A DNA stretch of 64,000 nucleotides from a virus. The notes below the pieces were generated by a model. The model was not told the DNA's origin. It saw only the letters and a list, made by a program, of their open reading frames with translations, and did not search any database. The DNA lies in IMG/VR virus record IMGVR_UViG_3300020049_016021; one strand, 5' to 3'. The position numbers were made by a program, and so were the translations under genes. This document shows, piece by piece, positions 1 through 64,000 of this stretch. Positions within the stretch are counted from its first letter, which is position 1, and every line of letters begins with the position of its first letter.

Positions 1-7
1 TACACTT

Positions 8-41
8 CCTGGGTAGGGAAACTTGCCCAGGATTTTTCTTT
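8..41 (+). terminator. Rho-independent terminator closing an upstream plus-strand transcript
   Basis: 6-bp GC stem CCTGGG(8-13)/CCCAGG(26-31) followed by ATTTTTCTTT. Confidence 0.4.
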
Positions 42-61
42 AACCTTTAACGAAACATGAT

Positions 62-277
62 ATGCGCGATCTCCGCTACAGAGCTATTTGGGAAAACCCA
101 AGAATTGAACAGACCCAGGAAGCAATTGAAGCTTGGGAACAACAGGCTAATCGTAAATTTCAAGCTAATATTGCCAAAAACATGGTTCGATTAGAACTGC
201 GAGAAGCTTGGAAAAACACAAACCGAAAACACCTGCGATCTCCAAAAGCTAAGAAACGAGGAGGCCCAAAAAAGTGA
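62..277 (+). CDS. Hypothetical small basic protein
   Basis: ORF with ATG start; Lys/Arg-rich C-terminus; TGA stop. Confidence 0.45.
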   Translation: MRDLRYRAIWENPRIEQTQEAIEAWEQQANRKFQANIAKNMVRLELREAWKNTNRKHLRSPKAKKRGGPKK

Positions 278-355
278 TTGAAAAATTGAAGGTGGTCATG
301 TTTAGAGGCTCTGTCGCAATGATAGGGCCTCTTTTTCTTTGTAAACAACACATCA

Positions 356-745
356 ATGATTAAATACCCAAAGTTTTCAAAATGCCCTCTCCTGCAAAAG
401 GACGCGGAGAGTGTTTATTACAATAAAGTCGTCCTTCCGTTATCAAAAGGAAAGCGTGTCTCTCAACTTGAGATTGCAGACCTGGTTACGACTCTCAAAG
501 CTAAGGCTGAAAAAGCTTTAGAAGCGAGAAATACCTGTGAAAACGCTGTAATCTTACAGCAAGCTGAACAAAAGCGCCGAAGTCTGAAAAGACTATCCTC
601 CACTGAACGAGCTGACAGAAATGCCGCTCGTAAACGCCGAAAGGCCCAAAGAGAAAAACAGTTCAAAGAACAGCAAACAATCAAACAACTTACCACTGAG
701 GCAGAAGCCTTGGTGAAGAAGTACAAATCACAACCATCCTTATAA
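356..745 (+). CDS. Hypothetical basic coiled-coil protein
   Basis: 129-aa ORF; TAATG stop-start overlap with next gene. Confidence 0.5.
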   Translation: MIKYPKFSKCPLLQKDAESVYYNKVVLPLSKGKRVSQLEIADLVTTLKAKAEKALEARNTCENAVILQQAEQKRRSLKRLSSTERADRNAARKRRKAQREKQFKEQQTIKQLTTEAEALVKKYKSQPSL

Positions 746-1239
746 TGCAACAAAAATTCATCTTTTGCCTATTGGGCCTAATGCTCACTGCCTTCCTGCC
801 CGCACAAAGTCTCACCTATTCGGTGGACTATTCAATTACCGGAATGAATCCAGAACAAAGTTCTCTGCGGGAAGCCTACCGTATTCCATGGACGCAGCGT
901 GCTGCGAATCTTCCACAACCTGTCATCCAAAATACCTTGTTTGCACTCGACGTACAGACAGGTTCAATGGATCTGTACCTGTACAAGACTTCCATCGCCG
1001 AGCCATCATTGCTCGGTGAAGCATATGATCGTGCCATTGGTATTCATAAGTACTGGTACAATTATGGATCGTGTGATAATTCACCAGAGTACCAAGTTGT
1101 TTGCTATGAAAGGCTTGGAGAATACCATCTTACTGTCACCCAGTGCGGAAACACCATCCTTTCGATGGGTAATCCATACTTAAAAATCGCTTTTGAACCA
1201 TGGAACAACAACCTGACGCATTTGCTGTCGGTGTTTTAG
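745..1239 (+). CDS. Hypothetical secreted protein (N-terminal signal peptide)
   Basis: Hydrophobic N-terminus MQQKFIFCLLGLMLTAFLPAQS; 164 aa. Confidence 0.5.
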   Translation: MQQKFIFCLLGLMLTAFLPAQSLTYSVDYSITGMNPEQSSLREAYRIPWTQRAANLPQPVIQNTLFALDVQTGSMDLYLYKTSIAEPSLLGEAYDRAIGIHKYWYNYGSCDNSPEYQVVCYERLGEYHLTVTQCGNTILSMGNPYLKIAFEPWNNNLTHLLSVF

Positions 1240-1442
1240 CATTGTTCCTTTCTTTCGGTGTTTTCTTAGCCTATCACTCGTATAGGCTAAGAACCCGAGG
1301 GTACATGCGAAACACAATCAATTCAGGCTCAAGAGATCCAAAGACACATTACGCGAATCAACAAAATCAAGGAAAAGTATCCTTTCTTGTAATTTTATTG
1401 GCTGTATTTGCGCTTTATGTTCTCTGGAGATTTTTGAGTTAA
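1200..1442 (+). CDS. Small membrane protein (2 predicted TM helices)
   Basis: 80-aa ORF with two hydrophobic stretches. Confidence 0.4.
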   Translation: MEQQPDAFAVGVLALFLSFGVFLAYHSYRLRTRGYMRNTINSGSRDPKTHYANQQNQGKVSFLVILLAVFALYVLWRFLS

Positions 1443-1460
1443 CCTTTTAAATTCTTTAAA

Positions 1461-2204
1461 ATGATTTTAGCACTGATATTGTTAGTATACGCGTCATTTG
1501 GTCTATTACTGATGGCCTCTCTTGTTGTAATAGGTGACAGAATACACGACCCTACTCTAAGATGTCCTGGTGAAAGCTTTGTGAATTTCGCCCGATTGTA
1601 CAAGGAGGCAATTCTGAATTTCGGAGCAAATTGGTTCTACAAGCCATTTGCCATTTCAGATATTGCTGGCGCAACTATACTATTGCTGCTTTGGCCAGTA
1701 ATTAGCTTCTTCTGGATTTTCCAATTACTTGTTGATCGTTACGCAAACGATTATCATAAGTGGATAAAACTGGATGAAACACGTTATATTGCACAAGGGC
1801 CTAATGGGCACTACCTATACAATAAACGGAACAAAGTACTCAGGGGGATGCTTCCAACCGAAGTAAAAGTACTAATTCTAGACATGTACTATTATAACAC
1901 GGTTCTACCAAAACGTTTTGCGATCTTTGGATTGTTTAAAGACACTGCCTTTAAGCCTGATGCGAACCGACCATTTTTCGACTGGTCTATGGATGCTCTT
2001 CAACTTCCAGAGTTATTTGATCCAAAAGATCGCGTACATCTGGTACATATTATGCGAAAGCATCGTGTCCAGATGTCTGGTACTAGGGCAACTTATGCTG
2101 AATGGGCATCCCAAGCGTTTGGAACGTATCCTTTTGGGCATCATTACGCCAGTGTTCTAGGAAGATTTCTTTTCAATTACCGCAAATATTTGAACAACTT
2201 ATGA
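1461..2204 (+). CDS. Membrane-anchored hypothetical protein
   Basis: 247-aa ORF; N-terminal TM; ATGA overlap with next gene. Confidence 0.5.
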   Translation: MILALILLVYASFGLLLMASLVVIGDRIHDPTLRCPGESFVNFARLYKEAILNFGANWFYKPFAISDIAGATILLLLWPVISFFWIFQLLVDRYANDYHKWIKLDETRYIAQGPNGHYLYNKRNKVLRGMLPTEVKVLILDMYYYNTVLPKRFAIFGLFKDTAFKPDANRPFFDWSMDALQLPELFDPKDRVHLVHIMRKHRVQMSGTRATYAEWASQAFGTYPFGHHYASVLGRFLFNYRKYLNNL

Positions 2205-2794
2205 GCACAATATTAATAATACTCATCCCATTCATGCCCTTTGCCATCTACATGCTGTATAACTTAGCCACAACCTCAGTACCTTCTGGTTACATCCGGC
2301 TACCTAAGTTGTACACAACAGTAAATGGGCAACCAGCTCCGTACTTGTACATAAGCTATCCAGAAGGTACTGGAGGTCTTCTGTATGCAACACTAACATC
2401 TGAAGCTGCCTTCATTAAAATGGAGGATTTACGGTATAATCTACTCGATACCTATATTCGAGAAAGTACCAAATCTCCTTTTAATAAGGATGTTGTGACG
2501 CTTGAACGCTTCGCAAATAAGCACCTAAACTTCAATATTAGGGCCGCCAAATATGCTTTTACAGTTACCAGGGTACAACTCATTGCTAATTTCACTCCAG
2601 AGATGCGTAGTTTCGTTTCTGAGCTACTTTTGGACTATTCAGCGGTAGATACCCTTGCCACCTATAAAAGTGTCTTAGAACGCGAATTAAGGGGCTCTGA
2701 TAACCCTTACGCTGTAGACATCCTCCAACAAATTTCACGCCTATACACTAATGTACTATGGATGCCCTACAAAAAGTCAGAACCGAAGCTTTAA
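2201..2794 (+). CDS. Hypothetical protein (start at ATG 2201, inside track ORF 2102..2794)
   Basis: ATG at 2201 overlaps the TGA of the upstream gene (ATGA); hydrophobic N-terminus. Confidence 0.5.
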   Translation: MSTILIILIPFMPFAIYMLYNLATTSVPSGYIRLPKLYTTVNGQPAPYLYISYPEGTGGLLYATLTSEAAFIKMEDLRYNLLDTYIRESTKSPFNKDVVTLERFANKHLNFNIRAAKYAFTVTRVQLIANFTPEMRSFVSELLLDYSAVDTLATYKSVLERELRGSDNPYAVDILQQISRLYTNVLWMPYKKSEPKL

Positions 2795-3105
2795 GCCAGA
2801 TCTACCAGAAGAATACATTCACTGTTCTTGGCGCTATTGTAGTGCTAAAAATGATGAATGACGCAGCTTCCAGGTTAATCTGGAACTCTATCCATTACTG
2901 GCTAGACAAGGGTATCTTGATTGACTTTGACCAACTACAGCGGAAATTTGAAGCTTCTAATGGAGCTGACTATAATTTTTGGTGTATTACGACTGAGGAG
3001 GTATTGATTAACACTAGTTGGTCAAACCCAAAATCATTCTATGCTATAGACCGCGAAGCTGCGGTAGATTATGCTGATAAGGTGTTGAACCTATCAGTTG
3101 CCTGA
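2758..3105 (+). CDS. Hypothetical protein
   Basis: 115-aa ORF. Confidence 0.4.
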   Translation: MDALQKVRTEALSQIYQKNTFTVLGAIVVLKMMNDAASRLIWNSIHYWLDKGILIDFDQLQRKFEASNGADYNFWCITTEEVLINTSWSNPKSFYAIDREAAVDYADKVLNLSVA

Positions 3106-3526
3106 TGTGCATACCAATCCCCTAGCCCATTCCAAGGCTACCTGTCGGATTGACTGTTTGTTTCATAATAAAGATTTGTTTTTGTAGCAGTGCGATAGTA
3201 AACCCACTGTAGAAGGAAACTGCTTTATCGTAAGACAGCTGAACGCCACGATTGAATACGTACTAGGAGAGTTTTTAGGTAATACAACCTACCTCTTCTA
3301 CAGATCACTACAAATTTATATTCTTTATCTAGTTCTTATTGGTATCGGAGAAAACCTCAAAAAAAGAGAAATCCGACTTCTGAGCCACCTCGTGTTAGGC
3401 TATTCAAACCTACTGCTTGGCTGATCCAGGATTGCTCTCTTTCCTGGCCAATACACAAAGATACGAAATAAATTGAGGTGTTGCCAAATTTTCAACTTTT
3501 AACCTTTACACCGTAAATCTACTACC
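3106..3526. promoter_or_regulatory. 420-bp AT-rich noncoding region with 9-bp inverted repeat (CTGTAGAAG ... CTTCTACAG)
   Basis: No ORF of 60 aa or more in any frame; inverted repeat about 75 bp apart; lies between two gene clusters. Confidence 0.3.
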
Positions 3527-3985
3527 ATGTATGAGACAAGCCTCATAACAGCTTGGGGAGCTAAGCAACCCCAAAACTTCATTCAAGAACCACTCAGAAA
3601 CATTACGTATCTGCGTAATCGTTTGGTGCTTAACATTCAATATGCCTGCGCAAACAGAACGTGCACAAAAGACGTGTCTAAAGCGATAAATGAGGCAAAA
3701 AAAGAGTTAAACTCGCTCGCAGTACGCGTACCCCGCCAAATGCAAGACCTCATTGACGAGGTTTCTGAGGTAAAAGCCAGGATTTTGGCTGCACCTGCCG
3801 AAGAATTCATCACCGTAGGAAAATACTTTCCTGAGAGTGAACACGCTGATGTCATTGATGCCTGGGTAGCTTTTTACGCTCCCAGCGGTAAATTCGATCT
3901 TTTAACCGGCTTAACCGCCCTCATCGAGGTGACACGGTTCGGTCTAAATTTCAACTATGGAACAGATTCCACAGAAAATAATTGA
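3527..3985 (+). CDS. Hypothetical protein
   Basis: 152-aa ORF. Confidence 0.5.
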   Translation: MYETSLITAWGAKQPQNFIQEPLRNITYLRNRLVLNIQYACANRTCTKDVSKAINEAKKELNSLAVRVPRQMQDLIDEVSEVKARILAAPAEEFITVGKYFPESEHADVIDAWVAFYAPSGKFDLLTGLTALIEVTRFGLNFNYGTDSTENN

Positions 3986-4241
3986 GAATCCCGCCATGGT
4001 CGGCATTCTTGCCGTTTGTTTTGTTGTTGGAATTACGCTTATCCTTAGAGGACTGAGGCCTCGTCTCACGAAAAAACAATTGGCAAAAAAGAAGGCGCTC
4101 TATCAACTAGAGATTGCCCTCGACCAAAACAAATCCACCTTTCTGTCCTCTGTGGAGGCGGCATATGACCGTTACCAAAATTACCTTGAGTTACTAAAGG
4201 CCCTCGAGAAAGAAGAGGCGGTGGATAAACTTGGAAGTTAA
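3957..4241 (+). CDS. Small membrane protein
   Basis: 94-aa ORF with one TM segment. Confidence 0.4.
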   Translation: MEQIPQKIIENPAMVGILAVCFVVGITLILRGLRPRLTKKQLAKKKALYQLEIALDQNKSTFLSSVEAAYDRYQNYLELLKALEKEEAVDKLGS

Positions 4242-4389
4242 AAATACTGTAATCAACCGGACTATCGAGAATTCAAGCATAAAGATGTTTGTGTTCTTAG
4301 GGTAGTACTTAATTTACTTCGGCGCTAGTTTTGTCCACACTAGGGAAGTTCTTGAGTCTACTCATTCTTTTCATCTTTAAATTTTACAT

Positions 4390-5193
4390 ATGAAACAAAT
4401 TATCAAAATTACGTCGTCGAAATCAACCGAAGAAAAGGCAGTACCGACGTTTGTCCATTGGTTGTATGCTACTGTTGCAATCTTTCAAAGATTGTCGGGC
4501 ATTCAAAAGGCCAACGTTGGCGTGTTCCTTGGATTAACCCTTATGTGCGCTATGACCATAGGTGCTTGGGTGAGTATAAATACCAACCCACCAAAAACAA
4601 TCATTGTACCTGTCGTTCAAGCTTCAAGTGAGAAGGCTGACGCAGAAGAAGAGATTGTACCCGAAATTCCGCAAACTTCGGTATTTGTAGGAGAGAAAGA
4701 AACTCTGGATGAAAATCCACCAGAACCAGCTCCGGCAAAGAATTTAACCGCTTACAAAACGCAGGCGCAGGCGTATATTCAGAAGTACAAAGCTGCGGCA
4801 CAGGCTGGTTGGAGAAAACATGGAGTACCCGCAAGTATCAGTTTAGCACAAGGTCTGATTGAATCGAGAGCAGGAACTAGTAAATTAGCGGTGCAAAACA
4901 ACAATCATTTTGGCATGAAGTGTTTTTCAAAAAAGTGTGGTAAGGGGCATTGTACCAATCATAAGGACGATACCCACAAAGACTTCTTTTTGAAATTCAA
5001 ATCTCCTGCACAAAGCTGGGAAGCCCATTCAAAGCTGTTGTCATCGGGACGATATGCAAAATTAAAGAAATACGGACGCGACTACGTTCGTTGGGCCCAA
5101 GGATTAAAGCAAGTAGGTTATGCAACGGATAAAAGTTATGCTAATACACTAATTAGTGTAATCAAACGGTATAACCTAACTAAGTATGATTAG
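4390..5193 (+). CDS. Peptidoglycan hydrolase, GH73 N-acetylglucosaminidase domain (FlgJ-like), N-terminal membrane anchor
   Basis: C-terminal motifs GVPASISLAQGLIESRAGTSKLA...NNNHFGMK...YATDKSYANTLISVIKRYNL match the glucosaminidase (PF01832-type) signature; TM segment near residues 40-65. Confidence 0.7.
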   Translation: MKQIIKITSSKSTEEKAVPTFVHWLYATVAIFQRLSGIQKANVGVFLGLTLMCAMTIGAWVSINTNPPKTIIVPVVQASSEKADAEEEIVPEIPQTSVFVGEKETLDENPPEPAPAKNLTAYKTQAQAYIQKYKAAAQAGWRKHGVPASISLAQGLIESRAGTSKLAVQNNNHFGMKCFSKKCGKGHCTNHKDDTHKDFFLKFKSPAQSWEAHSKLLSSGRYAKLKKYGRDYVRWAQGLKQVGYATDKSYANTLISVIKRYNLTKYD

Positions 5194-5213
5194 GCTTACA
5201 AAATCCCCCTAAG

Positions 5214-5279
5214 GTGTGGTTCTAATGGTGATTATAGGTATTATATACTTATAGAAGGTTCGAATCCGTCCCACACCCC
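5214..5279 (+). tRNA. tRNA-like gene, atypical (66 nt); probable anticodon TAT (Ile-UAU) if folded canonically
   Basis: Perfect 7-bp acceptor stem GGTGTGG/CCACACC; canonical T-arm GAAGG-TTCGAAT-CCGTC; anticodon stem TAGGT/ACTTA with loop ATTATAT; D-arm reduced (4-bp stem, 4-nt loop GGTG), 2-nt variable loop; no CCA encoded. Confidence 0.4.
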
Positions 5280-5292
5280 TAAATTTTAAAAC

Positions 5293-6330
5293 ATGAAGAT
5301 AAACATGGAATTAACGGAAGTGAAAGCTGAATTACAGCAGAGGTACTTCCAAAGTGACCCTGCCATAAATGCGGTCATACGTGCCTTGGCACTAAAACAA
5401 AACTGTATTCTGTATGGTCCACCTGGCCATGCAAAATCTGGTATTGTCGAAACGGCCCTGAAACTCTATTTGGGTGAGGTTGCGTTCTACCAGCAGGTGT
5501 ACCAGACAAACGGCGGCATGGAAATGCCTACAGAACCCTTTGTTGGTGCCTTGGACTTGAAACGGTACCGAGAAGACGGTACTATCAACTACCAATTGGA
5601 GCATACGATATATATGGAGAAGGAGTACGCCATATTGGAGGAAGGCTTGGACGCTCCCCCGTACGTGCTCGAAACCATGAAGCAGCCATTGATGTCAAAA
5701 GTACTTTGCATCAACAATGTTTGTTCCCCAGTAAAATTACAGTCGATGTTCATCTGCACAAATCACAATCCAGTTGAATGGGCGGGTGAGGTCGACAGTT
5801 ACAAAGCGCTTTTGAAACGTTTTCCACACAGAGCTCATGTAGAATGGAGCAAGTATGACATTACCACCTGGGATGCTTATTTAACCCATTTAGGTCGACC
5901 TGACAAACTTGTGGCGGCTATGCTTGAAAAATGCCATCAAATGAATTACCCAATGGCACCGAGGGAAGCGCTAGCCTTCCAAGACCTTATCAAGTTTGAA
6001 GGTTTAAGTGGTGTTGAGACTTTCGATGACATGCATGAGAAGCCAGAAGTGTATGAGGAGCTAAAGAAGATGATGGCTTTGGTTCCTTTTGTAAGAGACT
6101 TGGAAGAAGCCGAAAGTCTAGCTCTTCAAGCAAAATTTGCCTTCGAACGAAACGATCCAAATTTTATTGCTCATTTTGGAAAGGCTAAGAGCGCTCTTGA
6201 AAACATAAAGGGGATCCCAACAACGGGTGTCTACACTGACCGTATGCGAAATACAGCCATGAATCTTTCACAGCTGTTAAAGGACCACGTTCAAAAAGTT
6301 GCAAATGCAACAGAAATCCCAAAATTATGA
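5293..6330 (+). CDS. MoxR-family AAA+ ATPase (CobS-like)
   Basis: Walker A variant GPPGHAKSG, Walker B ILEEGLDAPP, then FICTNHNPVE (MoxR/CobS pattern); ATGA-coupled to the downstream VWA gene. Confidence 0.65.
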   Translation: MKINMELTEVKAELQQRYFQSDPAINAVIRALALKQNCILYGPPGHAKSGIVETALKLYLGEVAFYQQVYQTNGGMEMPTEPFVGALDLKRYREDGTINYQLEHTIYMEKEYAILEEGLDAPPYVLETMKQPLMSKVLCINNVCSPVKLQSMFICTNHNPVEWAGEVDSYKALLKRFPHRAHVEWSKYDITTWDAYLTHLGRPDKLVAAMLEKCHQMNYPMAPREALAFQDLIKFEGLSGVETFDDMHEKPEVYEELKKMMALVPFVRDLEEAESLALQAKFAFERNDPNFIAHFGKAKSALENIKGIPTTGVYTDRMRNTAMNLSQLLKDHVQKVANATEIPKL

Positions 6331-7457
6331 ACCAAGCTTATAACCTAGATCCTGAGCTCCTAAAAAAAGCTGCAGAAAAGGCCAACCATTACATTTCCAC
6401 AGGTTATCTGACCACGGCAGCTGCTGTTGCGAGTCATTTAACAATGGATAATGATCCATATTCAGTAGCAATGCAGGTAAGCGGTGGGAAGTCTACGAAA
6501 AGCATGGCACTCGATATGGCTATTGCTGGAAGTAAGGTAAAAGGAGATGTCTATACACTAGCAAGAGTTCTTGCAGAACAGTATATGATAAAGCAGCATA
6601 AAGATTCTTCTCAAGAAGAATTTGAAAAAGCTGTAAAAGAGGCCATTGAGGAAGCCGAAGCTGAAAAAGAAATGATGCTTCCTGGGGGACATAAGGGTGG
6701 AGAAAGTATCAGAAACTTTTTTCAGGGTTATTCTCTTCCTTTTGGCGCTGTAGACGAGGTTCCAGAATACATCAAGCAAAGTGGAGCCATGGTGTTTGCT
6801 AAACAACAAACGAATAGTAAAAAAGTTGAGGGTAAACCCAAGAGTGCCGTTCACTTTAGAAGAATCCGCAGACTAGAGGAGATTGCTCGCGTAATCCCTA
6901 AACAGCTGTGTGTTGATGACGACGTGTTTGAGTTAATGCTTGCTCAAAGACAATTGATTGGTAAATTTCCTCTGCGCTCAAAACAAGATCTCAAAACAAT
7001 GGTTATTTTGTTAGATGATTCTGGCTCTATGAGTGCTGACACACGTGTGCCAAAACTAACTGCTATTTTAGAGTCGCTATTTAAAGAGGTTGAAAAAGAA
7101 AGCTTAAGGTTATTAATCGCTCCATTTGAGTATTCACTTGGTCCGGCCTTTGAACTAAAAAATGCCCATAGCGTTAATGAGTTTAAAAAAATTGTGACAG
7201 ATGGTTCTGGTGGAAACACTTATCTAAATCACATACTACCCAAAGTCATTACTGATTTGCAAAAAGGAATGTTTGGAACCTTTAAAGTTCCTGTGGACAC
7301 ACGCATACTCATAATAAATGATGGTGAGGATCCCCCTGGAGAAATGAAACCCGCTGCTCCAGTTCATGCATTAAGTTTGGGTGAATTCAACAAAGACTTG
7401 AGTGTTCTTTGTAAAGCTAGTGGCGGGGATTATACCATGTATAAATCTATAACATGA
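6327..7457 (+). CDS. von Willebrand factor A (VWA) domain protein, CobT-like partner of the MoxR ATPase
   Basis: MIDAS motif VILLDDSGSMS plus downstream T and DGSGG elements; adjacent and translationally coupled to the AAA+ gene. Confidence 0.65.
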   Translation: MNQAYNLDPELLKKAAEKANHYISTGYLTTAAAVASHLTMDNDPYSVAMQVSGGKSTKSMALDMAIAGSKVKGDVYTLARVLAEQYMIKQHKDSSQEEFEKAVKEAIEEAEAEKEMMLPGGHKGGESIRNFFQGYSLPFGAVDEVPEYIKQSGAMVFAKQQTNSKKVEGKPKSAVHFRRIRRLEEIARVIPKQLCVDDDVFELMLAQRQLIGKFPLRSKQDLKTMVILLDDSGSMSADTRVPKLTAILESLFKEVEKESLRLLIAPFEYSLGPAFELKNAHSVNEFKKIVTDGSGGNTYLNHILPKVITDLQKGMFGTFKVPVDTRILIINDGEDPPGEMKPAAPVHALSLGEFNKDLSVLCKASGGDYTMYKSIT

Positions 7458-7756
7458 TTGAACTGTTCACATATCTGAACACCTTCAGTTCTTGTGCCAA
7501 GTATCGTCCTGGATTTCGTACTCCTGACGGTGTTTTATGGGTATTAACCCACACACAACCGACCGAAGGTGTCCAGACCATATTGATTGAAGCCTCGCTA
7601 ATTGAAAGCGAGCATTTTAAACCAAAAACCGAAACTCTGTACCTAACCCCAGCCGAAAACCAAAAAGCTGCCAGATATAATAATATTTCTGGTGGAATAT
7701 TAAAAATCGATTTTTCACTATTAAACAACAATATAAATGAGTACCAAAAAGTATGA
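7454..7756 (+). CDS. Hypothetical protein
   Basis: 100-aa ORF; ATGA overlap with upstream gene. Confidence 0.35.
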   Translation: MIELFTYLNTFSSCAKYRPGFRTPDGVLWVLTHTQPTEGVQTILIEASLIESEHFKPKTETLYLTPAENQKAARYNNISGGILKIDFSLLNNNINEYQKV

Positions 7757-8459
7757 ATTTACCCGAGAAGAGCTAGGCCTCTCTCCTGAAGCCAATCTTC
7801 CAGTTGTTATCGCTGCGCTAAACAATGAGCGTGCAGGCATACCAACGGAAGTAGACAAGCCCTATTACGCACTGGCCAACTGGCCTACCATCCGCCACAA
7901 GTTTGCCTCCCTGGTGCTGCAAAGTGATTTGACAGAAATGCCATTTTCTGGTACCCCAGAGATTACTGTGGATAACCTGAAAGAAATTCAGGACGCCGTG
8001 ACCATGTATCACGAAGACAAAAGTCCAGAAGCTCAGGAGCTTGCTATTTCCACTCTTCGTGAAGCCGGCCTCACTTATGAGGCACCAGTACCTGCAACGG
8101 AAGAAGAACTCCAAACCCTGGTAACTGAAGAATCTCAAGATGCCCCAGAAGTTACCGAAGAAGAGGCCGTACCTGAACAAACGCCTGTACCGGCGGATAA
8201 CGCCATTGTTGCTGCGAAAACACCAGTGAATGTGTTACCAGCGCAAATGAATGATGCACTGGTAAGTGCCAAAACTGCCCTGGAACATTCCAAAAACCTT
8301 CGAACTGCGTTGGATCAAGCTCGGGAGGCAGCTGATGCTCAAGCTGAAGCTTTGGTAAACGCTACCCTTGCCATTGCTGACACCATTTTGAAGGCAAATT
8401 CTGTCGAAGCTGAAATCCCAGCAGCCATCGAAGAGGCAGAAATTGCCGTTGAGGTGTAG
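7737..8459 (+). CDS. Hypothetical acidic Ala/Glu-rich protein
   Basis: 240-aa ORF; strongly acidic. Confidence 0.5.
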   Translation: MSTKKYEFTREELGLSPEANLPVVIAALNNERAGIPTEVDKPYYALANWPTIRHKFASLVLQSDLTEMPFSGTPEITVDNLKEIQDAVTMYHEDKSPEAQELAISTLREAGLTYEAPVPATEEELQTLVTEESQDAPEVTEEEAVPEQTPVPADNAIVAAKTPVNVLPAQMNDALVSAKTALEHSKNLRTALDQAREAADAQAEALVNATLAIADTILKANSVEAEIPAAIEEAEIAVEV

Positions 8460-8477
8460 AAGAAACGAAACATTATT

Positions 8478-8503
8478 GTTCATGGGGGCGGAGTAACCCT
8501 CTG
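8478..8503 (+). promoter_or_regulatory. Strong GC hairpin (GGGGGCGGAG/CTCTGCCCCC) in an intergenic gap; possible terminator or RNA stability element without a U-tract
   Basis: 10-bp stem with one G-U pair, loop TAACC, between genes 7737..8459 and 8524..9147. Confidence 0.3.
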
Positions 8504-8523
8504 CCCCCTTCAACCAATTAAAA

Positions 8524-9147
8524 ATGAGTTTAAAAATGTTAACCACAGAGTGGGGCCAAAATCAGATTCAATTTTCTGATGACAAATCCTACTACATACC
8601 CAGCGCGCTACGAGTTGGCATTGGTGATAATAATCCATATCTAACTATGCGGTGTACTCATCGTGGTGCTGGAGCCAAATTGGAGGAAAAAGTAATAGCC
8701 GTAAAAGCTGATTCAGCTGAATTGGCTGTTTTTGTCGAGGCCTCCAGCGCAAAGAATGGGGAATGGTGCGCTACCGGCGAACTGTATTTCCATAATGGTG
8801 AGATTTGGGTACGCAATATTTCATTTGAAAAAAGCGTACAAGTTATCGAGCAACGTGTCTCCATCGTTATAGGGGGAGAATCCATTGAGCGCAGCGTACT
8901 ACAGATTGTCTACATGCAAGATTTGAAAATGCAAATCTTGCGGAATGGGGAGGTTTACTATACGCAGAGTGCTACGGCTATTTGCACTGCCGGCATCTTG
9001 GTAAATGAGATCAAACTCGCTTCCAGAACCGGCAAGGATGTACGGATCGATCACAAGACAGTACTGCCCAAAGCTGCTCTTGCGGTGTATGATGCTGAAA
9101 TCTTGCAGCAAAAAATTATTGCCTTCACCAATACACCGGTGCTATGA
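8524..9147 (+). CDS. Hypothetical protein
   Basis: 207-aa ORF. Confidence 0.5.
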   Translation: MSLKMLTTEWGQNQIQFSDDKSYYIPSALRVGIGDNNPYLTMRCTHRGAGAKLEEKVIAVKADSAELAVFVEASSAKNGEWCATGELYFHNGEIWVRNISFEKSVQVIEQRVSIVIGGESIERSVLQIVYMQDLKMQILRNGEVYYTQSATAICTAGILVNEIKLASRTGKDVRIDHKTVLPKAALAVYDAEILQQKIIAFTNTPVL

Positions 9148-9500
9148 TATTACTGCATGGTAAGTTACAGCTGCAAACGGGGGCAAACAGAAGTGTGCTG
9201 ATTCTTAAAATTCCTGTTAGTGATAACCAGTCAAGGGCAATCACAAATCAAGACGAGTTAAAGGAAACAATACAGGCCATGCTGCATACAGGTGAGAGAC
9301 TTAGACGGTTTAACCTAGAGTCCTCTAGCAAGGGGGAATATTTTGGTTCTATAATTATAGAGCTAGAAATATTTTCCTTAGTGCAAATAGCAACTGGGCT
9401 CTCACGTTTAAAAAATTTAAATCGGAAAGTAAATGCTCAAGTTCGTATTTCGAGTGGGGCTAGTTTTTCTCGCCGCCATTTTACTTTTTGGAAGAACTAG
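9144..9500 (+). CDS. Hypothetical protein
   Basis: 118-aa ORF; ATGA overlap upstream; overlaps next gene by 68 nt. Confidence 0.3.
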   Translation: MILLHGKLQLQTGANRSVLILKIPVSDNQSRAITNQDELKETIQAMLHTGERLRRFNLESSSKGEYFGSIIIELEIFSLVQIATGLSRLKNLNRKVNAQVRISSGASFSRRHFTFWKN

Positions 9501-9933
9501 TGAAGAGCCTGCACAATTCAGTGCTTATGGCGAAACAAGTTGGGAGAATCTCTTTAGAAAAATGGAGTCCCAAGGATTTGAATTCCCAAGAGTAGTGATA
9601 AGTCAGATGATCCTAGAAACAGGTTCTTTTACTTCTGATATTTACCAACATAATAAAAATGTTTTTGGTATGAAGAAGAGAAAAGATAGGACCTATTCTA
9701 CAGAGGTGCGCGCAGGGCATTCGGCTTACAAAAATGCAGCACTGTCTTTGGCAGAATACTTGAAGTACCAAAAAATGATTCTCCGTTTGGCTCGTAAAAA
9801 ATACAAAATCGAGACAGAGGATGATTACTTATGGTTACTAGATCACTTGCCACACTGCAAGGGTTGTAGATATGCTGAAGATCCTCTTTACACGACGAAA
9901 TTACGAGCTATTATTGCTCGCGACCTAAATTAA
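9433..9933 (+). CDS. Secreted glucosaminidase-like (GH73-like) peptidoglycan hydrolase
   Basis: Signal-peptide-like N-terminus MLKFVFRVGLVFLAAILLFG; motif VISQMILETGSFTSDIYQHNKNVFGMK resembles the glucosaminidase core. Confidence 0.55.
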   Translation: MLKFVFRVGLVFLAAILLFGRTSEEPAQFSAYGETSWENLFRKMESQGFEFPRVVISQMILETGSFTSDIYQHNKNVFGMKKRKDRTYSTEVRAGHSAYKNAALSLAEYLKYQKMILRLARKKYKIETEDDYLWLLDHLPHCKGCRYAEDPLYTTKLRAIIARDLN

Positions 9934-9939
9934 GATCTG

Positions 9940-10128
9940 CCCCGTGGGATGTCTCCCGTCTCTAGGGTTTTGCTTCACTGGGAGTGTTCCCTTCCCCCGA
10001 ATTTGGCCTGACCGCGCGGATCCTCGCAAAGGTCCCCACATATCTTTCTGGCTGCTCCATCAGCGGCTGGGACCTGGTATTCTCGGGATAAGTAGTAAGG
10101 ACTGGTACCGCCTTAGGACGGGGAGGGA
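9940..10128 (+). ncRNA. GC-rich structured noncoding element (candidate ncRNA or regulatory RNA)
   Basis: About 58% GC island in a roughly 38% GC genome; two near-identical GNNN hairpins GGGATGTCTCCC and GGGAGTGTTCCC; palindrome CCGCGCGG; long-range pairing CCCCGT(9942)/ACGGGG(about 10120); the only track ORF over it is Pro/Gly/Arg-rich and implausible. Confidence 0.3.
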
Positions 10129-10158
10129 ATTTTTGTTAACAATTAAACTAAAATCTAT

Positions 10159-11556
10159 ATGCAACTTATGCTATGGCTGATTATGATAACGGTTGCCGTT
10201 ATTATTATTTTGATGGTCCTCTATTACAAAATTACCTTAAAGGTAAATGAATCGACGACCATTCATCAAGAAGTCACAACGGCCTTACACCAGGAAACAA
10301 ATTCATTGTTGGAGGAACTCATCAAAAAACTTGGCGCAAGGTTTTCCAGAAAAGAAGCGGCAGTCAGCTCGTTACTGAAAATGGAAATTTGGAACACACT
10401 CATCCTATCGAACGCCAGAAACGTCCCACTGGAATTATTTCTCCTTGAATTCTTGAAAACTACCAACGGGCAGATAACCGAAGAGATACTGCACGAATCA
10501 CCGGAAGATCCATTTGCCGATGACAGTGGACGTTCGCAATTATTCAAAATCGAAACTGCGTCGGGAACCGAAAATCTCTCGGACACGGTAATCTTAGAAT
10601 TTATTACTGATTGGGCTCCGCTTTCAGCTATCGAAGATTCAGAAAAATTTGTCCCTTATGCCAGGGACAAAGATTTTGTATCAGTAATTAAGGGTCTCAA
10701 GATTTACACACCGAAGGACTGCCAGGGAGATTGCCCGCTTGACACAATGGCTCTTTGTCAGCGTGTGGCCAATTCTGCCGAACTGCGTGTAAAGTACCTG
10801 CCAAAGGTATTTGACAAAAGCATGATGGCTGTGTGGTCGTACAATGACAAAAGCAAAACGTGGACCTATGGCACGATGCCAGTTGTTCCCGTGGAGGCAC
10901 CAATACTGGATTTATGTTATCCTGTCCTACAAACCAAAGAGACAACGCCAAAGTTGGTTCCGGTGCGCAGGCTACTAGAAACCATTGGACAACAGTGGAA
11001 AGAAAATGTTCCTGTGCGTATTGCCTTTTTAGGTAAAGCTGGTACTGGTAAGAGCCGTCTCCTTCGACTGTTAGCGCACAAGGCCAATGAATGTGGTCAA
11101 AAGGTAGCAACCGTTACCGTAGGTGCCCTAGAGAAGTTGTTGGAGACTTCGTCAGCACCCTTTGCTGACTTGGTTCGAAACTCCGACAAAGGAGGGGTTG
11201 TTGTGTTCATTGATGAGGTATCCGGCATTCCGGCAAAACTCATTGCGGACTTAAACAGCGCAATTGAAGGCATTGTGGACCAACCTCAGTTGTCTTTCGT
11301 CCTTGCGGGCACAATTGACTCTGGTCACGTGGTTGACGAAACACTTGTACGCCAAGGTCGTATGGACCTAACCGTTGAAATTGGTCTTCTGTCGGTCGAA
11401 CAAACTGCGAAATTATACAACGCACTGGTTGCTAAGTATCCTGATTTGAAATGGGATCCTTTGAAAGAGGGAGAATCCATGACTTTGGGAGGAGTTTTTG
11501 GTCTAGGTAAGAAACTCCAATTTGCCGAAAAGCTGGAGAAAGCTTTGTCGCTGTAA
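10159..11556 (+). CDS. Membrane-anchored P-loop NTPase (AAA-type; possible DnaC/IstB-like loader)
   Basis: N-terminal TM; Walker A IAFLGKAGTGKS; Walker B VVVFIDEVSG. Confidence 0.55.
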   Translation: MQLMLWLIMITVAVIIILMVLYYKITLKVNESTTIHQEVTTALHQETNSLLEELIKKLGARFSRKEAAVSSLLKMEIWNTLILSNARNVPLELFLLEFLKTTNGQITEEILHESPEDPFADDSGRSQLFKIETASGTENLSDTVILEFITDWAPLSAIEDSEKFVPYARDKDFVSVIKGLKIYTPKDCQGDCPLDTMALCQRVANSAELRVKYLPKVFDKSMMAVWSYNDKSKTWTYGTMPVVPVEAPILDLCYPVLQTKETTPKLVPVRRLLETIGQQWKENVPVRIAFLGKAGTGKSRLLRLLAHKANECGQKVATVTVGALEKLLETSSAPFADLVRNSDKGGVVVFIDEVSGIPAKLIADLNSAIEGIVDQPQLSFVLAGTIDSGHVVDETLVRQGRMDLTVEIGLLSVEQTAKLYNALVAKYPDLKWDPLKEGESMTLGGVFGLGKKLQFAEKLEKALSL

Positions 11557-11592
11557 AAGACCATATTTTATACAACTTTTTGGTTATCACCT

Positions 11593-11627
11593 AGGAGAAG
11601 AGCTCAACCCTCTTCTCCTAATTTTTT
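11593..11627 (+). terminator. Rho-independent terminator
   Basis: Perfect 10-bp stem AGGAGAAGAG/CTCTTCTCCT, loop CTCAACC, followed by AATTTTTT. Confidence 0.6.
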
Positions 11628-11632
11628 CTGCT

Positions 11633-12337
11633 ATGACATTAAAAGCTGGAGACCCAATAGATGTTGGTGCTCCGATGGGCACAAAAAGGACTAGAAGATT
11701 CCCAGACACAAATACAGAGCAGTCGTTTGTAACCCAAGCGGTTGCTTATATAAATACGGGAGTTTTTACACAATACGAAACAAAAGGAGGAAAAATTTGG
11801 TTAAAAACTAATGAATACCTAAATCATAGCCACCTTATTCTAGATTTTTCTTATTATCCCCTAGGCCTAGGAGCTTTGGGTGAACGTAGTTATATGCGGC
11901 CGGAACATCTTCCATTTAGTCATCCTGGCTGTATAGTTGGACTTCAGGCCACACAACTTTGTACTCATAGGCTTTCAGGAGAGAAGTGCAGATTACGCAT
12001 AGCTGAAAATTTTTACGCTAATGGTGAATACACTCTTACGCCTATTAATGGTAAAGAAGAAACTAGAACTTTTACAAGTCAAAAATGGGGTGATAACTAT
12101 AGAGAATTTTTAGCTCATTTAGAATCCTTAAAAGGCTCTACTCTCTGCGGGAAAGGGCGTATTCGTGGATTTATTCTTTACGATACATTTGATACTGAAA
12201 ATATTGGAAGATACGTATCATCTCTAATTTTACCAAACAACGACGCTAGGCAGATTCAGAAAGAAGCATACGTTATAGTAGTGTTTGAGGACCTTACTTT
12301 AGCGTACTTTCCAACTTATTTAATAGAGAAGCCATGA
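11633..12337 (+). CDS. Hypothetical protein (start moved to ATG 11633; track ORF 11522.. reads through the terminator hairpin)
   Basis: ATG at 11633 just after the terminator; in frame with track ORF. Confidence 0.5.
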   Translation: MTLKAGDPIDVGAPMGTKRTRRFPDTNTEQSFVTQAVAYINTGVFTQYETKGGKIWLKTNEYLNHSHLILDFSYYPLGLGALGERSYMRPEHLPFSHPGCIVGLQATQLCTHRLSGEKCRLRIAENFYANGEYTLTPINGKEETRTFTSQKWGDNYREFLAHLESLKGSTLCGKGRIRGFILYDTFDTENIGRYVSSLILPNNDARQIQKEAYVIVVFEDLTLAYFPTYLIEKP

Positions 12338-12861
12338 AATTAACGATCCACCATCTATCAAATGATGGAAACCAACGTATAAAAACCCTGCACGCTAAAG
12401 AAGCTATTATTGACTGGGGATACGAACTAACGTCAGGAAATCCTGAGCCGGCAATAAAACTGATAACCGAGACAACAGAAAAGCAGTATGTACTGCTTGG
12501 CATACATAATATTGAGACAATATTTAATGTAGTAAACGAATTAATTAAAACAAACGCGGCTGCATTGTCCTTACCCATAGATATATTTGACCCAAGCCTG
12601 CCTTCTCACAGTGCATGCACTTGGAGTCTTGAAGATTATTTTGATTGGTTACATCCACATCTATATCAAAGAACTGAAGCTTTTGCTTTGTTCTCTAGCA
12701 CAGAAAAGAGACAAATTTTAGCAAAAGATTATTCCCCTATAACCAAAAGTCGTAAAAAATCACTCGCTCCTCATTGGAGAGCTAGATTACCAATCCCACA
12801 AAAAGATATTTCTAAACTAAAATTTTTTAATGAAATACTTGACAATCGCGTTATTATTTAG
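12334..12861 (+). CDS. Hypothetical protein
   Basis: 175-aa ORF; ATGA overlap upstream. Confidence 0.5.
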   Translation: MKLTIHHLSNDGNQRIKTLHAKEAIIDWGYELTSGNPEPAIKLITETTEKQYVLLGIHNIETIFNVVNELIKTNAAALSLPIDIFDPSLPSHSACTWSLEDYFDWLHPHLYQRTEAFALFSSTEKRQILAKDYSPITKSRKKSLAPHWRARLPIPQKDISKLKFFNEILDNRVII

Positions 12862-13183
12862 TATCTTTGCACTCTCATGCGGAGATCCTGGCGACGAAGC
12901 TTATGAGCTTCCAATTCGTCCAACAGACACCATCCCAACAATCGAGATTGAACCCTCACAAACGGTTACTTGGGACCATAGTGTACTAAGTTTGCGCCTC
13001 CCAGAGCTAAACGCAAAACCGCATTGTGAGAATTTGCGAATAGTGCTTGAAGTACTGATAAAAGGGGATTCGTTGCATAGTTACACAGTCACACAACAGT
13101 GTAACCCCACAATACCCACAGTAGCTAAGAAAGCTCCAGTGAAACCAGTAGTTAAACCTAAACCAGCCGTTAAGAAAAAATGA
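12830..13183 (+). CDS. Putative lipoprotein with Lys/Pro-rich C-terminus
   Basis: Signal plus lipobox-like LSCG; C-terminal KKAPVKPVVKPKPAVKKK. Confidence 0.45.
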   Translation: MKYLTIALLFSIFALSCGDPGDEAYELPIRPTDTIPTIEIEPSQTVTWDHSVLSLRLPELNAKPHCENLRIVLEVLIKGDSLHSYTVTQQCNPTIPTVAKKAPVKPVVKPKPAVKKK

Positions 13184-13638
13184 AGCGAATAGCTATGGCT
13201 CAGTATGTCCGCTGGCGTTACCCAGACCCAGAAGGAATAGAGGACTATTACTCGGGGACCCCTGAAGAGAAGCAAAGGAGAAGTAAGAGAGAGATGACAC
13301 GTCTTGAGAAACAAGCCTACAACCAATTGCTTGATAGTGTTTACAACAACAAGACGAGAAAGAATTTTTCTATTCAACTCTCTACAAAAGAAAAATTGGC
13401 CTTAATTTGTGCCACTGATCTATACACCAAAGATCTGTACAAACTAAAACTCCTCAGAAAACAAGTCAAGAATGGAAATAAGCGAAAAGGCCATCGTGAA
13501 ATTGGGTCTCCCATCCATTACCGAGTGGAAAGATATTCCATTCCCGTACCAAAACCAAGGTTGGAGGACATACGGCGAATTCGTCGACAAGCTCTCGAGT
13601 ACCTTGCGAATCCGCATATCCGAGACTATCGTCTGTAA
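13180..13638 (+). CDS. Hypothetical basic protein
   Basis: 152-aa ORF; overlaps ORF 13472..13798 in another frame (one of the two may be spurious or frameshifted). Confidence 0.4.
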   Translation: MKRIAMAQYVRWRYPDPEGIEDYYSGTPEEKQRRSKREMTRLEKQAYNQLLDSVYNNKTRKNFSIQLSTKEKLALICATDLYTKDLYKLKLLRKQVKNGNKRKGHREIGSPIHYRVERYSIPVPKPRLEDIRRIRRQALEYLANPHIRDYRL

Positions 13639-13798
13639 TCGCAAGATCATTCATCGGGTAGAATTACACCAGGCAACTTTGGGGTTATGTGTCGTATATG
13701 ACGCAAATCGATCTGAAGCCTATAAAAAAGCGTTGCGTAAATGCTATCGACTTCTAAAACGTTATTACTCTTTGAACCTAGCGGAAGCCAATATTTAA
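13472..13798 (+). CDS. Hypothetical protein (overlapping alternative frame)
   Basis: 108-aa ORF overlapping both neighbours. Confidence 0.25.
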   Translation: MEISEKAIVKLGLPSITEWKDIPFPYQNQGWRTYGEFVDKLSSTLRIRISETIVCNRKIIHRVELHQATLGLCVVYDANRSEAYKKALRKCYRLLKRYYSLNLAEANI

Positions 13799-14295
13799 CG
13801 CAGGTTCACCAAATAAAGACCCTATTTCAAAGGGAAGAATGGTATGTAGAAAAACTGCAGCCCTACACGAAGATATATAACCCGAATGCGGTGATACTTA
13901 TTCCAGATACTGCTGGGTTGAATGTGAACATGGAGTATGTGAAAACAAAGTTTCCTCCTATATTCCCGCCACAAGATCCAGGCCTTGAGTACTTTAGGTT
14001 AAATTTTTTGCATTACTATGTAAAGAAGAAAATGCCCATTCTCGGCATAGGGACTTCAAGTTTTCTTATCTTTGCTGAGGTCTGTAAGGGAAACCTAATC
14101 TTTGGAGCTGACGGATTATCCTGGGGAGCCACTAAACTCCCAAATGTAGATACAAATACTAACAACTTCGTGGGCCCCTATTGTGGTGGTTTATTGAATT
14201 TTAGTATAAATGAAGACCTTTGTGAATTTGCAGAGGCTCTCTTGCCAAGGCCGGATGGCGGAGAGGAAGTAGAACCGGCCCTTGTTTTAGTATGA
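13741..14295 (+). CDS. Hypothetical protein
   Basis: 184-aa ORF ending in TGA with ATGA overlap to the next gene. Confidence 0.45.
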   Translation: MLSTSKTLLLFEPSGSQYLTQVHQIKTLFQREEWYVEKLQPYTKIYNPNAVILIPDTAGLNVNMEYVKTKFPPIFPPQDPGLEYFRLNFLHYYVKKKMPILGIGTSSFLIFAEVCKGNLIFGADGLSWGATKLPNVDTNTNNFVGPYCGGLLNFSINEDLCEFAEALLPRPDGGEEVEPALVLV

Positions 14296-14588
14296 ACAAA
14301 TCGCTAGCGGCATATGTTAGAGACCGCTTCTGAGTACTTAGAAGAGTCAAAGACAAACAGCCTCTGAATGTTTCGTATACAATAGAAGGACTTAAATGGT
14401 CTAGTAATAGGCTAGGAAAGGCCCTCTTTTTTAAAAAAGCCATTATCTCTAATGGTAAGATTATTGGGGACTTGTCTCCATCTGAAGAGGTTTATTACGA
14501 GTTGTTTGATCCTATGGAACACAACAACTTAACTCTTCAAAGAGCCGAATTGAGGTGTTTAGACAAAGCTTTGCGGCTTTGCTACTAA
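14292..14588 (+). CDS. Hypothetical protein with one in-frame TGA (14331); first TGA-recoded gene; weak HNH-like motif (EHNNL)
   Basis: ATG 14292 to TAA 14586-88; open across TGA 14331-33 with plausible composition; missed by the standard-code track. Confidence 0.4.
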
Positions 14589-14645
14589 ATAGGCTACTAC
14601 CCGGAACCTCTAAGTGACCGGTCTTTTCACATTAATATATTTATT

Positions 14646-15248
14646 TTGGAAACAATACTTAAAAGCCTTGCTATAATTGGTTTTATGAGTCTCTGTGGAT
14701 TTTTGTTTGTGAAAAATAACACACAAATCGAGATTTTAAAAACAGAGCAAACCATACAAACTGTGCGGGCTGATTCTCTTTCTCAAAAAGTCGATTCCTT
14801 ACAGGAAGAAATAATTCGATTGAGAGAAACCCATCCGTATCAATCGCGTAAGTGAAAGAATCGGAAAACAGGCCTTTGTACGCAAGGCAACTTCTTTGGA
14901 TTTCTACTTTACACCCCTGTTGATACAACCATAAGTAAAGATTTTGCTTACGTACTTTCAACATATTCTGGGCCAAAAGCTAAGGTAACAAGTGTAAAAA
15001 GATACAATGACTCATCGTCTCGCCACTATCACGGCAAGGCTATTGATTTAGCTTGAGATGAAGAGTTAATTGCTTTTTTGATATCAGAAGAAGGTACAAG
15101 ATGGTTAACCGAACACGATATTACCCTTTATATTGAAGGGGCTCCAGGAAGTAAAAAGGTCCGAAAGTACCTAGATCATCCTCAAGCAGCACAATATTGC
15201 TTCTTTAATAAGAACGCAACGGGTGACCACATCCACATGAATATTTAA
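14646..15248 (+). CDS. M15-family zinc peptidase (VanY / L-Ala-D-Glu peptidase-like cell-wall hydrolase) with N-terminal TM; two in-frame TGA read as sense
   Basis: Motifs SRHYHGKAIDLA (SxHxxGxAxD) and GDHIH; in-frame TGA at 14853 and 15054; TAA stop 15246-48; TTG start at 14646 (ATG alternative at 14682). Confidence 0.6.
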
Positions 15249-15289
15249 CGGGATTGGGAGAGGGTAATACTTCTCCCTAATTCCAACTT

Positions 15290-15517
15290 ATGATAACTGT
15301 AATCTTTTCGGCTCTTATTGGGGCCATCGTAACGAGAACCGTTGATAACTTTCCAAAGATTGTCCGGTCTCTAAAAACATTGACACAAGAACCCGTAACC
15401 ACGGTACAAGAAAAAAAAGCACCTTCTGGGGAACCAAGTGCTGGAGAACTAGTTCAAACAGGCATAAAAAGAACGAAAAATGGATATACGGCCGTCTATG
15501 TGAGTCGTGAGAGATAG
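15290..15517 (+). CDS. Small hypothetical membrane protein
   Basis: 75-aa ORF; overlaps PolA start by about 38 nt. Confidence 0.3.
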   Translation: MITVIFSALIGAIVTRTVDNFPKIVRSLKTLTQEPVTTVQEKKAPSGEPSAGELVQTGIKRTKNGYTAVYVSRER

Positions 15518-17366
15518 TAAAATCTCTCCTTGCTCAGGGCTAGATATTACTAAGGCAATACGGGAATGAACTGGCCCTATTGCTCTAGACACCGAGACTA
15601 CCGGAGGATTAGATAACATCTTAGCTCAAAAGGTAGTATTACTACAGTTCGGAAATGCGCATGTGCAGTATCTTATTGACACACGTGTAAAAGATCCCAC
15701 CAAGCTCCTAAAAGAAATAATAAAAAGACCCATTATTGGGCACAACCTGAAGTATGATTACCAGGTCATAAAGCAGAACTATGGGGTGGAACTGAGTGAT
15801 GTATTTGATACTATGCTAGCAGAGCAAGTCTTGGACTGCGGAAGTTTTGAGGGCATACGAAAAGGCTGGTATGGACTAGCCCAAGTTTCTCATAGGCGCG
15901 TTGGCATAGATTTTTATAGTAGCCAAGGGAATTTATTTCTCCCTACGATAACAAAAGAGCTACAAAAATCATTTACAAAACAAGGTGACACCCCGTTTAG
16001 CTTAGCTCAATTATTATATGCGGCTCTCGACGTTGAGGCCACATACAGAACATATCTGGCTCAACAAGTACAAATAACCAAGGATAATCTCGAAGCGACA
16101 ATCGAGTTAGAAAATGAATATTTGAAGGTTCTGGGAGATATGGAATTAGTTGGTGTGTTTCTAAATCAGAAGCAATGGTTAGACAATTATCGTCAAACAT
16201 TGCTTGCTACTGAAAAGCTTAGAGAAATGCTTTCTGCTTATGCCCCCGTAAACTGAAATAGTTGGAGACAAGTTCTACCAATAATGCAGTCTTTCGGGGT
16301 GGACACATCCATCATAGACAAAAAGACGGGCGCGATAAAGGAATCTGTTGCTAGACAAGTATTAGAAAAGCAGATAAAGAAAGATCCCATAATTGGTAGT
16401 TACCTATCTTATAAGGAGTCCGCGAAAGAGTCGTCTGTATATGGGGAAATGTTTTTAAAGCATGTAAATCCCATATCCAATAGGGTTCATTCTTCTTTTA
16501 TGCAGATAATGCGTACGGGTAGGACATCCTCTACAAATCCGAATATCCAGAATATAAAGCGCGGCGCAATTTACCGCTCCGCTTTCCAAGCTGAAGAGGG
16601 AAATGTATTTGTTGGGGCCGACTTCTCAAACATTGAAGCAAGAATTCTAGCTGATAAATGTGGAGATGTAAACTTTAGAGCTGCCTTTGATAATGATGGA
16701 GACTACCACTTAGCGACCGCCAGATTGGCCTTTGAAGATCCAACCTTACAGAAGGATTCAGAAGAACGAAGGTTAGCTAAGAATATTAACTTCAGTATTG
16801 CCTATGGGGGTGGTGCTGGAACACTTTACGAAAAGTATAGGATTCCTTTGAAACGAGGAAAAGAGCTGATAGAGAAGGTTTATAAGGGATTTCCAAAGCT
16901 AAGACCCTATTTCGATAGACAAGGGCAACTCGCAAAAGAGAATGGGTACATAGTGGCAAACGAATTAACTAAGAGAAGAAGTTATATTCCTTTCTTTGAT
17001 AAGTATAAAACCATGAAGGCCCATATAGAGACCTTTACACGGAGAGGTTGGGAACCACATCCACATGTGGTACGAGATTGTAGAATGTTAGAGGCAAAAA
17101 TTCAACGTTGGGCACAGAACATACCGATCCAAGCTACTGCTGCTGACGTAGCAAAGCAAGCCGGAATATATTTAAGGCAACGCTCAAAAAAGATTGGATT
17201 CGATATTGTGATATTTGCGCACGATGAATATGTAGTGGAATGTGCAGAGTGGAAGAAAAAGGCTGTAAGTTTAGCGCTAGAGCGCTCTTGCAGCGAGGCT
17301 GTTAACAAATTCTTAACCATAGCTGTTCCCGCTGTTGCGGAAGATAGTACACACTGAAAAAAATAA
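15480..17366 (+). CDS. polA: Family A DNA polymerase with 3'-5' exonuclease domain; contiguous only if four in-frame TGA are read as sense
   Basis: Exo I motif LDTETTGG upstream of the track ORF start; exo II IGHNLKYDYQV; Pol motif B RRLAKNINFSIAYGGGAGTL; motif C FAHDEYVVEC; in-frame TGA at 15501, 15567, 16254 (between the two track ORFs, same frame) and 17355; TAA at 17364-66 in TAATG overlap with the next gene. Confidence 0.85.
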
Positions 17367-18463
17367 TGACATTAGAAGCCACGTTTATTTACATTATGGT
17401 CGCCGGATTACTTGGCGTCGTAAGCTACTTTGGATATCAAAAAGCAAAAAAAGATCCTGAAAATGCGGGGCTTGAACCAGGAGTAATTCTTGTTCGTTCC
17501 TTTATTAAATATTCTCTGACATACTTTATTGTTTTCCAGGCTTCAGCTATGCTTGCAGAAGCAGCTCTCCTGGGTTCAGTTCAAGAAGAAAACATGAACG
17601 TAGCTGCTCGTATGGGCAGTCACATAGCAATGGCAATGGTAGGCGCTTTTGGTGCCTTCGCCATGACAAAATACTTTGGAAGTTTCATATCCGTAATAAC
17701 AACAAAAAGACCCCTAGGCATTTGGCTGGGCTTGGCTAGCACAACTTTTATGCTGAGTGGTGTAAGTTTGGTTTTGACCATTGGATCGCCTATCTACAAT
17801 CTTATGGCTATGACAAATGCTCTTCATCAGGGAGTTCAACTTGAAGTATGGTGGGCAAGTTTTCAAGTTGGTTTGGGATTTAAACCTCAAGCGTACTTAG
17901 ACTATGTGATAGCGTTGAATAAGCTTCCGGCTAACTATGCCCCATATGATTCCCTTAAAACGGGTATGGTGACTTCATTAGGTTTGACAGCCTTTCACAT
18001 CCTAATTACCTTCTGGGAAATCCTAACGGTATTAATGCTGGCTCTAACCCATAAAGGTGTAAATCATGCTTTGCTAGGCAACTTATTTGATTTGGTTGTT
18101 GATGCACCCGCTAAGGATTCAAAAGCAAAAGATGACGCAAAGGACAAGAAGCCAAAAGATGACATAACTGAAGAAGCAAGGAAAGCAAAAGATTTGATAG
18201 GTAAACTGTTGACTTATGCTGAACTTGATAAAGATGTTGTTGCTTCATTTTCTGAGAAACTGTTTCCGTATATTCATGACAAAAGCACCCAACAAAATAC
18301 GGTTGCTAACTTAGCGGAAGCTATGGATTTGCTCGTGAAATATGAATCAGCAAGAAACTCGTCTCCTCAAGCTAAGGCTGGTTTACGTACTCAATTTCAA
18401 GCCTTGGTTACTAAATGGACTAAGGGCGGCTTAACTCTGCCTAAAGCAGCAAAAAAGATGTAA
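17366..18463 (+). CDS. Polytopic membrane protein with Lys/Asp-rich C-terminal region
   Basis: 365-aa ORF with several hydrophobic helices; ends ...PKAAKKM-TAA containing the A_AAA_AAG heptamer. Confidence 0.55.
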   Translation: MTLEATFIYIMVAGLLGVVSYFGYQKAKKDPENAGLEPGVILVRSFIKYSLTYFIVFQASAMLAEAALLGSVQEENMNVAARMGSHIAMAMVGAFGAFAMTKYFGSFISVITTKRPLGIWLGLASTTFMLSGVSLVLTIGSPIYNLMAMTNALHQGVQLEVWWASFQVGLGFKPQAYLDYVIALNKLPANYAPYDSLKTGMVTSLGLTAFHILITFWEILTVLMLALTHKGVNHALLGNLFDLVVDAPAKDSKAKDDAKDKKPKDDITEEARKAKDLIGKLLTYAELDKDVVASFSEKLFPYIHDKSTQQNTVANLAEAMDLLVKYESARNSSPQAKAGLRTQFQALVTKWTKGGLTLPKAAKKM

Positions 18464-18541
18464 GCCGAGGAGAACCTAGTTGTGAGTGGTGTGGGGGAAT
18501 ACACGGCAATATTGGCCTTGAATTAATCCACACCTTCTCAC
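18451..18541 (+). promoter_or_regulatory. Candidate programmed -1 ribosomal frameshift site (A_AAA_AAG) with downstream stem-loop
   Basis: Slippery heptamer 18451-18457 in the zero frame of gene 17366..18463; the -1 frame is open into the zinc-ribbon gene; hairpin GTGAGTGGTGTGG(18483-95)/CCACACCTTCTCAC(18528-41). Confidence 0.3.
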
Positions 18542-18555
18542 GCCCTCCTTGGCTT

Positions 18556-19173
18556 GTGGGATTACAAGACGAATGCCAGATTTGTCATACAATAACCTGG
18601 CTTGGTTTTGTTCGTGATAAGTACGCTTGTTGTGAAAGCTGCTATTACAGAATAGAAAAACCAGAAAAGATAGTAACGAGAATATGTGCACGATGCTTTG
18701 AGACTAGAAACTTAAAGAAGACATGCAGTAATTGTTCTTCGGTGATTGAAGAATATGCTAACAATAGTTTACTTTGTGAAGACTGTAAAAATCTTGAAGT
18801 ATTTCGTCCTGCTAGCACAAAAGTGCAAAAATGCCTGGAATGCGGAATTCTGTCTCACCTTAACAATGAGGGTCTCTGCATGAATTGTTTTAACAGGTAC
18901 AACGTGCAACCACCAAAACGCTGCAAGTCTTGTGGAAAACCTGTCATACGGGGAGCCGCTTTTTGTGATGAATGTGTTAGCTTAGCTTCAAGACGTACAC
19001 AAAGAGTGTGCCACGGCTGTGGTCAAACACTGTCAACTGCGAGCCAATATGATTCATTCTGCCATAAATGTAAAATAAATTTAGAGCGAGGAGTTTGTAC
19101 AAATTGTTCTGAAAACACACTTGTTGCAGATAACCACGGTTGGTGCACAAAATGTCAAGTAGATAATGGATAA
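18556..19173 (+). CDS. Multi-zinc-ribbon protein (about 13 CxxC motifs)
   Basis: GTG start at 18556; the frame is open 30 codons further upstream with no start codon and includes another CxxC (CEWC). Confidence 0.55.
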   Translation: MGLQDECQICHTITWLGFVRDKYACCESCYYRIEKPEKIVTRICARCFETRNLKKTCSNCSSVIEEYANNSLLCEDCKNLEVFRPASTKVQKCLECGILSHLNNEGLCMNCFNRYNVQPPKRCKSCGKPVIRGAAFCDECVSLASRRTQRVCHGCGQTLSTASQYDSFCHKCKINLERGVCTNCSENTLVADNHGWCTKCQVDNG

Positions 19174-19183
19174 GAGAGATAAG

Positions 19184-20350
19184 ATGCAGGCTGAAGCTGT
19201 TCAGGCCTGAAAAGATGCAAATAACTGGGGAACCATATTAATTTATACGGGAGGCGGCAAAACTCGTTGTGGACTTATGGCTTTTGAAGCTTTAGGAACA
19301 CCACGAACATTGATAGTTACTTCTCGTAGACCAATATTGGACCAGTGAAAAAATGTTGTTGTTGGGCCCGATGTCACATACATGTGCTTAAAGAGTGCTT
19401 ATCTCCATGAAGGTGAGTATGATTTAGTTATAGTAGATGAGGTGCATCGGGCTCTTTCAAAAGAGTACAGAAGATTGTTCACAAATATAAAGACAAGGGC
19501 TCTTTTGTGTTTAACCGCCACACTACCAGAAGACCCAGAATACGTGAACTTTCTGGAGAAGATTGCCCCAACTGTATACGAAAAAGAGTTATCTGGTGCT
19601 ATTGACGAAGGTCTTGCTCCAAAGGCTCAAATATACAATCTAGCTGTTCCCCTTAGTAAAGAGGTTGCTGGAAAGTATAAAGTTTTTGATAGTAAATTTA
19701 CTCAGAGCATAATAAAACTTACTCGATTTAGGAGTGAGCAACTCCATCTTAGAGAGTACCCATCTATATTTGAATTAGCCAGGGCAGCCCAACACCGAAA
19801 CTTTGAAAAAGAGGTGCAAATGGCCTGTAATGCTTACTGGGCAAGTATGACTATGCGCAAGCAAGTCTTGTACGAAAATCCTGCAAAAATAGGCGCGGTA
19901 ATTTCAATATTGGAGAAATATCCCCCGAGTGCAAAGTGGATCATTTTCACAAAAACAACTGCCTTTGCGGAGAAGATAGCTGCACAAGTACCAAACAGTG
20001 TTGTGTACCATTCAAAGCAAAAAACATCCCAAAGAGAACAAGTTTTAAAGGCTTTTAGTGCTGGGGATAAAACAAGATTAATTGCTGTTGACGCTTTAAA
20101 TGAAGGCTTAGATGTGCCAAGAGTATTTGGCGGAATCTGTGCTTCAGGAGTATCAACGTTATTAACAAATCGTCAACAGCTAGGCAGGATTATTCGCCCT
20201 GAAGAAGGTAAAACGCCTATATTTTTTAATTTGTACACGATCGGAACTGTGGAGAAGACTTGGATAGAGAAAAAATTCATCAATTCTAAATTAACACCAA
20301 TATGGCTAAACCATTTGGCCGAGGTGCAAACCGGCTTACGCAGTATATAA
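19184..20350 (+). CDS. SF2 DEAH-box helicase; two in-frame TGA read as sense
   Basis: ATG 19184; motif I IYTGGGKT, motif II LVIVDEVH, motif III LTATLP, motif VI QQLGRIIR; in-frame TGA at 19208 and 19346; the track only shows the C-terminal 322 aa. Confidence 0.8.
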
Positions 20351-21471
20351 GGATGAGGGGAGCATTGCTTCCGAGCCAACTCGACGAACACCGAGTAGGT
20401 CAGGCTTGTGAAGAGCAATGTGTTTTTTGTTTAAATCAGCATACTTATATTCCTTTATTTCATTACCCTTTAGGTGGTGGTGAAACACCAGAACGTGTTC
20501 CAGGAGTATTTATCTGTGATGATTGTGATAATAAAATCGAAGCAAAACTAAGAAGTGGCACAAATACGAAAACCATAGGTCTGTTTAATGACATACAAAC
20601 ATTTGTGTCGCAGGGGGTTTTCCCTGACCACACTTATGAGCATTATCAACACCTAAATGAGGAGATTGAGCCAAACGCAAAGGAAAAAAAATTAGCTTGT
20701 ATTTTCTGTAAGGTGCAACAACGTATAAATGTATCTGATCCTTACACGAAGGAGTTTTGTCACGAGATAGATACTCCTATGGGAGCCACTCAAAATTGGC
20801 TTGATGGTGGTAAGGTGCTTATATGCTTGTCTTGTGTAAAACTCATTGAGGATGAATTGAAGCAATTCAGAGTAGGAACTATCGAGGACTACGTAGAAAC
20901 ATTTACAGAAGTAGCTATTTGTCCTGTTTGCGATGGAAACTATTTGATTACAAACTTTGAAGACGAAGTTAGGACGCAAAATGGTACCTTATTTAAGCAT
21001 ATGTGTGGAGCTTGCACGTATGATCTGTTAACAAGTGATTCACGAAAACTCCATTATGCTGGACACGATATGCGCCAACTATATAAGGCGCGTACTGATA
21101 ATTTTGAAGCTAATACAGCGGTTATTCGTCATAAGGAAGAGATATGTGAATCTTGTGGACAGTACATTCTTATTGATCTTACATTGATTCCAGAATATGT
21201 AGTGGCACAGTATTTCGACACGGACAGTAATTACATTTGTGAATGCTGTTCAAAATATGGTGGGGGATATCCACCGTTAGTTATGAAACTCGAGGCACAC
21301 ACCCTACGCTTTTATAAGGACGATACTGGAAAATTTACCCTGGTATATTGGTCAACTGGGGACTCAAAGGTTCTTTCTGTAAGAGAAAACGTGTCGCCAG
21401 AAATAGCCAAGCAAGAACTTTTTGCTCTTTTACCTTCAACCAGTTTAATTGATGGGAACCTTGATGTATAA
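20302..21471 (+). CDS. Multi-zinc-ribbon protein (8 CxxC motifs)
   Basis: 389-aa ORF with paired CxxC motifs. Confidence 0.5.
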   Translation: MAKPFGRGANRLTQYIRMRGALLPSQLDEHRVGQACEEQCVFCLNQHTYIPLFHYPLGGGETPERVPGVFICDDCDNKIEAKLRSGTNTKTIGLFNDIQTFVSQGVFPDHTYEHYQHLNEEIEPNAKEKKLACIFCKVQQRINVSDPYTKEFCHEIDTPMGATQNWLDGGKVLICLSCVKLIEDELKQFRVGTIEDYVETFTEVAICPVCDGNYLITNFEDEVRTQNGTLFKHMCGACTYDLLTSDSRKLHYAGHDMRQLYKARTDNFEANTAVIRHKEEICESCGQYILIDLTLIPEYVVAQYFDTDSNYICECCSKYGGGYPPLVMKLEAHTLRFYKDDTGKFTLVYWSTGDSKVLSVRENVSPEIAKQELFALLPSTSLIDGNLDV

Positions 21472-21673
21472 AGGGATACACTCTTCTGGAAATTTTGATT
21501 TAAAGTTGCATATATTTGAGTCTAGTGGGAAAGAGATTCACTTATATTATATCATATTACAGAACGATCGTGTGCTGGAGCGCCAAAAATTAGTGGTAAC
21601 CCATAACATGCACACTACTTTACTCGACGTCATAAGAAAATTTCATAGCTATGCCGACGGACAAATCTCATAG
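21449..21673 (+). CDS. Small hypothetical protein
   Basis: 74-aa ORF. Confidence 0.3.
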   Translation: MMGTLMYKGIHSSGNFDLKLHIFESSGKEIHLYYIILQNDRVLERQKLVVTHNMHTTLLDVIRKFHSYADGQIS

Positions 21674-21899
21674 ATTTTTAGCCCAGATAGAGCTAACAAA
21701 GGCGCATGGTGAAGTATATGCGAAATTGTCTCTGTATAAAACCAGGACTAGGGCCGCAGACGGGCTACAGCGTTACGGAGCAAAACTCTCTTTACGGAAT
21801 AAAAATAATTCGTATTATCATAGTAAAACCTTTGGGCCTATGTTATCTTTGTTTGATCTAATCGAAAAAGCCCTTGCATATGCTGAAGACAAACAATAA
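21651..21899 (+). CDS. Small hypothetical protein
   Basis: 82-aa ORF. Confidence 0.3.
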   Translation: MPTDKSHRFLAQIELTKAHGEVYAKLSLYKTRTRAADGLQRYGAKLSLRNKNNSYYHSKTFGPMLSLFDLIEKALAYAEDKQ

Positions 21900-22182
21900 A
21901 ATTCCCAATGAATACTTTCGGATGGTCATGCACTATAGAAACGCCTATGGAAAGATTGGCGGATTAGTAGAGATAGAAGAAGAGGAGGAATTATTTCGTG
22001 CTTCAATTACCTTATATTACTTTGCTGGTGAAACAATAGCTTTTGAAGGTCAGCGTTCCTATGACTACCACGTACTTCTAAAATCAAGTATAAGGGCGCT
22101 GTACAGATTATTTCAAGAACAAGATTGTGAAGCTATCTTTATGTGTAGCAGCTCTAGTGGAACATACCCTACTACAGAATAA
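21874..22182 (+). CDS. Small hypothetical protein
   Basis: 102-aa ORF; TAATG overlap downstream. Confidence 0.35.
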   Translation: MHMLKTNNKIPNEYFRMVMHYRNAYGKIGGLVEIEEEEELFRASITLYYFAGETIAFEGQRSYDYHVLLKSSIRALYRLFQEQDCEAIFMCSSSSGTYPTTE

Positions 22183-22697
22183 TGGAAAAACGAATATTCT
22201 CCGGCACACTAAAAACAAAAGACCTGCAAACAACCTTTTGGGCAGACTCTTATAGCGTTATTTTCTCTATTCGTTACACTCAAAAGGGGCGGTCACATCT
22301 ACTATTGCATTCCTTTCCTTATTTATCTTATTTTCAATGTATTTGGGATGCAACCCAATTAATGGAGCGGATACAGGAATACTTTGATAGCACAGAAATG
22401 TCCTTAGAAGTCAATGAGGAATATGCAGACACAAAGCAGATACACTACTCAAAACATATTTTAAATTATGTCTCAATTACCCTTAACGCTGCCTATATAC
22501 AGGCAATTGAAAGAAGACAGGATCTCGGTCGAATCATACCTCGTGCTGTGGTACCTAAGCACGGGAGAGTTAACACAACCGAGTATCGAAGAAAACTTGA
22601 TAATAGAAAATCTAATCTCCCAAAAACTTTGCACAGAAACACACTTGTTGGATGCTGGTCACGTTTTTCTCTCACGCTACTTAACCCTCCTGCCTAA
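22182..22697 (+). CDS. Hypothetical protein (C-terminal 60 aa are Arg-rich and may be out of frame)
   Basis: 171-aa ORF overlapping the next gene by 230 nt in another frame. Confidence 0.35.
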   Translation: MEKRIFSGTLKTKDLQTTFWADSYSVIFSIRYTQKGRSHLLLHSFPYLSYFQCIWDATQLMERIQEYFDSTEMSLEVNEEYADTKQIHYSKHILNYVSITLNAAYIQAIERRQDLGRIIPRAVVPKHGRVNTTEYRRKLDNRKSNLPKTLHRNTLVGCWSRFSLTLLNPPA

Positions 22698-23025
22698 CGA
22701 AGCCACAGCTACTTACACAGAAGATTTTGAGTTGTTCTGGAAAACCTTCCCAGCGTCCGATAAGTGAGATCGATTTGGAGAAACAAGAAAATTAAGGCAG
22801 AACAAAAAGGAAACCTATGCGCAATATTTGTTAGCATTAAATAGTCTGTCTGCTCCTGAACTACAGGAAGCTCTTGAAATAGAGATAAAAAATAAGAAAG
22901 AGTCTCCATCTCTTTCCAACCCTTTTAAATACATGAAAGCTTCAGTCAATTGGTTAAGAGATAAGGAATATGAAAACATAGTTTTTCCTGTATATACTTT
23001 AGAAGAAGATAATGGATTGTTATAA
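22468..23025 (+). CDS. Hypothetical protein (possible replisome-organizer-like); one in-frame TGA
   Basis: Track ORFs 22468..22767 and 22828..23025 are in the same frame joined across TGA 22765 with no other stop; TAATG overlap with the DnaB-like gene. Confidence 0.4.
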
Positions 23026-24023
23026 TGGAATATAGACACATTAGTTATGGAGTTAACTCAACCTTAGAATACATAAAGAAGAGACAGAGTGGCGAGATAA
23101 AATCCTTGAAGACTTCATTTTCTAAACTGAACTCTGTGCTTATGGGAGGCATTGACTGAGGAAGAATATTTACGATTGTGGGGCAGTCGGGCTCTGGAAA
23201 ATCTACAATCCTTGAGCAACTAAAGAAAGATTTTATTGATCTTAATAAACCTGATTTTGAGATTCTTTCCTTTGAATTTGAGATGCTAATTGAAGATCAG
23301 CTAGCTCGTTATGTGTCTTCTTTAGGAAAGTACACTATAAAGGAATTGTATTCTGCGGCTAGCCCATTGTCTAAAGAAGCATTTGATGAGGTAGAAAAAG
23401 CGTTAGAGAAGCGAAATTCTGTTCCAGTTTATTACGTTGACAATCCTGGCACACCATCCCAAATACAGGAAACTATTCTAACCTTTATATCAGAGAGGCA
23501 GTTGCTCTCAAAGAATCTAGGATTAGTAATCACAATTGACCACATACTTTTGACAAAAGGTAGAACAGGTGACAACGAGAAAGAGATTGTAGATGCTTTG
23601 ATGGATGTCTTGAATGATATAAAAAAATATTGTGCTCATATAGGCCTACGTTGCCTCATTATTAGTTTGGGCCAATTAAACAGGGATATCGAACGGGTTG
23701 AACGTGTAGAAAATCCGTTATACCATTTCCCAAATAGAAATGACATATTTGCTGCTTCGTCTGTTTACCATACGTCAGACTATGTTTTAGTGTCCCATAG
23801 ACCTATAACAGTAAATGGTATGAAGCGAACCATAAATGGTGTAGAAAAAGGTTACGGGCCCCCAAGAACTCAGTTTCCAAATGGCTGACCATTAGTATAC
23901 CCAAAGGAGCCTAGTAGACACATGGTCTATTGGCACCTCATAAAAGAAAGATTCGGAAAGCCTGGGGTAATTGCTTTGGCTGAGAATTTTGCACACTATA
24001 AACTAGAAGAAGTAGATTTATAA
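23025..24023 (+). CDS. DnaB-like replicative helicase (RecA-fold ATPase domain); two in-frame TGA
   Basis: LNSVLMGGID-W-GRIFTIVGQSGSGKST (H1/Walker A), LVITIDHILL, SLGQLNRDIERVE (DnaB H4 SQLNR); C-terminal KERFGKPGVIALAENFAHYKL after TGA 23886 resembles the DnaB C-terminus; TGA at 23157 and 23886; TAA 24021-23. Confidence 0.8.
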
Positions 24024-24025
24024 TT

Positions 24026-24991
24026 ATGAACTTAGTACAAATAACAGGACTACCTGCAACAGGTAAAACTACAGGAGCACGTTTCTTAGACCCGAAGAGC
24101 ACTTACTACATTGATGCGGATGGAAAAGGTCTCTCTTGGAAAGGATGAAAGAACGCTTATAATGCGGAAAATAAAAACTACGCGAAGACGGCCGATCCCA
24201 CAACAATATATAAAGTGGTAAAGGCTGTTAGTGAGACACGCCAAGATATCAACTGTATTGTTATAGACACTATAAATGCTATGATGACAACAGAAGAGAT
24301 GGCTATCCTAGAATCTCCTTCAAGAGATAAGTGGGCGGATCAATAGGTTAGGTCCGGTACCTGTCTAATTGCTGGAATATCCTTAGAGTTTATTATACTA
24401 CAAAGTAGCTTTGAAATAAAGGCAAGCTTGATAAGTTAAAAAATAATAGAATTGGACAATCAGCAGCGAAGCCCCGAACAGGGGAACGTTCAGAGATCAT
24501 CCCTCCGAAGGGGAGTAGGGCGACTTTTAAAGCCCGAAATGGCAGGACTTTGCAATTGTGTTTACACACTAAAAGATACTAGTATAAGCGCAGAATCTTA
24601 GCAAAGAAGATATGATCCACGCCCCATAGAAATATGGGGAATAGTGCTAGCTGTAGAAGTATGAAATCTATATAAGTTAATACGTGAAATTAAGCGTGAT
24701 GATTTTGTAGTATTCGTATTAGCGCATTGCGAGGCCTATGACGTAAATGGTATTACCCATTATCGTACTATGGTCAATGGAAAGAAGCTTTCAAAGATTA
24801 ACTTGAATGCCTTTCTATCTTATAATTTATACACAAAGATAAGTGCTGGAGCTGATGGTAATTTCAACTATGAGTTGATAACCAAAAGTGATGGTACCAA
24901 TGAAGCTCGTTCAGTTATGGACGTGTTTCCAAGCAAAATTGAAAATAATCTAGAGAATGTTCGAACCGCTGTAATTGCAGCAGAAAATTAA
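24026..24991 (+). CDS. Sak4-like (AAA_24) recombination ATPase, split by a group I intron: exon 1 24026..24340, exon 2 24647..24991; in-frame TGA at 24146 and 24662
   Basis: Walker A GLPATGKT, YIDADGKG, CIVIDTINAMM in exon 1; VVFVLAHCEAYDVNG...NLNAFLSYNLYTKISAGADGNF in exon 2; both exons in the same frame class; intron length 306 (multiple of 3). Confidence 0.7.
24341..24646 (+). ncRNA. Group I self-splicing intron (IA-type core; no homing endonuclease ORF)
   Basis: Conserved elements Q-like CAATCAGCAGCG (24457), R GTTCAGAGATCATCC (24488), S AAGATATGATCC (24607) with P7 GATCA/TGATC; P5 hairpin CCCCGAACAGGGG; P9 hairpin CCCCATA-GAAA-TATGGGG; proposed P1: exon CGGAU(24336-40) with IGS GUCCG(24357-61), U-G at the splice site; P10: exon-2 CUA with IGS UAG; intron ends with G 24646. 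Confidence 0.7.
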
Positions 24992-24996
24992 ACGAA

Positions 24997-25587
24997 ATGA
25001 GTTTACAAGCAAAACTATTTTTGAACAGTGACAACGGCACAGGTGGCACAAAGATTCCAGTAGGAATTCACGAAGGAACCGTAGTTTTCAGTGGCCTTGT
25101 CACAGATCAAACTTGGACAGATATCCTGTTCTCCGAGCCAACCACTGGGAGAGCAATCCACAAAAGGCTGTTCATGCCTACTGGTAGTAAGCCGAAGGAT
25201 GGCGAAACTATTCAGGACGCATATAACAGGGAGCAAAAACGTAACCTAGGTCAAATCACTGATTTGATGCTAGTATTTCTCGGACCAGAGATCGTCGAGA
25301 CCTTCGAGGCTACAGATTATAAGGAGTTTGTTGCGAAAGCAGCTCTTCTTTTAGGTGCACATAAAAATGTACCTGTTAATCTGAAAGTAATTCCAGACTA
25401 TAAGGAGAAAATGTATCCCGAGTTGCCTTACTCAAGGTATGTAGAGCGGCACAACCCAGGGAGTGAAACAGGCCTAAAGTTATCAAAGGATGATAATGCG
25501 GCAATCTCCGAAATGGAAATGAAGCGTGCTGCCAAGTCGAACGCCGCAGGCAGTGCCTCTTCAGAGGACTTAGAGTCATTGGTCTAA
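24997..25587 (+). CDS. Hypothetical protein (possibly SSB-like; acidic C-terminal tail)
   Basis: 196-aa ORF next to the Sak4-like gene; C-terminus ...SSEDLESLV. Confidence 0.4.
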   Translation: MSLQAKLFLNSDNGTGGTKIPVGIHEGTVVFSGLVTDQTWTDILFSEPTTGRAIHKRLFMPTGSKPKDGETIQDAYNREQKRNLGQITDLMLVFLGPEIVETFEATDYKEFVAKAALLLGAHKNVPVNLKVIPDYKEKMYPELPYSRYVERHNPGSETGLKLSKDDNAAISEMEMKRAAKSNAAGSASSEDLESLV

Positions 25588-25660
25588 GTAGCTCACTAAT
25601 CACAATTACCACCGTTAGGCGTGGTTGGGTAGAAATGAGGTTTTTACAGAGCTAAAATCT

Positions 25661-25697
25661 AGGGGTAGTAGGCTACAATCTGCTACCCCTTTTTTTA
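25661..25697 (+). terminator. Rho-independent terminator
   Basis: Stem GGGGTAG.../...CTACCCC followed by TTTTTTT. Confidence 0.5.
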
Positions 25698-25705
25698 TTT
25701 ATCTT

Positions 25706-26008
25706 ATGTTAACACTAGAATACTATTTCAAGCATCTTGCCAAATTGCAGGCAGTACTTGCTTCTTCACCTGATCTCCTAGAAGAGGTTATGGTTGCTGA
25801 ATTTTCAGCTGATTTTATCAACGAAAAAAATGAGCGGTGTTACGTAAGTCGTCAACACGTAGCTTTCAATAAAACCTTTAGGCTCGATGCACATAGTCAG
25901 ATTGAATGCTATTTAATCGAAGTTTACAAGGCGAAAACAATCACAAAAGTCACAATTCATAGAGATGCTAAAGGCAAAGGAACACACGAACATACTTCAA
26001 AGGATTAG
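25706..26008 (+). CDS. Small hypothetical protein (start moved downstream of the terminator)
   Basis: ATG 25706 in frame with track ORF 25625..26008, whose N-terminus would span the terminator. Confidence 0.4.
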   Translation: MLTLEYYFKHLAKLQAVLASSPDLLEEVMVAEFSADFINEKNERCYVSRQHVAFNKTFRLDAHSQIECYLIEVYKAKTITKVTIHRDAKGKGTHEHTSKD

Positions 26009-26918
26009 TGTCCTAGGTGCTTTTGGGTATTATTTGAATTCAGAAATAGTCTTTGGTCGACATTATAAGAATCCGCTAAGAGGAGACAAGAATCCAACAT
26101 GTTCATTTTGAATTGGAAATTCAAATACTCCGCTATTTGTAGACTTTGGCACTGGAAAAAAATATACGCTAATTGATTTTGTTAAAGAAAAATTTGGACT
26201 ATCTTATTCCGAAGCAATTGCCAAGATTGAAAAGGATGCCCATTTGTTCCAAGATCAAGAGGTCGAAGATAAACCCGAGAAACCTGTATTCTCCTTTATT
26301 CCTGGGGATATTGAGGATGGTATGCACTATTGGAAAAGGTACAGAATACCAAAAACAATAGTAGCAAAATACTGCTTTATAGTAAAGAGTCTCTATAAAA
26401 ATGAATCGTTTGTAGGACGTAGCAGTAAACAAAATCCTCTCTTTGCCTATAAGTTCATTTCTGGTAGAATAAAACTTTACCGACCACTCAGCCCTGATAA
26501 GCAAAAGAAATGAGGTGGAAATGCCACAGCGGAAGATATTGGAGGATTGTACCAATTACCTCAGAGAGGACAACTACTGTTTATCACATCTTCTATAAAG
26601 GATATAATGGTCTTAAAGCAGCATGGTTTTAATGCTGTGGCCCTAAACGGGGAAGGGTATGGTCTTAGTTCTGATTCCTACGAAACCATTGCTCCGTACA
26701 TAACGGGTCTAAGAAAACGGTTCAAAAAGATCGTTATCTTCCTAGACGGAGACGCGGCCGGAGTGACGTTTGCAAATAAATTATCGCTTCGTCTGAAGCT
26801 TCCAAACATACACTTAGATCCAGTGTTTAAGGATATTTCGGATTACCAAAAACACTTTGGAGTTGTCCAAACAAACAGAAAAATAAAAAAACTATTATCC
26901 AAATGCTTAAGAACTTAA
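25965..26918 (+). CDS. DnaG-type DNA primase (zinc-binding region plus TOPRIM domain); two in-frame TGA
   Basis: ATG 25965; HYKNPLRGDKNPTCSF-W-IGNS, GTGKKYTLIDFVKEKFGLSYSEAIAKI, TOPRIM LLFITSSIKD...IVIFLDGDAAG; TGA at 26109 and 26514; the track splits it into 26244..26513 and 26547..26918. Confidence 0.75.
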
Positions 26919-27280
26919 GTAGACTTGAAAAATTGAACCTGGTAATTATTACCCTCTGCGTAGGTCTGTCTATCGGAGTGGCCGCACTAGTACCTGAAAT
27001 AGCGAAAACAACCAAAGCCATCGAAGAATTGCAAGAAGTGGTTAGAAGCAGTCCAAAATCATATCGAATAGATATTGTAGAATTTGCGAAGGACTCAATT
27101 AGTATGAGTTTTTCAAACCATATTGAGACAGTGAACTTAGAAGAAGCGAAGAAACACTTTAAAACACAGTGCTTTACAACCTGTGATGAGATGGATTGCC
27201 CGGACAGTACCATCATAATGTTAATTGAAGAGACCCCTTATTCACAACGAATCATAGTAGATTCGATACTTTACCAATAA
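26903..27280 (+). CDS. Hypothetical membrane protein
   Basis: 125-aa ORF with N-terminal TM. Confidence 0.45.
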   Translation: MLKNLSRLEKLNLVIITLCVGLSIGVAALVPEIAKTTKAIEELQEVVRSSPKSYRIDIVEFAKDSISMSFSNHIETVNLEEAKKHFKTQCFTTCDEMDCPDSTIIMLIEETPYSQRIIVDSILYQ

Positions 27281-27982
27281 ATGACAAAGCACGACAATCT
27301 CTCCAATTTTGTTGGGGAGTCTTGGTTAACACCTTTAAGTGGGGCTTTCGATTACTTCAAGGAGAAAATCATCCCTTATCTAAAGGCCGAAAAGGAAAGG
27401 CTGGAAATACGTAACCTGGAATCACCGGAGAGCAAAAAACAGACTATATATCCTTCTACTCTATCAAACGTTTTCAGGGCTTTCAAAGAGACCCCATACA
27501 ATACCGTTAGAGTAGTTATTATTGGCCAAGATCCTTACCACGATGGTTCCGCTACAGGAATAGCTTTCGACAATTCAAAAACGAAACGTCCCTCCCCATC
27601 TCTTAGGAATATTCTGAAGGAGATAGTGAAGGATTGCGGGGAAACCCAGGCTACAGAGAATGTGTTGAGTTATTTGGAGCACCTTCCTTCACAGGGGGTG
27701 CTCCTTTTAAACACAGCATTAACTGTTGTAAGCAAGGAACCCTTGAGTCATGTGCCTATATGGGCTCCCTTTACCGAGGAAGTCATAAAGGTACTAAATA
27801 AGCGTGACCAGATCGTATGGGTACTTTGGGGGACAAAAGCTCACGCCTTTGAACCAAAGATAAATCCACGCCATGTCATAGTGAAGGGAGCCCACCCATC
27901 TCCTTTCTCTTACCATCTATTCAAGGACAAGAGGTTTTTTGAAATAATTAATTCAAGTTTAAAAAATAAAATACGATGGTAA
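27281..27982 (+). CDS. ung: Uracil-DNA glycosylase (family 1 UNG)
   Basis: Motifs VVIIGQDPYH, LLLNTALTV, VWVLWGTKAH, GAHPSPFS. Confidence 0.85.
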   Translation: MTKHDNLSNFVGESWLTPLSGAFDYFKEKIIPYLKAEKERLEIRNLESPESKKQTIYPSTLSNVFRAFKETPYNTVRVVIIGQDPYHDGSATGIAFDNSKTKRPSPSLRNILKEIVKDCGETQATENVLSYLEHLPSQGVLLLNTALTVVSKEPLSHVPIWAPFTEEVIKVLNKRDQIVWVLWGTKAHAFEPKINPRHVIVKGAHPSPFSYHLFKDKRFFEIINSSLKNKIRW

Positions 27983-28704
27983 AATTCGATCAGAAAACAC
28001 GGGCAAAGTACCCGAACATCAACCAGCAGATGCTCAACCCTGCTTACAACATAAGTGGCTGTTTTGAGGACTCACGATTTCCTCCAGAGCACATTCAAAA
28101 AGTCCACATTAATCCGCCACCAAGTGTTCGCCTTACTCAAGACAAAGAGGCGCTACTTCTCCATTTAGCAGCAGAAGGATACGTTGTCCCAGATCATGCA
28201 CCAAAAACAGCCTTCATTACTGATGGAATGTTCGATCTTTCTTCTTTTGAGGAATTCTATGAGTCTTTGGAAGATTTCATCATTATGGAAATAGCCGAGT
28301 CTTTGGCAAAAGAGATTGGGGACTACGCAGAAATTCTGGCTCTTATAGGAGCAGCAGAACTTCCGGGGGGATCCTTGTTGAAGCTTCCACAGGGATACCA
28401 AAGTGCGCAAGTGCACGTTATCCCAAACGCGGCTGGTAGAGCATTAAATCTGGGAACAAAACAGACATCCAATGGTGTGCTATCACATAGTATTCCGTCT
28501 GCTTGGGACAGGGATGCCGCCTTTGCTATGGCCAAAAACAGTGTTGATGAAATTGGATTGGATTATGGTCATGTGACCTTGATTCAGACGCCGAAAGAAG
28601 AAATGCTGATAGCCAACATTGAAACCATGCTTCGCCCCAGCGACATTATTGCTATAAGGGGCTATGCAGACATGCTAAACAAAGCATTGAATGGAAAAAA
28701 ATAA
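27976..28704 (+). CDS. Hypothetical protein
   Basis: 242-aa ORF. Confidence 0.5.
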   Translation: MVKFDQKTRAKYPNINQQMLNPAYNISGCFEDSRFPPEHIQKVHINPPPSVRLTQDKEALLLHLAAEGYVVPDHAPKTAFITDGMFDLSSFEEFYESLEDFIIMEIAESLAKEIGDYAEILALIGAAELPGGSLLKLPQGYQSAQVHVIPNAAGRALNLGTKQTSNGVLSHSIPSAWDRDAAFAMAKNSVDEIGLDYGHVTLIQTPKEEMLIANIETMLRPSDIIAIRGYADMLNKALNGKK

Positions 28705-29176
28705 TCAGAAGGGCAGAAATGACCTTGAAAAATATTGTTGAGTGCTATTAGAGGAGGCAGGTATTCAGTTTGATTACGAAAGAGCGATCGAATTAGTGCC
28801 TGCTTTCCTTTTCAAAGGTCTAAACATTGAAAAAACAAAAAAAGGCCTTGTTGAAAAGAAATCATCCTACAAGAACATCATATACAGCCCAGACTTTATG
28901 GGTGAGGATTGAGTAATAGAAACGAAAGGACTAAGAAGACCTGACTTTGATTTGAGATGAAAGCTCTTTAAGTATTTATATAGAAACAAGAAAATAATAC
29001 TCCTAATGCCTGGCAATCAAGCTCAAGTAGCTGTTTGTGTGGAAATTATAAAAGAATGATTAAATGGAAAACGAGATCAAAGATCCTATAGAAGAATATT
29101 ACAAATCACCAAGGATTTCCAACAGTCTGCTAAAAAGCCTTCAAAATCCAAGAGCAGCAAAATTAAAAAGGGATAA
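28691..29176 (+). CDS. PD-(D/E)xK nuclease-like protein; four in-frame TGA; 3' end uncertain
   Basis: ATG 28691; motif YSPDFMGEDWVIETKG (PD...ExK); in-frame TGA at 28739, 28910, 28958, 29057; basic low-complexity tail after 29060; TAA 29174-76. Confidence 0.5.
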
Positions 29177-30089
29177 TCCAGAACTATATGAGTGAAACAG
29201 CCCAGCACTGAGAATAGGTTCAGCCGTTGACTGTTTACTTACCGATCCTACCTCTTGGGAGAAACGTTTCAAGGTCCTCACTATAAACAAGCCCTATGGA
29301 TTCATGGGAAGTTTTGTGGAAGCTTTACCAAAGGGGATACAAGTGGACTCTCCGGCCGAGGATTATGAGATGGCTTATTGGGCATCTGGATATAAAATGT
29401 CTAGAGATTGGGTGATAAAAAAGTTTTGAAGTACACCAGACGCTGTTGAGTACTACTACACTCAGTCTGATCCTAAGGATATAACAGTGCTCTCAAAAGA
29501 CGAGCACGAGGCCGCAATTAAAGCGACAGAGTTAATACTGGCCTCTCCTTTTGCAAAGCCTTATTTTGTAAAATCCGGAATAACAGAGGAACTATTACAT
29601 CAGGTTCCTATCTATTTTGAACTTGAAGGCCAGGAATTCAAGGCCTTGCTTGACGGGATAAGACTAAACCATAAAAACAGGACAATAGAACCATTTGACT
29701 TAAAGACAACTGGAAAATCTGTTTATGACTTTCCACAAAGTTACTTAACTTTTGGTTACTACACTCAAGCAGCTCTTTACGATCTTGCTATAAGGACAAA
29801 AGAGAGTCCTGTTCTTCAGTATATTGATGAGGGTTACATTATAAAGGATTTTGTATTCATTGTTGCAGAAACAAAGACATCATCCACAAGTCCTGCATTA
29901 ATATATACAACCACTCAGCATGAAAGAAATTGTGGATTAGAGGGTGGTTTCGTCGATGGAAAATACTACAAAGGAATATATCAATTGTTAGATGATTACC
30001 TATGGTACAGTAAAAATGACCTATGGGTATATCCAAAAGAAATTCACGAAAATAATGGGCAAATACCACTAAAGGTCTTTGCTAATTAG
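29064..30089 (+). CDS. PD-(D/E)xK exonuclease (YqaJ / lambda-exo / Cas4-like fold); two in-frame TGA
   Basis: ATG 29064; 342 codons; catalytic-like DGIRLNHKNRTIEPFDLKTT; in-frame TGA at 29193 and 29427; the track shows only the last 200 aa. Confidence 0.6.
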
Positions 30090-30090
30090 C

Positions 30091-30645
30091 ATGAAACACA
30101 CTATAACAGCATTATTCCTCACTCCTGTCTTAGGGCTAAAGCAAAAGGCGCCAATAAACATGTATGATCCGGCATATTACCTTAGCACATACTCTGGAGA
30201 CAGTCATAGAGAGGAATACAAGAACTGAAAGAGCGGAGATTTTATTCTGCTCGAATACAACGAAACAATTCCGCAAACCCTAACCGAATACTTTCAGAGC
30301 CACCCTAGCTTTGTGGAGATGTACGAGCCGCAGAAGGCCAAACGTATCTTCGTATTTCGGTTACCGAAGGAGGTTAAAGAGGGATACACCTTTAAAATTT
30401 TGGAAGGTAAGTATTCAGAAGCGGATAGAAAAGTGGTGAACAAATACTTCCCAGCAGATCCTAGTCACTCACTCTACGGGAATCGGTTAATTTTCGATAA
30501 GAGTGAGCTTTGGCGACAAGAGTGGGAGAAAAAGGGTGTCTCTCTCCCTGAAGATGCAGAAGTGTATTCGAAACCATTTGCCAGAAATGAATTATACGGT
30601 TATGTACCAGAAACAAAACAAAGAAGTGCTAAGGTCTCTTTATAG
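30091..30645 (+). CDS. Hypothetical secreted protein; one in-frame TGA
   Basis: ATG 30091 with signal-like MKHTITALFLTPVLG; TGA 30226; joins to track ORF 30313..30645. Confidence 0.45.
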
Positions 30646-31060
30646 CGAAGGAGCAAAATATATAGGGATACTTCAGCGTTTCTTCAGTCCTGAGCGCTGA
30701 GCGCTAATTAGCCAAACCCAATCTCAAAGGGAAGAGGCTTTAAAGGTCCTAGGTATTACAGAAACAGACCTCACAAGAATCGAGGAAGAAAAGACGTTGG
30801 GAAGACGCGAAGTTATTCGTAGAGCAATTGCTCATTCTTCACCGTCCTTCGGAAGATTTCTAACCCAGGCCTACACTTATTATGAGGACCACAAAAAATC
30901 AACAGCTGTAGATGCTGATAATAAGGCTATTATCCTTGAAAAGATGAAGCAAAAGATGTCAACATGGAAACCCGAAACTTTAACAGCGGATGACCTTGCG
31001 TCTATAAATGTAGATCTTTACTTATTATCTAAAAACTCCCATAACAAATCTACAAGATAG
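30602..31060 (+). CDS. Hypothetical protein; one in-frame TGA (start uncertain)
   Basis: Track ORFs 30503..30700 and 30797..31060 are in the same frame across TGA 30698; ATG 30602 chosen to limit overlap. Confidence 0.4.
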
Positions 31061-31137
31061 GAGGTCTCATTCACCAAATAAACATTGTAGTGCTGTTGTT
31101 GATAGACAGTCTAGTCTGCAATTGAACGAAAAACATG

Positions 31138-31174
31138 CCCCCAATCTAGGTAACACTGGGTTGGGGGTTTTTTA
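31138..31174 (+). terminator. Rho-independent terminator
   Basis: CCCCCAA/TTGGGGG stem followed by TTTTTTATT. Confidence 0.55.
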
Positions 31175-31196
31175 TTAACTTCTCACAACAAATAAA

Positions 31197-31514
31197 ATGA
31201 ATATACCATCTGAAATAATCAGTGATTTGAATTCCGAAATGGAATATACAGAAGACCAGTTGGGGTTTGATGAACAATTCGATGCTATCACCGTGACAAA
31301 TTGCCGATACCAGATGAAGAATGGGAAGCGGTTAGATCGCATGATTATGCTCCATCGTCCTTCTGGAAAACTTTTTGAACTAACTCCGCGCGAGCTGCCC
31401 TATCATCAACTAACCGCCGAAGAAAAGGCAGACCTAGATGAGCGTGTTTCTAATTGGAACGAGGCTGTCCCTATGGAGTACGCCTTAACCATCGAATCAA
31501 AGCCAGAGTTGTAG
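31197..31514 (+). CDS. Hypothetical acidic protein
   Basis: 105-aa ORF. Confidence 0.5.
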   Translation: MNIPSEIISDLNSEMEYTEDQLGFDEQFDAITVTNCRYQMKNGKRLDRMIMLHRPSGKLFELTPRELPYHQLTAEEKADLDERVSNWNEAVPMEYALTIESKPEL

Positions 31515-31573
31515 GCAACACTTTGGGGAGATACATTATTTTCAATTTCTTCAACATTCAAAATCATACTATT

Positions 31574-32551
31574 ATGCAACCAAAATCATTATTTAAACTT
31601 TTCACTGTCTTCTTCCTTGGGTTTATTCTCGTGATGATCTGGCAAAGGATGGCAGTTTCACCTGAATTCTATGGTATAGCTGCTTATTTGCCTCATCTTC
31701 TGGGCATTGTTTTTATTGGACTTATCATTCGATATTACCGTGAAATCAAAGCTTGGATCATGCTACCAATCTTTCTTCTTTGCATGCAAAGTTGTGACTA
31801 TGTGGCATCTGACAAGATTGGTGTGTGGGTAGAAAACTACGGGAAAAGCATAGACGACTATTCATTAGTTATGGGTAAATTTCCTATTGATTGGTTTTCA
31901 AAATCCAGCTGGTCATTGCAGTTTCCTGCAACTAATTTTCCTGTTCATGTAGAGCCAATTCAAATGTACTGTAAAGATGGTGTAGGAGTTTTTGTTGATC
32001 CAAGTGTTCTTTGTGCATTAATTCGATCGGACGAGGCCTGTAAGAAGTTTGCTCTTCAATTCAGTGCCTACAAGGATGGGAGAGACTTCCAAGAAGCCTT
32101 GGCGCAGACAATTCTAAAAGAAACAGTTGAGTCTTGTCGCCAAATAGTACAAAACACTGTATCTGATACTTTACTATCAAATCGAGGACACTATTACTCT
32201 ATCATGGAGGAGCGTCTTCGTAAGAGGATAGACGATGTTTACGGTACGGAGTTAAAACAATTTTCCGTTGAAATCTCCGTTGATCCAACACTTCAAGCAG
32301 CCATAAATGCTAGGCTATTAGAACAGGAGAAGACAAAAAAGACTGTCGCTGCAATGGAAAATACCAAGGCCGAAATTGAGCTTATGAAACTTACTAAGCA
32401 GAAAATTGATCTGGAATCTCAAGCTTATTCGCCGCAGTTTTTAAAAAAGTTGGAGTTGGACTATTCCTACAATGCTTGGATAGCTCTAGCAAATTCCCCA
32501 AACAAAGTCTTTGTGCAAGGGTCGCTAAATAATTTCTTGCTTAGCCAATAA
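31574..32551 (+). CDS. SPFH / band-7 (stomatin-prohibitin-HflK-like) domain membrane protein
   Basis: N-terminal TM helices, then a PVHVEPIQMY...FVDPSVLCALI...QTILKETVESCRQIV...GTELKQFSVEISVDPTLQAAINARLLEQEKTKK pattern typical of SPFH domains; start at ATG 31574 within track ORF 31454..32551. Confidence 0.6.
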   Translation: MQPKSLFKLFTVFFLGFILVMIWQRMAVSPEFYGIAAYLPHLLGIVFIGLIIRYYREIKAWIMLPIFLLCMQSCDYVASDKIGVWVENYGKSIDDYSLVMGKFPIDWFSKSSWSLQFPATNFPVHVEPIQMYCKDGVGVFVDPSVLCALIRSDEACKKFALQFSAYKDGRDFQEALAQTILKETVESCRQIVQNTVSDTLLSNRGHYYSIMEERLRKRIDDVYGTELKQFSVEISVDPTLQAAINARLLEQEKTKKTVAAMENTKAEIELMKLTKQKIDLESQAYSPQFLKKLELDYSYNAWIALANSPNKVFVQGSLNNFLLSQ

Positions 32552-32575
32552 GTTTTCACACAGAATGTTGAGGAT

Positions 32576-32597
32576 GGGAGATTCTTCGGAGTCTCCC
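32576..32597 (+). promoter_or_regulatory. Hairpin with UUCG tetraloop just upstream of gene 32610 (GGGAGA-TTCTTCGGAG-TCTCCC)
   Basis: 6-bp GC-rich stem enclosing TC/GA plus TTCG loop, 12 nt before the start codon. Confidence 0.3.
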
Positions 32598-32609
32598 AAT
32601 TATTAATTT

Positions 32610-32918
32610 ATGCAAAACTCATCTACCATCGCTAGTTGGAGTAATCCTGCTCCACCCAAATCTCTAAGTGAGGAAATCCAAAAACACGTAAATTATGCCG
32701 AGAATCTTTACATGGCTTGGCGCAAAAAGAATCCCGCAGTCACTAATATACTTGTATTCAAACATATTCTGTTGGGATACTTGACTCGAGTACTTGTGAT
32801 TGAAGGAAATTTCATGGAAGCCCTTGAGCGTATTGATGCTTTCTGGGAAGAATACGAATTTAACTACCTCCAACTTTGGGAGGAAAAGTACCAAGAATCT
32901 TTAAAGCCTGTTATATGA
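32610..32918 (+). CDS. Hypothetical protein
   Basis: 102-aa ORF; ends TGA followed two codons later by TAA. Confidence 0.45.
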   Translation: MQNSSTIASWSNPAPPKSLSEEIQKHVNYAENLYMAWRKKNPAVTNILVFKHILLGYLTRVLVIEGNFMEALERIDAFWEEYEFNYLQLWEEKYQESLKPVI

Positions 32919-33148
32919 ATCTTGTAACGGACTTACTCACAAACCTCAAATTAGGAAATCCAGAAGACGCTCCTAAATTTATTCAACATTTTTTAACACA
33001 TTTTCATTCACCCACGGTTGAATTATTAGATAGAGATTCGGCTTTATTTCTTTACGTGATCTTGGTCATAACTCCAGTAAAGGTTTCTATCCAGCATATC
33101 AATCGCAAACACACATTACTATGCTTAGAGTCTTTTCAAGAGGACTAA
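32876..33148 (+). CDS. Hypothetical protein
   Basis: 90-aa ORF. Confidence 0.3.
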   Translation: MGGKVPRIFKACYMNLVTDLLTNLKLGNPEDAPKFIQHFLTHFHSPTVELLDRDSALFLYVILVITPVKVSIQHINRKHTLLCLESFQED

Positions 33149-33312
33149 TTCTCCTACTTTTTTGTCTGGTACTCGTTTTGGTAGCTTTTCATTTCACTAC
33201 CCTAAAGGTCTTTGGATTTATTGGAGCTACCATATTGCTTTGCTTGCTAATCTTTCGATCAGAGATTTTATACTGGCTTGAATTTGGCCGTTTTAATCCT
33301 CCAAAGTTATAA
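33121..33312 (+). CDS. Small membrane protein
   Basis: 63-aa ORF with two TM segments. Confidence 0.35.
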   Translation: MLRVFSRGLILLLFCLVLVLVAFHFTTLKVFGFIGATILLCLLIFRSEILYWLEFGRFNPPKL

Positions 33313-33473
33313 TATTAGGTACCATAGCAACTAATCCAGAATTGAGAGGTATTCTTAGCAAAAGAGTTAGGAACCTCTCTTAAAGAACTAAGGTCGAAAT
33401 ATTCTTTCCCAACCTCTCTCGTTACAAAAGTGTAATGGGGGAGGTATTTTTTTCACTTTTAAATAACTAATTC

Positions 33474-34202
33474 ATGCCACATTATCCTATTGATTTTGAC
33501 ACCACAACCAGTCACGCTGCTATTGATAAAATTATTGATGGGGCATCCCCTGTAGTCCCTGAAAAAACACCAGTTACAGAATATCCTGAAGAGGTGCACC
33601 CGATATATGAAGAAGTGTTACCAGCTGACGAGCCCCTTGAAGCACTACCAGTATATGACGACCTGTACACAACAATTTTTGTTGGGCCTGAAGAAATTGC
33701 CAATTTGCTAGGTGCCTCTGTCCAATATGGAAAAGACGTATATACTTATTGGAAATCTCAATCAATCAGGTACCGTCTATCTCAAAATCTCGTAGTCTCA
33801 AATATCACAGAGTTACCCGATGTGTGTGGTGTAACACAATTAATCGTTACATTTGAAAAAGTATCCTCCAAAACTTTTAAGCTTTCATTAAAACAGATGG
33901 AGGAGCTCTTTGAGGCTCTTGCTCTCTGTGACATCGATGGACCTTTTCATTGTCACATTGTAAACCAAATCCACCCAGATTGCCTGCAAGATTTTCGAAA
34001 TCGCGCGCTATGTATAACTGAAGAAAAAATAGTGAGGCAGTTTGGACCTACACTGGCCACGCTTGAAGCGAATGCAGAGGCAGAATATGCCGACACATTG
34101 TTCGTACGATTAAAAGGAACCGCTTTCTACAATCAAAAGGAGATTCAAGAGGCCATCCACAACTTCTCACTAAAAGAAGCGTGCAAAAAATATGAAGAAT
34201 GA
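33474..34202 (+). CDS. Hypothetical acidic protein
   Basis: 242-aa ORF; last plus-strand gene before the convergence point. Confidence 0.5.
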   Translation: MPHYPIDFDTTTSHAAIDKIIDGASPVVPEKTPVTEYPEEVHPIYEEVLPADEPLEALPVYDDLYTTIFVGPEEIANLLGASVQYGKDVYTYWKSQSIRYRLSQNLVVSNITELPDVCGVTQLIVTFEKVSSKTFKLSLKQMEELFEALALCDIDGPFHCHIVNQIHPDCLQDFRNRALCITEEKIVRQFGPTLATLEANAEAEYADTLFVRLKGTAFYNQKEIQEAIHNFSLKEACKKYEE

Positions 34203-34204
34203 AA

Positions 34205-34248
34205 AAAGCCCCTCCTCACCGTTATGGTGGGAAGGGGCCTAACTTTTT
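34205..34248. terminator. Bidirectional rho-independent terminator between convergent gene blocks
   Basis: Stem GCCCCTCCTCACC/GGTGGGAAGGGGC flanked by AAAAAA upstream and TTTTT downstream. Confidence 0.6.
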
Positions 34249-34256
34249 CTGCGCGT

Positions 34257-37200
34257 CTATGGGCGCACGGGTATTATCCCAAATAAATATTCACTGTCTT
34301 CAGCATCCTTAGAAAGAACGTCTGCTATCTGTAGTGATCCGGCAGTAAATGGCACTGCTCTAGCAACTGTCTTTAAGCCTTGGGGCCAACCGTCTCTATC
34401 AGTGTTCCCAGTAACTGGTGAAGCCATTAAGTCAAACAGAGCAATAGATGTCTTACCCATTTTGTCAATGGCCACAATTGGCTTTAAAGCTGTATCTACA
34501 AGATCAGTTAAATGAGCTCCACGAGTTAAATCTAAAATAGTTCTTTTTATAGACCTGCCAACATAAGACTTTTCTTCATCGTCGTCTAATCCAACCTTGA
34601 ATAGTACTAGTAGTAGCGTAAACCATCCAAATGTATTCAAAAGTCCAGCTAAAGCTCTAGCTCTGTGCCCTTTCAATGTATTTTCTCCAAGATTCTCTTC
34701 CGTTAGATACTGTTTACCTTTTCCAGATAGAGCTGCAAAGATAGAAGCTACAAGAACACGTAATTGACCTTCCATAACTTCAGAGTGCCATTGATAGACA
34801 GGCATACCATCAGGTTTTTGGCCCGTCAGTACATACTTACCCACAGTGATGTCTTTGTATGGAGCAGCAAATAAAACCTTTAGGTACTGGTAAAAATACT
34901 TGTGAAACTGCATAACAAAATCACCAAGTACGCTTACTTCTATTGCTGTCTTTTCTTCTTTACGATAAGAACCATTCAGTTTCTCATAGGCTCTTTTTAG
35001 AGACTTAACTTCAAGTGAAGTTAATTCCTTTAGGGAAGCATAGCTACCATCAGCTTGAAGGACTTGTCCTCGTTCTCCTATGGTCCAATTACCTTTGTTA
35101 TCGTAGGCATCCCACAATGTGACTTCTTTACCTGAAGCATCTTTTACTTTAATAGACTTCATTAACCCAGCTAGCTGCCAAAGAGCACCAAATGTTTCAC
35201 CAACTTGGTAGAACAAGAAGGCGTTAGTTGTACCATTTAGCTTTGATATTTGGTGAACTAGTCTATCATCGTTTACTTCAAATGGATAATTGTCTGGCAA
35301 CCAATCAAAGTTCTTTGCTATGTTCCAGAGTTTTGAGTCATCTTCTTGTCCTAAAAGCTTTGCTTTCATGTAATCTCTTAAGGCTACTCTTCCCCCATCT
35401 ATATTGATGGTTTCAAATGACTCTGGTGGAACTCCTAAGATGTTGGACATAAGTTTGTTAACAAGTCCCCTAGTTGATTGCGTAGTATTGGCTGCTGCAA
35501 TCATAACTGCGTTACGAATAGGAGACCACACTTTAAAAGAAAGCACAGAGTATGTTACAGAAGTCTTTAGTGCTCGGAGTATTCTATCCTGAGACACTAC
35601 TATGGGCGTCCCTTCGGGGATGTCCGTGAGTTTTTCTGTAAGTTTATTAGCCTTTAGAGTAATCTTTTTAGCAGAAACACTATCCTTAGTTGTATCCCCT
35701 AGAACCTGTAAAGTAATTTGAGAATCTAACCATTTTACCAGTCGATCATAACGAGGTTTTCCTGCCTCGTCCTTATCTTCTTGAAGACCATTATAGACGC
35801 CCATCGCAATATCGTATACCGGATCCAAACTCTCCTTCGCCTTCAAAGAAGCCATGAAATACTTAAAAGAAGCATCAACATTCCAACTATGGTTTACATC
35901 ACTGACTATAGAGGACCCGCTATGTTTAAAATACTTCAGAGGTAGACCATCTGATTCTTTTGTGTAAGCATCCTCCAAGAAATTAGTTAGGTTTCTTTTT
36001 ACGCTCTGTCCTACAACAGTTTTAAATCCAAAACCGCCAGCATAGAAAGCCTCTTCTTCACGAAGTTCAGCCAAAGGCTTTGGTATCCTAGGCAGGAAAT
36101 CTTCTGGTAATGTTTGAGGTATGCCCAACTTTTCATATCTGAATAATGGAACCGATGGATTATCAAACTTATATCCTACTACTGTATTTGCAAAGTTATC
36201 ATACTCATTTTTCATAGTAGAATACACAAAACTCCTATAATTTTTTTGGGCCTGTGTAAGCGGCACTTCTACGCCATCTTTCAAATAAGTATCCTGCAAA
36301 TTTAGATAGTACCCACCACGCTCTAAGTCGGAAGATTCTCTCCACATAAATGCAAAGTGATTCTTTGTTGTGGTGTTCATGGCTCTTGATAAGAGCTTAT
36401 GGGAAATAATACTACCGACAAACCATAGTGGAGAAAATGTGAAAAGTCCATACACATTAGCAACAGCTGCTCCACCAAGAAGTATCTTCTTGAGTAAACT
36501 TTGGTCTTCTTTATTAAGGGCAGCTTGGTACAGCTTATCATGTTCTGATTCTATTCCTAATAGATATTTCTGTGTCTTTGCCTTAGCATCCATAATTATC
36601 TTATGAAGTGTCTGGACTTTTGGATTAGAAATATCTGAAAAGTTCTTAAATTGCCAGAAAGACGAGAGATCCTCTGATTTACTGTTCAGATCTGTTGCGG
36701 CGTCCTTTTCTAGCTCGAGTATGGCGTCACTATATTTCTTTGACAGCACTCTAATATTAGGATCACTCTGAATTTCAGATTTTGTCTTCCCCTCATGCAA
36801 GATGCCTAATTTCTCTTTTAAATAAAGGTGTTTCTCCTTTGTGGATAAATGAGAAATACTATCCTGAAGCTCAATTATACTGGTAGCCTCACCCTTATAG
36901 GAAGACGCCTCTAACAACTTAGCTTCCTTTAACTTGTTATAAATCTCCGGATTAGTTTGCTTGTAGTAGTCTCCTATAGTGTACAAATACGGCTGGATGT
37001 CTAGCTCCATTATAGTTGCTTTCCCCTTGTAGTCTACCTTCACGAGCTTTATAGATCTAAACTTCATGTTAGGAAATTTTTCCTTTAACATGATAGCACG
37101 GTAGGTTAGTTCCAAATAACCCTTTGATAATTTAGAATCATTTATACCATACTTATCACCATAATCCATAAGATATGGTGTGCTCATATCACTAGTAAGA

Positions 37201-38780
37201 TTACCGGTTTTCCAGTCAAGAAGTGTAACATCTCCATTTTGATGGACAAATAATCCATCCGCTGTGGTTCCCAACTTATTTCCATCTGCATCAGTTAGAT
37301 ACTTTGATACCAAACCAATCTCTGGAGCAGCTTTGTCCTGCTTAGATCTTGGAATGCCCTTTGTACCTGTAGTATCTATCATAACACCAGAAGCGTCCAA
37401 TATGTTTTGAAAATTATCGTGGATCTTACTTAGGCGTGGATGAGCTTCTAGTGTAGTATAAGGTTCACCTAATTCTTGAGCATATCCAACAGCAAGTTGC
37501 TTAATTTTAGCCTTCTCGGTCGCATTATCTTCCAGTCTGTAATAGATATATGCGTGAACTAATTTACCAATTAATCTAGCTCCTTTAAAACGTTCTTCAA
37601 ATCCTGCAACAATCTCTGTAAACGAATAGGTATTTCCTCCGATAGTTATAGATTGGGTTACATCTTTAGGAGCAATTTTATCAATGTTTATTCCGCGCTG
37701 TTTATAGAAATTCTTAGCTGCCCCTTCAGCCGGAGTATCCATGAACCGTCTTGCTTTCTTAGAGAATTCTCCAAATAACTTGTCGCCTATAAAGGCAGTG
37801 AGACGTTTAGCAATATCAGTACCACTCTCATCTTGGTAAAAAGAACTAGTGTCAGATGTTGAATACTTAGCTGATTCTTTTAATAGTTCCGCAATGTAGT
37901 CAGGTGTTTCTGAAGCTTGCCCAGGAAACTTCTTCTTCATCATATCAGCCACTTCATCTAATCTCTGATAAGCCTCTGGAAGTTCGCTAGCACTTACATC
38001 TATTGGGGCTCTTCCCCTTAAATCCGCTACGGTTGAATAAGCAGTTAAAGAATTTTTTAATCCAAGAAGATCTCTAACAAATTGTAGAAAATAACTGAGA
38101 TAAAAAGAAGTTGGGTTCTTTACTGCTAGTCTAGCAAGATAATCTGTAACAACTTCTTCAGGATTTGAAGTATCTCTTGAATTAGCCGAATCTAATATAA
38201 CCTTAAATGTTTCTGGCTTCTGTAATCTCAAAAGATTTACAAAGGGGTGATAATATTCGTGAAAAGGCGTATCCTTTGTAGCATGGGCAGTGTTTACCAT
38301 TACTAACATTTGACCGTTTCTCTGAACGAATTTACCTTTCCATTTTATCGCTGGGGCATTTATAGTTTCAAAAGGAAATCCAAACTTCTTTGATAAATTA
38401 ACAAGTACGTTCTCTAGATCTTCTTTTGTGTACCCAGTGGAAAAGGCGGTTGTAGCAATTATCTCTTCTTTTGTTGGAGGAAATAAAGCCATTGTACCAC
38501 TAGACGTGCGTACGATGTCTCCATCTATCTTAGCATCTAAGCCGTCAAATCTGGCCGCAAAAAGATCTACAACACCAGAGAAATCTGCCACATCACCTAA
38601 ATAGTCAGTATACTTTTTAGTATAATATTCAAGATCTCTTCCAACCTCATTTGCAATTTTATCTCTTATGGGGGAGACTATTTCGGTGGGCTGTTGATGA
38701 AATTTAATTAGCGCTAGATCTTCTCCATATTTTGCTACTAGTTCTTTTCATTCCGCACTATTTTTATTTGGACAAATCAT
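34257..38780 (-). CDS. Large virion-associated protein (about 1507 aa with N-terminal extension; putative ejected/cargo protein); one in-frame TGA at codon 11
   Basis: Track ORF starts at GTG 38591. The frame stays open 63 codons upstream to ATG 38778-80 in a TAATG overlap with the stop of the upstream gene, crossing one TGA (38748-50). The extension reads as plausible protein (MICPNKNSAEWKELVAKYGEDLALIKFHQQPTEIV...). Confidence 0.55.
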
Positions 38781-41700
38781 TAGCAGTTATTTATTTTTTT
38801 ATAGACTTCAGTAAATTCTTCCATGGTTAGTTTTCCATCCTCTATTGCTGAAAATGTCTTTGAATCAAACATTAAAACAGAAAAGGTTTGAGATGTAACA
38901 TCTGTTATGTAGCCATAAGTGTTCTCCTTTAGATATACCACTTGGCCTACTTCTACGTCCGAAAATTCCCTAAGACTAGGAATGGTATGTTCTTTTGTTT
39001 CCTCGTTGAATGTTACCTCCACACTACCAAGAGCTCTTGGTATATTCAACTCAACTCTTCTTTGAGCTTCACTAAATCTAGTGTCGTGATTCAATGTTGC
39101 TGGTAGGTATCTATCAGAAAAACCTGTCTTTTTGTAAACAAGCCTAGCAAGAGCTCTTCTTGCATTAGGCCAAGTAGTTAGAGGTTCTAGTAATTCTTTT
39201 TCTACGTAAACATTAGCACTAGAAGGAATTTCATTTAATAACGTTATAGACTTATTTACCGCAGCTTGAACTTCTTCAGGAGTTGAATCCTTCGTAATGT
39301 GGGATAGTGGTAGTACTATACCCTCTTCTATTTCTGAAGTTGAGACTATTACATTATTCCGTTTTAGTGCCTTCTCCCTTATTTCCTTTATCTTATCTAC
39401 AACAACGGTTGTTCCAGTTCTACTTGATGTGAAAGATCCAGCCAGACTTCTGATAGCTGGAGCTACCTCGGTTTTTGTTAATGGAACCTTCGATTTAAAT
39501 CGGAGTGTGTACCTGTATTCAGTATCGGTCTGCCTTGCGTGCGTAACTTCATAGATAGTTAATTCTGTGCCGGATGCGTCTTGCCTATTAAAAGCGGCTA
39601 CTGTATCTCCTTTTTCAAGAATGTAACCATCGATAGCTTCGGTCAAAGTGCTACCTTGTATATTAGATCTATTTACTATTCTTCCATTAAACTCTAATTT
39701 ATCCAAACTAAAGGCAGTATCTATATCATTTATAGAAAATCTATAGTGAGGAGAACCCCCTGGCTCTGTTAGTTGCACATAGTATGTGTACTCACTTCCA
39801 GGAGTGTTTTTTAACATGTAGACTTCATTACCATATAAACGGATAAATCTAGGAGAATTATCTGAGAAAGGAACATTAAATTTTAAGTCAAAGTGTATCT
39901 TCTTGTCGGCGTAATTTGCAGTTCCATGGAATATCTTCTTATTTCCCCATGACATCTTTACATTTGCAATAGTCATTGGAGCAGTATCATTGCGCCTAAC
40001 CAAATCGGGTCTAGATCGAAGCATTTGAAATGTAAAGGCATCTTTTAGAAGAGATAGATTAATACCACTTCTAGCATCGTCTTTAGGTATGACTGCTTCT
40101 AGTCTTGCGTCCTGAGCATTTGAATAACCAATAGACCATTCGGCAGGGAATACAAGTGATAATCCAGTGCGTTCAAAATACATCCCGTCGCTTATAAGCG
40201 AATATTTAAATAGATCACGAGCAAAATCAGCCCAAGATGTTTCTGTTCCTGGTATTACCTCTTTATTATGTATAAGCTTTTCAAAGTCTTCCCTTATAAG
40301 TTCTAGCATCTCCTCATCACTTACCTTGTCTGCTACGATTTGAAGTTTTGTAACTTTATCTCTATTTGTTATAATCTCTAGGGCATTTAAGAACTCATTG
40401 CTAGAGTCAATACTCAGGACCTTACCGGCTGAAGAAATAAACTTTTGTCCCCAAGCTTCTTTCCCATAATAAGATTTTTTATCTGTGTGATAAACAGTAT
40501 CAGATGGAACGCTTGTGGAGAATGGGACACCATTTACATCAAAGTCTAAATCAGCACTAAGATATTTGATTAATTCTTTTGAAACCTCATCTGTCTTCTC
40601 TAGTTGATCGAACGGTGTGAATATATTAGTCTCATTTAGAAAACGATTTATAAATCCTTGCACTATCGGATTATAGACAAAGAAACTGTTTTCTAAGATC
40701 TTCTTGTAAAGAAGTAGTGCTCTATAAGCGGCTAACACGTGTGGAAGCCTAAGAGGTGTAGAATTTTCAAAGGCAGAATTATCAGAAGGCTTTATCTTTC
40801 TTGATAAACTTCTCCTAAGAATTTTGTTTACAAAAGTGGCCCTGATCTGAGCAAAATAGAAATCTGATAGATCTGGATTTTCCTTATACTTATCTAGTCT
40901 CTCTTTAAGTAGCTTTTCAGCTGTTTCCTCTGATTCTTCAAGAGCAGCCTTATATTCTGCTGATTCCCTAAAGGTTTCTGCTAGTGTTTCCACAAGTACC
41001 TTTTGTAGTTCAGCACCCCTGTTACTTTCATCTGCGAACTTGGTATATCTTTCAATCTTTCCTATTACAGAATCTACTTTCCAACGTTTGTTTGGTAATC
41101 CTCGCAAAGAACTATACACCTGGCTATGAGTAAACAATTCTTCTCCTACTGGGATAAGTTTCCTTAGGTTTGAAAGTACAACTAGATCTGAAATAAGTCT
41201 ATCGATTCCTCTTGTTTTACCTATGTATATGGAATCAAGTGTTGAGGTTTCAATCGATAATCGACCGAAAGCCATGCTTATGCCCTTCTGTTTCTGAACG
41301 GCTCCTATGAGCTTATCCGCTTGCTCAGGGTATAATTCATAAAGGCGGTTTTGCCAATTATCATCTTTTATAAGCTCATCCGTAAGCTTAACGAGTTCTT
41401 TTCTTAATTTCTCTGAAGTCCAACGCCCACCCTCACTTAGGGCAGTTACTGCTGGAGTTTTAAATATTCTAGAAACAGTATTCAACGGAAAGCCAAATCC
41501 AAGAAATGTTAAGAACAAATTAGCATTATTATTAGTAATACCTAATATGTGCAGTTTTTGCATCTTAACGTTGTCAATAGCCAAGTTGATTATTGTATCT
41601 ATGGTTTCAAATACATTCTTCTGTTTTTCATCAAGTCTGGAAAATCCAGATATAGTTGTTCCATTTACGGTGGTCTTAAAGATATCTTTTAGTCTAACAG

Positions 41701-42226
41701 CTTCTCGTTTTTGAATCCTGAACCCAATATTTTTTTGTATTAGGCCTTCTATAGTAGCTGCTTTATTTGCTACTAAAACCTTATTTAATTCGGTACTGCC
41801 TGCCATATAGACAAAGTTATCAGGACCAATTACAGATTCTATTGGAGTTGTACTTAGAAGATATGAAAACATCTTACCAAAGTTGGCCGCAATACCAGTA
41901 AGAGAGATACCAGAATAGGTATTATATCTTATCTGTTCTTGAGCACTGAAGTCTGTTAATTGTCCTTGTGCTGTTAAAGCGGCATCAACTTCTTCTTGAC
42001 TTTGAAAAGCCCTAACTTCTTTGTTATTTTTTTGGCTTTCAAGAGCAGCCCAAACTTCTGATAAAGAAGGTTCTTGAGCGTATGGATCATACCGTTCTAT
42101 TAGTGTTTCAGCAAGAGGAGAAAGGGGCTCAGTACTTAAGCCCCCTAATCCATTCTCGAAAACAAACGCCCTAAATTCCTCTACAGAGAATTCTTTTTCG
42201 TTTACAATTATTTTACAATCTAGCAT
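38780..42226 (-). CDS. Large virion-associated protein (1148 aa), function unknown
   Basis: Uninterrupted 1148-aa ORF; ATG overlaps the stop of the 4095-aa gene. Confidence 0.65.
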   Translation of the reverse strand: MLDCKIIVNEKEFSVEEFRAFVFENGLGGLSTEPLSPLAETLIERYDPYAQEPSLSEVWAALESQKNNKEVRAFQSQEEVDAALTAQGQLTDFSAQEQIRYNTYSGISLTGIAANFGKMFSYLLSTTPIESVIGPDNFVYMAGSTELNKVLVANKAATIEGLIQKNIGFRIQKREAVRLKDIFKTTVNGTTISGFSRLDEKQKNVFETIDTIINLAIDNVKMQKLHILGITNNNANLFLTFLGFGFPLNTVSRIFKTPAVTALSEGGRWTSEKLRKELVKLTDELIKDDNWQNRLYELYPEQADKLIGAVQKQKGISMAFGRLSIETSTLDSIYIGKTRGIDRLISDLVVLSNLRKLIPVGEELFTHSQVYSSLRGLPNKRWKVDSVIGKIERYTKFADESNRGAELQKVLVETLAETFRESAEYKAALEESEETAEKLLKERLDKYKENPDLSDFYFAQIRATFVNKILRRSLSRKIKPSDNSAFENSTPLRLPHVLAAYRALLLYKKILENSFFVYNPIVQGFINRFLNETNIFTPFDQLEKTDEVSKELIKYLSADLDFDVNGVPFSTSVPSDTVYHTDKKSYYGKEAWGQKFISSAGKVLSIDSSNEFLNALEIITNRDKVTKLQIVADKVSDEEMLELIREDFEKLIHNKEVIPGTETSWADFARDLFKYSLISDGMYFERTGLSLVFPAEWSIGYSNAQDARLEAVIPKDDARSGINLSLLKDAFTFQMLRSRPDLVRRNDTAPMTIANVKMSWGNKKIFHGTANYADKKIHFDLKFNVPFSDNSPRFIRLYGNEVYMLKNTPGSEYTYYVQLTEPGGSPHYRFSINDIDTAFSLDKLEFNGRIVNRSNIQGSTLTEAIDGYILEKGDTVAAFNRQDASGTELTIYEVTHARQTDTEYRYTLRFKSKVPLTKTEVAPAIRSLAGSFTSSRTGTTVVVDKIKEIREKALKRNNVIVSTSEIEEGIVLPLSHITKDSTPEEVQAAVNKSITLLNEIPSSANVYVEKELLEPLTTWPNARRALARLVYKKTGFSDRYLPATLNHDTRFSEAQRRVELNIPRALGSVEVTFNEETKEHTIPSLREFSDVEVGQVVYLKENTYGYITDVTSQTFSVLMFDSKTFSAIEDGKLTMEEFTEVYKKINNC

Positions 42227-45200
42227 TTTATTTTAATTAAACCGGACTCTGCGAGTTTCTTATAGAATGAAGAATTAATATCATCAGTTAATAAGTTGGA
42301 AAGCTCTTTTTGCATTCTATGCCTATTGCGCACAACATCTTCAAATGAGATAGGAGTTAAAAGATCCTTTCTATTTTTCATCTCAAGAAGATTAGTTGCA
42401 AAGTTATGAACAATGTCATTTTTGGCAACTGTTTCAGTTGTTGCATTTAGTTTTGAAAGCTTATCATTTAAATCCTTTAATTTGGCATTCAGCTGGCTTC
42501 GTTCTGCATAGGTAGCCCCCGCCATCTGACTTGTTAACAGATTGATTTGTTGACTGATAGATACTACTTTAGACGTCAAATAGTCACGCAATTTTGCTCC
42601 TTCAATAGTGATAGGTTTTCCATTTAGGTAACCATAGGCTTCCCCTACTGGAGTTACAAGATCAGGATTATAAACATGGGAAGGATCAACGCTACTTAAA
42701 ATAGTATTTAAATCTAGCGCTTCCTTCATATCATTGTAGTCTTTTCTAATAACAAACAAACTGTCTACGTCATAGTCAGAACCATGGTAGTATACTATAA
42801 GAGAAGGGGCGATTATAATGTTTCCTTGAGAAGCCGCAGACTTAGGATAAAAACCAACTACCTTCATTGGTAATAATGAGTGATAGTTAGTAGTAGGAAT
42901 CCTAAAACCAACTAAGCCATTAGAGAGCCCAAGAACATCACCAACAGTCATATAAGCAGCATACTCTTCAGGTAAGATTACTTCGCAGTAACCCTCTGAG
43001 TCGCGCCACTTTAGATTACGCATTTCTTTCGAACCGTCTGGATTAGTAATTTCGACTGGTCCAAGATCCGCTTGTAAAACTAACTTTGAGCCTTTAAATC
43101 TGAATCCTGTTGTTGCGGCTGTTATCATGGAACCTATACTAGAAACTACACGATCAGCTATTAACGGGAGATTGAAAGAAGCTTTTTGTTTTTTGGATTC
43201 TGTTTTTAGAATTTCATAAACATCCTTTGCTCCATCAAGACCGTCTAGGTTTTCAATTAACTTTGCCCTTAATAAGTTTTCAGAAGCAGCTGTTAAAGTG
43301 CCCTTGCTAGTTAGCCTTAAATCTCTTGAGACTTGCCTAACACCATTATCTATGATTGTAGCACTTGCTAAGTGTAGATCATAAATTTCATGTGTATTCT
43401 CTCCGTTTGTGTCCTGCATAGCGGTAGCCTGTGAAGGGGCTGCTACGCTTGTTTCTACACTGTGGGCTGGGTTCAACTGGAAACGTAGATTCTCATTGTT
43501 TAATGTAATGAAAGATCCTTCTGATATACTATTCGTATGTATTCGACCATCCTCTCCAAGTTTGGCTGGACTAGCAGGTCTACCAATCTTTACACCAGAT
43601 TTGAAAACCATCTGATCTGCTTTCGCATTACGCATGGCCTCTCTATAGGTGGCAAGATGAGGAAAGGCAGCAACAAGTTCGTCAGTCAAGACTTTAACAG
43701 AATATTTTACGGCTGTTGGAACACCCTTTTCTATGGAGAAATATACGGGCTTTAATACTGTATCAACAAGAGCATCAGCTCCATAAGCAGAAGCAATCTT
43801 TTCATAGAACTCTGGTAGCATAAATCCTTCAGCATCTGAAGCTTCGTAGTCAGCTCCGTAGGAAGCATTGATAGCAGCTTCTAGGTCTTCTGGAATCTCT
43901 CTTACTAAGTCTTCGACAACCAATACTTTGGATTCTTTAGGGAGCCCGTGTACAGCATCTATTAGCATAGTGTCCCCAGTAGCAGTTACTATCTGAATAC
44001 GTTTTGTTTGTTCTTCCTTGTTAGCGAAGAAAGCCTCGTCACCATAAATAATTTGAGATAAAGAATACTGGTTTATTATGAAATTAAAGTAGAAACTTTC
44101 TATTAGTTTTTCAACTATTTGATTTCTTTTTTCAAAATAATTATTTAATTCTTCATCACTCATGTTACGTTTCCATTCGGGAGCAGTTCCAATATTCAGT
44201 ATGCTAGCCGCAGCTTTTAAATCCTTGTCGGAAATAGGTACCTTAGCATTTTTCTCTGGTAATCTGATGAAAGCAGGCAATAGTTCTGCTACCTTAGTAG
44301 TTACGTGTTTCTTTACTGCCTCAATAGCTTCAGTAGTTGAAAGATCTTTTGTTGAACCAGTCAGTCCCGCAAATCTCCAAGATTGGTAATTCTTAGCATA
44401 TGTTGGATTATTTCCAAGTAACTTTGGATCAGGTCTATTTTTTTGAGCGTTGATAATAGCTAGTAAAGCTTTATCTATCTGTGCTCCTTTTAATACTGAA
44501 ACCTCTACATTAGCAATGGTCGTTCTATTTGATGGAATAGGCAGAGCTTGATAGTATTTTCCTCTTGAAGCCGCTACTCTAGAAATAAAATTACCTACTA
44601 TGTGGCGCTTTCTAAAGTCATTTAAATTTTCTTTGCGAAGGAATTTAGCGAAGCGCTCATTCCCTTTTTGTTTCCATGAATCATGTTCATTATACGAGAA
44701 CAGCGTGTTTAGACCGTTAAAGAAAATATTAGAAGATAGGAATGGATCGGTGCTTTTCACTTTTCCATTTTGTACAGAAAAAGTATCAAAACTCTTGGCT
44801 GGTCGTCCCTGTAAAGCATTTTCGAGACTTGTCAGTAGATCTGTCTGGTAGGAAGAATCAATCCATCCAAAAGCTTTTTTACCGTCGCCTCTTGTATAGG
44901 AGTGAGTTTCACCTAAAGCAAAGTGGGAATTCAACATATCTGTTAATTCATCAATAAAGCTTCCCTCATTTTCTAACAGAGTTTCACCACTTCTAGCTTC
45001 TTGATATTCTTCTTCAGTTTCGTAGTCTGTCTTCTCTGTTGCATAACCAGCCTGCAATTTTGGAGCAACAAGTTTTAAACGTTCAAAAAATAACTCAACA
45101 CTCCTAGCAGAAGCATCTGTTATTCTTTTATGGACATCTATAAGATTAAGAAACTCCTTTATAAGGCTTCTTTTCTCTTCTATTGTTTTTACATTTGTAT

Positions 45201-48200
45201 TATAAAGTTTGTCCATGAATTCCTGAGGAAAGAGTTTCTTTTCCTTGGCCTCAAGACGGGTTTCTACATATTTATTAAAGAAGAAGCGGAGATTAGCTTC
45301 ATGGGCTCTTTTACCTCCACCTGCTTTTATTATGTAGTTTATTACTTTATAAATACCAAAATCCCAACGCTCAATGAAGGCTAATGGCTTACTTTTTCTC
45401 AAGGATGCTACAGCTGCCAGTAAGCTCTTTAAAAAGTCCATATCTTCAAACAAGTAGTATGCTTGTCCTACTGAACTATATGGGACTCGTACCTTATTAG
45501 CTAAGAGCTCAATGAAGCTGTGTGTAGTGCTTTGTTGATGTTCAACACCATACTTTGTAGGAAATTGCTTTGCTGTATGTAAGGTTACTTCTTCAACAGA
45601 CGAACCATCTAAAGAGTAAATCGCATACACCCCCTTAAAGGTTGCGTCTTTTCTAAAAGAAATATTCTTTAGTCTGTTCGGAGCATCTAACTTTGTCTCT
45701 ATGTCGTGAAACAAATTCAACATAGCGTTTCCTGTAGCCCAACGGATATTAGGTTTACTTCTTATTCCTTGGAATTCTTTAAAGTTGTGTTTCAAAGCTT
45801 CCAATGCCCCTCTTATAGAATGCTTAGGAATTGAAGCAATACGTTCTAGCAAAAATGAATAGGCCCTGTTTAAGTCTGCATAATCTTCTTTACCGTTTTT
45901 CCAGTACTTTATTGTGATTAACCTTTGCTTTATTGCGCCCGTTAATTTTACGTGAGGATCAACAAGCATAGAGTCAAATGTCTCGGCTCGTAGGGCATCA
46001 AGTTCAGAAGTTAGCGACTCTGGTGTGTCAACATTTTCTTCGTTACCTTCTTCTACTTCTGCTGGAGCGCCTTCTAAGAGAGCGGCTAGTTTAGCTTCTT
46101 TCTCTTCTATATCCTTTAATTTAATTGCATCCAGTACTTTCAGAACAGCTCCTCTAGTTTGTGTTTGTCCAAAGTAGTGATTTACAAGCTTTCTCCAAAG
46201 ACCTCCATTTTTTAAGATCTTTGCGAGCGTGGCTCTAAGCTGAGCAGCTTCTTCCTGCGTATAAGTAATGCCTGCTGAAAACTTACTAGGACTTTCTACA
46301 AAATCCTTCATTCGTTCTACTACAGACTCAAGAATTTCACTTTGACTCAATACTCGAGTAGTCGGCCGATTCCTTTGAATTTCAGAATAAGCAGCTAAAA
46401 TAAATGTTTTTGCTTGATGATATTCTGTGTAAGAATTAAATTCTGAGCGCAGATTCATCGCAGCTCTTTCAACTAATGGTGTCTCTCGTTGCTTAAAATA
46501 GAAAGCCTTGTTATCTATCAGATTAAAGAAATTCTCTACGCTGCTTAGATTATTATAGGTAAATCCTAAAAGACGTTTCAACTTATTCCAAAGAATCTCA
46601 AAGATATTAGATGTCTTTGTTTTGACAAATGTCTCAAAACTCTCGGCTAATTTCTCTTCTAATTCTACAACCCCTAATTCCCCATAAACCTCACGAGCAA
46701 GATTTAAAGCCTGCACCTGTTCAGCTGGAGTAAGGTATTCCCAAAATACTTTGTGAAATAATTCGTGTCTTACAACTCTAGAAGAGATCTTACCATTTGC
46801 TAATCTAGCAAAGCTAGTTATCCCGTTTTTATAGAGCCCCCAGACAGTTTCCCCTCTAGCATTGACAAGTTGCCCGTATTCCAATATTTGATATAATTCT
46901 CCTTTCTTGTTAGAGAAGAGGCTTTTCAAGAATTGAATAGGTGTTTTTCCTGTGAATCTACCCACGTAATTATCAACATCTACGTCGGAAAACTCTTCAC
47001 CAAGATTTTCACCTAAGAATCTCTTTGAACGTTCAGTATGAATTGCTTCCAATAACTTTGTGACCCCTTCCATGGGATCATCAGGATTTATCGAAAGCAC
47101 CTTATCTCTATATTCGAAATTAGATTGGAATACATCTTCGAACTCTTCAGCTGGTGAATCAGATAATGCCACCAACTTCTCTAAGTAATCCGAGAATCCA
47201 GTAGGAACATCTAAACTTTCAGCATCAAAAGCCTGCACAGTTGGTAAGGCAGAACCTTCTCTTGCTTTTTTTCTAAGAGCAGAGCTAATAGGTATTAACT
47301 GGTCAAAGATGTCGTAGAGATCTTCTAGCTCTGTATAGGTTATACGCTCGGTTAATCCAGCCTGCTGTGCAAGTGTGTTGTAGTGATTTATAACTTCTTG
47401 TAATTTTTGTCTTACAATAGCTTCGTCAGCTTCAAACTCATAAATCAAGCTTTCTAAGTCATTATCAAATCTAGCTCTATCAAACTTCTTACCTGAATAA
47501 TAGTCCGTCCGTGCAAAGTCTGCAATCGTAAATACCTCTTGTTCATTAATAGCATTCAAAATTCTCGTAAGAACAGAAGCTCTAATGAAGTCTCTAGAAG
47601 CAACGTCGCCTTGGTTTCGTCCTGTATCTTTGACATCTAAGGATGTTTCAAGATCTGCTTTAATATTATCGAGAGCAGTGCTTTCTTGTTTTGCGACGTC
47701 CTTTAGGGCAGTGATTATAGCAACATTTTGTGTTACATATAATTGGCTTTGAGCGTGAGCCTCTCTATATTTTTCGACAGCTTCAATTAGCGAAATAGCT
47801 CCCAAACCGCTAACAAATTCCCCAGTAGCCTTCTGGCTAAATTCTTTTGTTATGGCTTGTTCAATAGTTTTAGTGCTTGTTTCCTTAGAAAACTCCTCAA
47901 TCCTTCTTTTCAATCGAATTAGTTCAGAGCGCTCTACTCTTTGTTGTTCTTGCTCAAGTGGACTTGTTACTCCAGCTTCTAAGGCAACATCTATGACGGT
48001 GTGGCGTACTCCTGTAAAATGTGTAGTCACCAACTCTAAGGGTAGATTCTCTAAGGCTGTCTCAGCGCTCACATCAAAACTCTTTGGTAGAGGAGTTCTC
48101 AATCCAAATCCTTCTGAAATATTACTAAAGGTGCCTGTTTTATCCTGTCCTTCTAAGAACACATCCTTTAAGTCCTCTAAGCTTATTGGAGAAAGGTGTT

Positions 48201-51200
48201 TATTTCCTGGAGTCTCTAAGAGCTCATTTATGAAATGAAATCTTGGTGTGCCGGCTTTTCCCCTTCTTACTAAAGAACCCCTATAAGCTTCTAATCGGTT
48301 TAGTAGCGCAGAGTTTATTTTTGGATTATAGGCTAATCCTTTCTTCCTAGTAAATTTAATAGGACCAAGCAAACTGATACCCTTGGTATCTTTTACGTCC
48401 TTCTCTTCATCTAATACTTTGTAGTCTCTTAGAATTATATTCTTACCATTATGTGTTGTAATTACTAAATTCTGACTACCAATGGAGTCCATTATTAGTT
48501 GAGCTTCTCCTTTATAGGATCTTCTCTTACCAGCTTCAATATTACCATGCACCAAGAAATCTAACTCGGATGCAAGCTCTAGTAGTTTCTTAGGAATCTT
48601 CTTCCCATCAACATCGGGAAACAACTTATTTAGAGCCGGCGCAGGAGATAATTTCAATGTAGCCTCCTTACCTTCAACAAGAGCCGTGTGTGTATTAGAA
48701 AGGTGTGTGATAAGCTCGTGAAAAGGAAAATACTTCTCCCCAGCAATATCCACCATGCCCCCTAGTTTTAATGTAGAGTAAGCTCCTGGTAATTTACTAC
48801 TTGCCAACGCTTTCTCAAATTGTTCTAGTGTCTTTATGAATTTTACAAGGGGCTCTATATTTGTGGTCTTTGTATTTAAGACTGTTGGAGCGAGACGAAT
48901 GAACTGTGTCTTTACAACCTTACCAGTTGTAGTTCGTAGTCCGTGTATCATCATATAAGGAGGACCTATTTGAGGTCTATCCTCTATTGAGGTAGCATCC
49001 GGAAACCATCTATCAAGATCCTTTGCAGACTTAAACACGCCTATAGTGACATGCTTTGCAGGATTGGCTAGTATTTCTGAATAGTTCTCTAATTGCTCAT
49101 CACCACTAGGACCCCACATCTCATTCAAATACTTTCTCAGAAGAGGGATATCTGTTATCTTTCCACTATTAGCATCTCTTGCAAGAGAGGAAAAATCTTC
49201 CGTTGGCTCTTCACCGTACAGGTATTGGAGAGGTGCACTGCTGGCTTGGTTTATGATCTCTATACTATCAAGACCAGGAGACCTAAATACACCTGGAGTA
49301 GCTGTAGAAGAAAGTGTTGAGGGTTGGAGTGTTTGTAGGGAAATCCCTAAATTTTCCTCTAACCTCCTATTTTCAGATTCTCCTAATACTGCTATTCTTT
49401 CAAAAAGATCACCTCCAAGTTTTCGTAGAATAACGTATCTACTTGCTGGTGTACCATCCTTTTTTGGAGTACGGTCTAAGGCGATTTGAAGCACTTCTCC
49501 AGGAACTAGTGGGTTAATGCCGTCTCTACCTTGGTCATGCTTAAATGTTGCATTAGTTGGATGAAGAAGTCTATGGGCTCCTTGCACAACGGGCTGCTGT
49601 GGTGGAGTATCTATAGGAATATCTTCTTCCCAAGTTATATCTTCTTCCTCTTCTTCTTTCTCCTTTTTAGGCTTACTTTCTGGTACTGGAGCTTCTTCAG
49701 AAGGAACAGCAACATCAGTTAATGCTTCTAAAATCTTTATGCGTTCATCTAAAAGCTTTAAGACTTCTTCAGCTGTTCTTGTAGTTTTTGGTTGTGCTGC
49801 TATAGTTGGGTCAACTATGTGGGAAGCCTTTGGGACATTAGACAGATGTGCATATTTTCTTGCTCTTGATAAAGCTGTATATACCCACTGATTATATACT
49901 TCTACGTTCTCAAAATTTACCTGATCCCCTTTAGTAATGTCCACATAAACCTCGTCTCTAACAATACCTGCTGCTTCCGGTACCATCAGAACAGTAGCAT
50001 CCGGAAGAGAAGCTTGATATTGAGCTTGCTTTGCTTTACTTCCAACCAGTATAATCCTTGTCCTAGCCGGATTGCTTCTTACAGAACGTTTGTAACTATC
50101 TACAATAGAGTTGCCTGTTTCTGCAAATGAGCCCTCTATCTCTTCAGCTGATAAGGAGATATCCTTTGAAGAAGATGAATTATGTTCAACTACTTCTTCC
50201 TTACTTTTGTATTGATTCTGAAGATCTATTAACTCATCTAAGTCTGCTCTGTAAGTAGCCGATAAGGGTGATATTTGTAGCAAGTTCTCTACTAAAGGTA
50301 ATCCCGTAACAGCTGTTATTGGCCTTCTTCCTGTCTCAAATGCCTCTTTTACCGCTTTATCCCCATTATGATACTCAGTTTCAGTAGCTGAAAAGTTATC
50401 ATAAAATTCAAGATCTAGTGCTGGTCTACCGACGTTTCCTGGTGTTACTTGGTTTGGGTCATATAGAAACAAATACTTAACCTGTGCCTCTTCGTTTAGA
50501 GTATTGTACTTAGCAACAGCAGAAGCAAACTTGTTTATGGTTTCAATAGTAAGACCCCCAGCTTCGTCTATGATGATGGTTCTCACCTTACCTAGAGTAT
50601 CGGACTCTAGTTTAGCTATTATTTGTTCAATAGTGTTGGTGTTGTCAGGATTACCAAGACTTTCTGCAATGTTCTCGGCAGCTAGTTGATATGGAGCCGC
50701 TGAAATAATTTCCTCATCCTTTAGGCCTAGCACGTGCTTCAACAACTTAGATACTACTAAGGATTTTCCTGCTCCCGCTGGAGCTCTTAAAGCTGCGCCA
50801 GCAGAATATAATTTTCCTGAATTTTTTGGGGTAGAGAAGAAAGTAGCCAATTCCCTAGCAACCCTGATTTGTGCTGAAGAAGGTAGTGGAAGTAGCGGAT
50901 TGTTCTTTATGAACTTCCTGATCTTTGAAAGAAATTCAACATGGTTAAATCCACCTTCAGCGGCCAATTGAATATGTTGCAGAGCTGTTAACTGCGCCTG
51001 TAGTTTTACAAGAGCAGCTAGTTCTTCCTTCGTTGCGTTACCAACATAGTTACCAAGAGCAGTATTAAAATCAACAATATCATAGTTTTTATTAAAATTG
51101 ACTAAGGGATCTATATTCTGCTTTGGTAGAGGATTTAATTTCTCCTTAGCCTCTAATATACGTAGTACTTCTAAAAATCCGCGACTAGGATTGTCTAATA

Positions 51201-54200
51201 TTCTAACAAGAGATTCATCAGTTAATCTTGGCCCAAGTCCTGTTGTCCAAAGCAACTTCATAGAACGTAAGAATTCTTCAGCCTTTTTCCTATAAGCCTC
51301 TTGAATTTCAATAGCTTTCTTAGGTTCTTGAGCTAGTGTATCTAATACCGCCATTGAAGTTAATTCTGGATCTAGAACATCTTCAGTAAGGATTGGCGTT
51401 AGTTCATTGGTTGCCTCAGCGTAGAATAAGTTCTCCTTTGTATTTTTTAAGTCCTTGTTCTTAAGATTCTCCTCAACCAAAGTTTTTATAAGTCTTAGTT
51501 TTGGAAGTAGGATAGCAGCATTGCTTTTTATAAGTTTACCATTGTTACCAAGGGAATCAAGATTTATTTTCTCTAGTGCTTCAAGATGAGCTATTTGTTT
51601 CTTTACTGCCTCTAGTGCTGTGTAGTCTTCTGATATCTTTTCACCATCAAATTCACTTACCTCAACAATCCGTTCAGCCGCTTGAGTTATTTCTTTTGCA
51701 GCGAGCTCCTTAGCTTCAATATTGTCTACGAAATCAGGACTTGTTTTTCTAGCGTCAAGAGTATCGAAAGTTTTCTGTTGGTCCTTTATCAAAGGTGCCG
51801 CAGAACTCTGTAACGCTTTTATATTATCATATTCATCAAGCAAAGCTAAAATGCTATCAGGTAGTTCATCTGCTTCCATTTCTAGAAGCTCTTCAACAGA
51901 GATACCATTTGGTAGTTTCGCTAAAATAGCTTCTTCTTCCTTTTGCAGAGTTTCAGCCACTTCTGCTATCTCATTCTTCAATAAGTCTATCTCATCTCCG
52001 TACATAGAAAGATCTTCTTCCTGAAGGGTTTGAGTTATTTTATTTAAAGATTCGATTTTATCAGCTAGATCCTTTCCTGTATTTGACAGCCTTACTGTTG
52101 CCGCTAATACGTCTGATTGAAAGTAAGTCTTTGCAACCTTTAACTTCTTTTCAGTTTCAATAGCTGTGGCCCTTTTCTCTAGGAAACTATTAACAGTTTT
52201 GTCAGTAGCTCCTTCCCCCAAAGATAAAGTCTTTAGCCCTTCTCGTACTGTTCGAAGTCCACTAAAATCTTTATTAGATACAGCGTCTTTATAGGCTTTA
52301 AAACCTGTGCTAGGTTTTATTAGCTTCGTATAAACTTGTCCCAGTTCTTCCAAAGCTGTTTCAGCTTCTTTTTGCTGGGTTAGAAGATTAGCAAGCTGTT
52401 GCTCATTGAGGGCATCCTTTGTTTTAAACTTACCAAGAGCATCTATATCACCAGCGTTGAAAGCAGTGGCTATTTCTGAAGCCCTAATTGGGTCCTGTTG
52501 CCACACTGCATTTATTTCTTTACCAATTTCCTCGGATAAAGCTTTTAGATTTACAATCCTACCACCAACATTAGCTGTGTAAGCTTTTAAACCTCTTAAT
52601 GTAGTCTCGTCTGTAGGCGATAGAAGTGAATTATTTACTTGTAAAAAGTTTTGCTCTAATCTTTCAATATGTGCTTTCCAACCATCTACCTGTTCTTGTA
52701 GTTCCTTCGCTGTTGAAAATCCCATTGCCTGGGCCTGTTCTTCTGTGGCTTGCTGTAAAGTTTCTAACTTCTGTATAAGCTGTTCTGTAGTGCCAGAGTT
52801 GAAGGCAGTTTGGGCCAGATTGTTTAACTTTTCTAGCTGGAAATATTTTAGTTTTAATGGATTAGGATTTGGTCTGCCAGCTTCTAAATCAAATAAATTA
52901 TCTAATTCTCCTTGATAGGTGATGTCAGCGGCCAGTGCGGAAGCTTTTGCCATATCCTTTTTAGGTAGGCCATCATCTCCCAATACTATAGAAGAAGCTA
53001 TTTCATAGTTACCATCCTGATCTGCTCCATACTGAGCAGCCAATCCTTGGTACTGTGTTTCATCAATCTTCTGCACCTGTCCATCTATCTCATTAAAATA
53101 CTCTTGTGTTCCGTCTTCTTTTGGCTTGGCTACCAGCTTTCCTTTTTTTGCAGGCGTACGCTCTATAACATCAGTTGAGAAGAAATCAGTATAAGCCGAA
53201 TTCAACCTTGTCTCGGCGTCTTTTTGACGTTGACGGTAATTTCTAGATTGAGAGACCGATCCTACACCAATTAGATCCGCAACAATAGATTGGCCACCAC
53301 CTATAATAGCTCCAAGACCAGCGGCCTTTACTCTGTCTGGATCAGCGAAATCCATTTCTAAAACATCTTTAATATAAGCTTTAGAAGCGTCTAGAAAAGA
53401 ACTATGGTTATGGGTAGCATCATTTGCTTTTTGAATTGAGTACTGAAGATTTTCTTCTAAGCCCTCTCCAAAAGTTTGAGTGATAATTGACTTTGCAAAA
53501 TTAGCATAGGAGTTGCCTTGGTCATAAAGTAACTTTTCAACAGCAGTCAAAGGAGCCTTGGCCTGAACAACCTTACTCGAAGATTTTGCAAGTCCTAGTC
53601 CTAAGTCATTCATCCTAGTAGAAGTAACACCAGGTTTGAATATAGGTTTCACAAGTTTTGTGAAGAAGTTGTTTGTAACTCCAGCCGTAGCCATGTTCAA
53701 CCAAAAAACATTGGTTAAAGACTGATTAGCTTTATCAGCTATTTGTTCGTCAGTTAATTCATTTTCTCCACGCTGTCTTGCGACCTCCAGTTGCCTCTTT
53801 ACTTGATCCCTAGAATCAATTCCCTCAAGAGCAGATTCATTTACAGTTAAAAATGTGTTTAATGTTAGCTCGTCTATATTACTAGCTATCTTGGCCAGCT
53901 TCTGACTACCCGAATTAAATAGGACATCTCTAAATGACTTTCCTTTTGCTAAAGCATTGATAACCCTTGAGCCTGTAGCTGCTTTTGCCAACAAGCCTGT
54001 TAATCCAAAGCTCTGAGTTAAAAAAGAAACTGTTTCAACATTAGCCGTAGCTAGTTGCCCAGGAGAAGATAGTTGATCCCAAAAGCTTTTATCATGGAAG
54101 TTTGCCTCTTGAAAGTGCGGAAAATGCTCAGTACCCCAGGTACTGATTGCCTTCCCCATATCCAAGAATGGGTTATGTTCAAATCCAGAAGCAAACTCTC

Positions 54201-54507
54201 CACCAGAAAGAGCTTTAGCACTTCCTTCTACAAGCCCTGTAAAAGCGCCTACTATTGTTGGTGCACCAGACAATGTTTTTACTCCTAAGTCCCCTAAGAA
54301 GTTTGCAATTGCTGTTGGATAGCCTTGATTATTATATCGGACATTGGCTTGATTCTCATAATCCAAGAGGCCCTTATCGTAGTAATTCCCCAGCAAGCTA
54401 CCAAGATAGGTGTCAGCGCTACCTATTGGTTGTCCGCCAAACTCATTACGAGGTCTGGCATAGGCTTTGTGTTTGACCGGTGAAATTAATTGACTTATAT
54501 CTGGCAT
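42220..54507 (-). CDS. Giant virion RNA polymerase-like protein (4095 aa) with an internal SF1 helicase domain and a C-terminal beta-prime-like DPBB catalytic motif
   Basis: Helicase: Walker A RAPAGAGKS (about 50765-50790), Walker B TIIIDEAGG (about 50560), motif VI VYTALSRARKYAHL (about 49850). RNAP: FRIPTTNYHSL (about 42885-42910; compare beta-prime NRAPTLHRL) followed by YYHGSDYDVDSLF (DxDxD at about 42765-42780; compare NADFDGD). Zero in-frame TGA; TAG stop. Confidence 0.8.
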   Translation of the reverse strand: MPDISQLISPVKHKAYARPRNEFGGQPIGSADTYLGSLLGNYYDKGLLDYENQANVRYNNQGYPTAIANFLGDLGVKTLSGAPTIVGAFTGLVEGSAKALSGGEFASGFEHNPFLDMGKAISTWGTEHFPHFQEANFHDKSFWDQLSSPGQLATANVETVSFLTQSFGLTGLLAKAATGSRVINALAKGKSFRDVLFNSGSQKLAKIASNIDELTLNTFLTVNESALEGIDSRDQVKRQLEVARQRGENELTDEQIADKANQSLTNVFWLNMATAGVTNNFFTKLVKPIFKPGVTSTRMNDLGLGLAKSSSKVVQAKAPLTAVEKLLYDQGNSYANFAKSIITQTFGEGLEENLQYSIQKANDATHNHSSFLDASKAYIKDVLEMDFADPDRVKAAGLGAIIGGGQSIVADLIGVGSVSQSRNYRQRQKDAETRLNSAYTDFFSTDVIERTPAKKGKLVAKPKEDGTQEYFNEIDGQVQKIDETQYQGLAAQYGADQDGNYEIASSIVLGDDGLPKKDMAKASALAADITYQGELDNLFDLEAGRPNPNPLKLKYFQLEKLNNLAQTAFNSGTTEQLIQKLETLQQATEEQAQAMGFSTAKELQEQVDGWKAHIERLEQNFLQVNNSLLSPTDETTLRGLKAYTANVGGRIVNLKALSEEIGKEINAVWQQDPIRASEIATAFNAGDIDALGKFKTKDALNEQQLANLLTQQKEAETALEELGQVYTKLIKPSTGFKAYKDAVSNKDFSGLRTVREGLKTLSLGEGATDKTVNSFLEKRATAIETEKKLKVAKTYFQSDVLAATVRLSNTGKDLADKIESLNKITQTLQEEDLSMYGDEIDLLKNEIAEVAETLQKEEEAILAKLPNGISVEELLEMEADELPDSILALLDEYDNIKALQSSAAPLIKDQQKTFDTLDARKTSPDFVDNIEAKELAAKEITQAAERIVEVSEFDGEKISEDYTALEAVKKQIAHLEALEKINLDSLGNNGKLIKSNAAILLPKLRLIKTLVEENLKNKDLKNTKENLFYAEATNELTPILTEDVLDPELTSMAVLDTLAQEPKKAIEIQEAYRKKAEEFLRSMKLLWTTGLGPRLTDESLVRILDNPSRGFLEVLRILEAKEKLNPLPKQNIDPLVNFNKNYDIVDFNTALGNYVGNATKEELAALVKLQAQLTALQHIQLAAEGGFNHVEFLSKIRKFIKNNPLLPLPSSAQIRVARELATFFSTPKNSGKLYSAGAALRAPAGAGKSLVVSKLLKHVLGLKDEEIISAAPYQLAAENIAESLGNPDNTNTIEQIIAKLESDTLGKVRTIIIDEAGGLTIETINKFASAVAKYNTLNEEAQVKYLFLYDPNQVTPGNVGRPALDLEFYDNFSATETEYHNGDKAVKEAFETGRRPITAVTGLPLVENLLQISPLSATYRADLDELIDLQNQYKSKEEVVEHNSSSSKDISLSAEEIEGSFAETGNSIVDSYKRSVRSNPARTRIILVGSKAKQAQYQASLPDATVLMVPEAAGIVRDEVYVDITKGDQVNFENVEVYNQWVYTALSRARKYAHLSNVPKASHIVDPTIAAQPKTTRTAEEVLKLLDERIKILEALTDVAVPSEEAPVPESKPKKEKEEEEEDITWEEDIPIDTPPQQPVVQGAHRLLHPTNATFKHDQGRDGINPLVPGEVLQIALDRTPKKDGTPASRYVILRKLGGDLFERIAVLGESENRRLEENLGISLQTLQPSTLSSTATPGVFRSPGLDSIEIINQASSAPLQYLYGEEPTEDFSSLARDANSGKITDIPLLRKYLNEMWGPSGDEQLENYSEILANPAKHVTIGVFKSAKDLDRWFPDATSIEDRPQIGPPYMMIHGLRTTTGKVVKTQFIRLAPTVLNTKTTNIEPLVKFIKTLEQFEKALASSKLPGAYSTLKLGGMVDIAGEKYFPFHELITHLSNTHTALVEGKEATLKLSPAPALNKLFPDVDGKKIPKKLLELASELDFLVHGNIEAGKRRSYKGEAQLIMDSIGSQNLVITTHNGKNIILRDYKVLDEEKDVKDTKGISLLGPIKFTRKKGLAYNPKINSALLNRLEAYRGSLVRRGKAGTPRFHFINELLETPGNKHLSPISLEDLKDVFLEGQDKTGTFSNISEGFGLRTPLPKSFDVSAETALENLPLELVTTHFTGVRHTVIDVALEAGVTSPLEQEQQRVERSELIRLKRRIEEFSKETSTKTIEQAITKEFSQKATGEFVSGLGAISLIEAVEKYREAHAQSQLYVTQNVAIITALKDVAKQESTALDNIKADLETSLDVKDTGRNQGDVASRDFIRASVLTRILNAINEQEVFTIADFARTDYYSGKKFDRARFDNDLESLIYEFEADEAIVRQKLQEVINHYNTLAQQAGLTERITYTELEDLYDIFDQLIPISSALRKKAREGSALPTVQAFDAESLDVPTGFSDYLEKLVALSDSPAEEFEDVFQSNFEYRDKVLSINPDDPMEGVTKLLEAIHTERSKRFLGENLGEEFSDVDVDNYVGRFTGKTPIQFLKSLFSNKKGELYQILEYGQLVNARGETVWGLYKNGITSFARLANGKISSRVVRHELFHKVFWEYLTPAEQVQALNLAREVYGELGVVELEEKLAESFETFVKTKTSNIFEILWNKLKRLLGFTYNNLSSVENFFNLIDNKAFYFKQRETPLVERAAMNLRSEFNSYTEYHQAKTFILAAYSEIQRNRPTTRVLSQSEILESVVERMKDFVESPSKFSAGITYTQEEAAQLRATLAKILKNGGLWRKLVNHYFGQTQTRGAVLKVLDAIKLKDIEEKEAKLAALLEGAPAEVEEGNEENVDTPESLTSELDALRAETFDSMLVDPHVKLTGAIKQRLITIKYWKNGKEDYADLNRAYSFLLERIASIPKHSIRGALEALKHNFKEFQGIRSKPNIRWATGNAMLNLFHDIETKLDAPNRLKNISFRKDATFKGVYAIYSLDGSSVEEVTLHTAKQFPTKYGVEHQQSTTHSFIELLANKVRVPYSSVGQAYYLFEDMDFLKSLLAAVASLRKSKPLAFIERWDFGIYKVINYIIKAGGGKRAHEANLRFFFNKYVETRLEAKEKKLFPQEFMDKLYNTNVKTIEEKRSLIKEFLNLIDVHKRITDASARSVELFFERLKLVAPKLQAGYATEKTDYETEEEYQEARSGETLLENEGSFIDELTDMLNSHFALGETHSYTRGDGKKAFGWIDSSYQTDLLTSLENALQGRPAKSFDTFSVQNGKVKSTDPFLSSNIFFNGLNTLFSYNEHDSWKQKGNERFAKFLRKENLNDFRKRHIVGNFISRVAASRGKYYQALPIPSNRTTIANVEVSVLKGAQIDKALLAIINAQKNRPDPKLLGNNPTYAKNYQSWRFAGLTGSTKDLSTTEAIEAVKKHVTTKVAELLPAFIRLPEKNAKVPISDKDLKAAASILNIGTAPEWKRNMSDEELNNYFEKRNQIVEKLIESFYFNFIINQYSLSQIIYGDEAFFANKEEQTKRIQIVTATGDTMLIDAVHGLPKESKVLVVEDLVREIPEDLEAAINASYGADYEASDAEGFMLPEFYEKIASAYGADALVDTVLKPVYFSIEKGVPTAVKYSVKVLTDELVAAFPHLATYREAMRNAKADQMVFKSGVKIGRPASPAKLGEDGRIHTNSISEGSFITLNNENLRFQLNPAHSVETSVAAPSQATAMQDTNGENTHEIYDLHLASATIIDNGVRQVSRDLRLTSKGTLTAASENLLRAKLIENLDGLDGAKDVYEILKTESKKQKASFNLPLIADRVVSSIGSMITAATTGFRFKGSKLVLQADLGPVEITNPDGSKEMRNLKWRDSEGYCEVILPEEYAAYMTVGDVLGLSNGLVGFRIPTTNYHSLLPMKVVGFYPKSAASQGNIIIAPSLIVYYHGSDYDVDSLFVIRKDYNDMKEALDLNTILSSVDPSHVYNPDLVTPVGEAYGYLNGKPITIEGAKLRDYLTSKVVSISQQINLLTSQMAGATYAERSQLNAKLKDLNDKLSKLNATTETVAKNDIVHNFATNLLEMKNRKDLLTPISFEDVVRNRHRMQKELSNLLTDDINSSFYKKLAESGLIKIKC

Positions 54508-54509
54508 AA

Positions 54510-56408
54510 TTATTGTGTTATAAACTCAGCTTCATAAGCTGATTTAGTTTTTATTGGAAACAATTTCTTTATAGTTTCATCATCAAAGAGAAGCCGCTCC
54601 AGATCTTGTGGTTCAGCTATGCGCCCATCAATAGTTAGAGGATCATTGAAGTTCACTTCTTTGCCGTCTTTTCTAGCCCCGTAGAATATACGCATAGGTT
54701 CACCGTTTTCATAGTGAGTTACCCCCACTAGTCCTACAGCTTTTCCAGTTGCTTTATCTCCTATTTCAAAATAGTCACCAGTTTGACGACCGTCTTTTAC
54801 ATAGCCAAAAGCCTTTTTAGTTAACTCTTCGTTAGCTCGTACAATATTTGTCTTTGGTTCTGCTACATAATAAACAGTTCCAAGAGCATCTTGTGCGGGT
54901 AGGATAGTAGAGCCCGAAGGCACGTGACCAGTAAAGCCCATTGCTTTTCCTACGGCTGGATACTTTGACTTTAGAGGATTATCCTTATCTCGCAAATTTC
55001 TGCCTATTTCTATCTTATCCTCAAGATTTTCTACTTCTACTATATCTCCTGAGGGGCCTTGCTTATAAACTCTGTAAGTACCAGCAGCTAACCCAGGAAG
55101 TAATCTATTAGCTTCTTCTTGTTGTGCCGCAGTTGTTTTAAAAGGATAATAGTGGATTCGAGTATACTTAGTATCCTTTCTAGCTACATTATACATATCT
55201 ATAAGTTCACTATCCGAGGCATTTGGATTAGCAATTTTTATAGACTTCAACATCTCTTTGTTAACGTTGGTATTTTTATTAGACATATAATAAGCATACG
55301 TAGCAGGCTGTGTTTTGCCTCTTGTCTTTCCTGTCTCTATATCTCTATAGGATGTTCCTCCAGCAGGTTGATACACTTCTTTACTTAATTCTGGATAAGT
55401 AGGTGCTAACTGTTTACCTAAAGTAAACTCGCTAGGCGTTAGTTCTGTTTGATCTTGCGTATCCAGATTATGTTTATAGTCAATCCGACTTAAAGCATTT
55501 CGGTGTTCAATAGCTTTCAAAGTTTTACTATGCGCAAACCGAAGATTCTCTTTTTGAATCCAGTCTTCTTTGTAATCAAGTGCTCCTGAGTATTCTATGA
55601 TTCCTGTTCTTGCGGGAATAACGTCCTGTTCATACTGCTTTGCAACTCCCTCGATAAAGGTATTAGTGTCTGTTCCTGACAATTCCGCAAGAGATTGTGC
55701 GTAACTTAGAAACTGAAGATCGTTATTTAATTTACCTCTCCAGCCGGCAGCAGCTTCACTTGGATCTATCTTTGTTACTTTCTCTTTTTTAAATTCGTGA
55801 TAACCATCGATAGTTTTCTGCCCTGTTAGTACAGAGATTTCCATAGTTCTAGGCTTTACCTTGCTCATATACTCCTCAAATTCTTTGTGAATGTCATAAG
55901 TTTTTGGAAGATCCTTCACTTGTACTTGAGAGTAGCTTCGCGTATTTGGATCAAAAGTAGTTGGTCCCTGCTTCTCATAGTAATTTTGAAGAAGATTAAG
56001 TTGCGCAGAATCTATCTCTCCAGAGGCTAGTCGTTTTCTTTCTCTGGCTAAGGAGTCTTCTACCTGTGAGTAGTTTCTTTCAATAGCTCCTGCTTCACCA
56101 TTAGGTGAAAATAGATCATTTGCCTCCCTCTTTAAAGCAATCAGTTCTTTTGTTGCTTGTGAATAATCACCCCCGTAAGTAGTCGCAACCTGGTCAATTC
56201 GATCTCTAAGCTGTTTTTCAAGTTCTGTAGCTCTGGCTCTATCTTGCGGAAGTGCCTTTACATATTTGTTCCTTAATGCTTCACTTTCAGCGAAGTTAAC
56301 ATCGTATTGCTTCTGAGCTGTTTCCAAAGCTGCGGCAACAAACTCAACAGGAGGAACATATAATGATCCCTTATAGGGTGTTCCTTTATAAAATCTATTA
56401 ACCGCCAT
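54510..56408 (-). CDS. Virion structural protein (632 aa), function unknown
   Basis: Uninterrupted ORF tightly packed between giant genes. Confidence 0.6.
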   Translation of the reverse strand: MAVNRFYKGTPYKGSLYVPPVEFVAAALETAQKQYDVNFAESEALRNKYVKALPQDRARATELEKQLRDRIDQVATTYGGDYSQATKELIALKREANDLFSPNGEAGAIERNYSQVEDSLARERKRLASGEIDSAQLNLLQNYYEKQGPTTFDPNTRSYSQVQVKDLPKTYDIHKEFEEYMSKVKPRTMEISVLTGQKTIDGYHEFKKEKVTKIDPSEAAAGWRGKLNNDLQFLSYAQSLAELSGTDTNTFIEGVAKQYEQDVIPARTGIIEYSGALDYKEDWIQKENLRFAHSKTLKAIEHRNALSRIDYKHNLDTQDQTELTPSEFTLGKQLAPTYPELSKEVYQPAGGTSYRDIETGKTRGKTQPATYAYYMSNKNTNVNKEMLKSIKIANPNASDSELIDMYNVARKDTKYTRIHYYPFKTTAAQQEEANRLLPGLAAGTYRVYKQGPSGDIVEVENLEDKIEIGRNLRDKDNPLKSKYPAVGKAMGFTGHVPSGSTILPAQDALGTVYYVAEPKTNIVRANEELTKKAFGYVKDGRQTGDYFEIGDKATGKAVGLVGVTHYENGEPMRIFYGARKDGKEVNFNDPLTIDGRIAEPQDLERLLFDDETIKKLFPIKTKSAYEAEFITQ

Positions 56409-59151
56409 AACTGTTTAGGATTCTTTTATAAACTTCTGGATACATACTTTTTAGAATTTGAATTTGATCGTATCCCTGTTTCTTGGCATTTAAGGCCTGT
56501 CCAAAATTACCAAGAGAATTAAATGCTGTATCTACGGCTTCCTTATAGGCAGCTCTATTTTGAGCATTTATTTCATTTGTTGTTTGTGTTTGCGCATTAT
56601 TGTAGCGCCTCTGATTGGAGATTCTTCCCTCATATTCAGTTAGAGCTCCAGCATTCATTTGTCCGTACTGAGTTGCTACCTGACTGTCAGCATTTAATTT
56701 TGTTGCTAGCATTCTATTAGCAAAAGCCCTACGAGCATTTATAGACCCAACCTCTAAATTAGAAAGACTGCTATCGAAACTTCTTTGACTTTGATACAAA
56801 GCCTGCGTAGGATCAAATATCCTTTTAGTTATAGAAGTATTGTCATATTGAGCTTTTTCTCTTTCTGGTCCTCCTGCCAATTGCCCAAATTTAGACAATA
56901 CTTCAACACCCTGAAGAGCATCCCCTATTGTAAATTTCTCCGCACTACCAGTCCTCTGTTGTCCAGTTGTATTGTTTAGAACTTTTAAAGCCTCAGAAGG
57001 ACTAGTTGTTCCTGTAGTTTTTCTAATACTCTCTACTTTATTATTAGTCATCGGCAGTTGCTCAAAAGGTTTCATAGTCAATCCTTGATTAGCTAATACA
57101 CCGAAACTATTATCCAAACTTCCATCTTCTGGCATGCGCAGTACTCCAAGAGTATTCGTTGGAGAAGTTTCTGCTACAGTTCTTGCTCTTGATTGTGGAA
57201 CCCCTGCACTTTGTGTAGGTGGTAATGCCCCTTTTACAGGCTCTTTAGTATTAGGACTTACAGGCTCTTTAGTATTAGGACTTACAGGCTCTTTAGTGTA
57301 AGGAATAATCTGCCCTTGGCTACTCAGGGGCGTTCCATCAGGCACTTTCCATTGAGTTTGGGTGTTCTCCATAGGATACTTACGCTTATGTTGTTCAATA
57401 GCTGCGCGGGTTAATTTATTTCGTAACCCTGGTCCTGCGTCTTCTATAACGGTATACTCACCCATGCGATCTCTTTTTAAGAATCTGTCTGTATATGGAT
57501 CATAGTAATTTCCAGTATATAATCCCATATTACGTTTTTCTAAAAGCATATATGGAGCGGGATTTTTTGCTGAATATTGAGTTGTTGGTCCACTTGGTTC
57601 TCTCAACTGAAAAGAAAGTTGATTCTTTAAATTGGCTATTGGATCTTCAAAATCTACTGTCTCTTGAATTCTTGGTGTGTTTGCTTGTTGTGTTTGAGCA
57701 TTAATGGGATATTGTTGCTTGTGTTGTTCAATCGCTTCTCTTGAAAGCTTATTGCGTAATCCTGGGCCAGCATCACTAATAACTGAATATTCTCCCATTC
57801 TATCCCGTTTTAAAAAACGATCCTTATACGGATCATAATACGTTCCAGTATATAACCCCATTTTTTGTTGTTCCACAAGCATATAAGGATACTCTGGATC
57901 ACCTGGGTCCATGGAGCCACCAGTAGCATAACTATTAGTGTTTCCTCTTAGCCCTAATCTTGTAGCCACACCTTCTTGAGTGGTAGCTAAACTTTGATTA
58001 GCCTTGTTTGCAAATTCGATAGTATTCTGACTAATACTATCATAAGGAGTTGTCTTGAGTCTTTTCTCTGCTTTACCCGCAGCAATCTCTGATAATCTAG
58101 CCAAAGATGCAAATGATTGATTTGTCTTTGGATCTGTTAGTTGATTTGAATAAACAAATCTATTCTTTACCACTTCATTATGGTCTAATCGTACATTCTT
58201 TGTTGGGTAATAATTCCCATCAACCTGATTTGGGTTACCTTGCACTTGGAAAGCGGAGTCAGAAAGCTCTATGTCACCCCCTGTAGCAAATCCAGTAGAA
58301 AATTTTTTCTTTTGTGGCGTACCATGCGACTTTGAACCAATATTAAAATCTTTGGACAATACGTCTATATCCGCAATAGGAACACTCGCATACTTATTAC
58401 TTTTTGTATCGTGTACAAAAATTTCTGATGGCGAGAAGCTGTTTTGTATAAAAACATAGTTATCAACTGATCCTATTTTGTCAAAATTAGCTGGATTATT
58501 GCCTAATTTTCCACTACTATTCTGCCACCCACTTTCTCTACCTAGGGCCTTAAGAAACTTTTGTTGATACTGTGGATCAGTCTCAACACCGATAAACTTT
58601 AGTGGCTTTGGATTTCGTTGTGGTGTGGGCCTATGTCGCTGGTTTGCATCATCTCCAAAAAATCCAGTATTTGTTGTATCAATTTTGGTTGGGCCCCCAA
58701 CAGGACCACCAGTAGCCCGTTCTCGAAAACGATCTCTTGATTTACTATAAGAAGCTGTTCCGCGTTGTTTTGGTAATGCAGCAGTCATATTACCAAGCAA
58801 CCCATTTAAAACCGTTGAAGGTTGCGTAATCGGTTGTGTTGTGTTGGATATTTTAGGATTAGTTATGATAGGTTTATAAATTGGGCCGCCATTGTTATAT
58901 GCTCCTGGAGTAGCTGATAACACCATCTGAGCACGTTGTCTTTCATCTTTCTTCTTTTTAAGAAGTTCGGAGATTAGCCCTATACCCCCAGAAGACACAA
59001 CATTACCCCAATTCACTTTATAGGGATCTTGTGTTGCGTCAGCTTCATAGCTACTTACACTTAATAATTGTTGAGCCGCATTTGTTGCTAGCCCAACTAC
59101 AGAGCTAATGGCTCCGCCTGAAAAATACTTTTTTTGGGATTTTGTTTTCAT
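56398..59151 (-). CDS. Virion structural protein (917 aa) with internal tandem duplications (possible tail or ejection protein)
   Basis: Uninterrupted ORF; two about 61-aa repeats and a TKEPVSPN triple repeat; Gly/Asn/Gln/Thr-rich. Confidence 0.6.
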   Translation of the reverse strand: MKTKSQKKYFSGGAISSVVGLATNAAQQLLSVSSYEADATQDPYKVNWGNVVSSGGIGLISELLKKKKDERQRAQMVLSATPGAYNNGGPIYKPIITNPKISNTTQPITQPSTVLNGLLGNMTAALPKQRGTASYSKSRDRFRERATGGPVGGPTKIDTTNTGFFGDDANQRHRPTPQRNPKPLKFIGVETDPQYQQKFLKALGRESGWQNSSGKLGNNPANFDKIGSVDNYVFIQNSFSPSEIFVHDTKSNKYASVPIADIDVLSKDFNIGSKSHGTPQKKKFSTGFATGGDIELSDSAFQVQGNPNQVDGNYYPTKNVRLDHNEVVKNRFVYSNQLTDPKTNQSFASLARLSEIAAGKAEKRLKTTPYDSISQNTIEFANKANQSLATTQEGVATRLGLRGNTNSYATGGSMDPGDPEYPYMLVEQQKMGLYTGTYYDPYKDRFLKRDRMGEYSVISDAGPGLRNKLSREAIEQHKQQYPINAQTQQANTPRIQETVDFEDPIANLKNQLSFQLREPSGPTTQYSAKNPAPYMLLEKRNMGLYTGNYYDPYTDRFLKRDRMGEYTVIEDAGPGLRNKLTRAAIEQHKRKYPMENTQTQWKVPDGTPLSSQGQIIPYTKEPVSPNTKEPVSPNTKEPVKGALPPTQSAGVPQSRARTVAETSPTNTLGVLRMPEDGSLDNSFGVLANQGLTMKPFEQLPMTNNKVESIRKTTGTTSPSEALKVLNNTTGQQRTGSAEKFTIGDALQGVEVLSKFGQLAGGPEREKAQYDNTSITKRIFDPTQALYQSQRSFDSSLSNLEVGSINARRAFANRMLATKLNADSQVATQYGQMNAGALTEYEGRISNQRRYNNAQTQTTNEINAQNRAAYKEAVDTAFNSLGNFGQALNAKKQGYDQIQILKSMYPEVYKRILNSYGG
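57232..57305 (-). repeat. 24-bp tandem repeat (about 3 copies) encoding (TKEPVSPN)x3
   Basis: Direct repeats ACAGGCTCTTTAGTATTAGGACTT on the plus strand. Confidence 0.7.
57373..57888 (-). repeat. Intragenic duplication: two 183-nt copies (57373-57555 and 57706-57888) encoding PYML(V/L)E..MGLYTG.YYDPY.DRFLKRDRMGEY.VI.DAGPGLRNKL..AAIEQHK..YP
   Basis: About 75% identical 61-aa units at residues 422-482 and 533-593 of the 917-aa protein. Confidence 0.7.
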
Positions 59152-62100
59152 TATCGATTACGATTTTGAATTTGTGTTCCAAGCAGGTCTAAAGTTATTT
59201 TACTGTCTTCTGTTGGATTAAAGAACAACCTTACGCCTAAGTAGTAATCCCTAAAACGGGCACTTTCATATAAAGGTTTTTCTGGATCTATATTTGAAAA
59301 ATTAACTGTCTTATCTATGTAGGAAAACGGAGAGGACGCTTTGGCTGCCCAAGAAGAATCCCAAATAGGTTGCGTAGGTGCGATTGTCAGGTCGCGTATG
59401 TTGTTTATTCGCCACTGTCTATCGGTCTTCTTGACTAGGGATAGAGTATTAAAAGTATCCATCTGAAAATTAGAAGGCTGGACAAGTGGTTGTTCTCCTG
59501 TGCTTTGGGTGCTGTTATAGAATATTACCGTATTATACGTTTCTTTCGTAGGATATTCTTCTAATGTATTTGCACTTTTTGCAAAAGCCAGAGCCGAGTA
59601 GTCTATTGAAGAGGTTACCTTCGCTTCTTTTGGATTCTTAAATGCTATGAGATCAATTATGTGCGGATACTTAGACCCGTAAAAAGTCTGATAATTTCCA
59701 TCGAAGTGTTTGTAGATTTCACTATACCCATTTTGTGTAAAGAAGGTATTTGAATTAGCAAACAAATAGTTTGGAAGATACGAATGAAAAGAAGTCCAGT
59801 GTTGATTTATAAAAGAATAAGATAACGTGAAAGACCTATTCTCAAAATAAGTTATGTTATCAAAATCAATACTTTGAACGGTACCTGTTGGGGGATTATA
59901 GTAAAAGGAGTGACCATTAAAGAATATCTTATCGGGCGTAGTATACAGTGCTGGAAGATCATATTCAGTTGGGTAGTAAACAAACTTGTTTGTCCACTGG
60001 GGTAGCAACTTGAAATCTCGTTTATGCACTAATAATCGTTTATGCCTGGGATCATAGGTTGTTTTATAACCAACCCCTATAGGTGAAGCGTGAGATATAT
60101 ATGGAAACTTTGTGCTAGTTAACTGTTCAAATTGCTTTAGATACTCAAGTTCTCCATTTTCTTGCCAGAAATTACGTATTCCAGTTAAGGATAAATCATT
60201 TAATTTATCTGTTAATAATAGCGGGTGCCCTGCTAAGGAATCAATATAAGCAGCACCATATTCCGTTTGAATTCTAGATGAGAAATGAGCCTGACCTGCA
60301 AAGGCAAGATTACTGTTCTTTAGTTCCATTGGCGGAATACTAAAAACTTCCCCAGTACCTAGATACACATTATCTATATCAGTTTGGAGCGTTTGCGCTT
60401 GCACTGGTAATCTGTAAACTGATCTAGTTGTTGTAGCATACAGATGTCCAAAATTTACAAATAAGTCAGTTATTGGTCCAGTTGTTCCCCCTATTTTATC
60501 CGTATAATTGTTCTGTAAGATAATTCTACTCTTATCAACTAAACTCTCATTGTCATCTGTTTGGGAAGCATATACCCTATATGGGTGATCTTCAATACAC
60601 ATATTACAATATTGATAAGCAAATTGAACTGGGTAATCATAAACTATCCCATCTAAGAAAGAATAAGATTTATTATATAGGTACCGTTCTTGGTAGTAGG
60701 CAAAAGATTTGTCTGCGACCTTGTACAGTTTCTGCTTCATGTAATTCCTTAGATGCTGGTGATTGTCAGCCATCGTAGGCGGATTCTTTGGTTGGAAATA
60801 GGAGAATTCTCTTTTAGTTTTTGAACCGTGTCTAAATCCATAATTAAGCAGAGTATCTTGTGTCGGAAAAGACAACATATATGTATCATAATCCAAAGTC
60901 ACAGAATCACTATCTCCTGATACCGGTACGCCTGTTTGACGGTAGTTAAAGTCAACCATTGTTAACCGAGAAACCGCTGTGTCTCCACCATACATAGTAA
61001 ATGAGGTACTAGGAGAACCTTCTCTTGATAAGCAGTTATTGAAGCGTTTAAATTTCACCTCAAATAAATTAGAGAACACATCTAAATATTGATAGATGGC
61101 CCCGTAGTACAATTTTCCTCTCCAATTTCCGCCAGCATTTTGTATGTCTGCCGCGCCAGAATTGAGCCTAATTATCTGGAAATTTGTATTAATACTATTA
61201 TTTATAAATGTAGTATTTGATAAGGGCTCATACACTTCATTGCCTTCTTGTGCACCAGGGTAGGACTTTGGACAAAAGATGTCGGTACGCATACCATGCA
61301 CTAGATTAGTTTCACTGGGATTAGCATATTTAGTGAAATACCTAAATTGTGTGGTAGCATCTACTGTTCCTTTATAGTCATCATTTTGATCTAATAACTG
61401 ATCTGGGAGGAGTGCGCTTTCTGTAATAGAAGCATTATTTGCTATTTGATTTGCATCCCAATATATCTTCTCGAACTTAACAAATGCACCTCTGCTTGTC
61501 TTTTCATTTAGTAAAAGATCACTGCTAATAAAGGCGTAGAGATTTTTCAGTATCCCTGTATTTGGTGGTGGAGTGGGCACATAATCAGTAGCAGATATTG
61601 TTGAAGGATCAAGTATTTGTCTTGAGGCTGCATGAATTGGAATAAATGCTCCTTTAGCTAGTATTCGCCTCTCAAAGGTTCTGTCGCCATAAACAAAGTA
61701 GTGCCCTACGATGTCTTCGTCTGGTGGGTATTCTACATTAGAAAACTTAACACCTGTCCTAAAAGCATGAGCAGCGCCAGACCCATCACGTATTTCGGCT
61801 CCTGGCATCCTATGATGACGAATTTTGGTAACACCTGGAACTATAAGATTCCCGTGCCAATCTCTTCCCCAGTAACCATCTGGTAAATTCTCACAAGTTG
61901 GTATGTCAGGATAAGTAGCATTATCTGATTCATGGTAACCAGGAAGTCCTGTTAAGGAGGCACCATATTGTACAGCTGTTGATATTTGTCCCCAACGTCT
62001 AGTATAGACTGTACCCTCTCCATATTGCTTTATGCCAGTATCCCAAGGATTGCCGTCTGTAGCAACACCCCCAGTGCCTATATATGGGTTAGCTCCATTT

Positions 62101-63371
62101 ACTGGAATGTCTGTATCAGCGGCTCTTCCTACAGTATAAAATACAGGAGAAACTTGGCCAGTATTAAATACATACACAATACCGAAAGGGTAGACCTCAT
62201 CTTCCATAAGAGAGCCGTCACCAAAATAATAACTAGCCATCTTGCTCTTATAATCTATATCAGAGTTGATGGGTACCTTTACAAATTCAGTTTTTATTTT
62301 TGAAGCGTACTGTTGGTACTTTGTGTAGTCTTTGTAAGCTTTGGATGAATTAGCTAAAAACAGCTTGTCCATGTTGAAAGCCTGAGCAGCGATCTTCTTT
62401 ATTTGAACTGTTGGAGTTAAAATATCGTCAAGTGTCACACTACCTTTTATCTGGTCAGCTGTTCCTGTGTACAGAAAAGCGGCTGTACCATTTATCCATG
62501 GCTGAGCATGGAGCAGATCAACACCAGATATTTCTCCTTCATCGCTTGTTCTCTTTATAACAGCCACTTGATAGTAATCAAATAAATCGTCTGTACCTGT
62601 TATTAGAAAGGAGATGGCCTTATTGGTCTTATTTACAAAGGAGTCTGAATCAGGAACATTTGATCCCCCATCATACATGTGTACAGTTGCTGTGCTCCCA
62701 TGATAACTATAGGGTTCATCTGCTATTGCTACTGGTCTGGTAACAATGGTCCATTGAGTAGCATTCTGATATTTATCCAGAAACCTAACTGCAAAATAGT
62801 AGACACCTATCTCCAGCTGTCCACCAGCATTCTCAACTATGCCGGAATTATTTGTACCTTTATAAAGATTAAAGCAAGGGATAAAGTAATCTCTTGAGAA
62901 ATCCATCTTTGGGCACCAGTAACTGCCTCCTAATTCGTATTGTGCTAGATCGTTTAGATTTAGAACTTTATAGGTATTGAGATTATCAGTAAAATAGACA
63001 TAAGGATCACACCCATTTCTTAGCTTATACAGAGCATTAATAGGATACTTATCAGAAAAATTAAGGCATGGTGCAACAAGTATCGTTGAGTAAGTGCAGG
63101 TGGCTGAGTTTAATTTTCCTATTTCGTGTTGACCTAATGGATCATATAGAAACAGTATGACATCATCATGTTCGTTAACTACAGAACCTATTATCTTCTT
63201 GTTGCCAGTAAAATTTGTAGAACAAGTTTGGTTGCCACCCTCACTAGAAATGGAAGGAAGATGGCCTTGTGTTGTTTCTAACACCGCATTTAGAGCAAAC
63301 CTATAAGATCCTTCTTCTTGGTATTTTGGGTGAGAGTCCGTATTTAGGCCTTTTGTAAATAAATTATCCAT
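59151..63371 (-). CDS. Large structural protein (1406 aa), Tyr/Asn/Gly/Thr-rich; putative tail fiber or tail-associated protein
   Basis: Uninterrupted ORF; composition typical of receptor-binding or tail proteins; TAATG coupling on both sides. Confidence 0.55.
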   Translation of the reverse strand: MDNLFTKGLNTDSHPKYQEEGSYRFALNAVLETTQGHLPSISSEGGNQTCSTNFTGNKKIIGSVVNEHDDVILFLYDPLGQHEIGKLNSATCTYSTILVAPCLNFSDKYPINALYKLRNGCDPYVYFTDNLNTYKVLNLNDLAQYELGGSYWCPKMDFSRDYFIPCFNLYKGTNNSGIVENAGGQLEIGVYYFAVRFLDKYQNATQWTIVTRPVAIADEPYSYHGSTATVHMYDGGSNVPDSDSFVNKTNKAISFLITGTDDLFDYYQVAVIKRTSDEGEISGVDLLHAQPWINGTAAFLYTGTADQIKGSVTLDDILTPTVQIKKIAAQAFNMDKLFLANSSKAYKDYTKYQQYASKIKTEFVKVPINSDIDYKSKMASYYFGDGSLMEDEVYPFGIVYVFNTGQVSPVFYTVGRAADTDIPVNGANPYIGTGGVATDGNPWDTGIKQYGEGTVYTRRWGQISTAVQYGASLTGLPGYHESDNATYPDIPTCENLPDGYWGRDWHGNLIVPGVTKIRHHRMPGAEIRDGSGAAHAFRTGVKFSNVEYPPDEDIVGHYFVYGDRTFERRILAKGAFIPIHAASRQILDPSTISATDYVPTPPPNTGILKNLYAFISSDLLLNEKTSRGAFVKFEKIYWDANQIANNASITESALLPDQLLDQNDDYKGTVDATTQFRYFTKYANPSETNLVHGMRTDIFCPKSYPGAQEGNEVYEPLSNTTFINNSINTNFQIIRLNSGAADIQNAGGNWRGKLYYGAIYQYLDVFSNLFEVKFKRFNNCLSREGSPSTSFTMYGGDTAVSRLTMVDFNYRQTGVPVSGDSDSVTLDYDTYMLSFPTQDTLLNYGFRHGSKTKREFSYFQPKNPPTMADNHQHLRNYMKQKLYKVADKSFAYYQERYLYNKSYSFLDGIVYDYPVQFAYQYCNMCIEDHPYRVYASQTDDNESLVDKSRIILQNNYTDKIGGTTGPITDLFVNFGHLYATTTRSVYRLPVQAQTLQTDIDNVYLGTGEVFSIPPMELKNSNLAFAGQAHFSSRIQTEYGAAYIDSLAGHPLLLTDKLNDLSLTGIRNFWQENGELEYLKQFEQLTSTKFPYISHASPIGVGYKTTYDPRHKRLLVHKRDFKLLPQWTNKFVYYPTEYDLPALYTTPDKIFFNGHSFYYNPPTGTVQSIDFDNITYFENRSFTLSYSFINQHWTSFHSYLPNYLFANSNTFFTQNGYSEIYKHFDGNYQTFYGSKYPHIIDLIAFKNPKEAKVTSSIDYSALAFAKSANTLEEYPTKETYNTVIFYNSTQSTGEQPLVQPSNFQMDTFNTLSLVKKTDRQWRINNIRDLTIAPTQPIWDSSWAAKASSPFSYIDKTVNFSNIDPEKPLYESARFRDYYLGVRLFFNPTEDSKITLDLLGTQIQNRNR

Positions 63372-64000
63372 TAGAATCCTATGTTTTCTTGACTACTTAG
63401 TCCTCCAAACAATCCATCAAAGGCACGTGTTCTTGGGACTAATCTATTACGTTGATTCTTTATATTTTCTAACACAGATAGTTCAGGAAGATTTAAGTTA
63501 AGGGCCTTCTTAGATAAAGTTGACCACATACTAAGATGGAAACTGACCCTCTGCGTGGCTCCCTCTTCTTTCATAAGATCCTTAGCTAGCCAATACTTAT
63601 ATAGTACATAATGAGTAAGGGCCTCTTTTACAGTCTCATCGTCAGGGATAAGAATATCACCATCTTCATCAACAGGTACTGCTAAATAACTTATATTCAA
63701 TTGGCCTGTTCTAAAGCTGGTAGTAAACACACCACCAGGAGAAAGGTGAAATTCATAGGTACAGTTATTGCAAAGACATAGTGTGCTGTCAACACATATT
63801 CCTGTTATAAATGTATTTGTAGAGGCTCGCATACGATATGTCTTGTTGTTATCAATGGCGAGTACTTGTACAATATACTTTAAATCTTCTGGAGCTGTTG
63901 CTTTGTGTTCAACAACCTCAACAATAGCTGTCTTAGCTTCGTAGCGACTCTCCAGATTCATTTGTAAAAATCCTTTTGCGGCATGCTCTAACATGACAGC
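63371..64000 (-). CDS. Structural-module protein, 5' end possibly beyond the window
   Basis: ORF 63371..63994 (207 aa) abuts the window edge; stop overlaps the start of the 1406-aa gene. Confidence 0.45.
   Translation of the reverse strand, partial: AVMLEHAAKGFLQMNLESRYEAKTAIVEVVEHKATAPEDLKYIVQVLAIDNNKTYRMRASTNTFITGICVDSTLCLCNNCTYEFHLSPGGVFTTSFRTGQLNISYLAVPVDEDGDILIPDDETVKEALTHYVLYKYWLAKDLMKEEGATQRVSFHLSMWSTLSKKALNLNLPELSVLENIKNQRNRLVPRTRAFDGLFGGLSSQENIGF

Follow-up and report, generated by a model that had tools for sequence, protein, structure and literature searches.

Sequence comparison across 17 viral lineages indicates that a membrane protein is very probably joined to a zinc-ribbon array by a programmed -1 ribosomal frameshift (PRF). 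The comparison establishes a slip signal and its codon register, an open -1 frame, conservation of the encoded protein ahead of any start codon and an enrichment of RNA structure downstream of the signal. The locus was analysed in a stretch of 64,000 nucleotides from an IMG/VR virus record (IMGVR_UViG_3300020049_016021; hereafter the window), in which the two genes are located, as they always are, between those for a family-A DNA polymerase (PolA) and an SF2 helicase. Judged by the alignment of PolA, the genome reads TGA as Trp, and a sister lineage possibly reads TAG as Gln. No earlier description of the slip site was found in the literature.

The slip site and its two reading frames

The features of the junction are listed in Table 1. 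The membrane-protein gene ends in the codons GCA (18449), AAA (18452), AAG (18455), ATG (18458) and TAA, so that it carries an in-register A_AAA_AAG, as the original prediction had it. The -1 frame is shut by a TAA at 18442-18444 and is then open from 18445 up to the TAA at 19171-19173, which means that a change of frame must fall within 18445-18463. The heptamer sits in precisely this 19-nt overlap of the two ORFs. It had also been claimed that the -1 frame is devoid of ATG, GTG and TTG up to the annotated GTG, and this codon is indeed the earliest of the three kinds, 33 codons past the slip point.

Table 1. Features of the junction between the membrane-protein gene and the zinc-ribbon ORF, with positions in the window
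Feature	Position	Strand	Basis and remarks
0-frame membrane-protein gene	17366..18463	+	365 aa; ORF list
-1 frame ORF, 242 codons	18445..19173	+	decoded from 18457 after the putative slip; 14 CxxC
Slippery heptamer A_AAA_AAG	18451..18457	+	X_XXY_YYZ register of the membrane gene; sequence and 17/17 lineages
0-frame stop TAA	18461..18463	+	one codon past the heptamer; base of the stem-loop
Stem-loop, candidate frameshift stimulator	18461..18556	+	folding, helix map
CEWC, first CxxC of the array	18481..18492	+	upstream of any canonical start codon
GTG, called start of the 205-aa zinc-ribbon gene	18556..18558	+	ORF list; first base paired in the outer helix

A frame change at a homopolymer could stem from an indel introduced by sequencing or assembly, or from a recent frameshift mutation that inactivated a single gene, homopolymers being classic sites of both error and mutation. 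The junction sequence, however, does not differ between four independent assemblies (99.0-99.96% identity) that come from different samples, and this excludes an assembly artefact. Moreover, the two-frame layout with both ORFs intact recurs in 17 lineages down to 23% identity and an in-frame version is absent among 40 representatives of the family, so that this explanation is effectively refuted.

The heptamer might also result from a tail rich in Lys and a genome rich in A, in which case the locus would consist of two independent genes, the second starting at the called GTG. Indeed, gene callers split the locus in all assemblies, and canonical heptamers of any type occur 109 times in register per 20,204 codons (A_AAA_AAG accounting for 10 of these), including one at the end of the PolA gene. 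In-register heptamers are therefore not rare, and the one in the window is not significant by itself; it derives its significance from its conservation across relatives. The PolA/membrane-protein junction, which served as a control, behaves differently in this respect. The heptamer at the PolA gene end (17357-17363) is not conserved, the relative frame varies between relatives (-1, +1 or 0) and the membrane-protein gene always has an ATG, so that this heptamer looks like a chance occurrence. The same impression was obtained for the heptamers at the ends of two other genes, 27281..27982, which is followed by a gene with an ATG of its own, and 27970..28704, where the -1 frame stays open for only about 20 codons.

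Conservation across the membrane-protein family

A full HMMER search yielded 40 homologues of the membrane protein (E <= 0.001), all with a length of 264-387 aa. An in-frame fusion to the zinc-ribbon part, which would have been an independent sign that both parts work as one protein, was found in none of these 40 representatives. The DNA could be recovered for 17 lineages of the family, the window included, with protein identities from 59% down to 23%. A canonical in-register heptamer is present 0-4 codons before the 0-frame stop in all 17, and a Cys-rich ORF in the -1 frame, open across the heptamer, is likewise found in each (171-365 codons with 21-49 Cys), although simple probability products over these lineages overstate their independence because they share ancestry. 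Relatives without the heptamer, or with a -1 frame interrupted by stops, had been named at the outset as what would refute the prediction. None was encountered among the 17, and the comparison strongly supports the -1 PRF that had been proposed for the window.

The type of heptamer switches between lineages, while the pattern and the register are kept. A_AAA_AAG is found in the window and in L018, L006, L007, L026 and L030, and A_AAA_AAC in L012, L014, L015, L022, L024, L011, L027 and L032; the remaining lineages have G_GGA_AAC (L028), C_CCT_TTA (L029) or C_CCT_TTG (L031). The stop follows 0-1 codons past the heptamer in 15/17 lineages and 3-4 codons past it in the two C_CCT_TTN lineages. The -1 relation also survives indels, as the distance between the slip site and the first Cys ranges from 3 to 14 residues.

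The same fusion protein would arise from transcriptional slippage, if the RNA polymerase inserted an extra A into the A6 run and so brought both ORFs into frame in a subpopulation of the mRNAs; such a run is present at the site in the window and in 13 other lineages. Nevertheless, A6 is short, efficient transcriptional slippage usually needing runs of about 8-9 or more. In addition, homopolymers do not exceed three bases in L028 (GGGAAAC), L029 (CCCTTTA) and L031 (CCCTTTG), which yet hold the tandem-slip pattern in register, and these non-homopolymeric heptamers argue against the polymerase as the source. A strict codon register and an RNA stem-loop at 3-6 nt are marks of slippage by the ribosome and not by the polymerase. 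Altogether, we consider transcriptional slippage very improbable.

The choice of nucleotides at the site points to selection on the signal itself. The codon that precedes AAA specifies Ala, Ser, Pro, Gly or Ile and always ends in A, whereas only 20% of the K[KN] dipeptides in the genome form a heptamer. The last base is always G or C in the heptamers made of Lys and Asn codons, where AAG represents 41% of the Lys codons and AAC 33% of the Asn codons in the genome. Judged by these codon choices, the heptamer is kept by selection at the nucleotide level, beyond the need of the encoded amino acids. This is hard to reconcile with a by-product of a Lys-rich tail, as is the switch to G_GGA_AAC or C_CCT_TTN in lineages whose tail is not rich in Lys, and as is the persistence of the -1 relation in 17/17 lineages despite indels. 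At the protein level, K[KN] or G[KN] lies within three residues of the C-terminus in 36 of the 42 retrieved family proteins; single-protein scans for two exceptions, P0024 and P0037, found nothing. The family-wide alignments are too divergent for pattern scans.

Other database searches were mostly without result. Single-protein queries of IMG/VR returned no close relatives, and neither blastn nor tblastn against GenBank phages matched the locus, the membrane proteins of the window, P0035 and P0025, or the zinc-ribbon ORF; the GenBank phage matches were restricted to the PolA part, at about 32% identity. No match was obtained in the GTDB genomes, and a word-indexed profile search with the zinc-ribbon alignment, aimed at an in-frame fusion, gave two uninformative matches.

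The proteins and the RNA structure at the junction

The 365-aa protein contains about five hydrophobic helices. Residues 244-265 form a disordered linker rich in K and D, residues 269-351 a C-terminal domain of four helices, and the slip site falls in an unstructured tail. Its AlphaFold2 model has a mean pLDDT of 87.6; a PDB fold search with this model gave nothing significant (best E 0.44), and neither Pfam nor PHROG matched the protein. Judged by its hydropathy and the positive-inside rule, the protein would cross the membrane with five helices, its N-terminus lying outside and its C-terminus inside. This would place the zinc-ribbon array in the cytoplasm, tethered to the membrane.

The predicted product of the -1 ORF is a multi-zinc-ribbon extension of 238 aa. 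It has 14 CxxC motifs when the count starts at the slip site and an odd number, 13, when it starts at the GTG. The predicted fusion has 602 aa and its array consists of seven predicted Cys4 zinc ribbons. The -1 product matches Pfam DZR_2 (38.5 bits versus a cut-off of 27, E 1.1e-09), and its match to DZR (27.1 bits) is slightly under the cut-off of 27.3. A zinc-ribbon model built from three sequences reached a pLDDT of 48 and was set aside.

Conservation at the protein level covers the stretch from the slip site to the first canonical start and includes an invariant CxxC. The original prediction had pointed to a CxxC (CEWCGG) ahead of the annotated GTG, and this motif proved to be present, its cysteines C9 and C12 occupying invariant columns of the alignment (A3, 13 lineages). 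Since CEWC lies upstream of the GTG, a protein with the annotated start would lack part of a conserved zinc site. Moreover, no AGGAGG-like Shine-Dalgarno sequence is visible by eye directly upstream of this GTG (ACGCCCTCCTTGGCTT). The call of this GTG as a start is probably an artefact of the gene caller; at most, the codon would serve as a secondary internal start. More generally, 11 of 15 lineages have their first conserved Cys ahead of any ATG, GTG or TTG in the -1 ORF. In the other four (L007, L012, L014 and L026) such a codon precedes the first Cys, which is in line with two separate genes, and the zinc-ribbon protein could be initiated independently. Nevertheless, a start at the GTG of the window would drop the invariant CxxC and is partly paired in a stem of -45.7 kcal/mol, and a conserved N-terminal Cys motif that is not preceded by a canonical start, as in the 11 lineages, is not what independent genes would lead one to expect. 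Considering these observations together with the conserved heptamer and the control junction, two independent genes are quite improbable.

The stem in question is part of a structure that starts directly behind the slip site. A segment of 100 nt folds with -45.7 kcal/mol (z -5.5), and none of 200 shuffled sequences was as stable. The outer helix comprises 12 bp (18461-18472/18545-18556) and encloses two inner helices of 6 bp (18481-18486/18537-18542) and 8 bp (18488-18495/18527-18534) plus small apical pairs. A hairpin at 18483-18541 with a spacer of about 25 nt had been proposed earlier; its helices are real, but the spacer is wrong, because the outer helix closes the structure and places its onset 3 nt past the heptamer, or 6 nt when counted to the first G-C pair. 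Stimulatory structures in canonical -1 PRF lie about 5-9 nt downstream. Across the lineages, z is -2.5 or lower in about 9-10 of 15 junctions, a score reached by only 7.6% of the 119 windows taken as controls within these loci, and the stems mostly begin 0-6 nt past the heptamer. The stem-loops of the different lineages are not homologous in sequence, and L006, L014 and L015 have no significant downstream structure. There is no terminator-like T-run at the stem-loop, a terminator and promoter scan between the two ORFs found nothing, and Rfam has no match at the junction.

Proposed mechanism and comparison with known systems

The locus thus has the canonical features of -1 PRF: an in-register heptamer, a -1 frame that is open into a substantial ORF, a downstream structure (in the window) and conservation of the signal beyond what the amino acids need. 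We infer that a ribosome on the heptamer would have AAA in the P site and AAG in the A site, while the stem-loop would sit at the mRNA entry channel. A fraction of the ribosomes would then slip back by one base, with AAA-AAG re-pairing to AAA-AAA, and resume in the -1 frame from G18457 to yield the fusion with its C-terminal zinc-ribbon array. The others would read the ATG and terminate at the TAA, which gives the membrane protein in its short form, and the ratio between the two products would be set by the efficiency of the frameshift. The predicted trans-frame junction peptide is ...LPKAAKKDVSRGEPSCEWCGG... (AAKKDVSR / DVSRGEPSCEWCGGIHGNIGLELIHTFSR).

The mechanism is textbook and the advance lies in a fresh instance and a corrected gene model, not in a new principle. 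The gene calls in every assembly of the clade yield two genes, and in the window and most other lineages the second is called from an internal codon, at the expense of the conserved zinc site; what is actually made is probably the membrane protein of 365 aa together with a fusion of about 600 aa. The fresh instance concerns a deeply conserved recoding site in a gene pair of the replication module, in a clade that has no cultured representative. The locus makes a useful test case for frameshift predictors, as the five heptamer variants and the non-homologous stem-loops provide natural covariation. With low confidence, the fusion may be regarded as a membrane-anchored scaffold of the replication module. 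The more specific proposal, that the frameshift is the sole route to the zinc-ribbon array and that the tethered fusion, present at a set ratio, organises or anchors the polymerase and the SF2 and DnaB-like helicases at the host membrane, is rather doubtful. If this proposal were true, the products of phage PRF would gain a new functional class beyond virion assembly, and would do so in a clade with reassigned stop codons (TGA to Trp and possibly TAG to Gln).

The slip site had originally been described as dnaX-type. The heptamer A_AAA_AAG is identical to that of E. coli dnaX (tau/gamma), and both systems have a stable stem-loop a few nt downstream. In dnaX, a Shine-Dalgarno-like stimulator upstream is essential, and ribosomes that have shifted terminate early to give a shorter product. 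In contrast, the shifted product is here longer, by 238 aa, and a stimulator of this kind is not conserved across the lineages. Only L006 has a GGAGG, 12 nt upstream; the window has no Shine-Dalgarno-like motif within 20 nt upstream of the heptamer, the nearest being an AAGG 25 nt away.

The tail assembly chaperone of phage lambda (gpG/gpGT) is made by -1 PRF on G_GGA_AAG. Tail assembly chaperones form the bulk of the annotated phage frameshifts (PMC10885494). As in these systems, the heptamer is located a few codons before the upstream stop, a short and a C-terminally extended form would be made at a fixed ratio, and the signal is conserved despite strong divergence of the protein, with a heptamer type that varies by lineage. 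Unlike the chaperones, the locus encodes a membrane protein and a zinc-ribbon array between PolA and the helicase and not within a tail module; the proteins share no sequence similarity with the chaperones and match no PHROG or Pfam family besides DZR.

Finally, the insertion sequences IS1 (A_AAA_AAC) and IS3/IS911 (A_AAA_AAG) use frameshifts between orfA and orfB in the synthesis of their transposases. The same two heptamers dominate the membrane-protein family, and here too the slip site is near the end of the upstream ORF, a structure follows downstream and the fusion would join two domains from overlapping frames. The locus differs from these elements in that it is not mobile and has no transposase domains, but is syntenic within a phage replication module.

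Conservation of the slip site

The slippery heptamer that the original prediction placed at the end of the membrane-protein gene is indeed present, in the X_XXY_YYZ register, the gene ending in GCA AAA AAG ATG TAA. The -1 frame of the zinc-ribbon protein proved open as claimed and, since a TAA closes it just upstream, any change of frame is confined to a 19-nt overlap of the two frames, within which the heptamer lies. The junction is no artefact, as four independent assemblies, two of them from JGI metagenomes and two from SRA runs, carry the identical sequence; their identity to the window is 99.0-99.96%. Taken alone the heptamer would not be convincing, such heptamers being not rare here: 109 canonical in-register ones occur in 20,204 codons, ten of them A_AAA_AAG.

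Coordinates of the features discussed
Feature	Position	Strand	Detail
PolA (family-A DNA polymerase) ORF	15468-17366		4 in-frame TGAs
End of PolA gene, with heptamer	17357-17366		A_AAA_AAA
Membrane-protein gene	17366-18463	+	ATG 17366
Upstream stop of -1 frame	18442-18444		TAA
Open -1 frame	18445-19173
Slippery heptamer	18451-18457		A_AAA_AAG
Membrane-gene stop	18461-18463		TAA
Outer helix	18461-18472 / 18545-18556		12 bp
Inner hairpin	18481-18495 / 18527-18542		6 bp + 8 bp helices
CEWC	18481-18492
Annotated zinc-ribbon start	18556		GTG
Helicase ORF	19163-20350		two in-frame TGAs, after Walker A
Standard-code helicase start	19382		ATG
Second Cys-rich protein	20302-21471		389 aa
Giant-gene block	34257-64000	-	about 630 to 4,100 codons per gene
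Largest giant gene	42220-54525	-	4,101 codons

Searched in full with HMMER, 1.84 billion representatives yielded 40 homologues of the membrane protein, none an in-frame fusion, as all are 264-387 aa long. K-K/K-N or G-K/G-N occurs 0-3 residues from the C-terminus in 36 of the 42 family proteins retrieved. DNA was compared for 17 distinct lineages (identity 59% down to 23%), and the conservation in relatives on which the original prediction turned is complete: in all 17 a canonical in-register heptamer lies 0-4 codons ahead of the stop, and the Cys-rich ORF runs in the -1 frame, overlapping the membrane gene at its end. The heptamer is A_AAA_AAC in eight lineages and A_AAA_AAG in six; three apparent exceptions, chosen for C-termini without Lys-Lys, proved to have other canonical heptamers, namely G_GGA_AAC (L028), C_CCT_TTA (L029) and C_CCT_TTG (L031). 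The codon ahead of AAA specifies Ala, Ser, Pro, Gly or Ile by lineage, yet its third base is always A. Base 7 of the A_AAA_AAN sites is always G or C (AAG makes up 41% of Lys and AAC 33% of Asn codons), and only 20% of K[KN] dipeptides genome-wide are encoded as in-register A_AAA_AAN. These codon choices indicate that the heptamer is under selection at the nucleotide level. The 0-frame stop of the 17 junctions is TAA or TAG, never TGA, and in 10 lineages no codon separates it from the heptamer; it may be part of the frameshift signal or reflect mere avoidance of TGA in the clade.

The PolA gene of the window also ends in an in-register heptamer (TGA AAA AAA TAA), and the membrane gene overlaps its stop (TAATG) in the -1 frame, so that this neighbouring junction serves as an internal control. 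As a frameshift site this was judged a chance occurrence not kept in relatives, where the heptamer is absent, the frame of the second gene relative to the first is -1, +1 or 0, and the membrane gene begins with ATG in all those compared. The membrane/zinc-ribbon junction is quite unlike it.

The comparison supports well a -1 programmed ribosomal frameshift at the membrane/zinc-ribbon junction, which we consider highly probable. In this model the stem-loop stimulates tandem -1 slippage at the heptamer, which would yield a 365-aa membrane protein and a 602-aa fusion, in which ...LPKAAKK is followed by DVSRGEPSCEWCGG... Transcriptional slippage cannot account for the GGGAAAC and CCCTTTN lineages, and mutation or assembly error behind the frame change is excluded by the cross-lineage conservation.

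Upstream coding and downstream structure

In line with the original prediction, the annotated GTG is the first ATG, GTG or TTG of the -1 frame, 33 codons past the slip point, and a CxxC precedes it; the window has 14 CxxC motifs from the slip site versus an odd 13 after the GTG. When the -1 products of 13 lineages are aligned, both Cys of CEWC (C9 and C12) fall in invariant CxxC columns, and most lineages have an extra N-terminal motif, C-L-x3-C-x-H-Y-L...C-x2-C, starting 3-14 residues past the slip site. The first conserved Cys precedes the first ATG, GTG or TTG in 11 of 15 lineages; in L024 that start codon lies 89 codons downstream. Between 18445 and CEWC the window has no canonical start codon nor, reading by eye, a near-cognate one; no AGGAGG-like Shine-Dalgarno precedes the GTG, whose first base forms a pair of the outer helix. 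These features mark the stretch ahead of the annotated start as coding. In four lineages with a start codon ahead of the first Cys (L007, L012, L014 and L026) the zinc-ribbon protein may also be initiated independently, as a further route, but in the others such initiation cannot yield the conserved N-terminal zinc site.

The predicted hairpin is present and is enclosed by an outer helix. The spacer, put at about 25 nt, had to be revised: the structure begins 3 nt past the heptamer, its first G-C pair at 6 nt, which removes the long-spacer caveat. The whole element, 100 nt long, has a folding energy of -45.7 kcal/mol (z = -5.5; none of 200 dinucleotide shuffles as stable), is followed by no T-run and has no Rfam match. 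Downstream folds with z <= -2.5 were found at about 9-10 of 15 junctions, compared with 7.6% of control windows of the same loci (n=119), and in most the stem starts 0-6 nt past the heptamer. Examples are L011 (perfect 12-bp stem, spacer 5 nt, z -5.2), L027 (z -4.3) and L030 (z -4.0); L006, L014 and L015 are without a stem. The stems are unrelated in sequence between lineages, which suggests selection on structure as such.

Genetic code and gene blocks

Three of the in-frame TGAs of PolA align with Trp in relatives, and the Walker A motif (GGGKT) of the helicase lies upstream of its standard-code start; standard-code gene calls split the TGA-containing genes. The PolA alignment indicates that TGA encodes Trp (genetic code 4) in both ORFs and in most + strand genes of 1-34300. 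TAA and TAG are still stops, so the TAA ending the membrane gene is a genuine terminator. The window contains no tRNA genes. The giant genes hold 0-2 in-frame TGAs, versus the TGA-rich + strand replication genes, the reassigned codon being used unevenly between the blocks; the three giant genes tested gave no PHROG and only sub-threshold Pfam hits. For the C-terminal Trp of PolA, the window, L006 and L011 use TGA and eight other lineages TGG. In the sister lineage L016 (OGWF01001727.1, about 785-790) the membrane gene carries TAG in frame at a position that is Gln in homologues (ASI*EKD versus ASIQEKD); TAG may encode Gln there, while the window has TGA as Trp, and the clade does not seem to share one genetic code.

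The protein pair and known frameshift systems

The AlphaFold2 model of the membrane protein is confident (mean pLDDT 87.6). It comprises about five long hydrophobic helices, a K/D-rich linker that is disordered (residues 244-265), a C-terminal domain of four helices and an unstructured tail, whose coding sequence contains the slip site. No PDB fold matched the model, and no Pfam or PHROG family the protein. Hydropathy and the distribution of charges point to an outside N-terminus and an inside C-terminus, so that the zinc ribbons, which match Pfam DZR_2 and DZR, would be cytoplasmic. Wherever a lineage's sequence extends far enough on both sides, PolA and an SF2 helicase flank the pair; our best guess at its role, and only a guess, is that it serves the replication module as a scaffold anchored in the membrane. 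The second Cys-rich protein, just past the helicase, has many CxxC pairs and no family match, the module being unusually rich in zinc-ribbon-like proteins.

Relatives were absent from 50,697 GenBank phage records and from GTDB genomes, and we found no prior description of this site in the literature. The closest analogues are the frameshifts of lambda gpG/gpGT, dnaX and IS1/IS3. With dnaX the site shares heptamer and stem-loop, yet it is not a full dnaX-type cassette, because the sole Shine-Dalgarno-like element among the junctions scanned is a GGAGG 12 nt upstream of the L006 heptamer. The mechanism is a textbook one; what is new is this instance of it.

Follow-up and report, generated by a model that had tools for sequence, protein, structure and literature searches.

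Yutin et al. (Nat Commun 2021; PMC7886860) have already listed group I introns for crAss-like phages, in core genes of replication that include ATP_43b, which encodes an AAA ATPase; they were found through endonuclease protein domains in human-gut genomes of the Delta and Zeta groups. The initial annotation of the locus described here regarded such introns as undescribed in crAss-like phages, which is overstated in view of that list. The window (the whole stretch of viral DNA analysed, 64,000 nucleotides) carries an element of the same class, likewise in an AAA ATPase gene next to DnaB and likewise in a genome combining stop-codon recoding with introns; the introns of Yutin et al. possess endonuclease domains, whereas that of the window contains no intact ORF and would therefore be missed by an endonuclease-domain survey. 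The AAA ATPase beside DnaB in the Delta-group genome cr53_1 belongs to PF13479 (AAA_24), as does the window gene, but the pairwise BLASTP comparison of the two proteins is not significant (E 0.16), so the link to ATP_43b rests on shared Pfam family and position, not on close similarity. No relevant report of an intron in a Sak4 gene was found by literature search.

The td intron of phage T4 is a member of subgroup IA2, and its endonuclease I-TevI, of the GIY-YIG type, is encoded by an ORF located in the P6 loop. The window element resembles it as a group I intron with P7.1 and P7.2 in a conserved phage DNA-metabolism gene, and in its relatives, as in td, mobility is tied to an intron-encoded GIY-YIG endonuclease whose C-terminal part is a distinct module for DNA binding (a GIY-YIG match together with a weak one to NUMOD1). 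It differs from td in the position of the ORF, which starts here at the 3' strand of P3 and fills P8, in the loss of this ORF from the window copy, in the absence of P2 and in a long P5a/P5b extension. P7.1 and P7.2 (24504-24535) are two extra hairpins that separate the 5' strand of P7 from the 3' strand of P3, the feature by which subgroup IA is reportedly recognised since Michel and Westhof in 1990. The subgroup classes of group I introns are summarised in PMC3984707.

The element occupies positions 24341-24646 (306 nt; plus strand, as are all features below) and is very probably a self-splicing group I intron, subgroup-IA-like and without an intact ORF, in the Sak4-like AAA_24 gene of a TGA-recoded crAss-/Fpv1-like phage. 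This main reading of the initial annotation is upheld by the Rfam match, the gap-free protein alignment, the covariation of the fold and the compensatory changes in P1 and P10. A search of the whole window against 4227 Rfam families, the first check that had been proposed, gives a match to RF00028 of 64.4 bits (gathering score 50; E 4.8e-14), where the alignment spans 24311-24639 and model positions 1-253 of 253, and no second Rfam family at E<=0.3 anywhere in the 64-kb window. The insertion length of 306 nt noted at the outset is correct, but the in-frame stops within it number three, not two (TAG 24344-46, TAA 24437-39 and TAG 24599-601). Since 306 nt correspond to 102 codons, the reading frame is kept across the insertion.

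Exon 1 (codons 1-105; 24026-24340), directly preceded by a DnaB-like helicase gene (23025-24023), encodes the Walker A P-loop GLPATGKT (residues 8-15) and contains a TGA codon read as Trp (24146-48), while exon 2 (codons 106-219; 24647-24991) contains another (24662-64) and ends with the stop codon TAA (24989-91). Removal of the intron yields an ORF of 219 aa, with TGA as Trp, which is identified as a Sak4-like AAA_24 ATPase by its matches to PF13479 (34.7 bits; cut-off 27) and to the Sak4-like phrog_2872 (1.8e-38); "Sak4-like" is an annotation label, and the ssDNA-annealing activity is putative. The insertion point follows the GAU of Asp105, within the most conserved motif of the protein (D101, W103, D105, L106 and A107, at >=90%). 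Full-length homologues from uninterrupted genes (72-77% identical, 219-220 aa) can be aligned with no gap across the junction SRDKWAD/LAVEVW that had been predicted, and none of those aligned has a genuine insertion domain there. At the nucleotide level the predicted ligated junction is GGGCGGAT joined to CTAGCTGT, and the predicted 34-mer of ligated exons is AGATAAGTGGGCGGAT joined to CTAGCTGTAGAAGTATGA. The boundaries 24341 and 24646 are assigned because the spliced protein aligns gap-free to intron-less homologues and because of the rule of a U before the 5' site and a G at the 3' end; the splice sites are thus predicted after U24340 and after G24646. In the protein database the gene calls of relatives are truncated or, for P0024, begin inside the intron.

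The core elements proposed initially (Q, R, S, P7, P9, the terminal G and the internal guide sequence) were all found in place by sequence inspection, with Q/P4' CAATCAGCAGCG at 24457-68, R GTTCAGAGATCATCC at 24488-502 and S AAGATATGATCC at 24607-18. The 5' strand of P3 (CCUGUC, 24360-65) pairs with GGCAGG (24541-46); across 39 sequences 98.6% of its cells are paired, and double changes occur in five of six pairs. The P4-P5 domain (24370-24465), obtained by RNAalifold and from the 39-sequence alignment, consists of an invariant P4 (24370-75/24460-65), P5 (UCC/GGA, 24380-82/24454-56) bearing an extension of ~70 nt, P5a (24389-96/24443-50; 89.6% paired, 8/8 pairs covarying), the P5b hairpin with a GAAA-type loop (24403-11/24420-29; 90% paired) and an A-rich strand (24430-42). 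P6 (24466-24489) is formed by 24466-68/24487-89 and 24472-75/24481-84, which are 95-100% paired and covary; the hairpin CCCC-GAACA-GGGG (24472-84), first taken for P5, belongs to this helix, as it comes after the P4 3' strand in both the Rfam alignment and the RNAalifold structure.

The 5' strand of P7 (G24493, the bulged A24494 and GAUCA 24495-99) pairs with UGAUCC (24613-18), 100% paired with three pairs covarying, and its core pairing of GAUCA with UGAUC (24613-17) forms a pseudoknot with P3. The predicted guanosine-binding pair is G24495-C24617, beside the bulged A24494 and followed by AUCA/UGAU. Across the family P7 occurs as GACUA/UAGUC, GACCA/UGGUC or GAUCA/UGAUC, with no mismatched combination of R and S. 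P7.1 (24504-06/24511-13) is present in the RNAalifold and MFE structures and is blurred by gaps in the 39-sequence alignment; P7.2 (24518-21/24532-35) shows CG/AU covariation among close relatives, and its base is 88.6% paired in the 39 sequences. The P8 stem CUUUGC/GCAAAG (24548-53/24601-06; RNAalifold and MFE) has compensatory variants in same-site relatives (CUUCG/CGAAG and CUUUGU/ACAAAG), a support that comes from close relatives only. The P9 hairpin CCCCAUA-GAAA-UAUGGGG (24622-39) is 94.8% paired, with 7/7 pairs covarying, and the terminal guanosine (omega-G, G24646) is the last intron nucleotide, as a G is in every same-site relative. P2 is absent, and the peripheral elements (P5a/P5b and the P8 remnant) are A/U-rich.

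P1 (24336-24356; RNAalifold and MFE) is formed by exon CGGAU (24336-40) and C24341 with G24351 and GUCCG (24352-56), a 6-bp helix CGGAUC/GGUCCG in which the wobble U24340-G24352 marks the predicted 5' splice site. It rests on manual pairing and one compensatory change because the Rfam alignment placed P1 inside exon 1; this change, in one lineage (L001, L014 and L015), pairs exon AGGAU with guide GUCCU (exon C-to-A, guide G-to-U). The U-G rule also holds in related introns of other genes (CGUGGAU/GUUCACG in L146 and GAAGGGU/GCUCUUC in L086). In the internal guide sequence UAG-GUCCG (24349-56), the 5' part GUUAG (24347-51) pairs with exon-2 CUAGC (24647-51) to form P10, which varies as GCUAG/UUAGC in L001 and L014, AUGAG/CUUG in L018 and GUUAG/CUAGC in L305. 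P10 is the weakest element (4-5 bp, wobbles included). In same-site relatives both P1 and P10 vary in concert with the exon sequences, in favour of the proposed pairing of the guide with both exons.

A structure-blind MAFFT alignment was preferred to building a covariance model, as it is adequate and less biased, and RNAalifold applied to it recovers P1, P3-P6, P7.1, P7.2, P8 and P9, with compensatory changes in 31 of 65 pairs. In an alignment of 39 non-redundant relatives the fraction of paired cells is 87.7%, and it falls to 34.8-40.3% with slid partners; a covariation score of 0.498 compares with at most 0.115, and none of 500 shuffles was as good. The paired fraction is 90-100% in each of P3, P5a, P6, P7 and P9, all of which covary. 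The 44 columns invariant in the relatives are all intact in the window intron (MFE z-score -3.1), and its core helices are paired throughout. Only 38-45% of cells are paired in the columns of P8 and P7.1 in the 39-sequence alignment, probably owing to length variation and MAFFT gaps. Covariation events at this site are few, since the same-site relatives amount to about six independent sequences that are close to one another (~90%).

Homologous introns at the same codon occur in IMG/VR contigs (L014-L018) and in ENA/JGI contigs (L001, L304 and L305), sharing with the window the identical insertion point, a core ~90% identical and the same P1/P10 logic. L014-L018, L304 and L305 contain an intron of 870 nt with a full GIY-YIG gene of 208-218 codons in P8, whose product matches PF01541 (31.6 and 26.8 bits; cut-off 22.6) and, weakly, NUMOD1. 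The initial annotation reported no homing-endonuclease ORF; this is true of an intact ORF but overlooks a 20-codon GIY-YIG remnant in P8 (24539-24601: ATG, MAGLCNCVYTLKDTSISAES, TAG), which forms an extended hairpin of P8 (24548-24606). Of the remnant, just the opening ~14 codons, up to ~24575-80, and the 3' end, from ~24594 on, are homologous to the relatives' gene, of which ~560 nt are deleted in the window. L001, with an intron of 261 nt, has undergone a separate, larger endonuclease deletion, the window (306 nt) being intermediate. The ORF-less L001 scores 58.5 bits against RF00028, and the endonuclease-bearing relatives fall below the Rfam threshold.

Intron-less alleles are present in L003-L010, of which L003, at 92% protein identity, has the empty site AAATGGGCGGAT followed directly by TTAGCCGTGGAC, and the exons of the intron-less L005 are nearly identical to those of the intron-bearing L014. 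Between phages that share only 65-75% identity in the exons, the intron core reaches 89-91%. Two features of mobile introns, presence/absence polymorphism and a core more conserved than its flanks, are present, and a third, an intact endonuclease, is absent from the window; full, reduced and empty alleles together with the core conservation mark a mobile intron late in its homing cycle. The GIY-YIG relatives at the same site, the intron-less relatives and the contrast between core and exon identity are new here. Family membership, boundaries, fold and ORF restoration are computed in this analysis, as are the remnant of the endonuclease gene, the polymorphism for intron presence and the horizontal spread; splicing, and splicing without a protein helper, is inferred from them.

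Guanosine-dependent self-splicing with exon ligation is predicted to proceed as follows. In the pre-mRNA, exon-1 CGGAU would pair with the guide GUCCG (P1, with the wobble U24340-G24352), and a free guanosine bound at the P7 pair G24495-C24617 would attack after U24340. Omega-G24646 would then take the guanosine site while exon-2 CUAGC pairs with GUUAG (P10), and the 3'-OH of exon 1 would attack after G24646, ligating the exons to a mature mRNA for the uninterrupted 219-aa protein (SRDKWAD-LAVEVW). The ancestral intron was probably mobile, its P8 loop housing a gene for a GIY-YIG homing endonuclease; as ~560 nt of this gene are deleted, the intron no longer homes on its own, and splicing would still be required for Sak4 production.

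The insertion could be read as no intron at all, either as a spacer between the half genes of a split Sak4 or as an in-frame protein insertion expressed by stop readthrough, as its length is a multiple of three and the genome recodes one stop codon, TGA. This reading deserves practically no credence and is already contradicted by the Rfam E-value with its covarying RNA structure, by the lack of a start codon at the beginning of exon 2, by the homologues without an insertion domain at the junction, and by relatives that, at one and the same phosphodiester bond, have an insertion of 261, 306 or 870 nt or none. In-frame TAG and TAA are absent from all 23 long ORFs examined, where TGA serves as Trp, so the TAG and TAA codons of the intron cannot be read through. 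It is very improbable, too, that the intron is real but decayed and has lost splicing, leaving a Sak4-like pseudogene or only an N-terminal fragment of 106 aa. The degraded endonuclease gene would fit the stage of the homing cycle before intron loss, P1 is short, P2 is absent and splicing is a prediction from sequence; but the 44 family-invariant columns and the core helices are intact, the window intron scores above the ORF-less L001 (64.4 against 58.5 bits), both exons are open in frame with their conserved residues, and dispensability is unlikely for a replication/recombination gene that every relative has kept.

In vivo, group I introns in many cases depend on help from proteins (reviewed in PMC3984707), and the window intron may splice in vivo only with a protein cofactor or maturase of phage or host origin instead of autonomously, which is unlikely though less so than decay. 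The absence of P2 and the A/U-rich P5a/P5b and P8 remnant, which may fold weakly, would agree with such a dependence. Phage group I introns of this architecture, however, generally self-splice in vitro (reviewed in PMC3984707); the P5 extension with its GNRA-type loop and A-rich strand is strongly conserved and covarying, and looks like a built-in RNA stabiliser, not a substitute for protein binding; and ORF-less copies (the window, L001 and L146) persist without an intron-encoded protein. The favoured reading remains a well preserved self-splicing intron, an ordinary example of a mobile phage intron minus its own endonuclease gene, which leaves the current understanding of group I introns unchanged.

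For annotation the intron call matters, as without it a core replication/recombination gene reads as two truncated fragments. Surveys are affected as well: endonuclease-domain searches miss the ORF-less copies and the Rfam threshold misses the endonuclease-bearing ones, so that each loses half the family. One site in diverged phages, found empty, with a full GIY-YIG intron and with two independent endonuclease deletions, neatly illustrates the homing cycle, and offers a convenient system in which to examine, in a recoded phage, the endonuclease target and the activity of the ribozyme.

Cultured phages (Vibrio ICP1, Staphylococcus, Bacillus, Enterococcus and Serratia jumbo phages) contain unannotated group I intron cores that are 71-75% identical to the window over P3-P7 (intron nt 26-180), in 160 phage records; the likeness is confined to the core, and the host genes and endonuclease families are others. 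In ICP1 the match is flanked by a gene for an HNH homing endonuclease and by a C-terminal gene fragment. The intron lineage is also present in at least 120 IMG/VR contigs, jumbo phages of 200-350 kb among them. A 29-base pattern specific to the lineage, scanned metagenome-wide, matched only four contigs, of which two were known before, which makes the same-site lineage rare in the scanned collection. The lack of P2, the conserved P5a/P5b extension with GNRA loop and A-rich strand, and P7.1/P7.2 might define a structurally distinct lineage, not separately classified and very widespread in environmental phages, whose splicing may in this phage act as a second gate on the expression of Sak4; this proposal is speculative and unlikely. 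If true, Sak4 production would depend on a suppressor tRNA and on ribozyme folding, a gate alongside TGA recoding. There is no tRNA in the 64-kb window, hence no suppressor tRNA there.

The label "crAss-like" is only loosely supported for the window phage. The best matches of its DnaB are Crassvirales (36-39%) and its Sak4 matches phi14:2 and cr108_1, while for the virion protein and the layout of the genome the match is Flavobacterium phage Fpv1, left outside Crassvirales by ICTV; the phage appears nearer to Fpv1/phi14:2-type phages. When 20-30 kb of the window were compared by megablast with 50,697 phage records, nothing matched, which leaves the phage without a close published genome. In Fpv1, by layout the nearest cultured relative, the Sak4-like gene is uninterrupted, and Rfam gives no group I match at gathering score, nor one at E<=0.01 in the 8.5 kb around Sak4 and the split polymerase; weak BLAST seeds are seen in this region. 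A 4095-aa ORF of the window shows no phage match over its first 3000 aa, and TGA recoding is confined here to replication genes.

The insertion at 24341-24646 (+; 306 nt) is very probably a genuine group I intron that is removed at the RNA level from the Sak4-like ATPase gene, the residual doubt concerning efficient, protein-free splicing of a copy that has lost its endonuclease. In an Rfam scan of both strands of the 64-kb window against 4227 families, the sole gathering-level match was RF00028 (Intron_gpI; gathering score 50), which covers the full model at 24311-24639 (+) with 64.4 bits and an E value of 4.8e-14, and no second intron was detected in the window at a permissive E<=1. The initial annotation had made its group I reading depend on such an Rfam match, and direct reading of the region located all the motifs it named, comprising P4' (Q strand, CAATCAGCAGCG; 24457-68), R (GTTCAGAGATCATCC; 24488-502), S (AAGATATGATCC; 24607-18), the GAAA-loop hairpin (24622-39), the terminal G (24646) and the guide UAG-GUCCG (24349-56), all on the + strand. 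Its intron interpretation is supported, with three corrections: the hairpin labelled P5 (24472-84) is P6, the intron holds a remnant of an endonuclease gene, and novelty was claimed too strongly.

Under the standard code, TGA codons at 24146-48 and 24662-64 interrupt the flanking reading frame, while homologues carry tryptophan at both positions (SWKGW and VEVW). Reading TGA as a sense codon gives longer ORFs throughout the window, and the codon is found in frame in PolA, DnaB, two helicases, an exonuclease and the Sak4-like gene. TAG and TAA are never in frame among the 23 long ORFs examined, and therefore the three such codons inside the insertion (TAG 24344, TAA 24437 and TAG 24599; +) are real stops. 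Joining exon 1 (24026-24340) to exon 2 (24647-24991) yields a 219-aa protein matching PF13479 (AAA_24; 34.7 bits, cut-off 27) and PHROG 2872, 'Sak4-like ssDNA annealing protein' (1.8e-38), and a search of 5.8 billion proteins returned many uninterrupted homologues of 219-220 aa with 72-77% identity. The predicted junction ...SRDKWAD|LAVEVW... aligns with these homologues residue for residue and without gaps, and the best-conserved motif of the family spans it (D101, W103, D105, L106 and A107, each at >=90%). As intron and exon 2 both begin with C, the boundaries are ambiguous by one base in the DNA; only 24341-24646 leaves exon 1 ending in U and the intron ending in G, and this rule is kept in all relatives with an intron at the same codon. 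Many of the protein database matches P0013, P0016-P0018 and P0020-P0024 are gene calls cut short to 134-172 aa by beginning at an internal Met, possibly because the standard code was applied to TGA-recoded genes, and P0024 starts within an intron, its reading frame crossing the 3' splice site.

Helix P1 pairs exon CGGAU (24336-40) and C24341 with G24351 and GUCCG (24352-56), with U24340-G24352 as the 5' splice-site wobble; relatives with exon AGGAU carry the compensating guide GUCCU. The same P1 logic, with other sequences, can be read in related introns of other genes. The UAG/CUA pairing with exon 2 noticed earlier proved to be the core of a longer P10, GUUAG (24347-51) with exon-2 CUAGC (24647-51), which appears as GCUAG/UUAGC and AUGAG/CUUG in relatives. 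When six related introns were aligned with MAFFT, blind to structure, RNAalifold recovered P1, P3, P4, P5 with a P5a/P5b extension, P6, P7.1, P7.2, P8 and P9, with compensatory changes in 31 of 65 pairs, and the same helices are present in the single-sequence minimum free energy fold (z = -3.1). P2 is absent, P1 and P3 being separated by GUA alone.

This fold and the P7 pseudoknot were also projected onto 39 compact relatives, a non-redundant set drawn from different viral contigs and aligned with MAFFT. When partners were displaced by 1-3 columns, standard pairs fell from 87.7% of cells to 34.8-40.3%, cells with changes at both partners from 508 to 100-165, and the covariation score from 0.498 to <=0.115; in 500 column shuffles the values of the undisplaced structure were never reached. 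In P3, 98.6% of cells are paired and five of the six pairs covary. P7, whose 3' motif was chosen without requiring complementarity, is 100% paired; its forms in the family are GACUA/UAGUC, GACCA/UGGUC and GAUCA/UGAUC, and mismatched combinations do not occur. P8 and P7.1 scored poorly in this alignment, which is attributed to length variation, and P8 shows compensatory changes in close relatives (CUUUGC/GCAAAG, CUUUGU/ACAAAG and CUUCG/CGAAG).

Searches with the protein and with intron motifs across viral and metagenome contigs revealed three allele types: intron-less (L003, with 92% protein identity on an 89-kb contig, and L004-L010), intron carrying a 208-218-codon GIY-YIG endonuclease ORF (L014-L018, L304 and L305; 870 nt in L014, L015 and L018, where it was measured), and ORF-less intron (L001/L002, 261 nt). 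The ORF matches PF01541 (31.6 and 26.8 bits, cut-off 22.6) and weakly NUMOD1; its ATG adjoins the P3 3' strand and it occupies P8. The window can be aligned to the ORF-bearing introns up to ~24575 and again from ~24594, so that of the endonuclease gene the first ~14 codons (MAGLCNCVYTLKDT...) remain together with its 3' end, ~560 nt having been lost. The earlier statement that there is no homing-endonuclease ORF accordingly holds for an intact ORF and not for this remnant. The deletion in L001 is larger and unlike that of the window, so the endonuclease gene has been lost at least twice. Intron-less L005 and intron-bearing L014 have almost identical exons, while the intron cores of the window and L018/L014/L001 share 89-91% identity against 65-75% in the flanking exons, a contrast that would be expected if the intron moved between phages already diverged. 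In L305 (ERZ650304 NODE-29, 100.6 kb), ACG replaces the endonuclease ATG in the P3' region (GAAACGGCAGG), which could be early decay or an alternative start, and the ORF beyond it looks intact in the part read. The GIY-YIG gene of L014/L015 (L014 2327-2983) has two in-frame TGA codons, and this mobile element is therefore recoded like its host phage; the L018 copy has TGG at the equivalent Trp positions.

Splicing would follow standard group I chemistry (reviewed in PMC3984707). Exogenous guanosine held in P7 would attack after U24340, omega-G24646 would then take its place, and the free 3'-OH of exon 1 would attack after G24646 to give ligated exons. As judged from the sequence, the structural elements that each step requires are in place and conserved, and the chemistry itself is predicted. 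As its endonuclease is lost, the intron is incapable of homing alone; it probably persists because precise loss is rare and splicing renders it harmless, and it could be remobilised in co-infection by an endonuclease supplied by a relative.

The intron belongs to a very common phage family. Core-related introns lie in other genes, such as L146 at the Walker B motif of another AAA+ ATPase, and those in L086 and L094 have GIY-YIG ORFs. The P4-P5a/P5b-P4' architecture (AATTGCTGGAA, 60-90 nt, GGACAATCAGCAGC) is shared by at least 120 IMG/VR viral contigs (loci L187-L303), some of them jumbo phages of 200-350 kb or GVMAG bins. Stretches resembling the core, mostly unannotated, are present in 160 records of cultured phages (ICP1, Staphylococcus, Bacillus and others); in Vibrio phage ICP1 the match is flanked by an HNH endonuclease gene and a C-terminal gene fragment. 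In three other viral contigs (L169 4135-5111, L107 2227-3205 and L091 1714-2799), two or three distinct group I introns score at Rfam level within ~1 kb, a clustering that suggests heavy invasion of the gene.

It is textbook knowledge that conserved phage genes harbour group I introns, often accompanied by GIY-YIG or HNH endonucleases (PMC3984707), and for crAss-like phages a high density of such introns is reported by Yutin et al. (2021). In a Delta-group genome, the AAA ATPase shortly downstream of DnaB, with one short gene between, belongs to PF13479 (AAA_24), the same family as the window gene, and the claim of an undescribed feature therefore fails at the gene-class level. What is new is modest: the intron lineage and insertion site, the ORF-less copy, which would escape protein-domain surveys, and the documented allele series.

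No close published genome was found for the window. The DnaB-like helicase directly upstream is closest to Crassvirales genomes such as cr53_1 (Suoliviridae; 36-39%), and the Sak4-like protein shares 26-29% with 'Sak4-like' proteins of Cellulophaga phage phi14:2 and cr108_1. A virion protein and the overall layout match Flavobacterium phage Fpv1, which is outside Crassvirales per ICTV; both place giant virion-protein ORFs on one strand, opposite the replication module. The label 'crAss-like' is acceptable only in a broad sense. In-frame TGA (Trp) is confined to + strand replication-module genes (5300-34300), with four in PolA and two each in helicase, DnaB, Sak4 and exonuclease, while the 9,648 codons of six giant minus-strand ORFs (34257-63371) contain none, TGG being used 67 times. 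The pattern described for crAss-like phages, 'late genes recoded', is thereby inverted, with recoding in the replication genes and not in the virion block. A suppressor tRNA was not found within the window. For the 4095-aa ORF (42220-54507, -), tblastn of the first 3000 aa against 50,697 phage records gave no match, and PHROGs matched only a short Dda-like helicase stretch (residues 1240-1357); in Fpv1 the equivalent position is occupied by a 4401-aa 'virion structural protein'. An Rfam match to tmRNA (RF00023; 58.2 bits vs 47) lies in an unannotated gap of Fpv1 at ~84381-84795 (39381-39795, -, in L309, a part of that genome).

Follow-up and report, generated by a model that had tools for sequence, protein, structure and literature searches.

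Introduction

Stop-codon recoding in phages has been reported mostly in late genes (PMC7886860), with structural and lysis genes recoded and replication genes often standard-coded (10.1101/2021.08.26.457843). In multi-code genomes described with Mgcod, the 'dual-coded' block was reported to be enriched in early genes (Pfennig, Lomsadze and Borodovsky, 10.1101/2022.06.29.495998). Phages of Gracilibacteria and Absconditabacteria, whose hosts use code 25 (TGA = Gly), have no in-frame TGA genome-wide and place different stop codons in close succession where genes end (PMC10746230).

The window analysed here, a 64,000-nucleotide stretch of IMG/VR record IMGVR_UViG_3300020049_016021, represents some two thirds of a crAss-like phage genome of roughly 100 kb. 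Its source lineage is environmental, whereas the published recoded crAss-like phages are from the gut (PMC7886860, 10.1101/2021.08.26.457843). Like the code-4 crAss-like phages (Yutin et al. 2021, PMC7886860; Borges et al.), it has TGA at Trp positions of conserved genes and recoding limited to part of the genome, and, like most code-4 phages (10.1101/2021.08.26.457843), it has no easily detected suppressor tRNA. Unlike them, with their recoded codons in late structural and lysis genes and their replication genes standard or variable, it carries its TGAs in the replication module (33% of Trp codons), while the virion block has 1/136. The published norm is the opposite polarity (PMC7886860, 10.1101/2021.08.26.457843, 10.1101/2022.06.29.495998), a reversal originally predicted from the window alone.

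As in the Mgcod multi-code genomes, blocks differ in TGA use, one of them encodes identical proteins whether read in code 11 or code 4, and one regime change coincides with a strand switch; here, however, the dual-coded block is the late block of virion and giant genes rather than an early one, there are three regimes instead of two, and the second change falls inside one strand. The late block, together with close backup stops behind the TGAs at 12335, 13181, 14293 and 17355, resembles the code-neutral phages of PMC10746230, but neutrality is confined to one module and elsewhere this phage depends on TGA = Trp.

Genome layout and three TGA regimes

The closest cultured relatives are Flavobacterium and Cellulophaga phages. 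A crAss-type tail ring protein is present in the window (Pfam CrAss_Ring_1, PF24228, E=1.5e-27), and CrAss_Ring_2 and Crass_capsid were found on contigs of the same phage (L014, L032, L096). A rightward replication module lies opposite leftward giant virion genes, followed by tail and capsid genes, the same layout as in phi14:2 (KC821624) and FPSV-S29 (MK764449). The genome falls into three TGA regimes: TGA is a stop in the left block, Trp in the replication block and, with one exception, neither in the virion/giant block. One change of regime lies at the strand switch, at 34.2 kb, and the other within one strand, near 11.6-14.3 kb. The features of the left and replication blocks and their boundaries are:

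62..11556, + strand: left block with standard-code behaviour; 8/18 genes end in TGA; internal TGA 0, TGG 43
11592..11620, + strand: terminator-like hairpin with T run; candidate boundary between 'TGA = stop' and 'TGA = Trp' units
14292..31060, + strand: replication block; TGA 24, TGG 48 (33% of 72 Trp); all stops TAA or TAG
15480-17366, + strand: PolA; TGA 4, TGG 6
19166-20350, + strand: helicase
23025-24023, + strand: DnaB-like gene
25965-26918, + strand: primase
29064-30089, + strand: PD-(D/E)XK nuclease
34208..34240: long hairpin where the convergent + and - blocks meet, with an A run and a T run on opposite sides

As first delimited (1-14300), the left block has 11/23 genes ending in TGA, in agreement with the predicted share of about 50%. 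Several of these stops fall in ATGA start/stop overlaps, and the MoxR-like gene at 5293-6330, closed by a TGA, stops at the same residue as do the orthologs of the relatives L035 and L037. Backup TAA or TAG codons behind the left-block TGA stops are distant (3-72 codons), whereas past the 11592-11620 hairpin the four gene-terminal TGAs named above all have TAA or TAG 2-4 codons on. L035, L036 and L037 have, at the corresponding position, blocks in which TGA-terminated ORFs and ATGA overlaps are likewise frequent. Coverage by standard-code ORFs is 85% in the left block (1-14300) and 65% in the replication block. The 34208-34240 hairpin follows immediately on the TGA stop of gene 33474-34202; this stretch is kept in the closest relative and the upstream gene is not.

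TGA as a Trp codon in replication genes

On the evidence of alignments, the replication genes use TGA as a sense codon, with the meaning Trp. The share, 24/72 (33%), is somewhat below the roughly 40% first estimated, and the estimate for PolA (4 of about 10 Trp) was borne out. Pfam alignments for PolA, helicase, DnaB_C and DUF3799 run across in-frame TGAs, and a PDB alignment with Taq polymerase crosses the TGA at PolA residue 259. In six relatives the window TGAs pair with TGG or TGA, TGG being the dominant partner codon; other codons opposite them are mainly aromatic or hydrophobic, with none for Ser and none for Gly.

TGA-Trp codons are not spread evenly along genes. Their median relative position is 0.30, against 0.62 for TGG (p=0.002), and in five relatives TGA-Trp is shifted toward 5' ends as well, a clustering that suggests inefficient or conditional decoding of TGA. 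Some replication genes lack TGA in every genome (for example 27281-27982, with 0/31 Trp codons), so gene-specific factors besides length must be at work.

TGA in the late genes

Seven genes occupy the minus strand of the window:

34257..38780, - strand: last giant gene, 1507 aa from ATG 38780; TAG stop
38748..38750, - strand: the late block's one in-frame TGA, a Trp codon at position 11 of the 1507-aa gene
38780..42226, - strand: giant gene, 1148 aa; TAA stop; TGA 0, TGG 9
42220..54507, - strand: giant gene, 4095 aa; TAG stop; TGA 0, TGG 22
54510..56408, - strand: late gene, 632 aa; TAA stop; TGA 0
56398..59151, - strand: late gene, 917 aa; TAA stop; TGA 0
59151..63371, - strand: virion structural protein, 1406 aa; TAA stop; TGA 0, TGG 15
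63371..64000, - strand: tail ring protein 1 (CrAss_Ring_1, PF24228); ORF 63371-63994, N-terminus cut by the window end

Their stops are TAA in five cases and TAG in two, with no TGA, as originally described. When the block was scanned with only TAA and TAG counted as stops, one in-frame TGA appeared inside genes, giving 1 TGA against 69 TGG in these seven genes (the giants); a further 23 late-strand genes from near-identical strains added no TGA, so that the 30 known late-strand genes of this phage together hold 1 TGA and 135 TGG, short late genes included among the TGA-free. Since any standard-code ORF lacks internal TGA by construction, the information lies in how the block differs from the replication block and in the missing TGA stops. 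Under codes 11 and 4 the late block yields identical proteins, except that one protein differs in its first 63 residues. The capsid gene contains an intron with an HNH gene, a weakly selected ORF in the late region, which has 2 TGA and 3 TGG.

The exceptional protein is the product of the last giant gene. The single TGA had been correctly placed at codon 11, in a gene then given as 1444 aa, which is the length of the standard-code ORF (34257-38591, from GTG 38591); because ATG 38780 overlaps the TAA of the upstream gene as TAATG, the gene is 1507 aa. The ortholog in the closest relative, L034, is 68% identical across residues 1-1507 and begins MICPNKKSPEW, keeping the N-terminus MICPNK..EW; it has TGG at codon 11, and the TGA is therefore a real Trp codon. 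The L034 ortholog of the adjacent 1148-aa gene (38780-42226) is likewise without TGA.

The 4095-aa protein contains an internal P-loop helicase-like domain (Pfam AAA_30, E=2.2e-10; PHROG 325) and gave zero matches to PDB sequences. The exact DFDxD motif of the giant virion RNA polymerase is absent from it, the nearest forms being DYDVD (aa 3911) and DVDVD (aa 2508), and Pfam, PHROG and PDB searches returned no RNA polymerase match. The 1406-aa protein matches PHROG 15100, 'virion structural protein' (E=4e-92), lies at the position of the crAss muzzle protein and is 28% identical to a 'structural protein' of Flavobacterium phage FPSV-S29. Tail ring protein 1 is complete in L014, at 233 aa. In that same near-identical strain the 917-aa gene (56398-59151) is only 660 aa.

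Three TGAs in late genes of relatives align to window TGG codons: the L001 ortholog of the 632-aa gene has TGA at Trp223, and the L001 and L002 orthologs of the 1406-aa gene have TGA opposite window TGG codons.

The asymmetry in relatives

In the window, Trp codons are TGA/TGG 24/48 in the replication block and 1/69 in the giants (Fisher p=1.9e-7; p=8.5e-12 against all 30 late-strand genes). Among relatives, TGA makes up 23-35% of Trp codons in replication genes (six relatives) and 3-17% in late genes (five); pooled, replication stands at 107/239 and late at 19/245 (p=9e-14). The excess of TGA in replication genes over late genes is thus lineage-wide, present in every relative examined. Late depletion is quantitative rather than absolute: TGA is decodable in late genes, because relatives (3-17%) and the window phage (one codon) carry TGA-Trp there.

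The lack of late TGA stops is a different matter. Standard-code relatives almost lack them too (FPSV-S29 1/35, phi14:2 2/30), and their absence here is therefore an ordinary, inherited trait; 0 TGA stops in 7 genes is also non-significant alone, and P(0 in 30 genes at a 5% rate) = 0.21. The original prediction would have been undone if non-recoded relatives also lacked TGA, making the pattern compositional; this holds for the stops and fails for the asymmetry in TGA-Trp.

A candidate suppressor tRNA

No suppressor tRNA with a UCA anticodon was found within the window, and no canonical one in ~90 kb of this phage and near-identical strains. Outside the window, at 8129-8225 of contig L097, lies a 97-nt cloverleaf with the anticodon loop CUUCAAA, a non-canonical UCA tRNA that ARAGORN misses. 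It occurs in strains of ~95% nucleotide identity (L097, L098, L099, L102), its sequence identical among three sister contigs, and with 11 differences in a distant recoded relative, L104. Both copies have 31/31 standard pairs, with three compensatory double changes, a covariation that comes from two distinct sequences only and whose values 54/500 shuffles reach. The candidate is absent from both standard-code relatives, and an exact-pattern scan of IMG/VR did not find it in contigs of the three closest relatives. For the window's own strain the tRNA was not found: in L096, the contig nearest the window, only ~16 nt of the locus are left, with a different 3' half behind an HNH ORF. The locus lies upstream of the chaperonin, terminase and portal genes, on the late-gene strand.

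The fold is tRNA-Sec-like (8/5): the acceptor stem has 8 bp and the T stem 5 bp, the D stem is long and its loop has 4 nt, and the variable arm is long. Both tRNA-Sec and the tRNA-Sec-like 'allo' tRNAs reportedly read UGA (Mukai et al. 2016-2017), and the candidate shares all these features with them, as well as the UCA anticodon. Unlike tRNA-Sec, it scores 29.9 bits with the Rfam tRNA-Sec model, under the gathering score of 47, and the TGAs are at Trp positions in many genes; there was no sign of a SECIS-dependent system. Such a shape would suit SerRS more naturally than TrpRS, and charging with Trp is presumed. This phage-encoded, structurally unusual candidate is the likely agent of UGA = Trp.

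Discussion

We lean towards the explanation that late TGA-Trp is scarce through purifying selection against a codon that is inefficiently or conditionally decoded. The lineage decodes UGA as Trp, probably by means of the candidate UCA tRNA, and competition between this tRNA and release factor 2 would cost each TGA a part of the product. That cost should be larger the more codons have already been translated and the higher the expression, and would be greatest in abundant virion proteins and ORFs of 1000-4000 codons; in low-copy replication enzymes, and above all near 5' ends, a TGA would be tolerable. The lack of late TGA stops is inherited from standard-code ancestors, in which late genes already favoured TAA, and TGA stops would further be kept out of late genes because they terminate unreliably once the suppressor is present. 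We infer both this competition-cost mechanism and when each block is expressed, the likely levels and timing of expression being taken from homology with phi14:2.

The sole late TGA sits very early, at codon 11 of 1507, as such a cost predicts. Late genes are under stronger translational selection, with an ENC of 47.6, compared with 53.1 for the replication block and 56.2 for the left block. Against the cost model, ORF length alone fails to account for the late block, where short genes are TGA-free too; moreover, in published recoded phages it is the abundant structural genes that are recoded (10.1101/2021.08.26.457843), and high expression therefore does not generally forbid recoded codons.

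A second reading, compatible with the cost model but one we hold only tentatively, makes the code switch a timer. The left block would be translated in the naive cell with TGA as stop, replication genes would wait for the suppressor tRNA with their 5' TGAs as cheap checkpoints, and virion genes would be code-neutral, translated while decoding is ambiguous or declining. Three sharply different TGA regimes in one genome speak for it, as do the change in backup stops from 3-72 to 2-4 codons past the hairpin, the 5' bias in the window and five relatives, the TGA-stop and ATGA-rich blocks of L035, L036 and L037, and the whole-genome code neutrality known in other phages (PMC10746230). However, in phi14:2 the injected virion RNA polymerase transcribes the whole rightward replicative module, which forms the earliest class, so a gate on this module would delay the first essential functions, and the candidate tRNA is encoded on the late-gene strand. 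Nor is neutrality required, as late TGA-Trp occurs in relatives and in the window phage; the original suggestion that structural genes must be translatable under both decodings, which is the root of this reading, stands only in so far as they can be.

In its boldest and still doubtful form, UGA would have two working meanings in one genome, split by transcription unit or time, with the candidate tRNA-Sec-like tRNA as the switch, replication rather than lysis gated through 5' TGAs, and virion genes deliberately code-neutral. If this were true, recoded stop codons would serve phages generally as a timing device, one that can be connected to different stages, and the apparent lack of a suppressor in most code-4 phages could be due to a class of suppressor tRNA missed by standard tools.

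It is improbable that the host natively reads UGA as Trp (code 4), with no switch and late genes merely preferring the better-served TGG. No canonical suppressor was detected in ~90 kb, as this would predict, and suppressors are detectable in only about 1/3 of code-4 phages (10.1101/2021.08.26.457843). Yet the 11/23 left-block genes ending in TGA, often in ATGA overlaps and with the next TAA or TAG up to 72 codons on, would not terminate in such a host. Genuine code-4 bacteria, moreover, write 80-90% of their Trp codons as TGA (quoted in 10.1101/2022.06.29.495998), and even the replication block reaches only 33%. A 5' bias of TGA is unexpected under efficient native decoding, and a conserved phage tRNA with a UCA anticodon exists. 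In addition, the hosts of the nearest cultured relatives are Flavobacteriia, bacteria with the standard genetic code.

The original prediction had also allowed for modules of different origin. This idea, considered here as a recent acquisition of the virion block from a non-recoded phage, now largely refuted and very unlikely, could draw on GC3 (0.28 in the late block, 0.35 in the replication block) and on the exchange of modules among crAss-like genomes, such as the switch of DNA polymerase type (PMC7886860). Codon usage instead ties the two blocks together (RSCU r=0.95, the top of the three block pairs), and their mean protein identities to the window are near-equal in four relatives (62/66, 52/48, 52/47 and 40/37%). 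The late block also holds a genuine TGA-Trp codon, and the asymmetry, recurring in all relatives, must predate their divergence.

Chance, base composition or small counts, which can appeal to the TGA-free nature of standard-code ORFs by definition and to the non-significant 0 in 7 stops, are the least credible explanation and already refuted for the sense-codon asymmetry by the Fisher values for Trp codon choice and by composition itself: third positions are AT-richest in the late block (lowest GC3), the A-ending fractions of two-fold Lys, Glu, Gln, Leu and Arg codons are alike among all blocks, and off-frame TGA occurs at 26-29 per 1000 in each.

Genome layout and nearest relatives

Small and medium genes occupy the plus strand of the window over 1-34.2 kb, and seven large ORFs fill the minus strand from 34,257 to 64,000. 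At the far end of this minus-strand block, profile searches identified virion genes:

Last minus-strand ORF, truncated at the window edge (-): crAss tail ring protein 1 (Pfam PF24228, E=1.5e-27)
Gene beside ring protein 1, 1406 aa (-): member of a PHROG of virion structural proteins (E=4e-92)

The 1406-aa protein and the 4095-aa protein had no match among PDB sequences, and a motif search found no virion RNA polymerase. Megablast of 44 kb of the window returned no DNA-level similarity to GenBank phages. By protein, the nearest isolates are phages of Flavobacterium psychrophilum (28% identity) and of Cellulophaga, with which the window shares its architecture, a rightward replication block leading to leftward genes for giant, tail and capsid proteins. 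No relative of the AAA protein at 10159-11556 was found in the related-locus search; the sole relative returned by a metagenome scan is 32% identical. L027, a 99,991-bp JGI contig of the same phage, differs from the window by 11 mismatches across an 11 kb overlap, and another 14 kb (L014 and L032) and 11 kb (L096) of late-strand sequence came from near-identical strains. The minus-strand gene at 56398-59151 encodes 917 aa in the window and 660 aa in the contigs L014 and L015, so that otherwise near-identical strains differ here by a long in-frame stretch. L027 also has a match to the Pistol ribozyme at 88-144 (+), some 2.8 kb beyond the left end of the window (Rfam RF02679, 35.6 bits, gathering 34.5).

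TGA encodes tryptophan in the replication genes

Read with the standard code, the replication genes lack essential N-terminal regions; they are complete when TGA is read through. PolA then has both its exonuclease and its polymerase domain, and the DnaB-like helicase, the primase and a PD-(D/E)XK nuclease are likewise restored; another helicase is complete too, its Walker A motif falling between two TGAs. The alignment with Taq polymerase crosses the TGA at PolA residue 259 uninterrupted. Compared with six relatives, the window TGAs between 14,331 and 30,226 mostly face TGA or TGG, otherwise mainly Phe, Leu and Tyr codons, and never Ser. Even the TGA three codons ahead of the PolA end is a sense codon rather than a stop, since it is TGG in four relatives sharing the same C-terminus.

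Curated gene models of the block 14,292-31,060 contain 24 TGA and 48 TGG codons, with all stops TAA or TAG. TGA is absent, in the window and in all six relatives, from the genes at 17366-18463, 18556-19173, 20302-21471 and 27281-27982. The last of these belongs to PHROG 12143, with TGA at 0 of 31 Trp codons, and like the other three it has no assigned function. A group I intron (24311-24639, +; Rfam RF00028, 64.4 bits, E about 1e-14) separates ORFs 24026-24346 and 24602-24991, which are probably one intron-split gene, judging from its continuous form in the related loci L016, L009 and L017. Both exons carry a TGA-Trp codon.

Late genes are nearly free of TGA

The seven minus-strand ORFs end in TAA (5) or TAG (2) and contain a single in-frame TGA, at 38750-38748, both as claimed in the original prediction. 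The length of 1444 aa given there for the TGA-bearing gene was not upheld: it belongs to a standard-code ORF beginning at GTG 38591, whereas ATG 38780, which overlaps the TAA of the upstream gene as TAATG, gives 1507 aa and makes the TGA codon 11. In L034, the closest relative, the ortholog (68% identity, aligned from residue 1) starts MICPNKKSPEW and has TGG at codon 11, so the TGA is a true Trp codon. A further 23 late-strand genes of the same phage, including those for chaperonin, terminase-like protein, portal protein, tail proteins and ring protein 2, have no TGA inside and stop only at TAA or TAG. Together the 30 late-strand genes have 1 TGA to 135 TGG, and 23 TAA, 7 TAG and 0 TGA stops.

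The missing TGA stops are ordinary. Among standard-code relatives, Flavobacterium phage FPSV-S29 has TGA stops in 1/35 late-block genes vs 12/56 early and replication genes, and Cellulophaga phage phi14:2 in 2/30 vs 12/70 other genes; at a 5% rate, zero in 30 genes has a probability of 0.21. Because both phages nearly lack them too, the late-block lack of TGA stops looks ancestral. A want of TGA in non-recoded relatives, which had been named as the observation that would make the pattern merely compositional, is thus found for stops but does not extend to the asymmetry in sense codons.

The asymmetry is lineage-wide

The reversed TGA-Trp distribution is real and lineage-wide. Trp codon choice differs between modules, as had been claimed, with Fisher p=1.9e-7 for replication genes vs giants and p=8.5e-12 vs all 30 late genes. 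For the relatives, only best alignments with curated window genes were counted, as HSP-based counting could be inflated by conserved off-frame ORFs. The TGA share of Trp codons is 35, 34, 34, 26, 23 and 28% in the replication genes of six relatives, and 3, 7, 8, 9 and 17% in the late genes of five (pooled, 107/239 vs 19/245, p=9e-14). Three of the relatives' late TGAs align to TGG codons of the window, and therefore late genes with TGA do exist in the lineage, if rarely; the window phage is the low extreme for late TGA (p=0.003 vs relatives).

Base composition was rejected as the cause of the asymmetry, as the controls point the opposite way: GC3 is lowest in the late block (0.28 vs 0.35 and 0.39), the A-ending share of the other two-fold R-ending codons is alike across blocks, and off-frame TGA occurs at 26-29 per 1000 in every block. 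The original prediction had offered two explanations. The first, that structural genes are translatable under both decoding regimes, holds as a description, whereas separate origins of the modules can be rejected, because both blocks are equally diverged in relatives (mean identity to the window 62/66, 52/48, 52/47 and 40/37% for the two blocks of each) and their codon preferences agree (r=0.95, replication vs late block).

A third regime on the plus strand

Left of the replication genes, the block 62-14,295 has no internal TGA vs 53 TGG, and TGA closes 11 of its 23 genes. Coverage by standard-code ORFs is 85% here vs 65% in the replication block. Many of the TGA ends form ATGA overlaps with the start of the next gene, and the next in-frame TAA or TAG comes 3 to 72 codons on, within that following gene. 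The TGA end of a MoxR-like ATPase falls at the same residue in the window and in the related loci L035 (then TAG directly) and L037 (TAG three codons later), and blocks rich in TGA-terminated ORFs occupy the equivalent place in three distant relatives. Several lines of sequence evidence therefore indicate that TGA acts as a stop here, up to the following feature:

11,592-11,620: strong terminator-like hairpin, separating two kinds of gene end

Past it, the gene-terminal TGAs (12335, 13181, 14293 and 17355) all have a TAA or TAG no more than two to four codons further on, as expected where TGA is read through. The L016 ortholog has TAA exactly at the window's TGA 14,293, and in the following gene, 40 nt on, codon 14 is a conserved TGA-Trp. 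The genome thus has three TGA regimes, and we infer their exact plus-strand boundary to lie between 11.6 and 14.3 kb.

The left block also encodes, at 5293-7457 (+), the MoxR-like AAA ATPase followed with an ATGA overlap by a VWA-domain protein, and two glucosaminidase-domain proteins at 4390-5193 and 9454-9933 (+) (all families from the L027 contig annotation and a Pfam scan). Strong terminator-like hairpins with T runs lie at 7-32 and 304-332 (+), one of them just past the TGA-terminated gene 62-277.

Possible causes of TGA avoidance in late genes

The late block has the most biased codon use (ENC 47.6 vs 53.1 and 56.2 elsewhere), which is consistent with stronger translational selection. 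Within the window replication genes, TGA-Trp codons lie at a median relative position of 0.30 vs 0.62 for TGG (Mann-Whitney p=0.002), with 13/24 TGAs vs 12/48 TGGs in the first third of the gene. The 5' bias has the same direction in five relatives (p from 0.001 to 0.085), and the sole late TGA is codon 11 of 1507. If translation may end at any TGA, a later TGA wastes a longer product, and such a bias would follow; it would follow as well if TGAs are cheap early checkpoints, but is unexpected under native efficient UGA reading.

We favour the view that the reversed TGA-Trp distribution is maintained by selection, with cost as the main cause of late TGA avoidance: a suppressor tRNA would compete with release factor, and TGA would be purged from abundant and very long proteins. 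The intron-borne HNH gene within the capsid gene has 2 TGA and 3 TGG, five codons that hint that TGAs arise and persist within the late region at sites presumably under weak selection. One group I intron splits the major capsid protein gene in L096 (10132-10963), and two do so in the strain contig L097 (19064-19287, 21237-21379); the first intron carries the HNH ORF. In L097 a LAGLIDADG ORF also breaks up the terminase-like gene.

Two observations speak against cost acting alone: short late genes lack TGA as well, and some replication-block genes, such as 27281-27982, never have it in any genome. Gating, with TGA codons placed as regulatory checkpoints, is a substantial alternative that can coexist with cost, and genes needed before TGA is decodable would look like the four TGA-free genes of the replication block. 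Gating alone fits poorly with phi14:2, where the rightward module as a whole belongs to the earliest temporal class and the giants to the middle and late ones.

On the leading account of phage recoding, late structural and lysis proteins are withheld for as long as no suppressor is present; an entire lineage of opposite polarity shows that this does not hold generally. Earlier work has established stop-codon recoding in crAss-like phages, block-wise code use and dual-coded blocks (PMC7886860, 10.1101/2021.08.26.457843, 10.1101/2022.06.29.495998), and has described code-neutral phage genomes with clustered stops (PMC10746230). Unlike in published recoded crAss-like phages, here the polarity is reversed, with replication genes recoded and virion genes neutral, and we found no report of this in open-access literature text. 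Further differences from published recoded phages are the third regime, with TGA as terminator, on the same strand, the 5' positional bias of TGA codons and a candidate suppressor tRNA of non-canonical shape. With its 5' bias, always-TGA-free genes and close backup stops, the lineage is a natural test system for tolerated costs versus regulatory gates. Such genomes will be mis-annotated by gene callers that assume a single code for a whole genome or strand.

A candidate suppressor tRNA

ARAGORN and Rfam found no tRNA in the window, L027, L014, L032, L034, L096 or the related locus L041; ARAGORN found no suppressor tRNA in any locus, and when introns were allowed its calls were all doubtful. 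No release factor, tRNA synthetase or tRNA-modifying enzyme turned up in PHROG and Pfam scans of 20 further plus-strand proteins. L097, a strain of about 95% nucleotide identity, was reached via the chaperonin gene, about 2 kb upstream of which a 1-kb gene-free gap contains two RNA genes. An exact-pattern IMG/VR scan found a copy of the second in L104, a distant recoded relative with proteins 37-40% identical to the window's:

L097 7788-8051 (+): tmRNA (Rfam RF00023, 55.1 bits, gathering 47), missed by ARAGORN
L097 8129-8225 (+): 97-nt cloverleaf, candidate tRNA(UCA), 80 nt past the tmRNA; anticodon loop CUUCAAA, giving anticodon UCA
L104 3180-3276 (+): copy of the candidate tRNA(UCA) in the syntenic place, with 11 differences from the L097 copy

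Neither ARAGORN nor the general Rfam tRNA model picks up the candidate, which is seen solely by the Rfam tRNA-Sec model, below threshold (29.9 bits). Its acceptor stem measures 8 bp and its T stem 5 bp; the D stem is long and closed by a loop of 4 nt, and the variable arm is long as well. Three other contigs of the same phage carry the candidate in identical form. Between L097 and L104, 31/31 pairs are standard in both and three pairs are changed on both sides, compensatory changes that, with only two distinct sequences, give suggestive support. A covariance model from the two copies found none in the window or the two standard-code relatives. Six pattern matches among 185,579 bacterial and archaeal genomes were by sequence chance matches, not tRNAs, and so no host or donor was identified.

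In L096, the contig closest to the window strain, positions 1-445 hold an HNH endonuclease ORF and then a different T arm and acceptor 3' half at the tRNA locus. The match to L097 is limited to the final 16 nt or so and the downstream flank, and the tRNA gene may here be interrupted by an intron or replaced. As to the amino acid carried by the candidate, codon alignments point to Trp, whereas its class-II shape would suggest Ser. A tmRNA beside a stop-codon suppressor could rescue ribosomes reading through host stops. The candidate is a concrete lead on recoded phages that seemingly have no suppressor.

L104 also has a normal tRNA-Ser(UGA) at 1428-1511, whose anticodon stem, CUAGU/ACUAG, is the same as that of the candidate tRNA(UCA). 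Near the start of the rightward block, L097 has a DUF805b RNA motif at c(43-77) (45.3 bits), a tRNA-like gene with a 29-nt anticodon-loop insertion at c(298-388) (RF00005, 47.5 bits) and a weak short tRNA-like match at 2300-2364 (29.9 bits).

Follow-up and report, generated by a model that had tools for sequence, protein, structure and literature searches.

The window, a 64,000-nucleotide stretch of viral DNA (IMG/VR record IMGVR_UViG_3300020049_016021), contains a reading frame that combines a helicase with the catalytic barrels of an RNA polymerase (RNAP). This raises the questions of whether the frame encodes one genuine chain, whether both of the enzymes assigned to it are real, and what a helicase joined to an RNAP would do.

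Extent of the reading frame and the domains preceding the polymerase

The giant open reading frame (ORF) encodes 4,095 amino acids and occupies positions 42220–54507 of the minus strand. It runs as one unbroken frame from an ATG at 54507, two bases past the TAA that ends the preceding gene, to a TAG stop at 42220–42222. The same extent had been given in a preliminary description, without the strand. At a G+C content of ~38%, stops make up roughly 6–7% of random codons, and the calculated chance of a 4,095-codon open frame is ~1e-120. Two independent metagenomic relatives, L002 and L003, are collinear with the ORF over its full length at ~38% identity, and P0054 is 57% identical to it, also over the full length. 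The probability that the frame is an artefact of assembly or annotation fusing separate genes is negligible. Public gene calls do break the relatives up, L003 into proteins of 2602 and 1531 aa and L002 into at least four pieces; however, the breaks consist only of in-frame TGA codons. Three of these align with tryptophans of the window protein, which indicates a pattern of recoding and not separate genes. In addition, dozens of independent metagenomes encode uninterrupted proteins of 4,000–7,277 aa whose domains follow in the same order.

The N-terminal region of the protein (aa ~27–554; 52846–54429, minus strand) resembles gp67 of Cellulophaga phage phi14:2. An HMM of 69 family members matches residues 52–436 of gp67 with an E of 4e-68 and cr111_1 gp32, annotated as a ‘putative RNA-polymerase subunit’, with an E of 6e-21. 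Between the gp67-like domain and the helicase lies a stretch of ~600 residues with a high content of charged amino acids (E/K).

The helicase core (aa ~1195–1575; 49783–50925, minus strand) belongs to the RecD/Dda/Pif1-like SF1 helicases, as proposed earlier from its motifs; it is located in the N-terminal third of the protein and not in the middle, where it had been placed. Motifs I (APAGAGKS, 1242–1249), Ia (1269–1280), II (DEAG, 1314–1317), III (LYDPNQ, 1348–1353), IV (LSATYR, 1415–1420), V (1509–1523), and VI (YTALSRAR, 1543–1550) can be traced. The five strings quoted in the preliminary description, GAGKS (1245–1249), DEAG, and VYTALSRAR (1542–1550) of the helicase and RIPTTNYHSL (3869–3878) and SDYDVDS (3910–3916) of the polymerase, each occur once in the ORF. 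Pfam AAA_30 matches the window protein with 41.0 bits (cut-off 27, E 2e-10) and AAA_19 with 30 bits (cut-off 25.1, E 7e-7), and the family consensus reaches 67.9 bits with AAA_30 (E 1e-18). The PHROG match of the region is a Dda-like helicase, and the best matches in a search of PDB sequences are Pif1, Upf1, and RecD. The best-matching families are SF1B, and from this weak, family-level similarity the helicase is most likely an SF1B enzyme with 5′→3′ polarity.

The domain is highly divergent, and it might be regarded as a degenerate, non-catalytic relic that serves a packaged cargo protein as nothing more than a spacer, structural or DNA-binding. A tblastn search, even with the family consensus, matches none of the 50,697 GenBank phage records. 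With UvrD_C_2, the window protein reaches 15.2 bits and the family consensus 26.1 bits, both below the cut-off of 27.4, and motif V of the window protein is atypical, with PEAAG in place of the usual xxAQG, although its glycine and the following DEV are retained. Nevertheless, a relic is very improbable. In an alignment of 67 relatives, all seven motifs are kept with their catalytic residues, and the GK[ST] of Walker A, the DE of Walker B, the glutamine of motif III, and the arginines of motifs IV and VI are present in 62–67 of the 67 sequences. Their retention despite wide divergence at non-motif positions argues for purifying selection on ATPase activity. Judged by its motifs, the domain is a catalytically intact SF1 helicase.

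The helicase is followed, after ~950 residues, by a zincin-like HExxH...E module (HELFH, 2581–2585, and EEKLAESF, 2617–2624; 46513–46890, minus strand), which precedes the RNAP. The module has no Pfam or PHROG match. Of 108 family members in the alignment, 101–102 retain its H, E, and H and 98 the downstream glutamate, and the same pair of motifs is found upstream of the RNAP in cr50_1 gp059 and cr52_1 gp34. The conserved motif suggests a putative metallopeptidase-like function.

An RNA polymerase divided between two chains

The C-terminal part of the giant ORF (aa 3180–4095; 42223–44970, minus strand) corresponds to the N-terminal two-thirds of a gp66-type two-barrel RNAP. Residues 3465–3924 align in BLASTP with residues 856–1374 of phi14:2 gp66 (E 8e-15), a segment that spans the connector of gp66 (1095–1238; domain limits from bioRxiv 10.1101/2020.03.07.982082). 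An AF2 model of the RNAP part has a moderate pLDDT of 69.7, which is low around the catalytic loop. The top Foldseek match of the model is 6VR4_A (E 7e-18, 988 columns), followed by QDE-1 and RDR2.

The beta-prime-like catalytic domain recognized earlier is present as the double-psi barrel DPBB2 (aa ~3807–3925; 42733–43089, minus strand), with the motifs GFRIPTTNYHS (3867–3877) and catalytic DYDVD (3911–3915; nucleotides 42763–42777). However, it is not alone. The second barrel, the search for which had been suggested, is the beta-like DPBB1 (aa ~3555–3673; 43489–43845, minus strand), with the motif FKSGVKIG and K3640, equivalent to K1065 of gp66. In an alignment of seven sequences, among them the window protein, gp66, cr50_1, cr111_1, and Bcn18, the lysine and glycine of DPBB1 are invariant (7/7), as are the R, P, S, G, S, D, D, and D of DPBB2. 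The DPBB1 region precedes the gp66 connector in the alignment and is beta-rich in the AF2 model, and the connector of the window protein (aa ~3674–3806; 43090–43488, minus strand) aligns to gp66 1096–1240 and is helical in the model. According to alignment and predicted structure, the two barrels are joined by the connector within one chain in the manner of gp66. The rule for crAss-like RNAPs is DxDxD with isoleucine or valine, not glycine, at position 4 (bioRxiv 10.1101/2020.03.07.982082). The DYDVD of the window protein, which has valine at the fourth position and is preceded by the RxP...S barrel motif, fits this rule.

The giant ORF stops 180 aa past the catalytic motif, and the bridge helix and trigger loop are not part of the same polypeptide. 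They are encoded by the downstream ORF (1,148 aa; 38780–42226, minus strand), the ATG of which overlaps the TAG of the giant ORF (AAATGCTAG) and which contributes the C-terminal third of the RNAP. The bridge helix is formed by aa ~90–123 (nucleotides 41858–41959) and the trigger loop, containing LAIDNVK, by aa ~200–236 (nucleotides 41519–41629). The AF2 model of the 1,148-aa protein has a pLDDT of 85.3 and a sole significant PDB match, 6VR4_A (E 3e-8), and hhalign places its residues 90–399 on gp66 1527–1769 (probability 90.6%, E 1.3e-6). The RNAP is a two-chain enzyme, with both barrels in the giant ORF and the active center completed by the next one. The view of an RNAP contained in a single polypeptide is correct for the barrels but not for the bridge helix and trigger loop. 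The assignment as an RNAP is upheld by homology to gp66, the activity of which is experimentally established, the fold match to 6VR4 and then QDE-1, and the presence of the family-invariant residues. The searches on which both enzyme assignments had been made to depend provided profile support for the helicase (AAA_30) and fold support for the polymerase (6VR4).

Genomic setting and distribution of the fusion

The third ORF of the block (34257–38780, minus strand) encodes a gp65-like protein of 1,507 aa with HEYYH at residues 174–178, provided that a TGA at codon 11 (nucleotides 38748–38750) is read through; under translation table 11 it is listed as 34257–38591. Alignments of this ORF by tblastn to three relatives pass through the TGA, where the aligned residues are Trp, TGA, and Tyr, and hhalign matches aa 1181–1479 to gp65 1079–1401 (probability 95.9%, E 5e-9). 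Upstream of the giant ORF, genes encoding proteins of 632, 917, and 1,406 aa belong to the same operon-like block (54510–63371, minus strand). PHROG 15100 (E 4e-92) identifies the 1,406-aa product as a virion structural protein. In tblastn, it matches gp30 of Flavobacterium phage Fpv1 and Cellulophaga phages; its nearest named relative, Fpv1, is classified outside Crassvirales. The gene order is that of Fpv1 gp30–gp34 and phi14:2 g071–g065. The window comprises the transcription block with its synteny and its convergent layout with the replication module, whereas the structural module lies outside. A separate replicative-type helicase is encoded within the replication module. The giant ORF heads what is probably the known ‘transcription block’ polyprotein of a crAss-like phage, of which it is the largest member and to which a helicase has been added. 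The host of the phage is probably a member of the Bacteroidota.

The preliminary description had pointed to phi14:2 gp66 and crAss001 gp47/49/50 for comparison, and the RNAP core is homologous to those of both types. The gp67, gp66, and gp65 of phi14:2 (gp66, PDB 6VR4) contain homologous parts in the same order as the window, from the gp67-type N-terminus through the two-barrel RNAP with DxD[IV]D, bridge helix, and trigger loop to the gp65-type protein at the end. The phi14:2 block likewise sits after structural genes and converges on replication genes. However, its three ORFs are cut elsewhere: a single 2,180-aa chain contains the entire RNAP, whereas the RNAP of the window is split about 180 aa past the catalytic motif. 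The RNAP cores share only ~23% identity. No P-loop or helicase was found anywhere in the phi14:2 block. The crAss001-type (Kehishuvirus) gp47/gp49/gp50, compared by way of PhiCrAssBcn18 proteins 19 and 20, have a homologous RNAP core (tblastn E 1e-9, HMM E 3e-14), but differ from the window in lacking a helicase and in the partitioning of the subunits.

Two other giant proteins resemble that of the window. The 4,774-aa gp059 of crAssphage cr50_1 (Suoliviridae, Cohcovirus), annotated as ‘DNA helicase’, is also a single chain with an HExxH...EExxAExF module, an RNAP core (GSDFDID), and an SF1 AAA_30 helicase. Unlike that of the window, the cr50_1 helicase is positioned at the extreme C-terminus (aa 4249–4448 and beyond) and is of the ordinary Dda type, matched by 1,583 phage records, without detectable relation to the window helicase. 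It looks like an independent helicase–RNAP fusion, and within the phage collection this type was found only in cr50_1. The 4,401-aa gp33 of Fpv1, annotated as ‘virion structural protein’, is the positional counterpart of the giant ORF with corresponding flanking genes (gp30 corresponds to the 1,406-aa protein) and has the RxP...DYDID barrel motif. By contrast, its weak SprT-like HExxH follows the RNAP instead of preceding it, and Pfam detects no helicase in it.

The vRNAP of phage N4 is T7-like and lacks double-psi barrels. N4-like vRNAP (~3,500 aa) and the RNAP of Thermus phage P23-45 (5,002 aa) are likewise very large, virion-delivered, and fused to other functions, in P23-45 to the tape-measure protein; neither is known to carry a helicase.

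The distribution of the fusion was assessed among the best 150 matches to the RNAP core in a library of 1.8 billion proteins, 89 of which are at least 3,000 aa long. A homologous helicase is carried by 78 of these 89. Its median envelope start is at residue ~1,100, and DxDxD follows ~2,250 residues past its end. The boundaries of the ORFs vary by lineage, and the block is divided into one, two, or three of them; some relatives have the three parts merged into a chain of 6,000–7,277 aa. For crAss-like phages, giant RNAP proteins reaching about 6,000 aa have been named as a hallmark. The fusion had been called unusual for its size, which does not hold for the uncultured relatives, in which it is common, but does hold relative to deposited or described phages. 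No published description of the helicase–RNAP combination was found. The frequency of the fusion among the long relatives, the retained catalytic residues, and the apparently independent fusion in cr50_1 suggest that the linkage of helicase to RNAP is under selection.

Proposed coupling of unwinding and transcription

The best explanation of the whole, favored with moderate confidence, is that the giant protein is a member of a virion-cargo block, ejected into the host to transcribe early genes, and that its helicase is coupled to the RNAP. Mass spectrometry has detected the phi14:2 proteins gp65, gp66, and gp67 in virions, and models treat them as ejected cargo; gp47, gp49, and gp50 of crAss001 have been identified as virion cargo by the same method, with a model in which they are partially unfolded and ejected through the tail. 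By orthology, the window protein would be packaged and ejected in the same way. Coupled unwinding by an ejected enzyme, as proposed in the preliminary description, is plausible because gp66 needs a single-stranded template: it is efficient on single-stranded or denatured DNA and barely transcribes double-stranded DNA. Neurospora QDE-1, the next structural match after 6VR4, also prefers single-stranded DNA and requires the helicase QDE-3 together with RPA; however, QDE-3 is a separate RecQ (SF2) protein of a eukaryotic RNAi pathway, with neither fusion nor virion context. After ejection, the chain would refold, and the ATP-driven helicase would open the entering double-stranded genome or keep it open. 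By moving along the non-template strand in the direction of the polymerase, it would supply the gp66-type RNAP with a single-stranded template. The addition of a helicase may explain how such injected polymerases gain access to double-stranded DNA. Against coupling, more than 2,000 residues of sequence lie between helicase and polymerase, and the conserved HExxH module in this interval means that cleavage could separate the two. Nor is a helicase in cis generally required, as the block contains none in many crAss-like phages, among them phi14:2, crAss001-like phages, cr52_1, and Fpv1.

It is also possible, if rather unlikely, that the giant chain is a precursor cut by its own HExxH module or by a gp65-like protease, with a helicase that acts independently of transcription as a genome-entry motor, in early replication, in recombination, or, like Dda, in stripping host proteins off DNA. 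Drobysheva et al. considered fused forms ‘likely cleaved into individual components’. The placement of the essentially invariant HExxH...E module between helicase and RNAP is consistent with cleavage, and the lineage-dependent division of the block into one, two, or three ORFs indicates that its parts can function as separate chains. However, no cleavage sites or processed forms are known, and in the sampled relatives the helicase is never a separate gene beside the RNAP. The replicative-type helicase of the window is provided by another gene. Furthermore, the breaks in split chains coincide exactly with conserved terminal cysteines, which suggests that the pieces are kept joined.

Giant ORF, in-frame TGA codons and helicase domain

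The ORF at 42220..54507 on the minus strand (hereafter the giant) consists of 4,095 codons without interruption. Its ATG lies two bases past the TAA of the upstream gene, and its TAG stop codon is overlapped by the ATG of the next gene (AAATGCTAG). The chance that a random frame of 4,095 codons stays open, calculated at about 38% G+C, is about 1e-120. Homologous giants from two metagenomic relatives, L002 (2-12361) and L003 (2171-14593), can be aligned with it over its full extent in a single frame, with an identity of about 38%, and P0054, a JGI protein, is 57% identical over the whole length. Judged by these end-to-end alignments, the gene is real and under selection along its full length; the uninterrupted 4,095-aa ORF of the preliminary description is borne out by the open frame and the full-length collinear relatives. 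The motifs quoted in that description each occur exactly once, at residues 1245-1249, 1314-1317, 1542-1550, 3869-3878 and 3910-3916. Searches of 50,697 phage records returned no match to the giant ORF by megablast or to its first 2,999 residues by tblastn, and phmmer found no match to the whole protein among PDB sequences. Word-indexed homologue searches with the RNA polymerase (RNAP) part or with a mixed crAss alignment recovered close relatives only.

The giant has no in-frame TGA. In the homologous frames the sole interruptions are TGA codons in frame, of which L002 has eight and L003 one, as a result of which public gene calls cut these giants into pieces of 700-2,600 aa. Three of the TGA codons align with Trp residues of the giant, and L002 and L003 share a TGA at one position. 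It is very unlikely that the ORF is an artefact, since the breaks in L002 and L003 are TGA codons and full-length collinear relatives exist. In the window, the true start of the gp65-like gene (34257..38780) is 38780 and not 38591, reached by read-through of an in-frame TGA at codon 11 (38748-38750), which is aligned with Trp, TGA and Tyr in relatives. The DNA polymerase gene is split by a TGA at 16254-16256 into ORFs 15663..16256 and 16284..17357, which share a frame and match consecutive positions of PHROG 17 (730-885 and 929-1194). At least some TGA codons are probably read as sense (Trp) in this phage, in which case table-11 ORF lists fragment its genes.

Pfam domains AAA_30 (41 bits against a cut-off of 27, E 2e-10) and AAA_19 were found at residues 1238-1334 of the minus-strand giant, together with a weak UvrD_C_2 match at 1524-1555, and PHROGs labels the region a Dda-like helicase. 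The consensus of the helicase family reaches E 1e-18 with AAA_30 and 26.1 bits with UvrD_C_2, slightly below the cut-off of the latter. All SF1 motifs are kept in a three-way alignment: I (APAGAGKS), Ia, II (DEAG), III (LYDPNQxTPG), IV (LSxxYR), V (AxGIxRDEV) and VI (YTAxSR). GK[ST] in Walker A, DE in Walker B, Gln in motif III, and Arg in both motif IV and motif VI are each retained by 62-67 of the 67 family members. As read from these motifs, the giant carries a catalytically intact SF1 helicase, and its description as RecD/Dda-like agrees with AAA_30, PHROGs and the conservation across the 67 sequences. That the domain is an inactive relic is very unlikely given the retention of its catalytic residues. 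The matches to sequences of solved structures are weak (Pif1, Upf1 and RecD), but all are SF1B enzymes; the helicase is probably of the SF1B type, and its polarity is deduced from that likeness. Neither the helicase segment nor the family consensus matched any of the 50,697 GenBank phage records by tblastn.

Polymerase divided over two ORFs

The last 1,099 residues of the giant match, by tblastn, gp66 of phage phi14:2 and genes annotated as putative RNA polymerases in many Crassvirales. The gp66 protein has been proven by experiment to be a virion RNAP, and pairwise BLASTP aligns its residues 856-1374 with residues 3465-3924 of the giant (E 8e-15). It contains two double-psi barrels separated by a connector (1095-1238), the catalytic motif DFDID (1361-1365), a bridge helix (1529-1559) and a trigger loop (1598-1636); the fourth position of the motif is Ile or Val in all crAss-like enzymes (Drobysheva et al., bioRxiv 10.1101/2020.03.07.982082). 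In a seven-sequence alignment, VK.G is invariant in barrel 1, with K3640 of the giant corresponding to K1065 of gp66, and R-x-P...S and GSDxDxD are invariant in barrel 2. The motif of the giant, DYDVD (3911-3915), has Val as its fourth residue. For residues 3180-4095, the AlphaFold2 model (pLDDT 69.7) has the gp66 structure 6VR4 as its best PDB match (E 7e-18), followed by QDE-1 and RDR2. According to the invariant residues and the model, both double-psi barrels are present in the giant. The second barrel, for which a search had been proposed, was thus located by the alignment with gp66 and the comparison of the model with 6VR4.

The giant stops 180 residues past the catalytic motif, too early to include a bridge helix. 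The preliminary description was correct in assigning helicase and RNAP domains to the giant, but the polymerase is incomplete in this ORF. The next ORF, 38780..42226 on the minus strand, encodes a 1,148-aa protein with 30 homologues; tblastn against the 50,697 phage records returned no match to it. The only significant PDB match of its model (pLDDT 85.3) is 6VR4 (E 3e-8). Profile-profile alignment places its residues 90-399 on gp66 1527-1769 (probability 90.6%, E 1.3e-6), which puts the bridge helix at approximately residues 90-123 and the trigger loop at approximately residues 200-236, and the motif LAxDN(A/V)K is common to the two proteins. Because these elements map to the 1,148-aa protein, the active centre needs both polypeptides and, on the basis of the alignments and models, is shared between them. 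In relatives, the junction is either split at the same site or continuous.

Transcription block and junction cysteines

With an HMM that covers residues 1-560 and derives from 69 relatives, phi14:2 gp67 (E 4e-68) and cr111_1 gp32 (E 6e-21) are detected. HMMs of residues 561-1190, 1580-2540 and 2700-3460 have no counterpart in phi14:2, cr111_1, PhiCrAssBcn18, cr50_1 or cr52_1. At about 2540-2665, the minus-strand giant contains an HExxH module, HELFH with a Glu 36 residues downstream, which is near-invariant in 108 sequences and is recognised by no family model. Two Suoliviridae giants, cr50_1 gp059 and cr52_1 gp34, likewise carry this HExxH...Glu pair upstream of their RNAP. The third ORF of the block is the counterpart of gp65 (hhalign E 5e-9). 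As compared by profiles, the giant is the fused "gp67 plus two-thirds of gp66" from the transcription block of crAss-like phages, to which a helicase has been added. It has already been noted in the literature that the three block proteins are fused as "a single huge polyprotein" in some phages, and RNAP genes encoding up to about 6,000 aa have been called a hallmark of the group.

The block gene order mirrors those of Flavobacterium phage Fpv1 (gp30-gp34) and phi14:2 (g071-g065). Fpv1 and Cellulophaga phages have virion structural proteins that match the upstream 1,406-aa protein; Pfam and PHROG searches with the four neighbouring giant proteins gave no match except PHROG 15100. Genes for an endolysin, a replicative helicase and a family A DNA polymerase lie on the opposite strand and run towards the block, a convergent layout shared with crAss-like genomes. 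Hydropathy analysis of the giant identifies one weak hydrophobic stretch, residues 397-418 (window 53254-53319; GLGAIIGGGQSIVADLIGVGSV), which resembles a glycine zipper. It lies within the gp67-like region and might contact a membrane during ejection; a role as a membrane channel was set aside because the stretch is single and weak.

The block proteins are nearly free of Cys except where the chain breaks into ORFs. Of the two Cys in the giant, one is the C-terminal residue; the only two in the 1,148-aa protein are residue 4 and the final residue; and the gp65-like protein has one, residue 3. In the window, the pattern concerns positions 42220-42225/42215-42226 and 38780-38785 and the termini of ORFs 38780..42226 and 34257..38780. 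At each junction one protein ends in Cys and the next starts M-x(1-3)-C, while the first block protein has no N-terminal Cys and the last no C-terminal Cys. The termini of phi14:2 g067, g066 and g065 are ...NTIC, MAC......QECK and MSC..., and the pattern is also found in cr111_1, PhiCrAssBcn18, cr50_1 and L003 (loci, with that of phi14:2, L004, L006, L007, L001 and L003). Among 30 members of the 1,148-aa family, 27 end in Cys and 23 carry one among their first seven residues; in the interior, Cys occurs at a frequency of 0.00015. The junction Cys are missing from fused relatives, and several chains of 6,000-7,277 aa have no Cys at all. The C-terminal Cys was considered as a by-product of the ATG/TGC overlap, a reading rejected since Cys is also present, with no such overlap, at the next junction (TGC TAA TG) and in other phages. 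The pattern suggests that, at the splits in the chain, Cys-Cys links formed head to tail by disulfide or metal stand in for the peptide bond, and argues that in packaging and ejection, at least, the whole chain acts as the functional unit. Disulfides have been documented elsewhere in the crAss001 virion; the full-text literature search and the crAss papers examined yielded no mention of terminal cysteines in block proteins.

Distribution and possible function of the helicase fusion

Phages of the crAss-like group are dominant in the virome of the human gut and common in aquatic Bacteroidota. A profile of the RNAP core was searched against 1.84 billion representative proteins and yielded 539 relatives at E <= 1e-3. 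Among the best 150 of these, 89 are at least 3,000 aa long, and 78 of the 89 contain a homologous helicase, with DxDxD about 2,250 residues past the helicase end. Helicase-bearing relatives reach 7,277 aa, and the longest also contain the gp65-like part. Ten that were looked up come from metagenome collections only, are unnamed or "hypothetical", and lie on contigs of about 25-103 kb, most of about 90-103 kb. Flavobacteriia or other Bacteroidota are the likely hosts of phages with this architecture. No account of a helicase-virion RNAP fusion came up in a full-text literature search whose scope does not extend to Yutin et al. 2018 (PMC5736458). The architecture is thus common in nature but, as far as could be checked, unreported; the fusion is unusual, as first described, relative to described phages only, and not among metagenomic proteins.

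Among sampled block proteins of the deposited phages phi14:2, cr111_1, PhiCrAssBcn18, cr52_1 and cr50_1, a P-loop is present in cr50_1 gp059 alone, and Pfam detects no helicase in Fpv1 gp33. The gp059 protein (L001:7264-21588, NC_055868), a 4,774-aa RefSeq entry annotated solely as "DNA helicase", has a crAss RNAP core (GSDFDID at about 3152), HExxH at 1665 and, over residues 4249-4448 and further on, a Dda-like helicase. This helicase is of the ordinary Dda-like kind at the far C-terminus and escapes the HMM of the window's helicase, for which reason a shared origin of the two fusions was rejected. The cr50_1 protein, unique within the phage collection in this respect, appears to be a second, independent helicase-RNAP fusion.

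The order in which the intact helicase, the putative metallopeptidase module and the two-chain gp66-type polymerase are encoded is fixed and is kept over widely diverged lineages. In orthologous systems, the block proteins are virion cargo that is ejected, and gp66 transcribes early genes. It is efficient on single-stranded or denatured DNA and scarcely transcribes native duplex; QDE-1 requires a helicase and RPA, and a helicase and RNAP in one chain parallel the QDE-1/QDE-3 partnership. The crAss-like injected polymerase is, to our knowledge, the only relative of eukaryotic RNAi polymerases in bacterial viruses. The helicase of the giant could open the incoming genome for the polymerase; if of the SF1B type, it would translocate 5'->3' on the non-template strand, co-directionally with a polymerase reading the template 3'->5'. 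The chances that it is coupled to transcription in this way are about even. The main rival, less than probable but a serious possibility, holds that the chain undergoes processing and that the helicase has another role, in DNA entry, in replication or in displacing proteins.

That purified gp66 works only on a single-stranded template raises the question of how the polymerase recognises and opens double-stranded DNA. Coupling by the conserved, intact in-chain helicase, present in dozens of lineages, would be a concrete and testable answer for at least one clade, strengthened by the apparently independent cr50_1 fusion. Tentatively, in a large uncultured crAss-like clade, a dedicated in-chain SF1B helicase may take over promoter or template opening for the ejected machine, making it a self-contained, helicase-primed RNAP without sigma-like melting. 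Under this doubtful scheme, gp67, helicase, protease, RNAP and gp65 would behave as one thread, and where it is cut into ORFs, head-to-tail bonds between conserved terminal Cys, through disulfide or metal, would rejoin the segments so that they pass through the tail in order.

There are practical consequences for annotation: such giants now go under "hypothetical", "structural protein" or "DNA helicase", the RNAP may be distributed over more than one ORF, and standard gene calling breaks the proteins up at in-frame TGA codons. Fpv1 gp33 (L009:29470-42675, NC_031914; 4,401 aa) is annotated as a "virion structural protein", not a polymerase; at 3182-3226 it contains FRTPTSSHKS...DYDID, the barrel motif of the RNAP, and at 4179 a weak SprT-like HExxH. 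The Suoliviridae RNAP giant cr52_1 gp34 (L005:2866-16260), annotated as a "nuclear pore complex protein-like protein", contains 37 in-frame TAG codons, indicative of TAG recoding.
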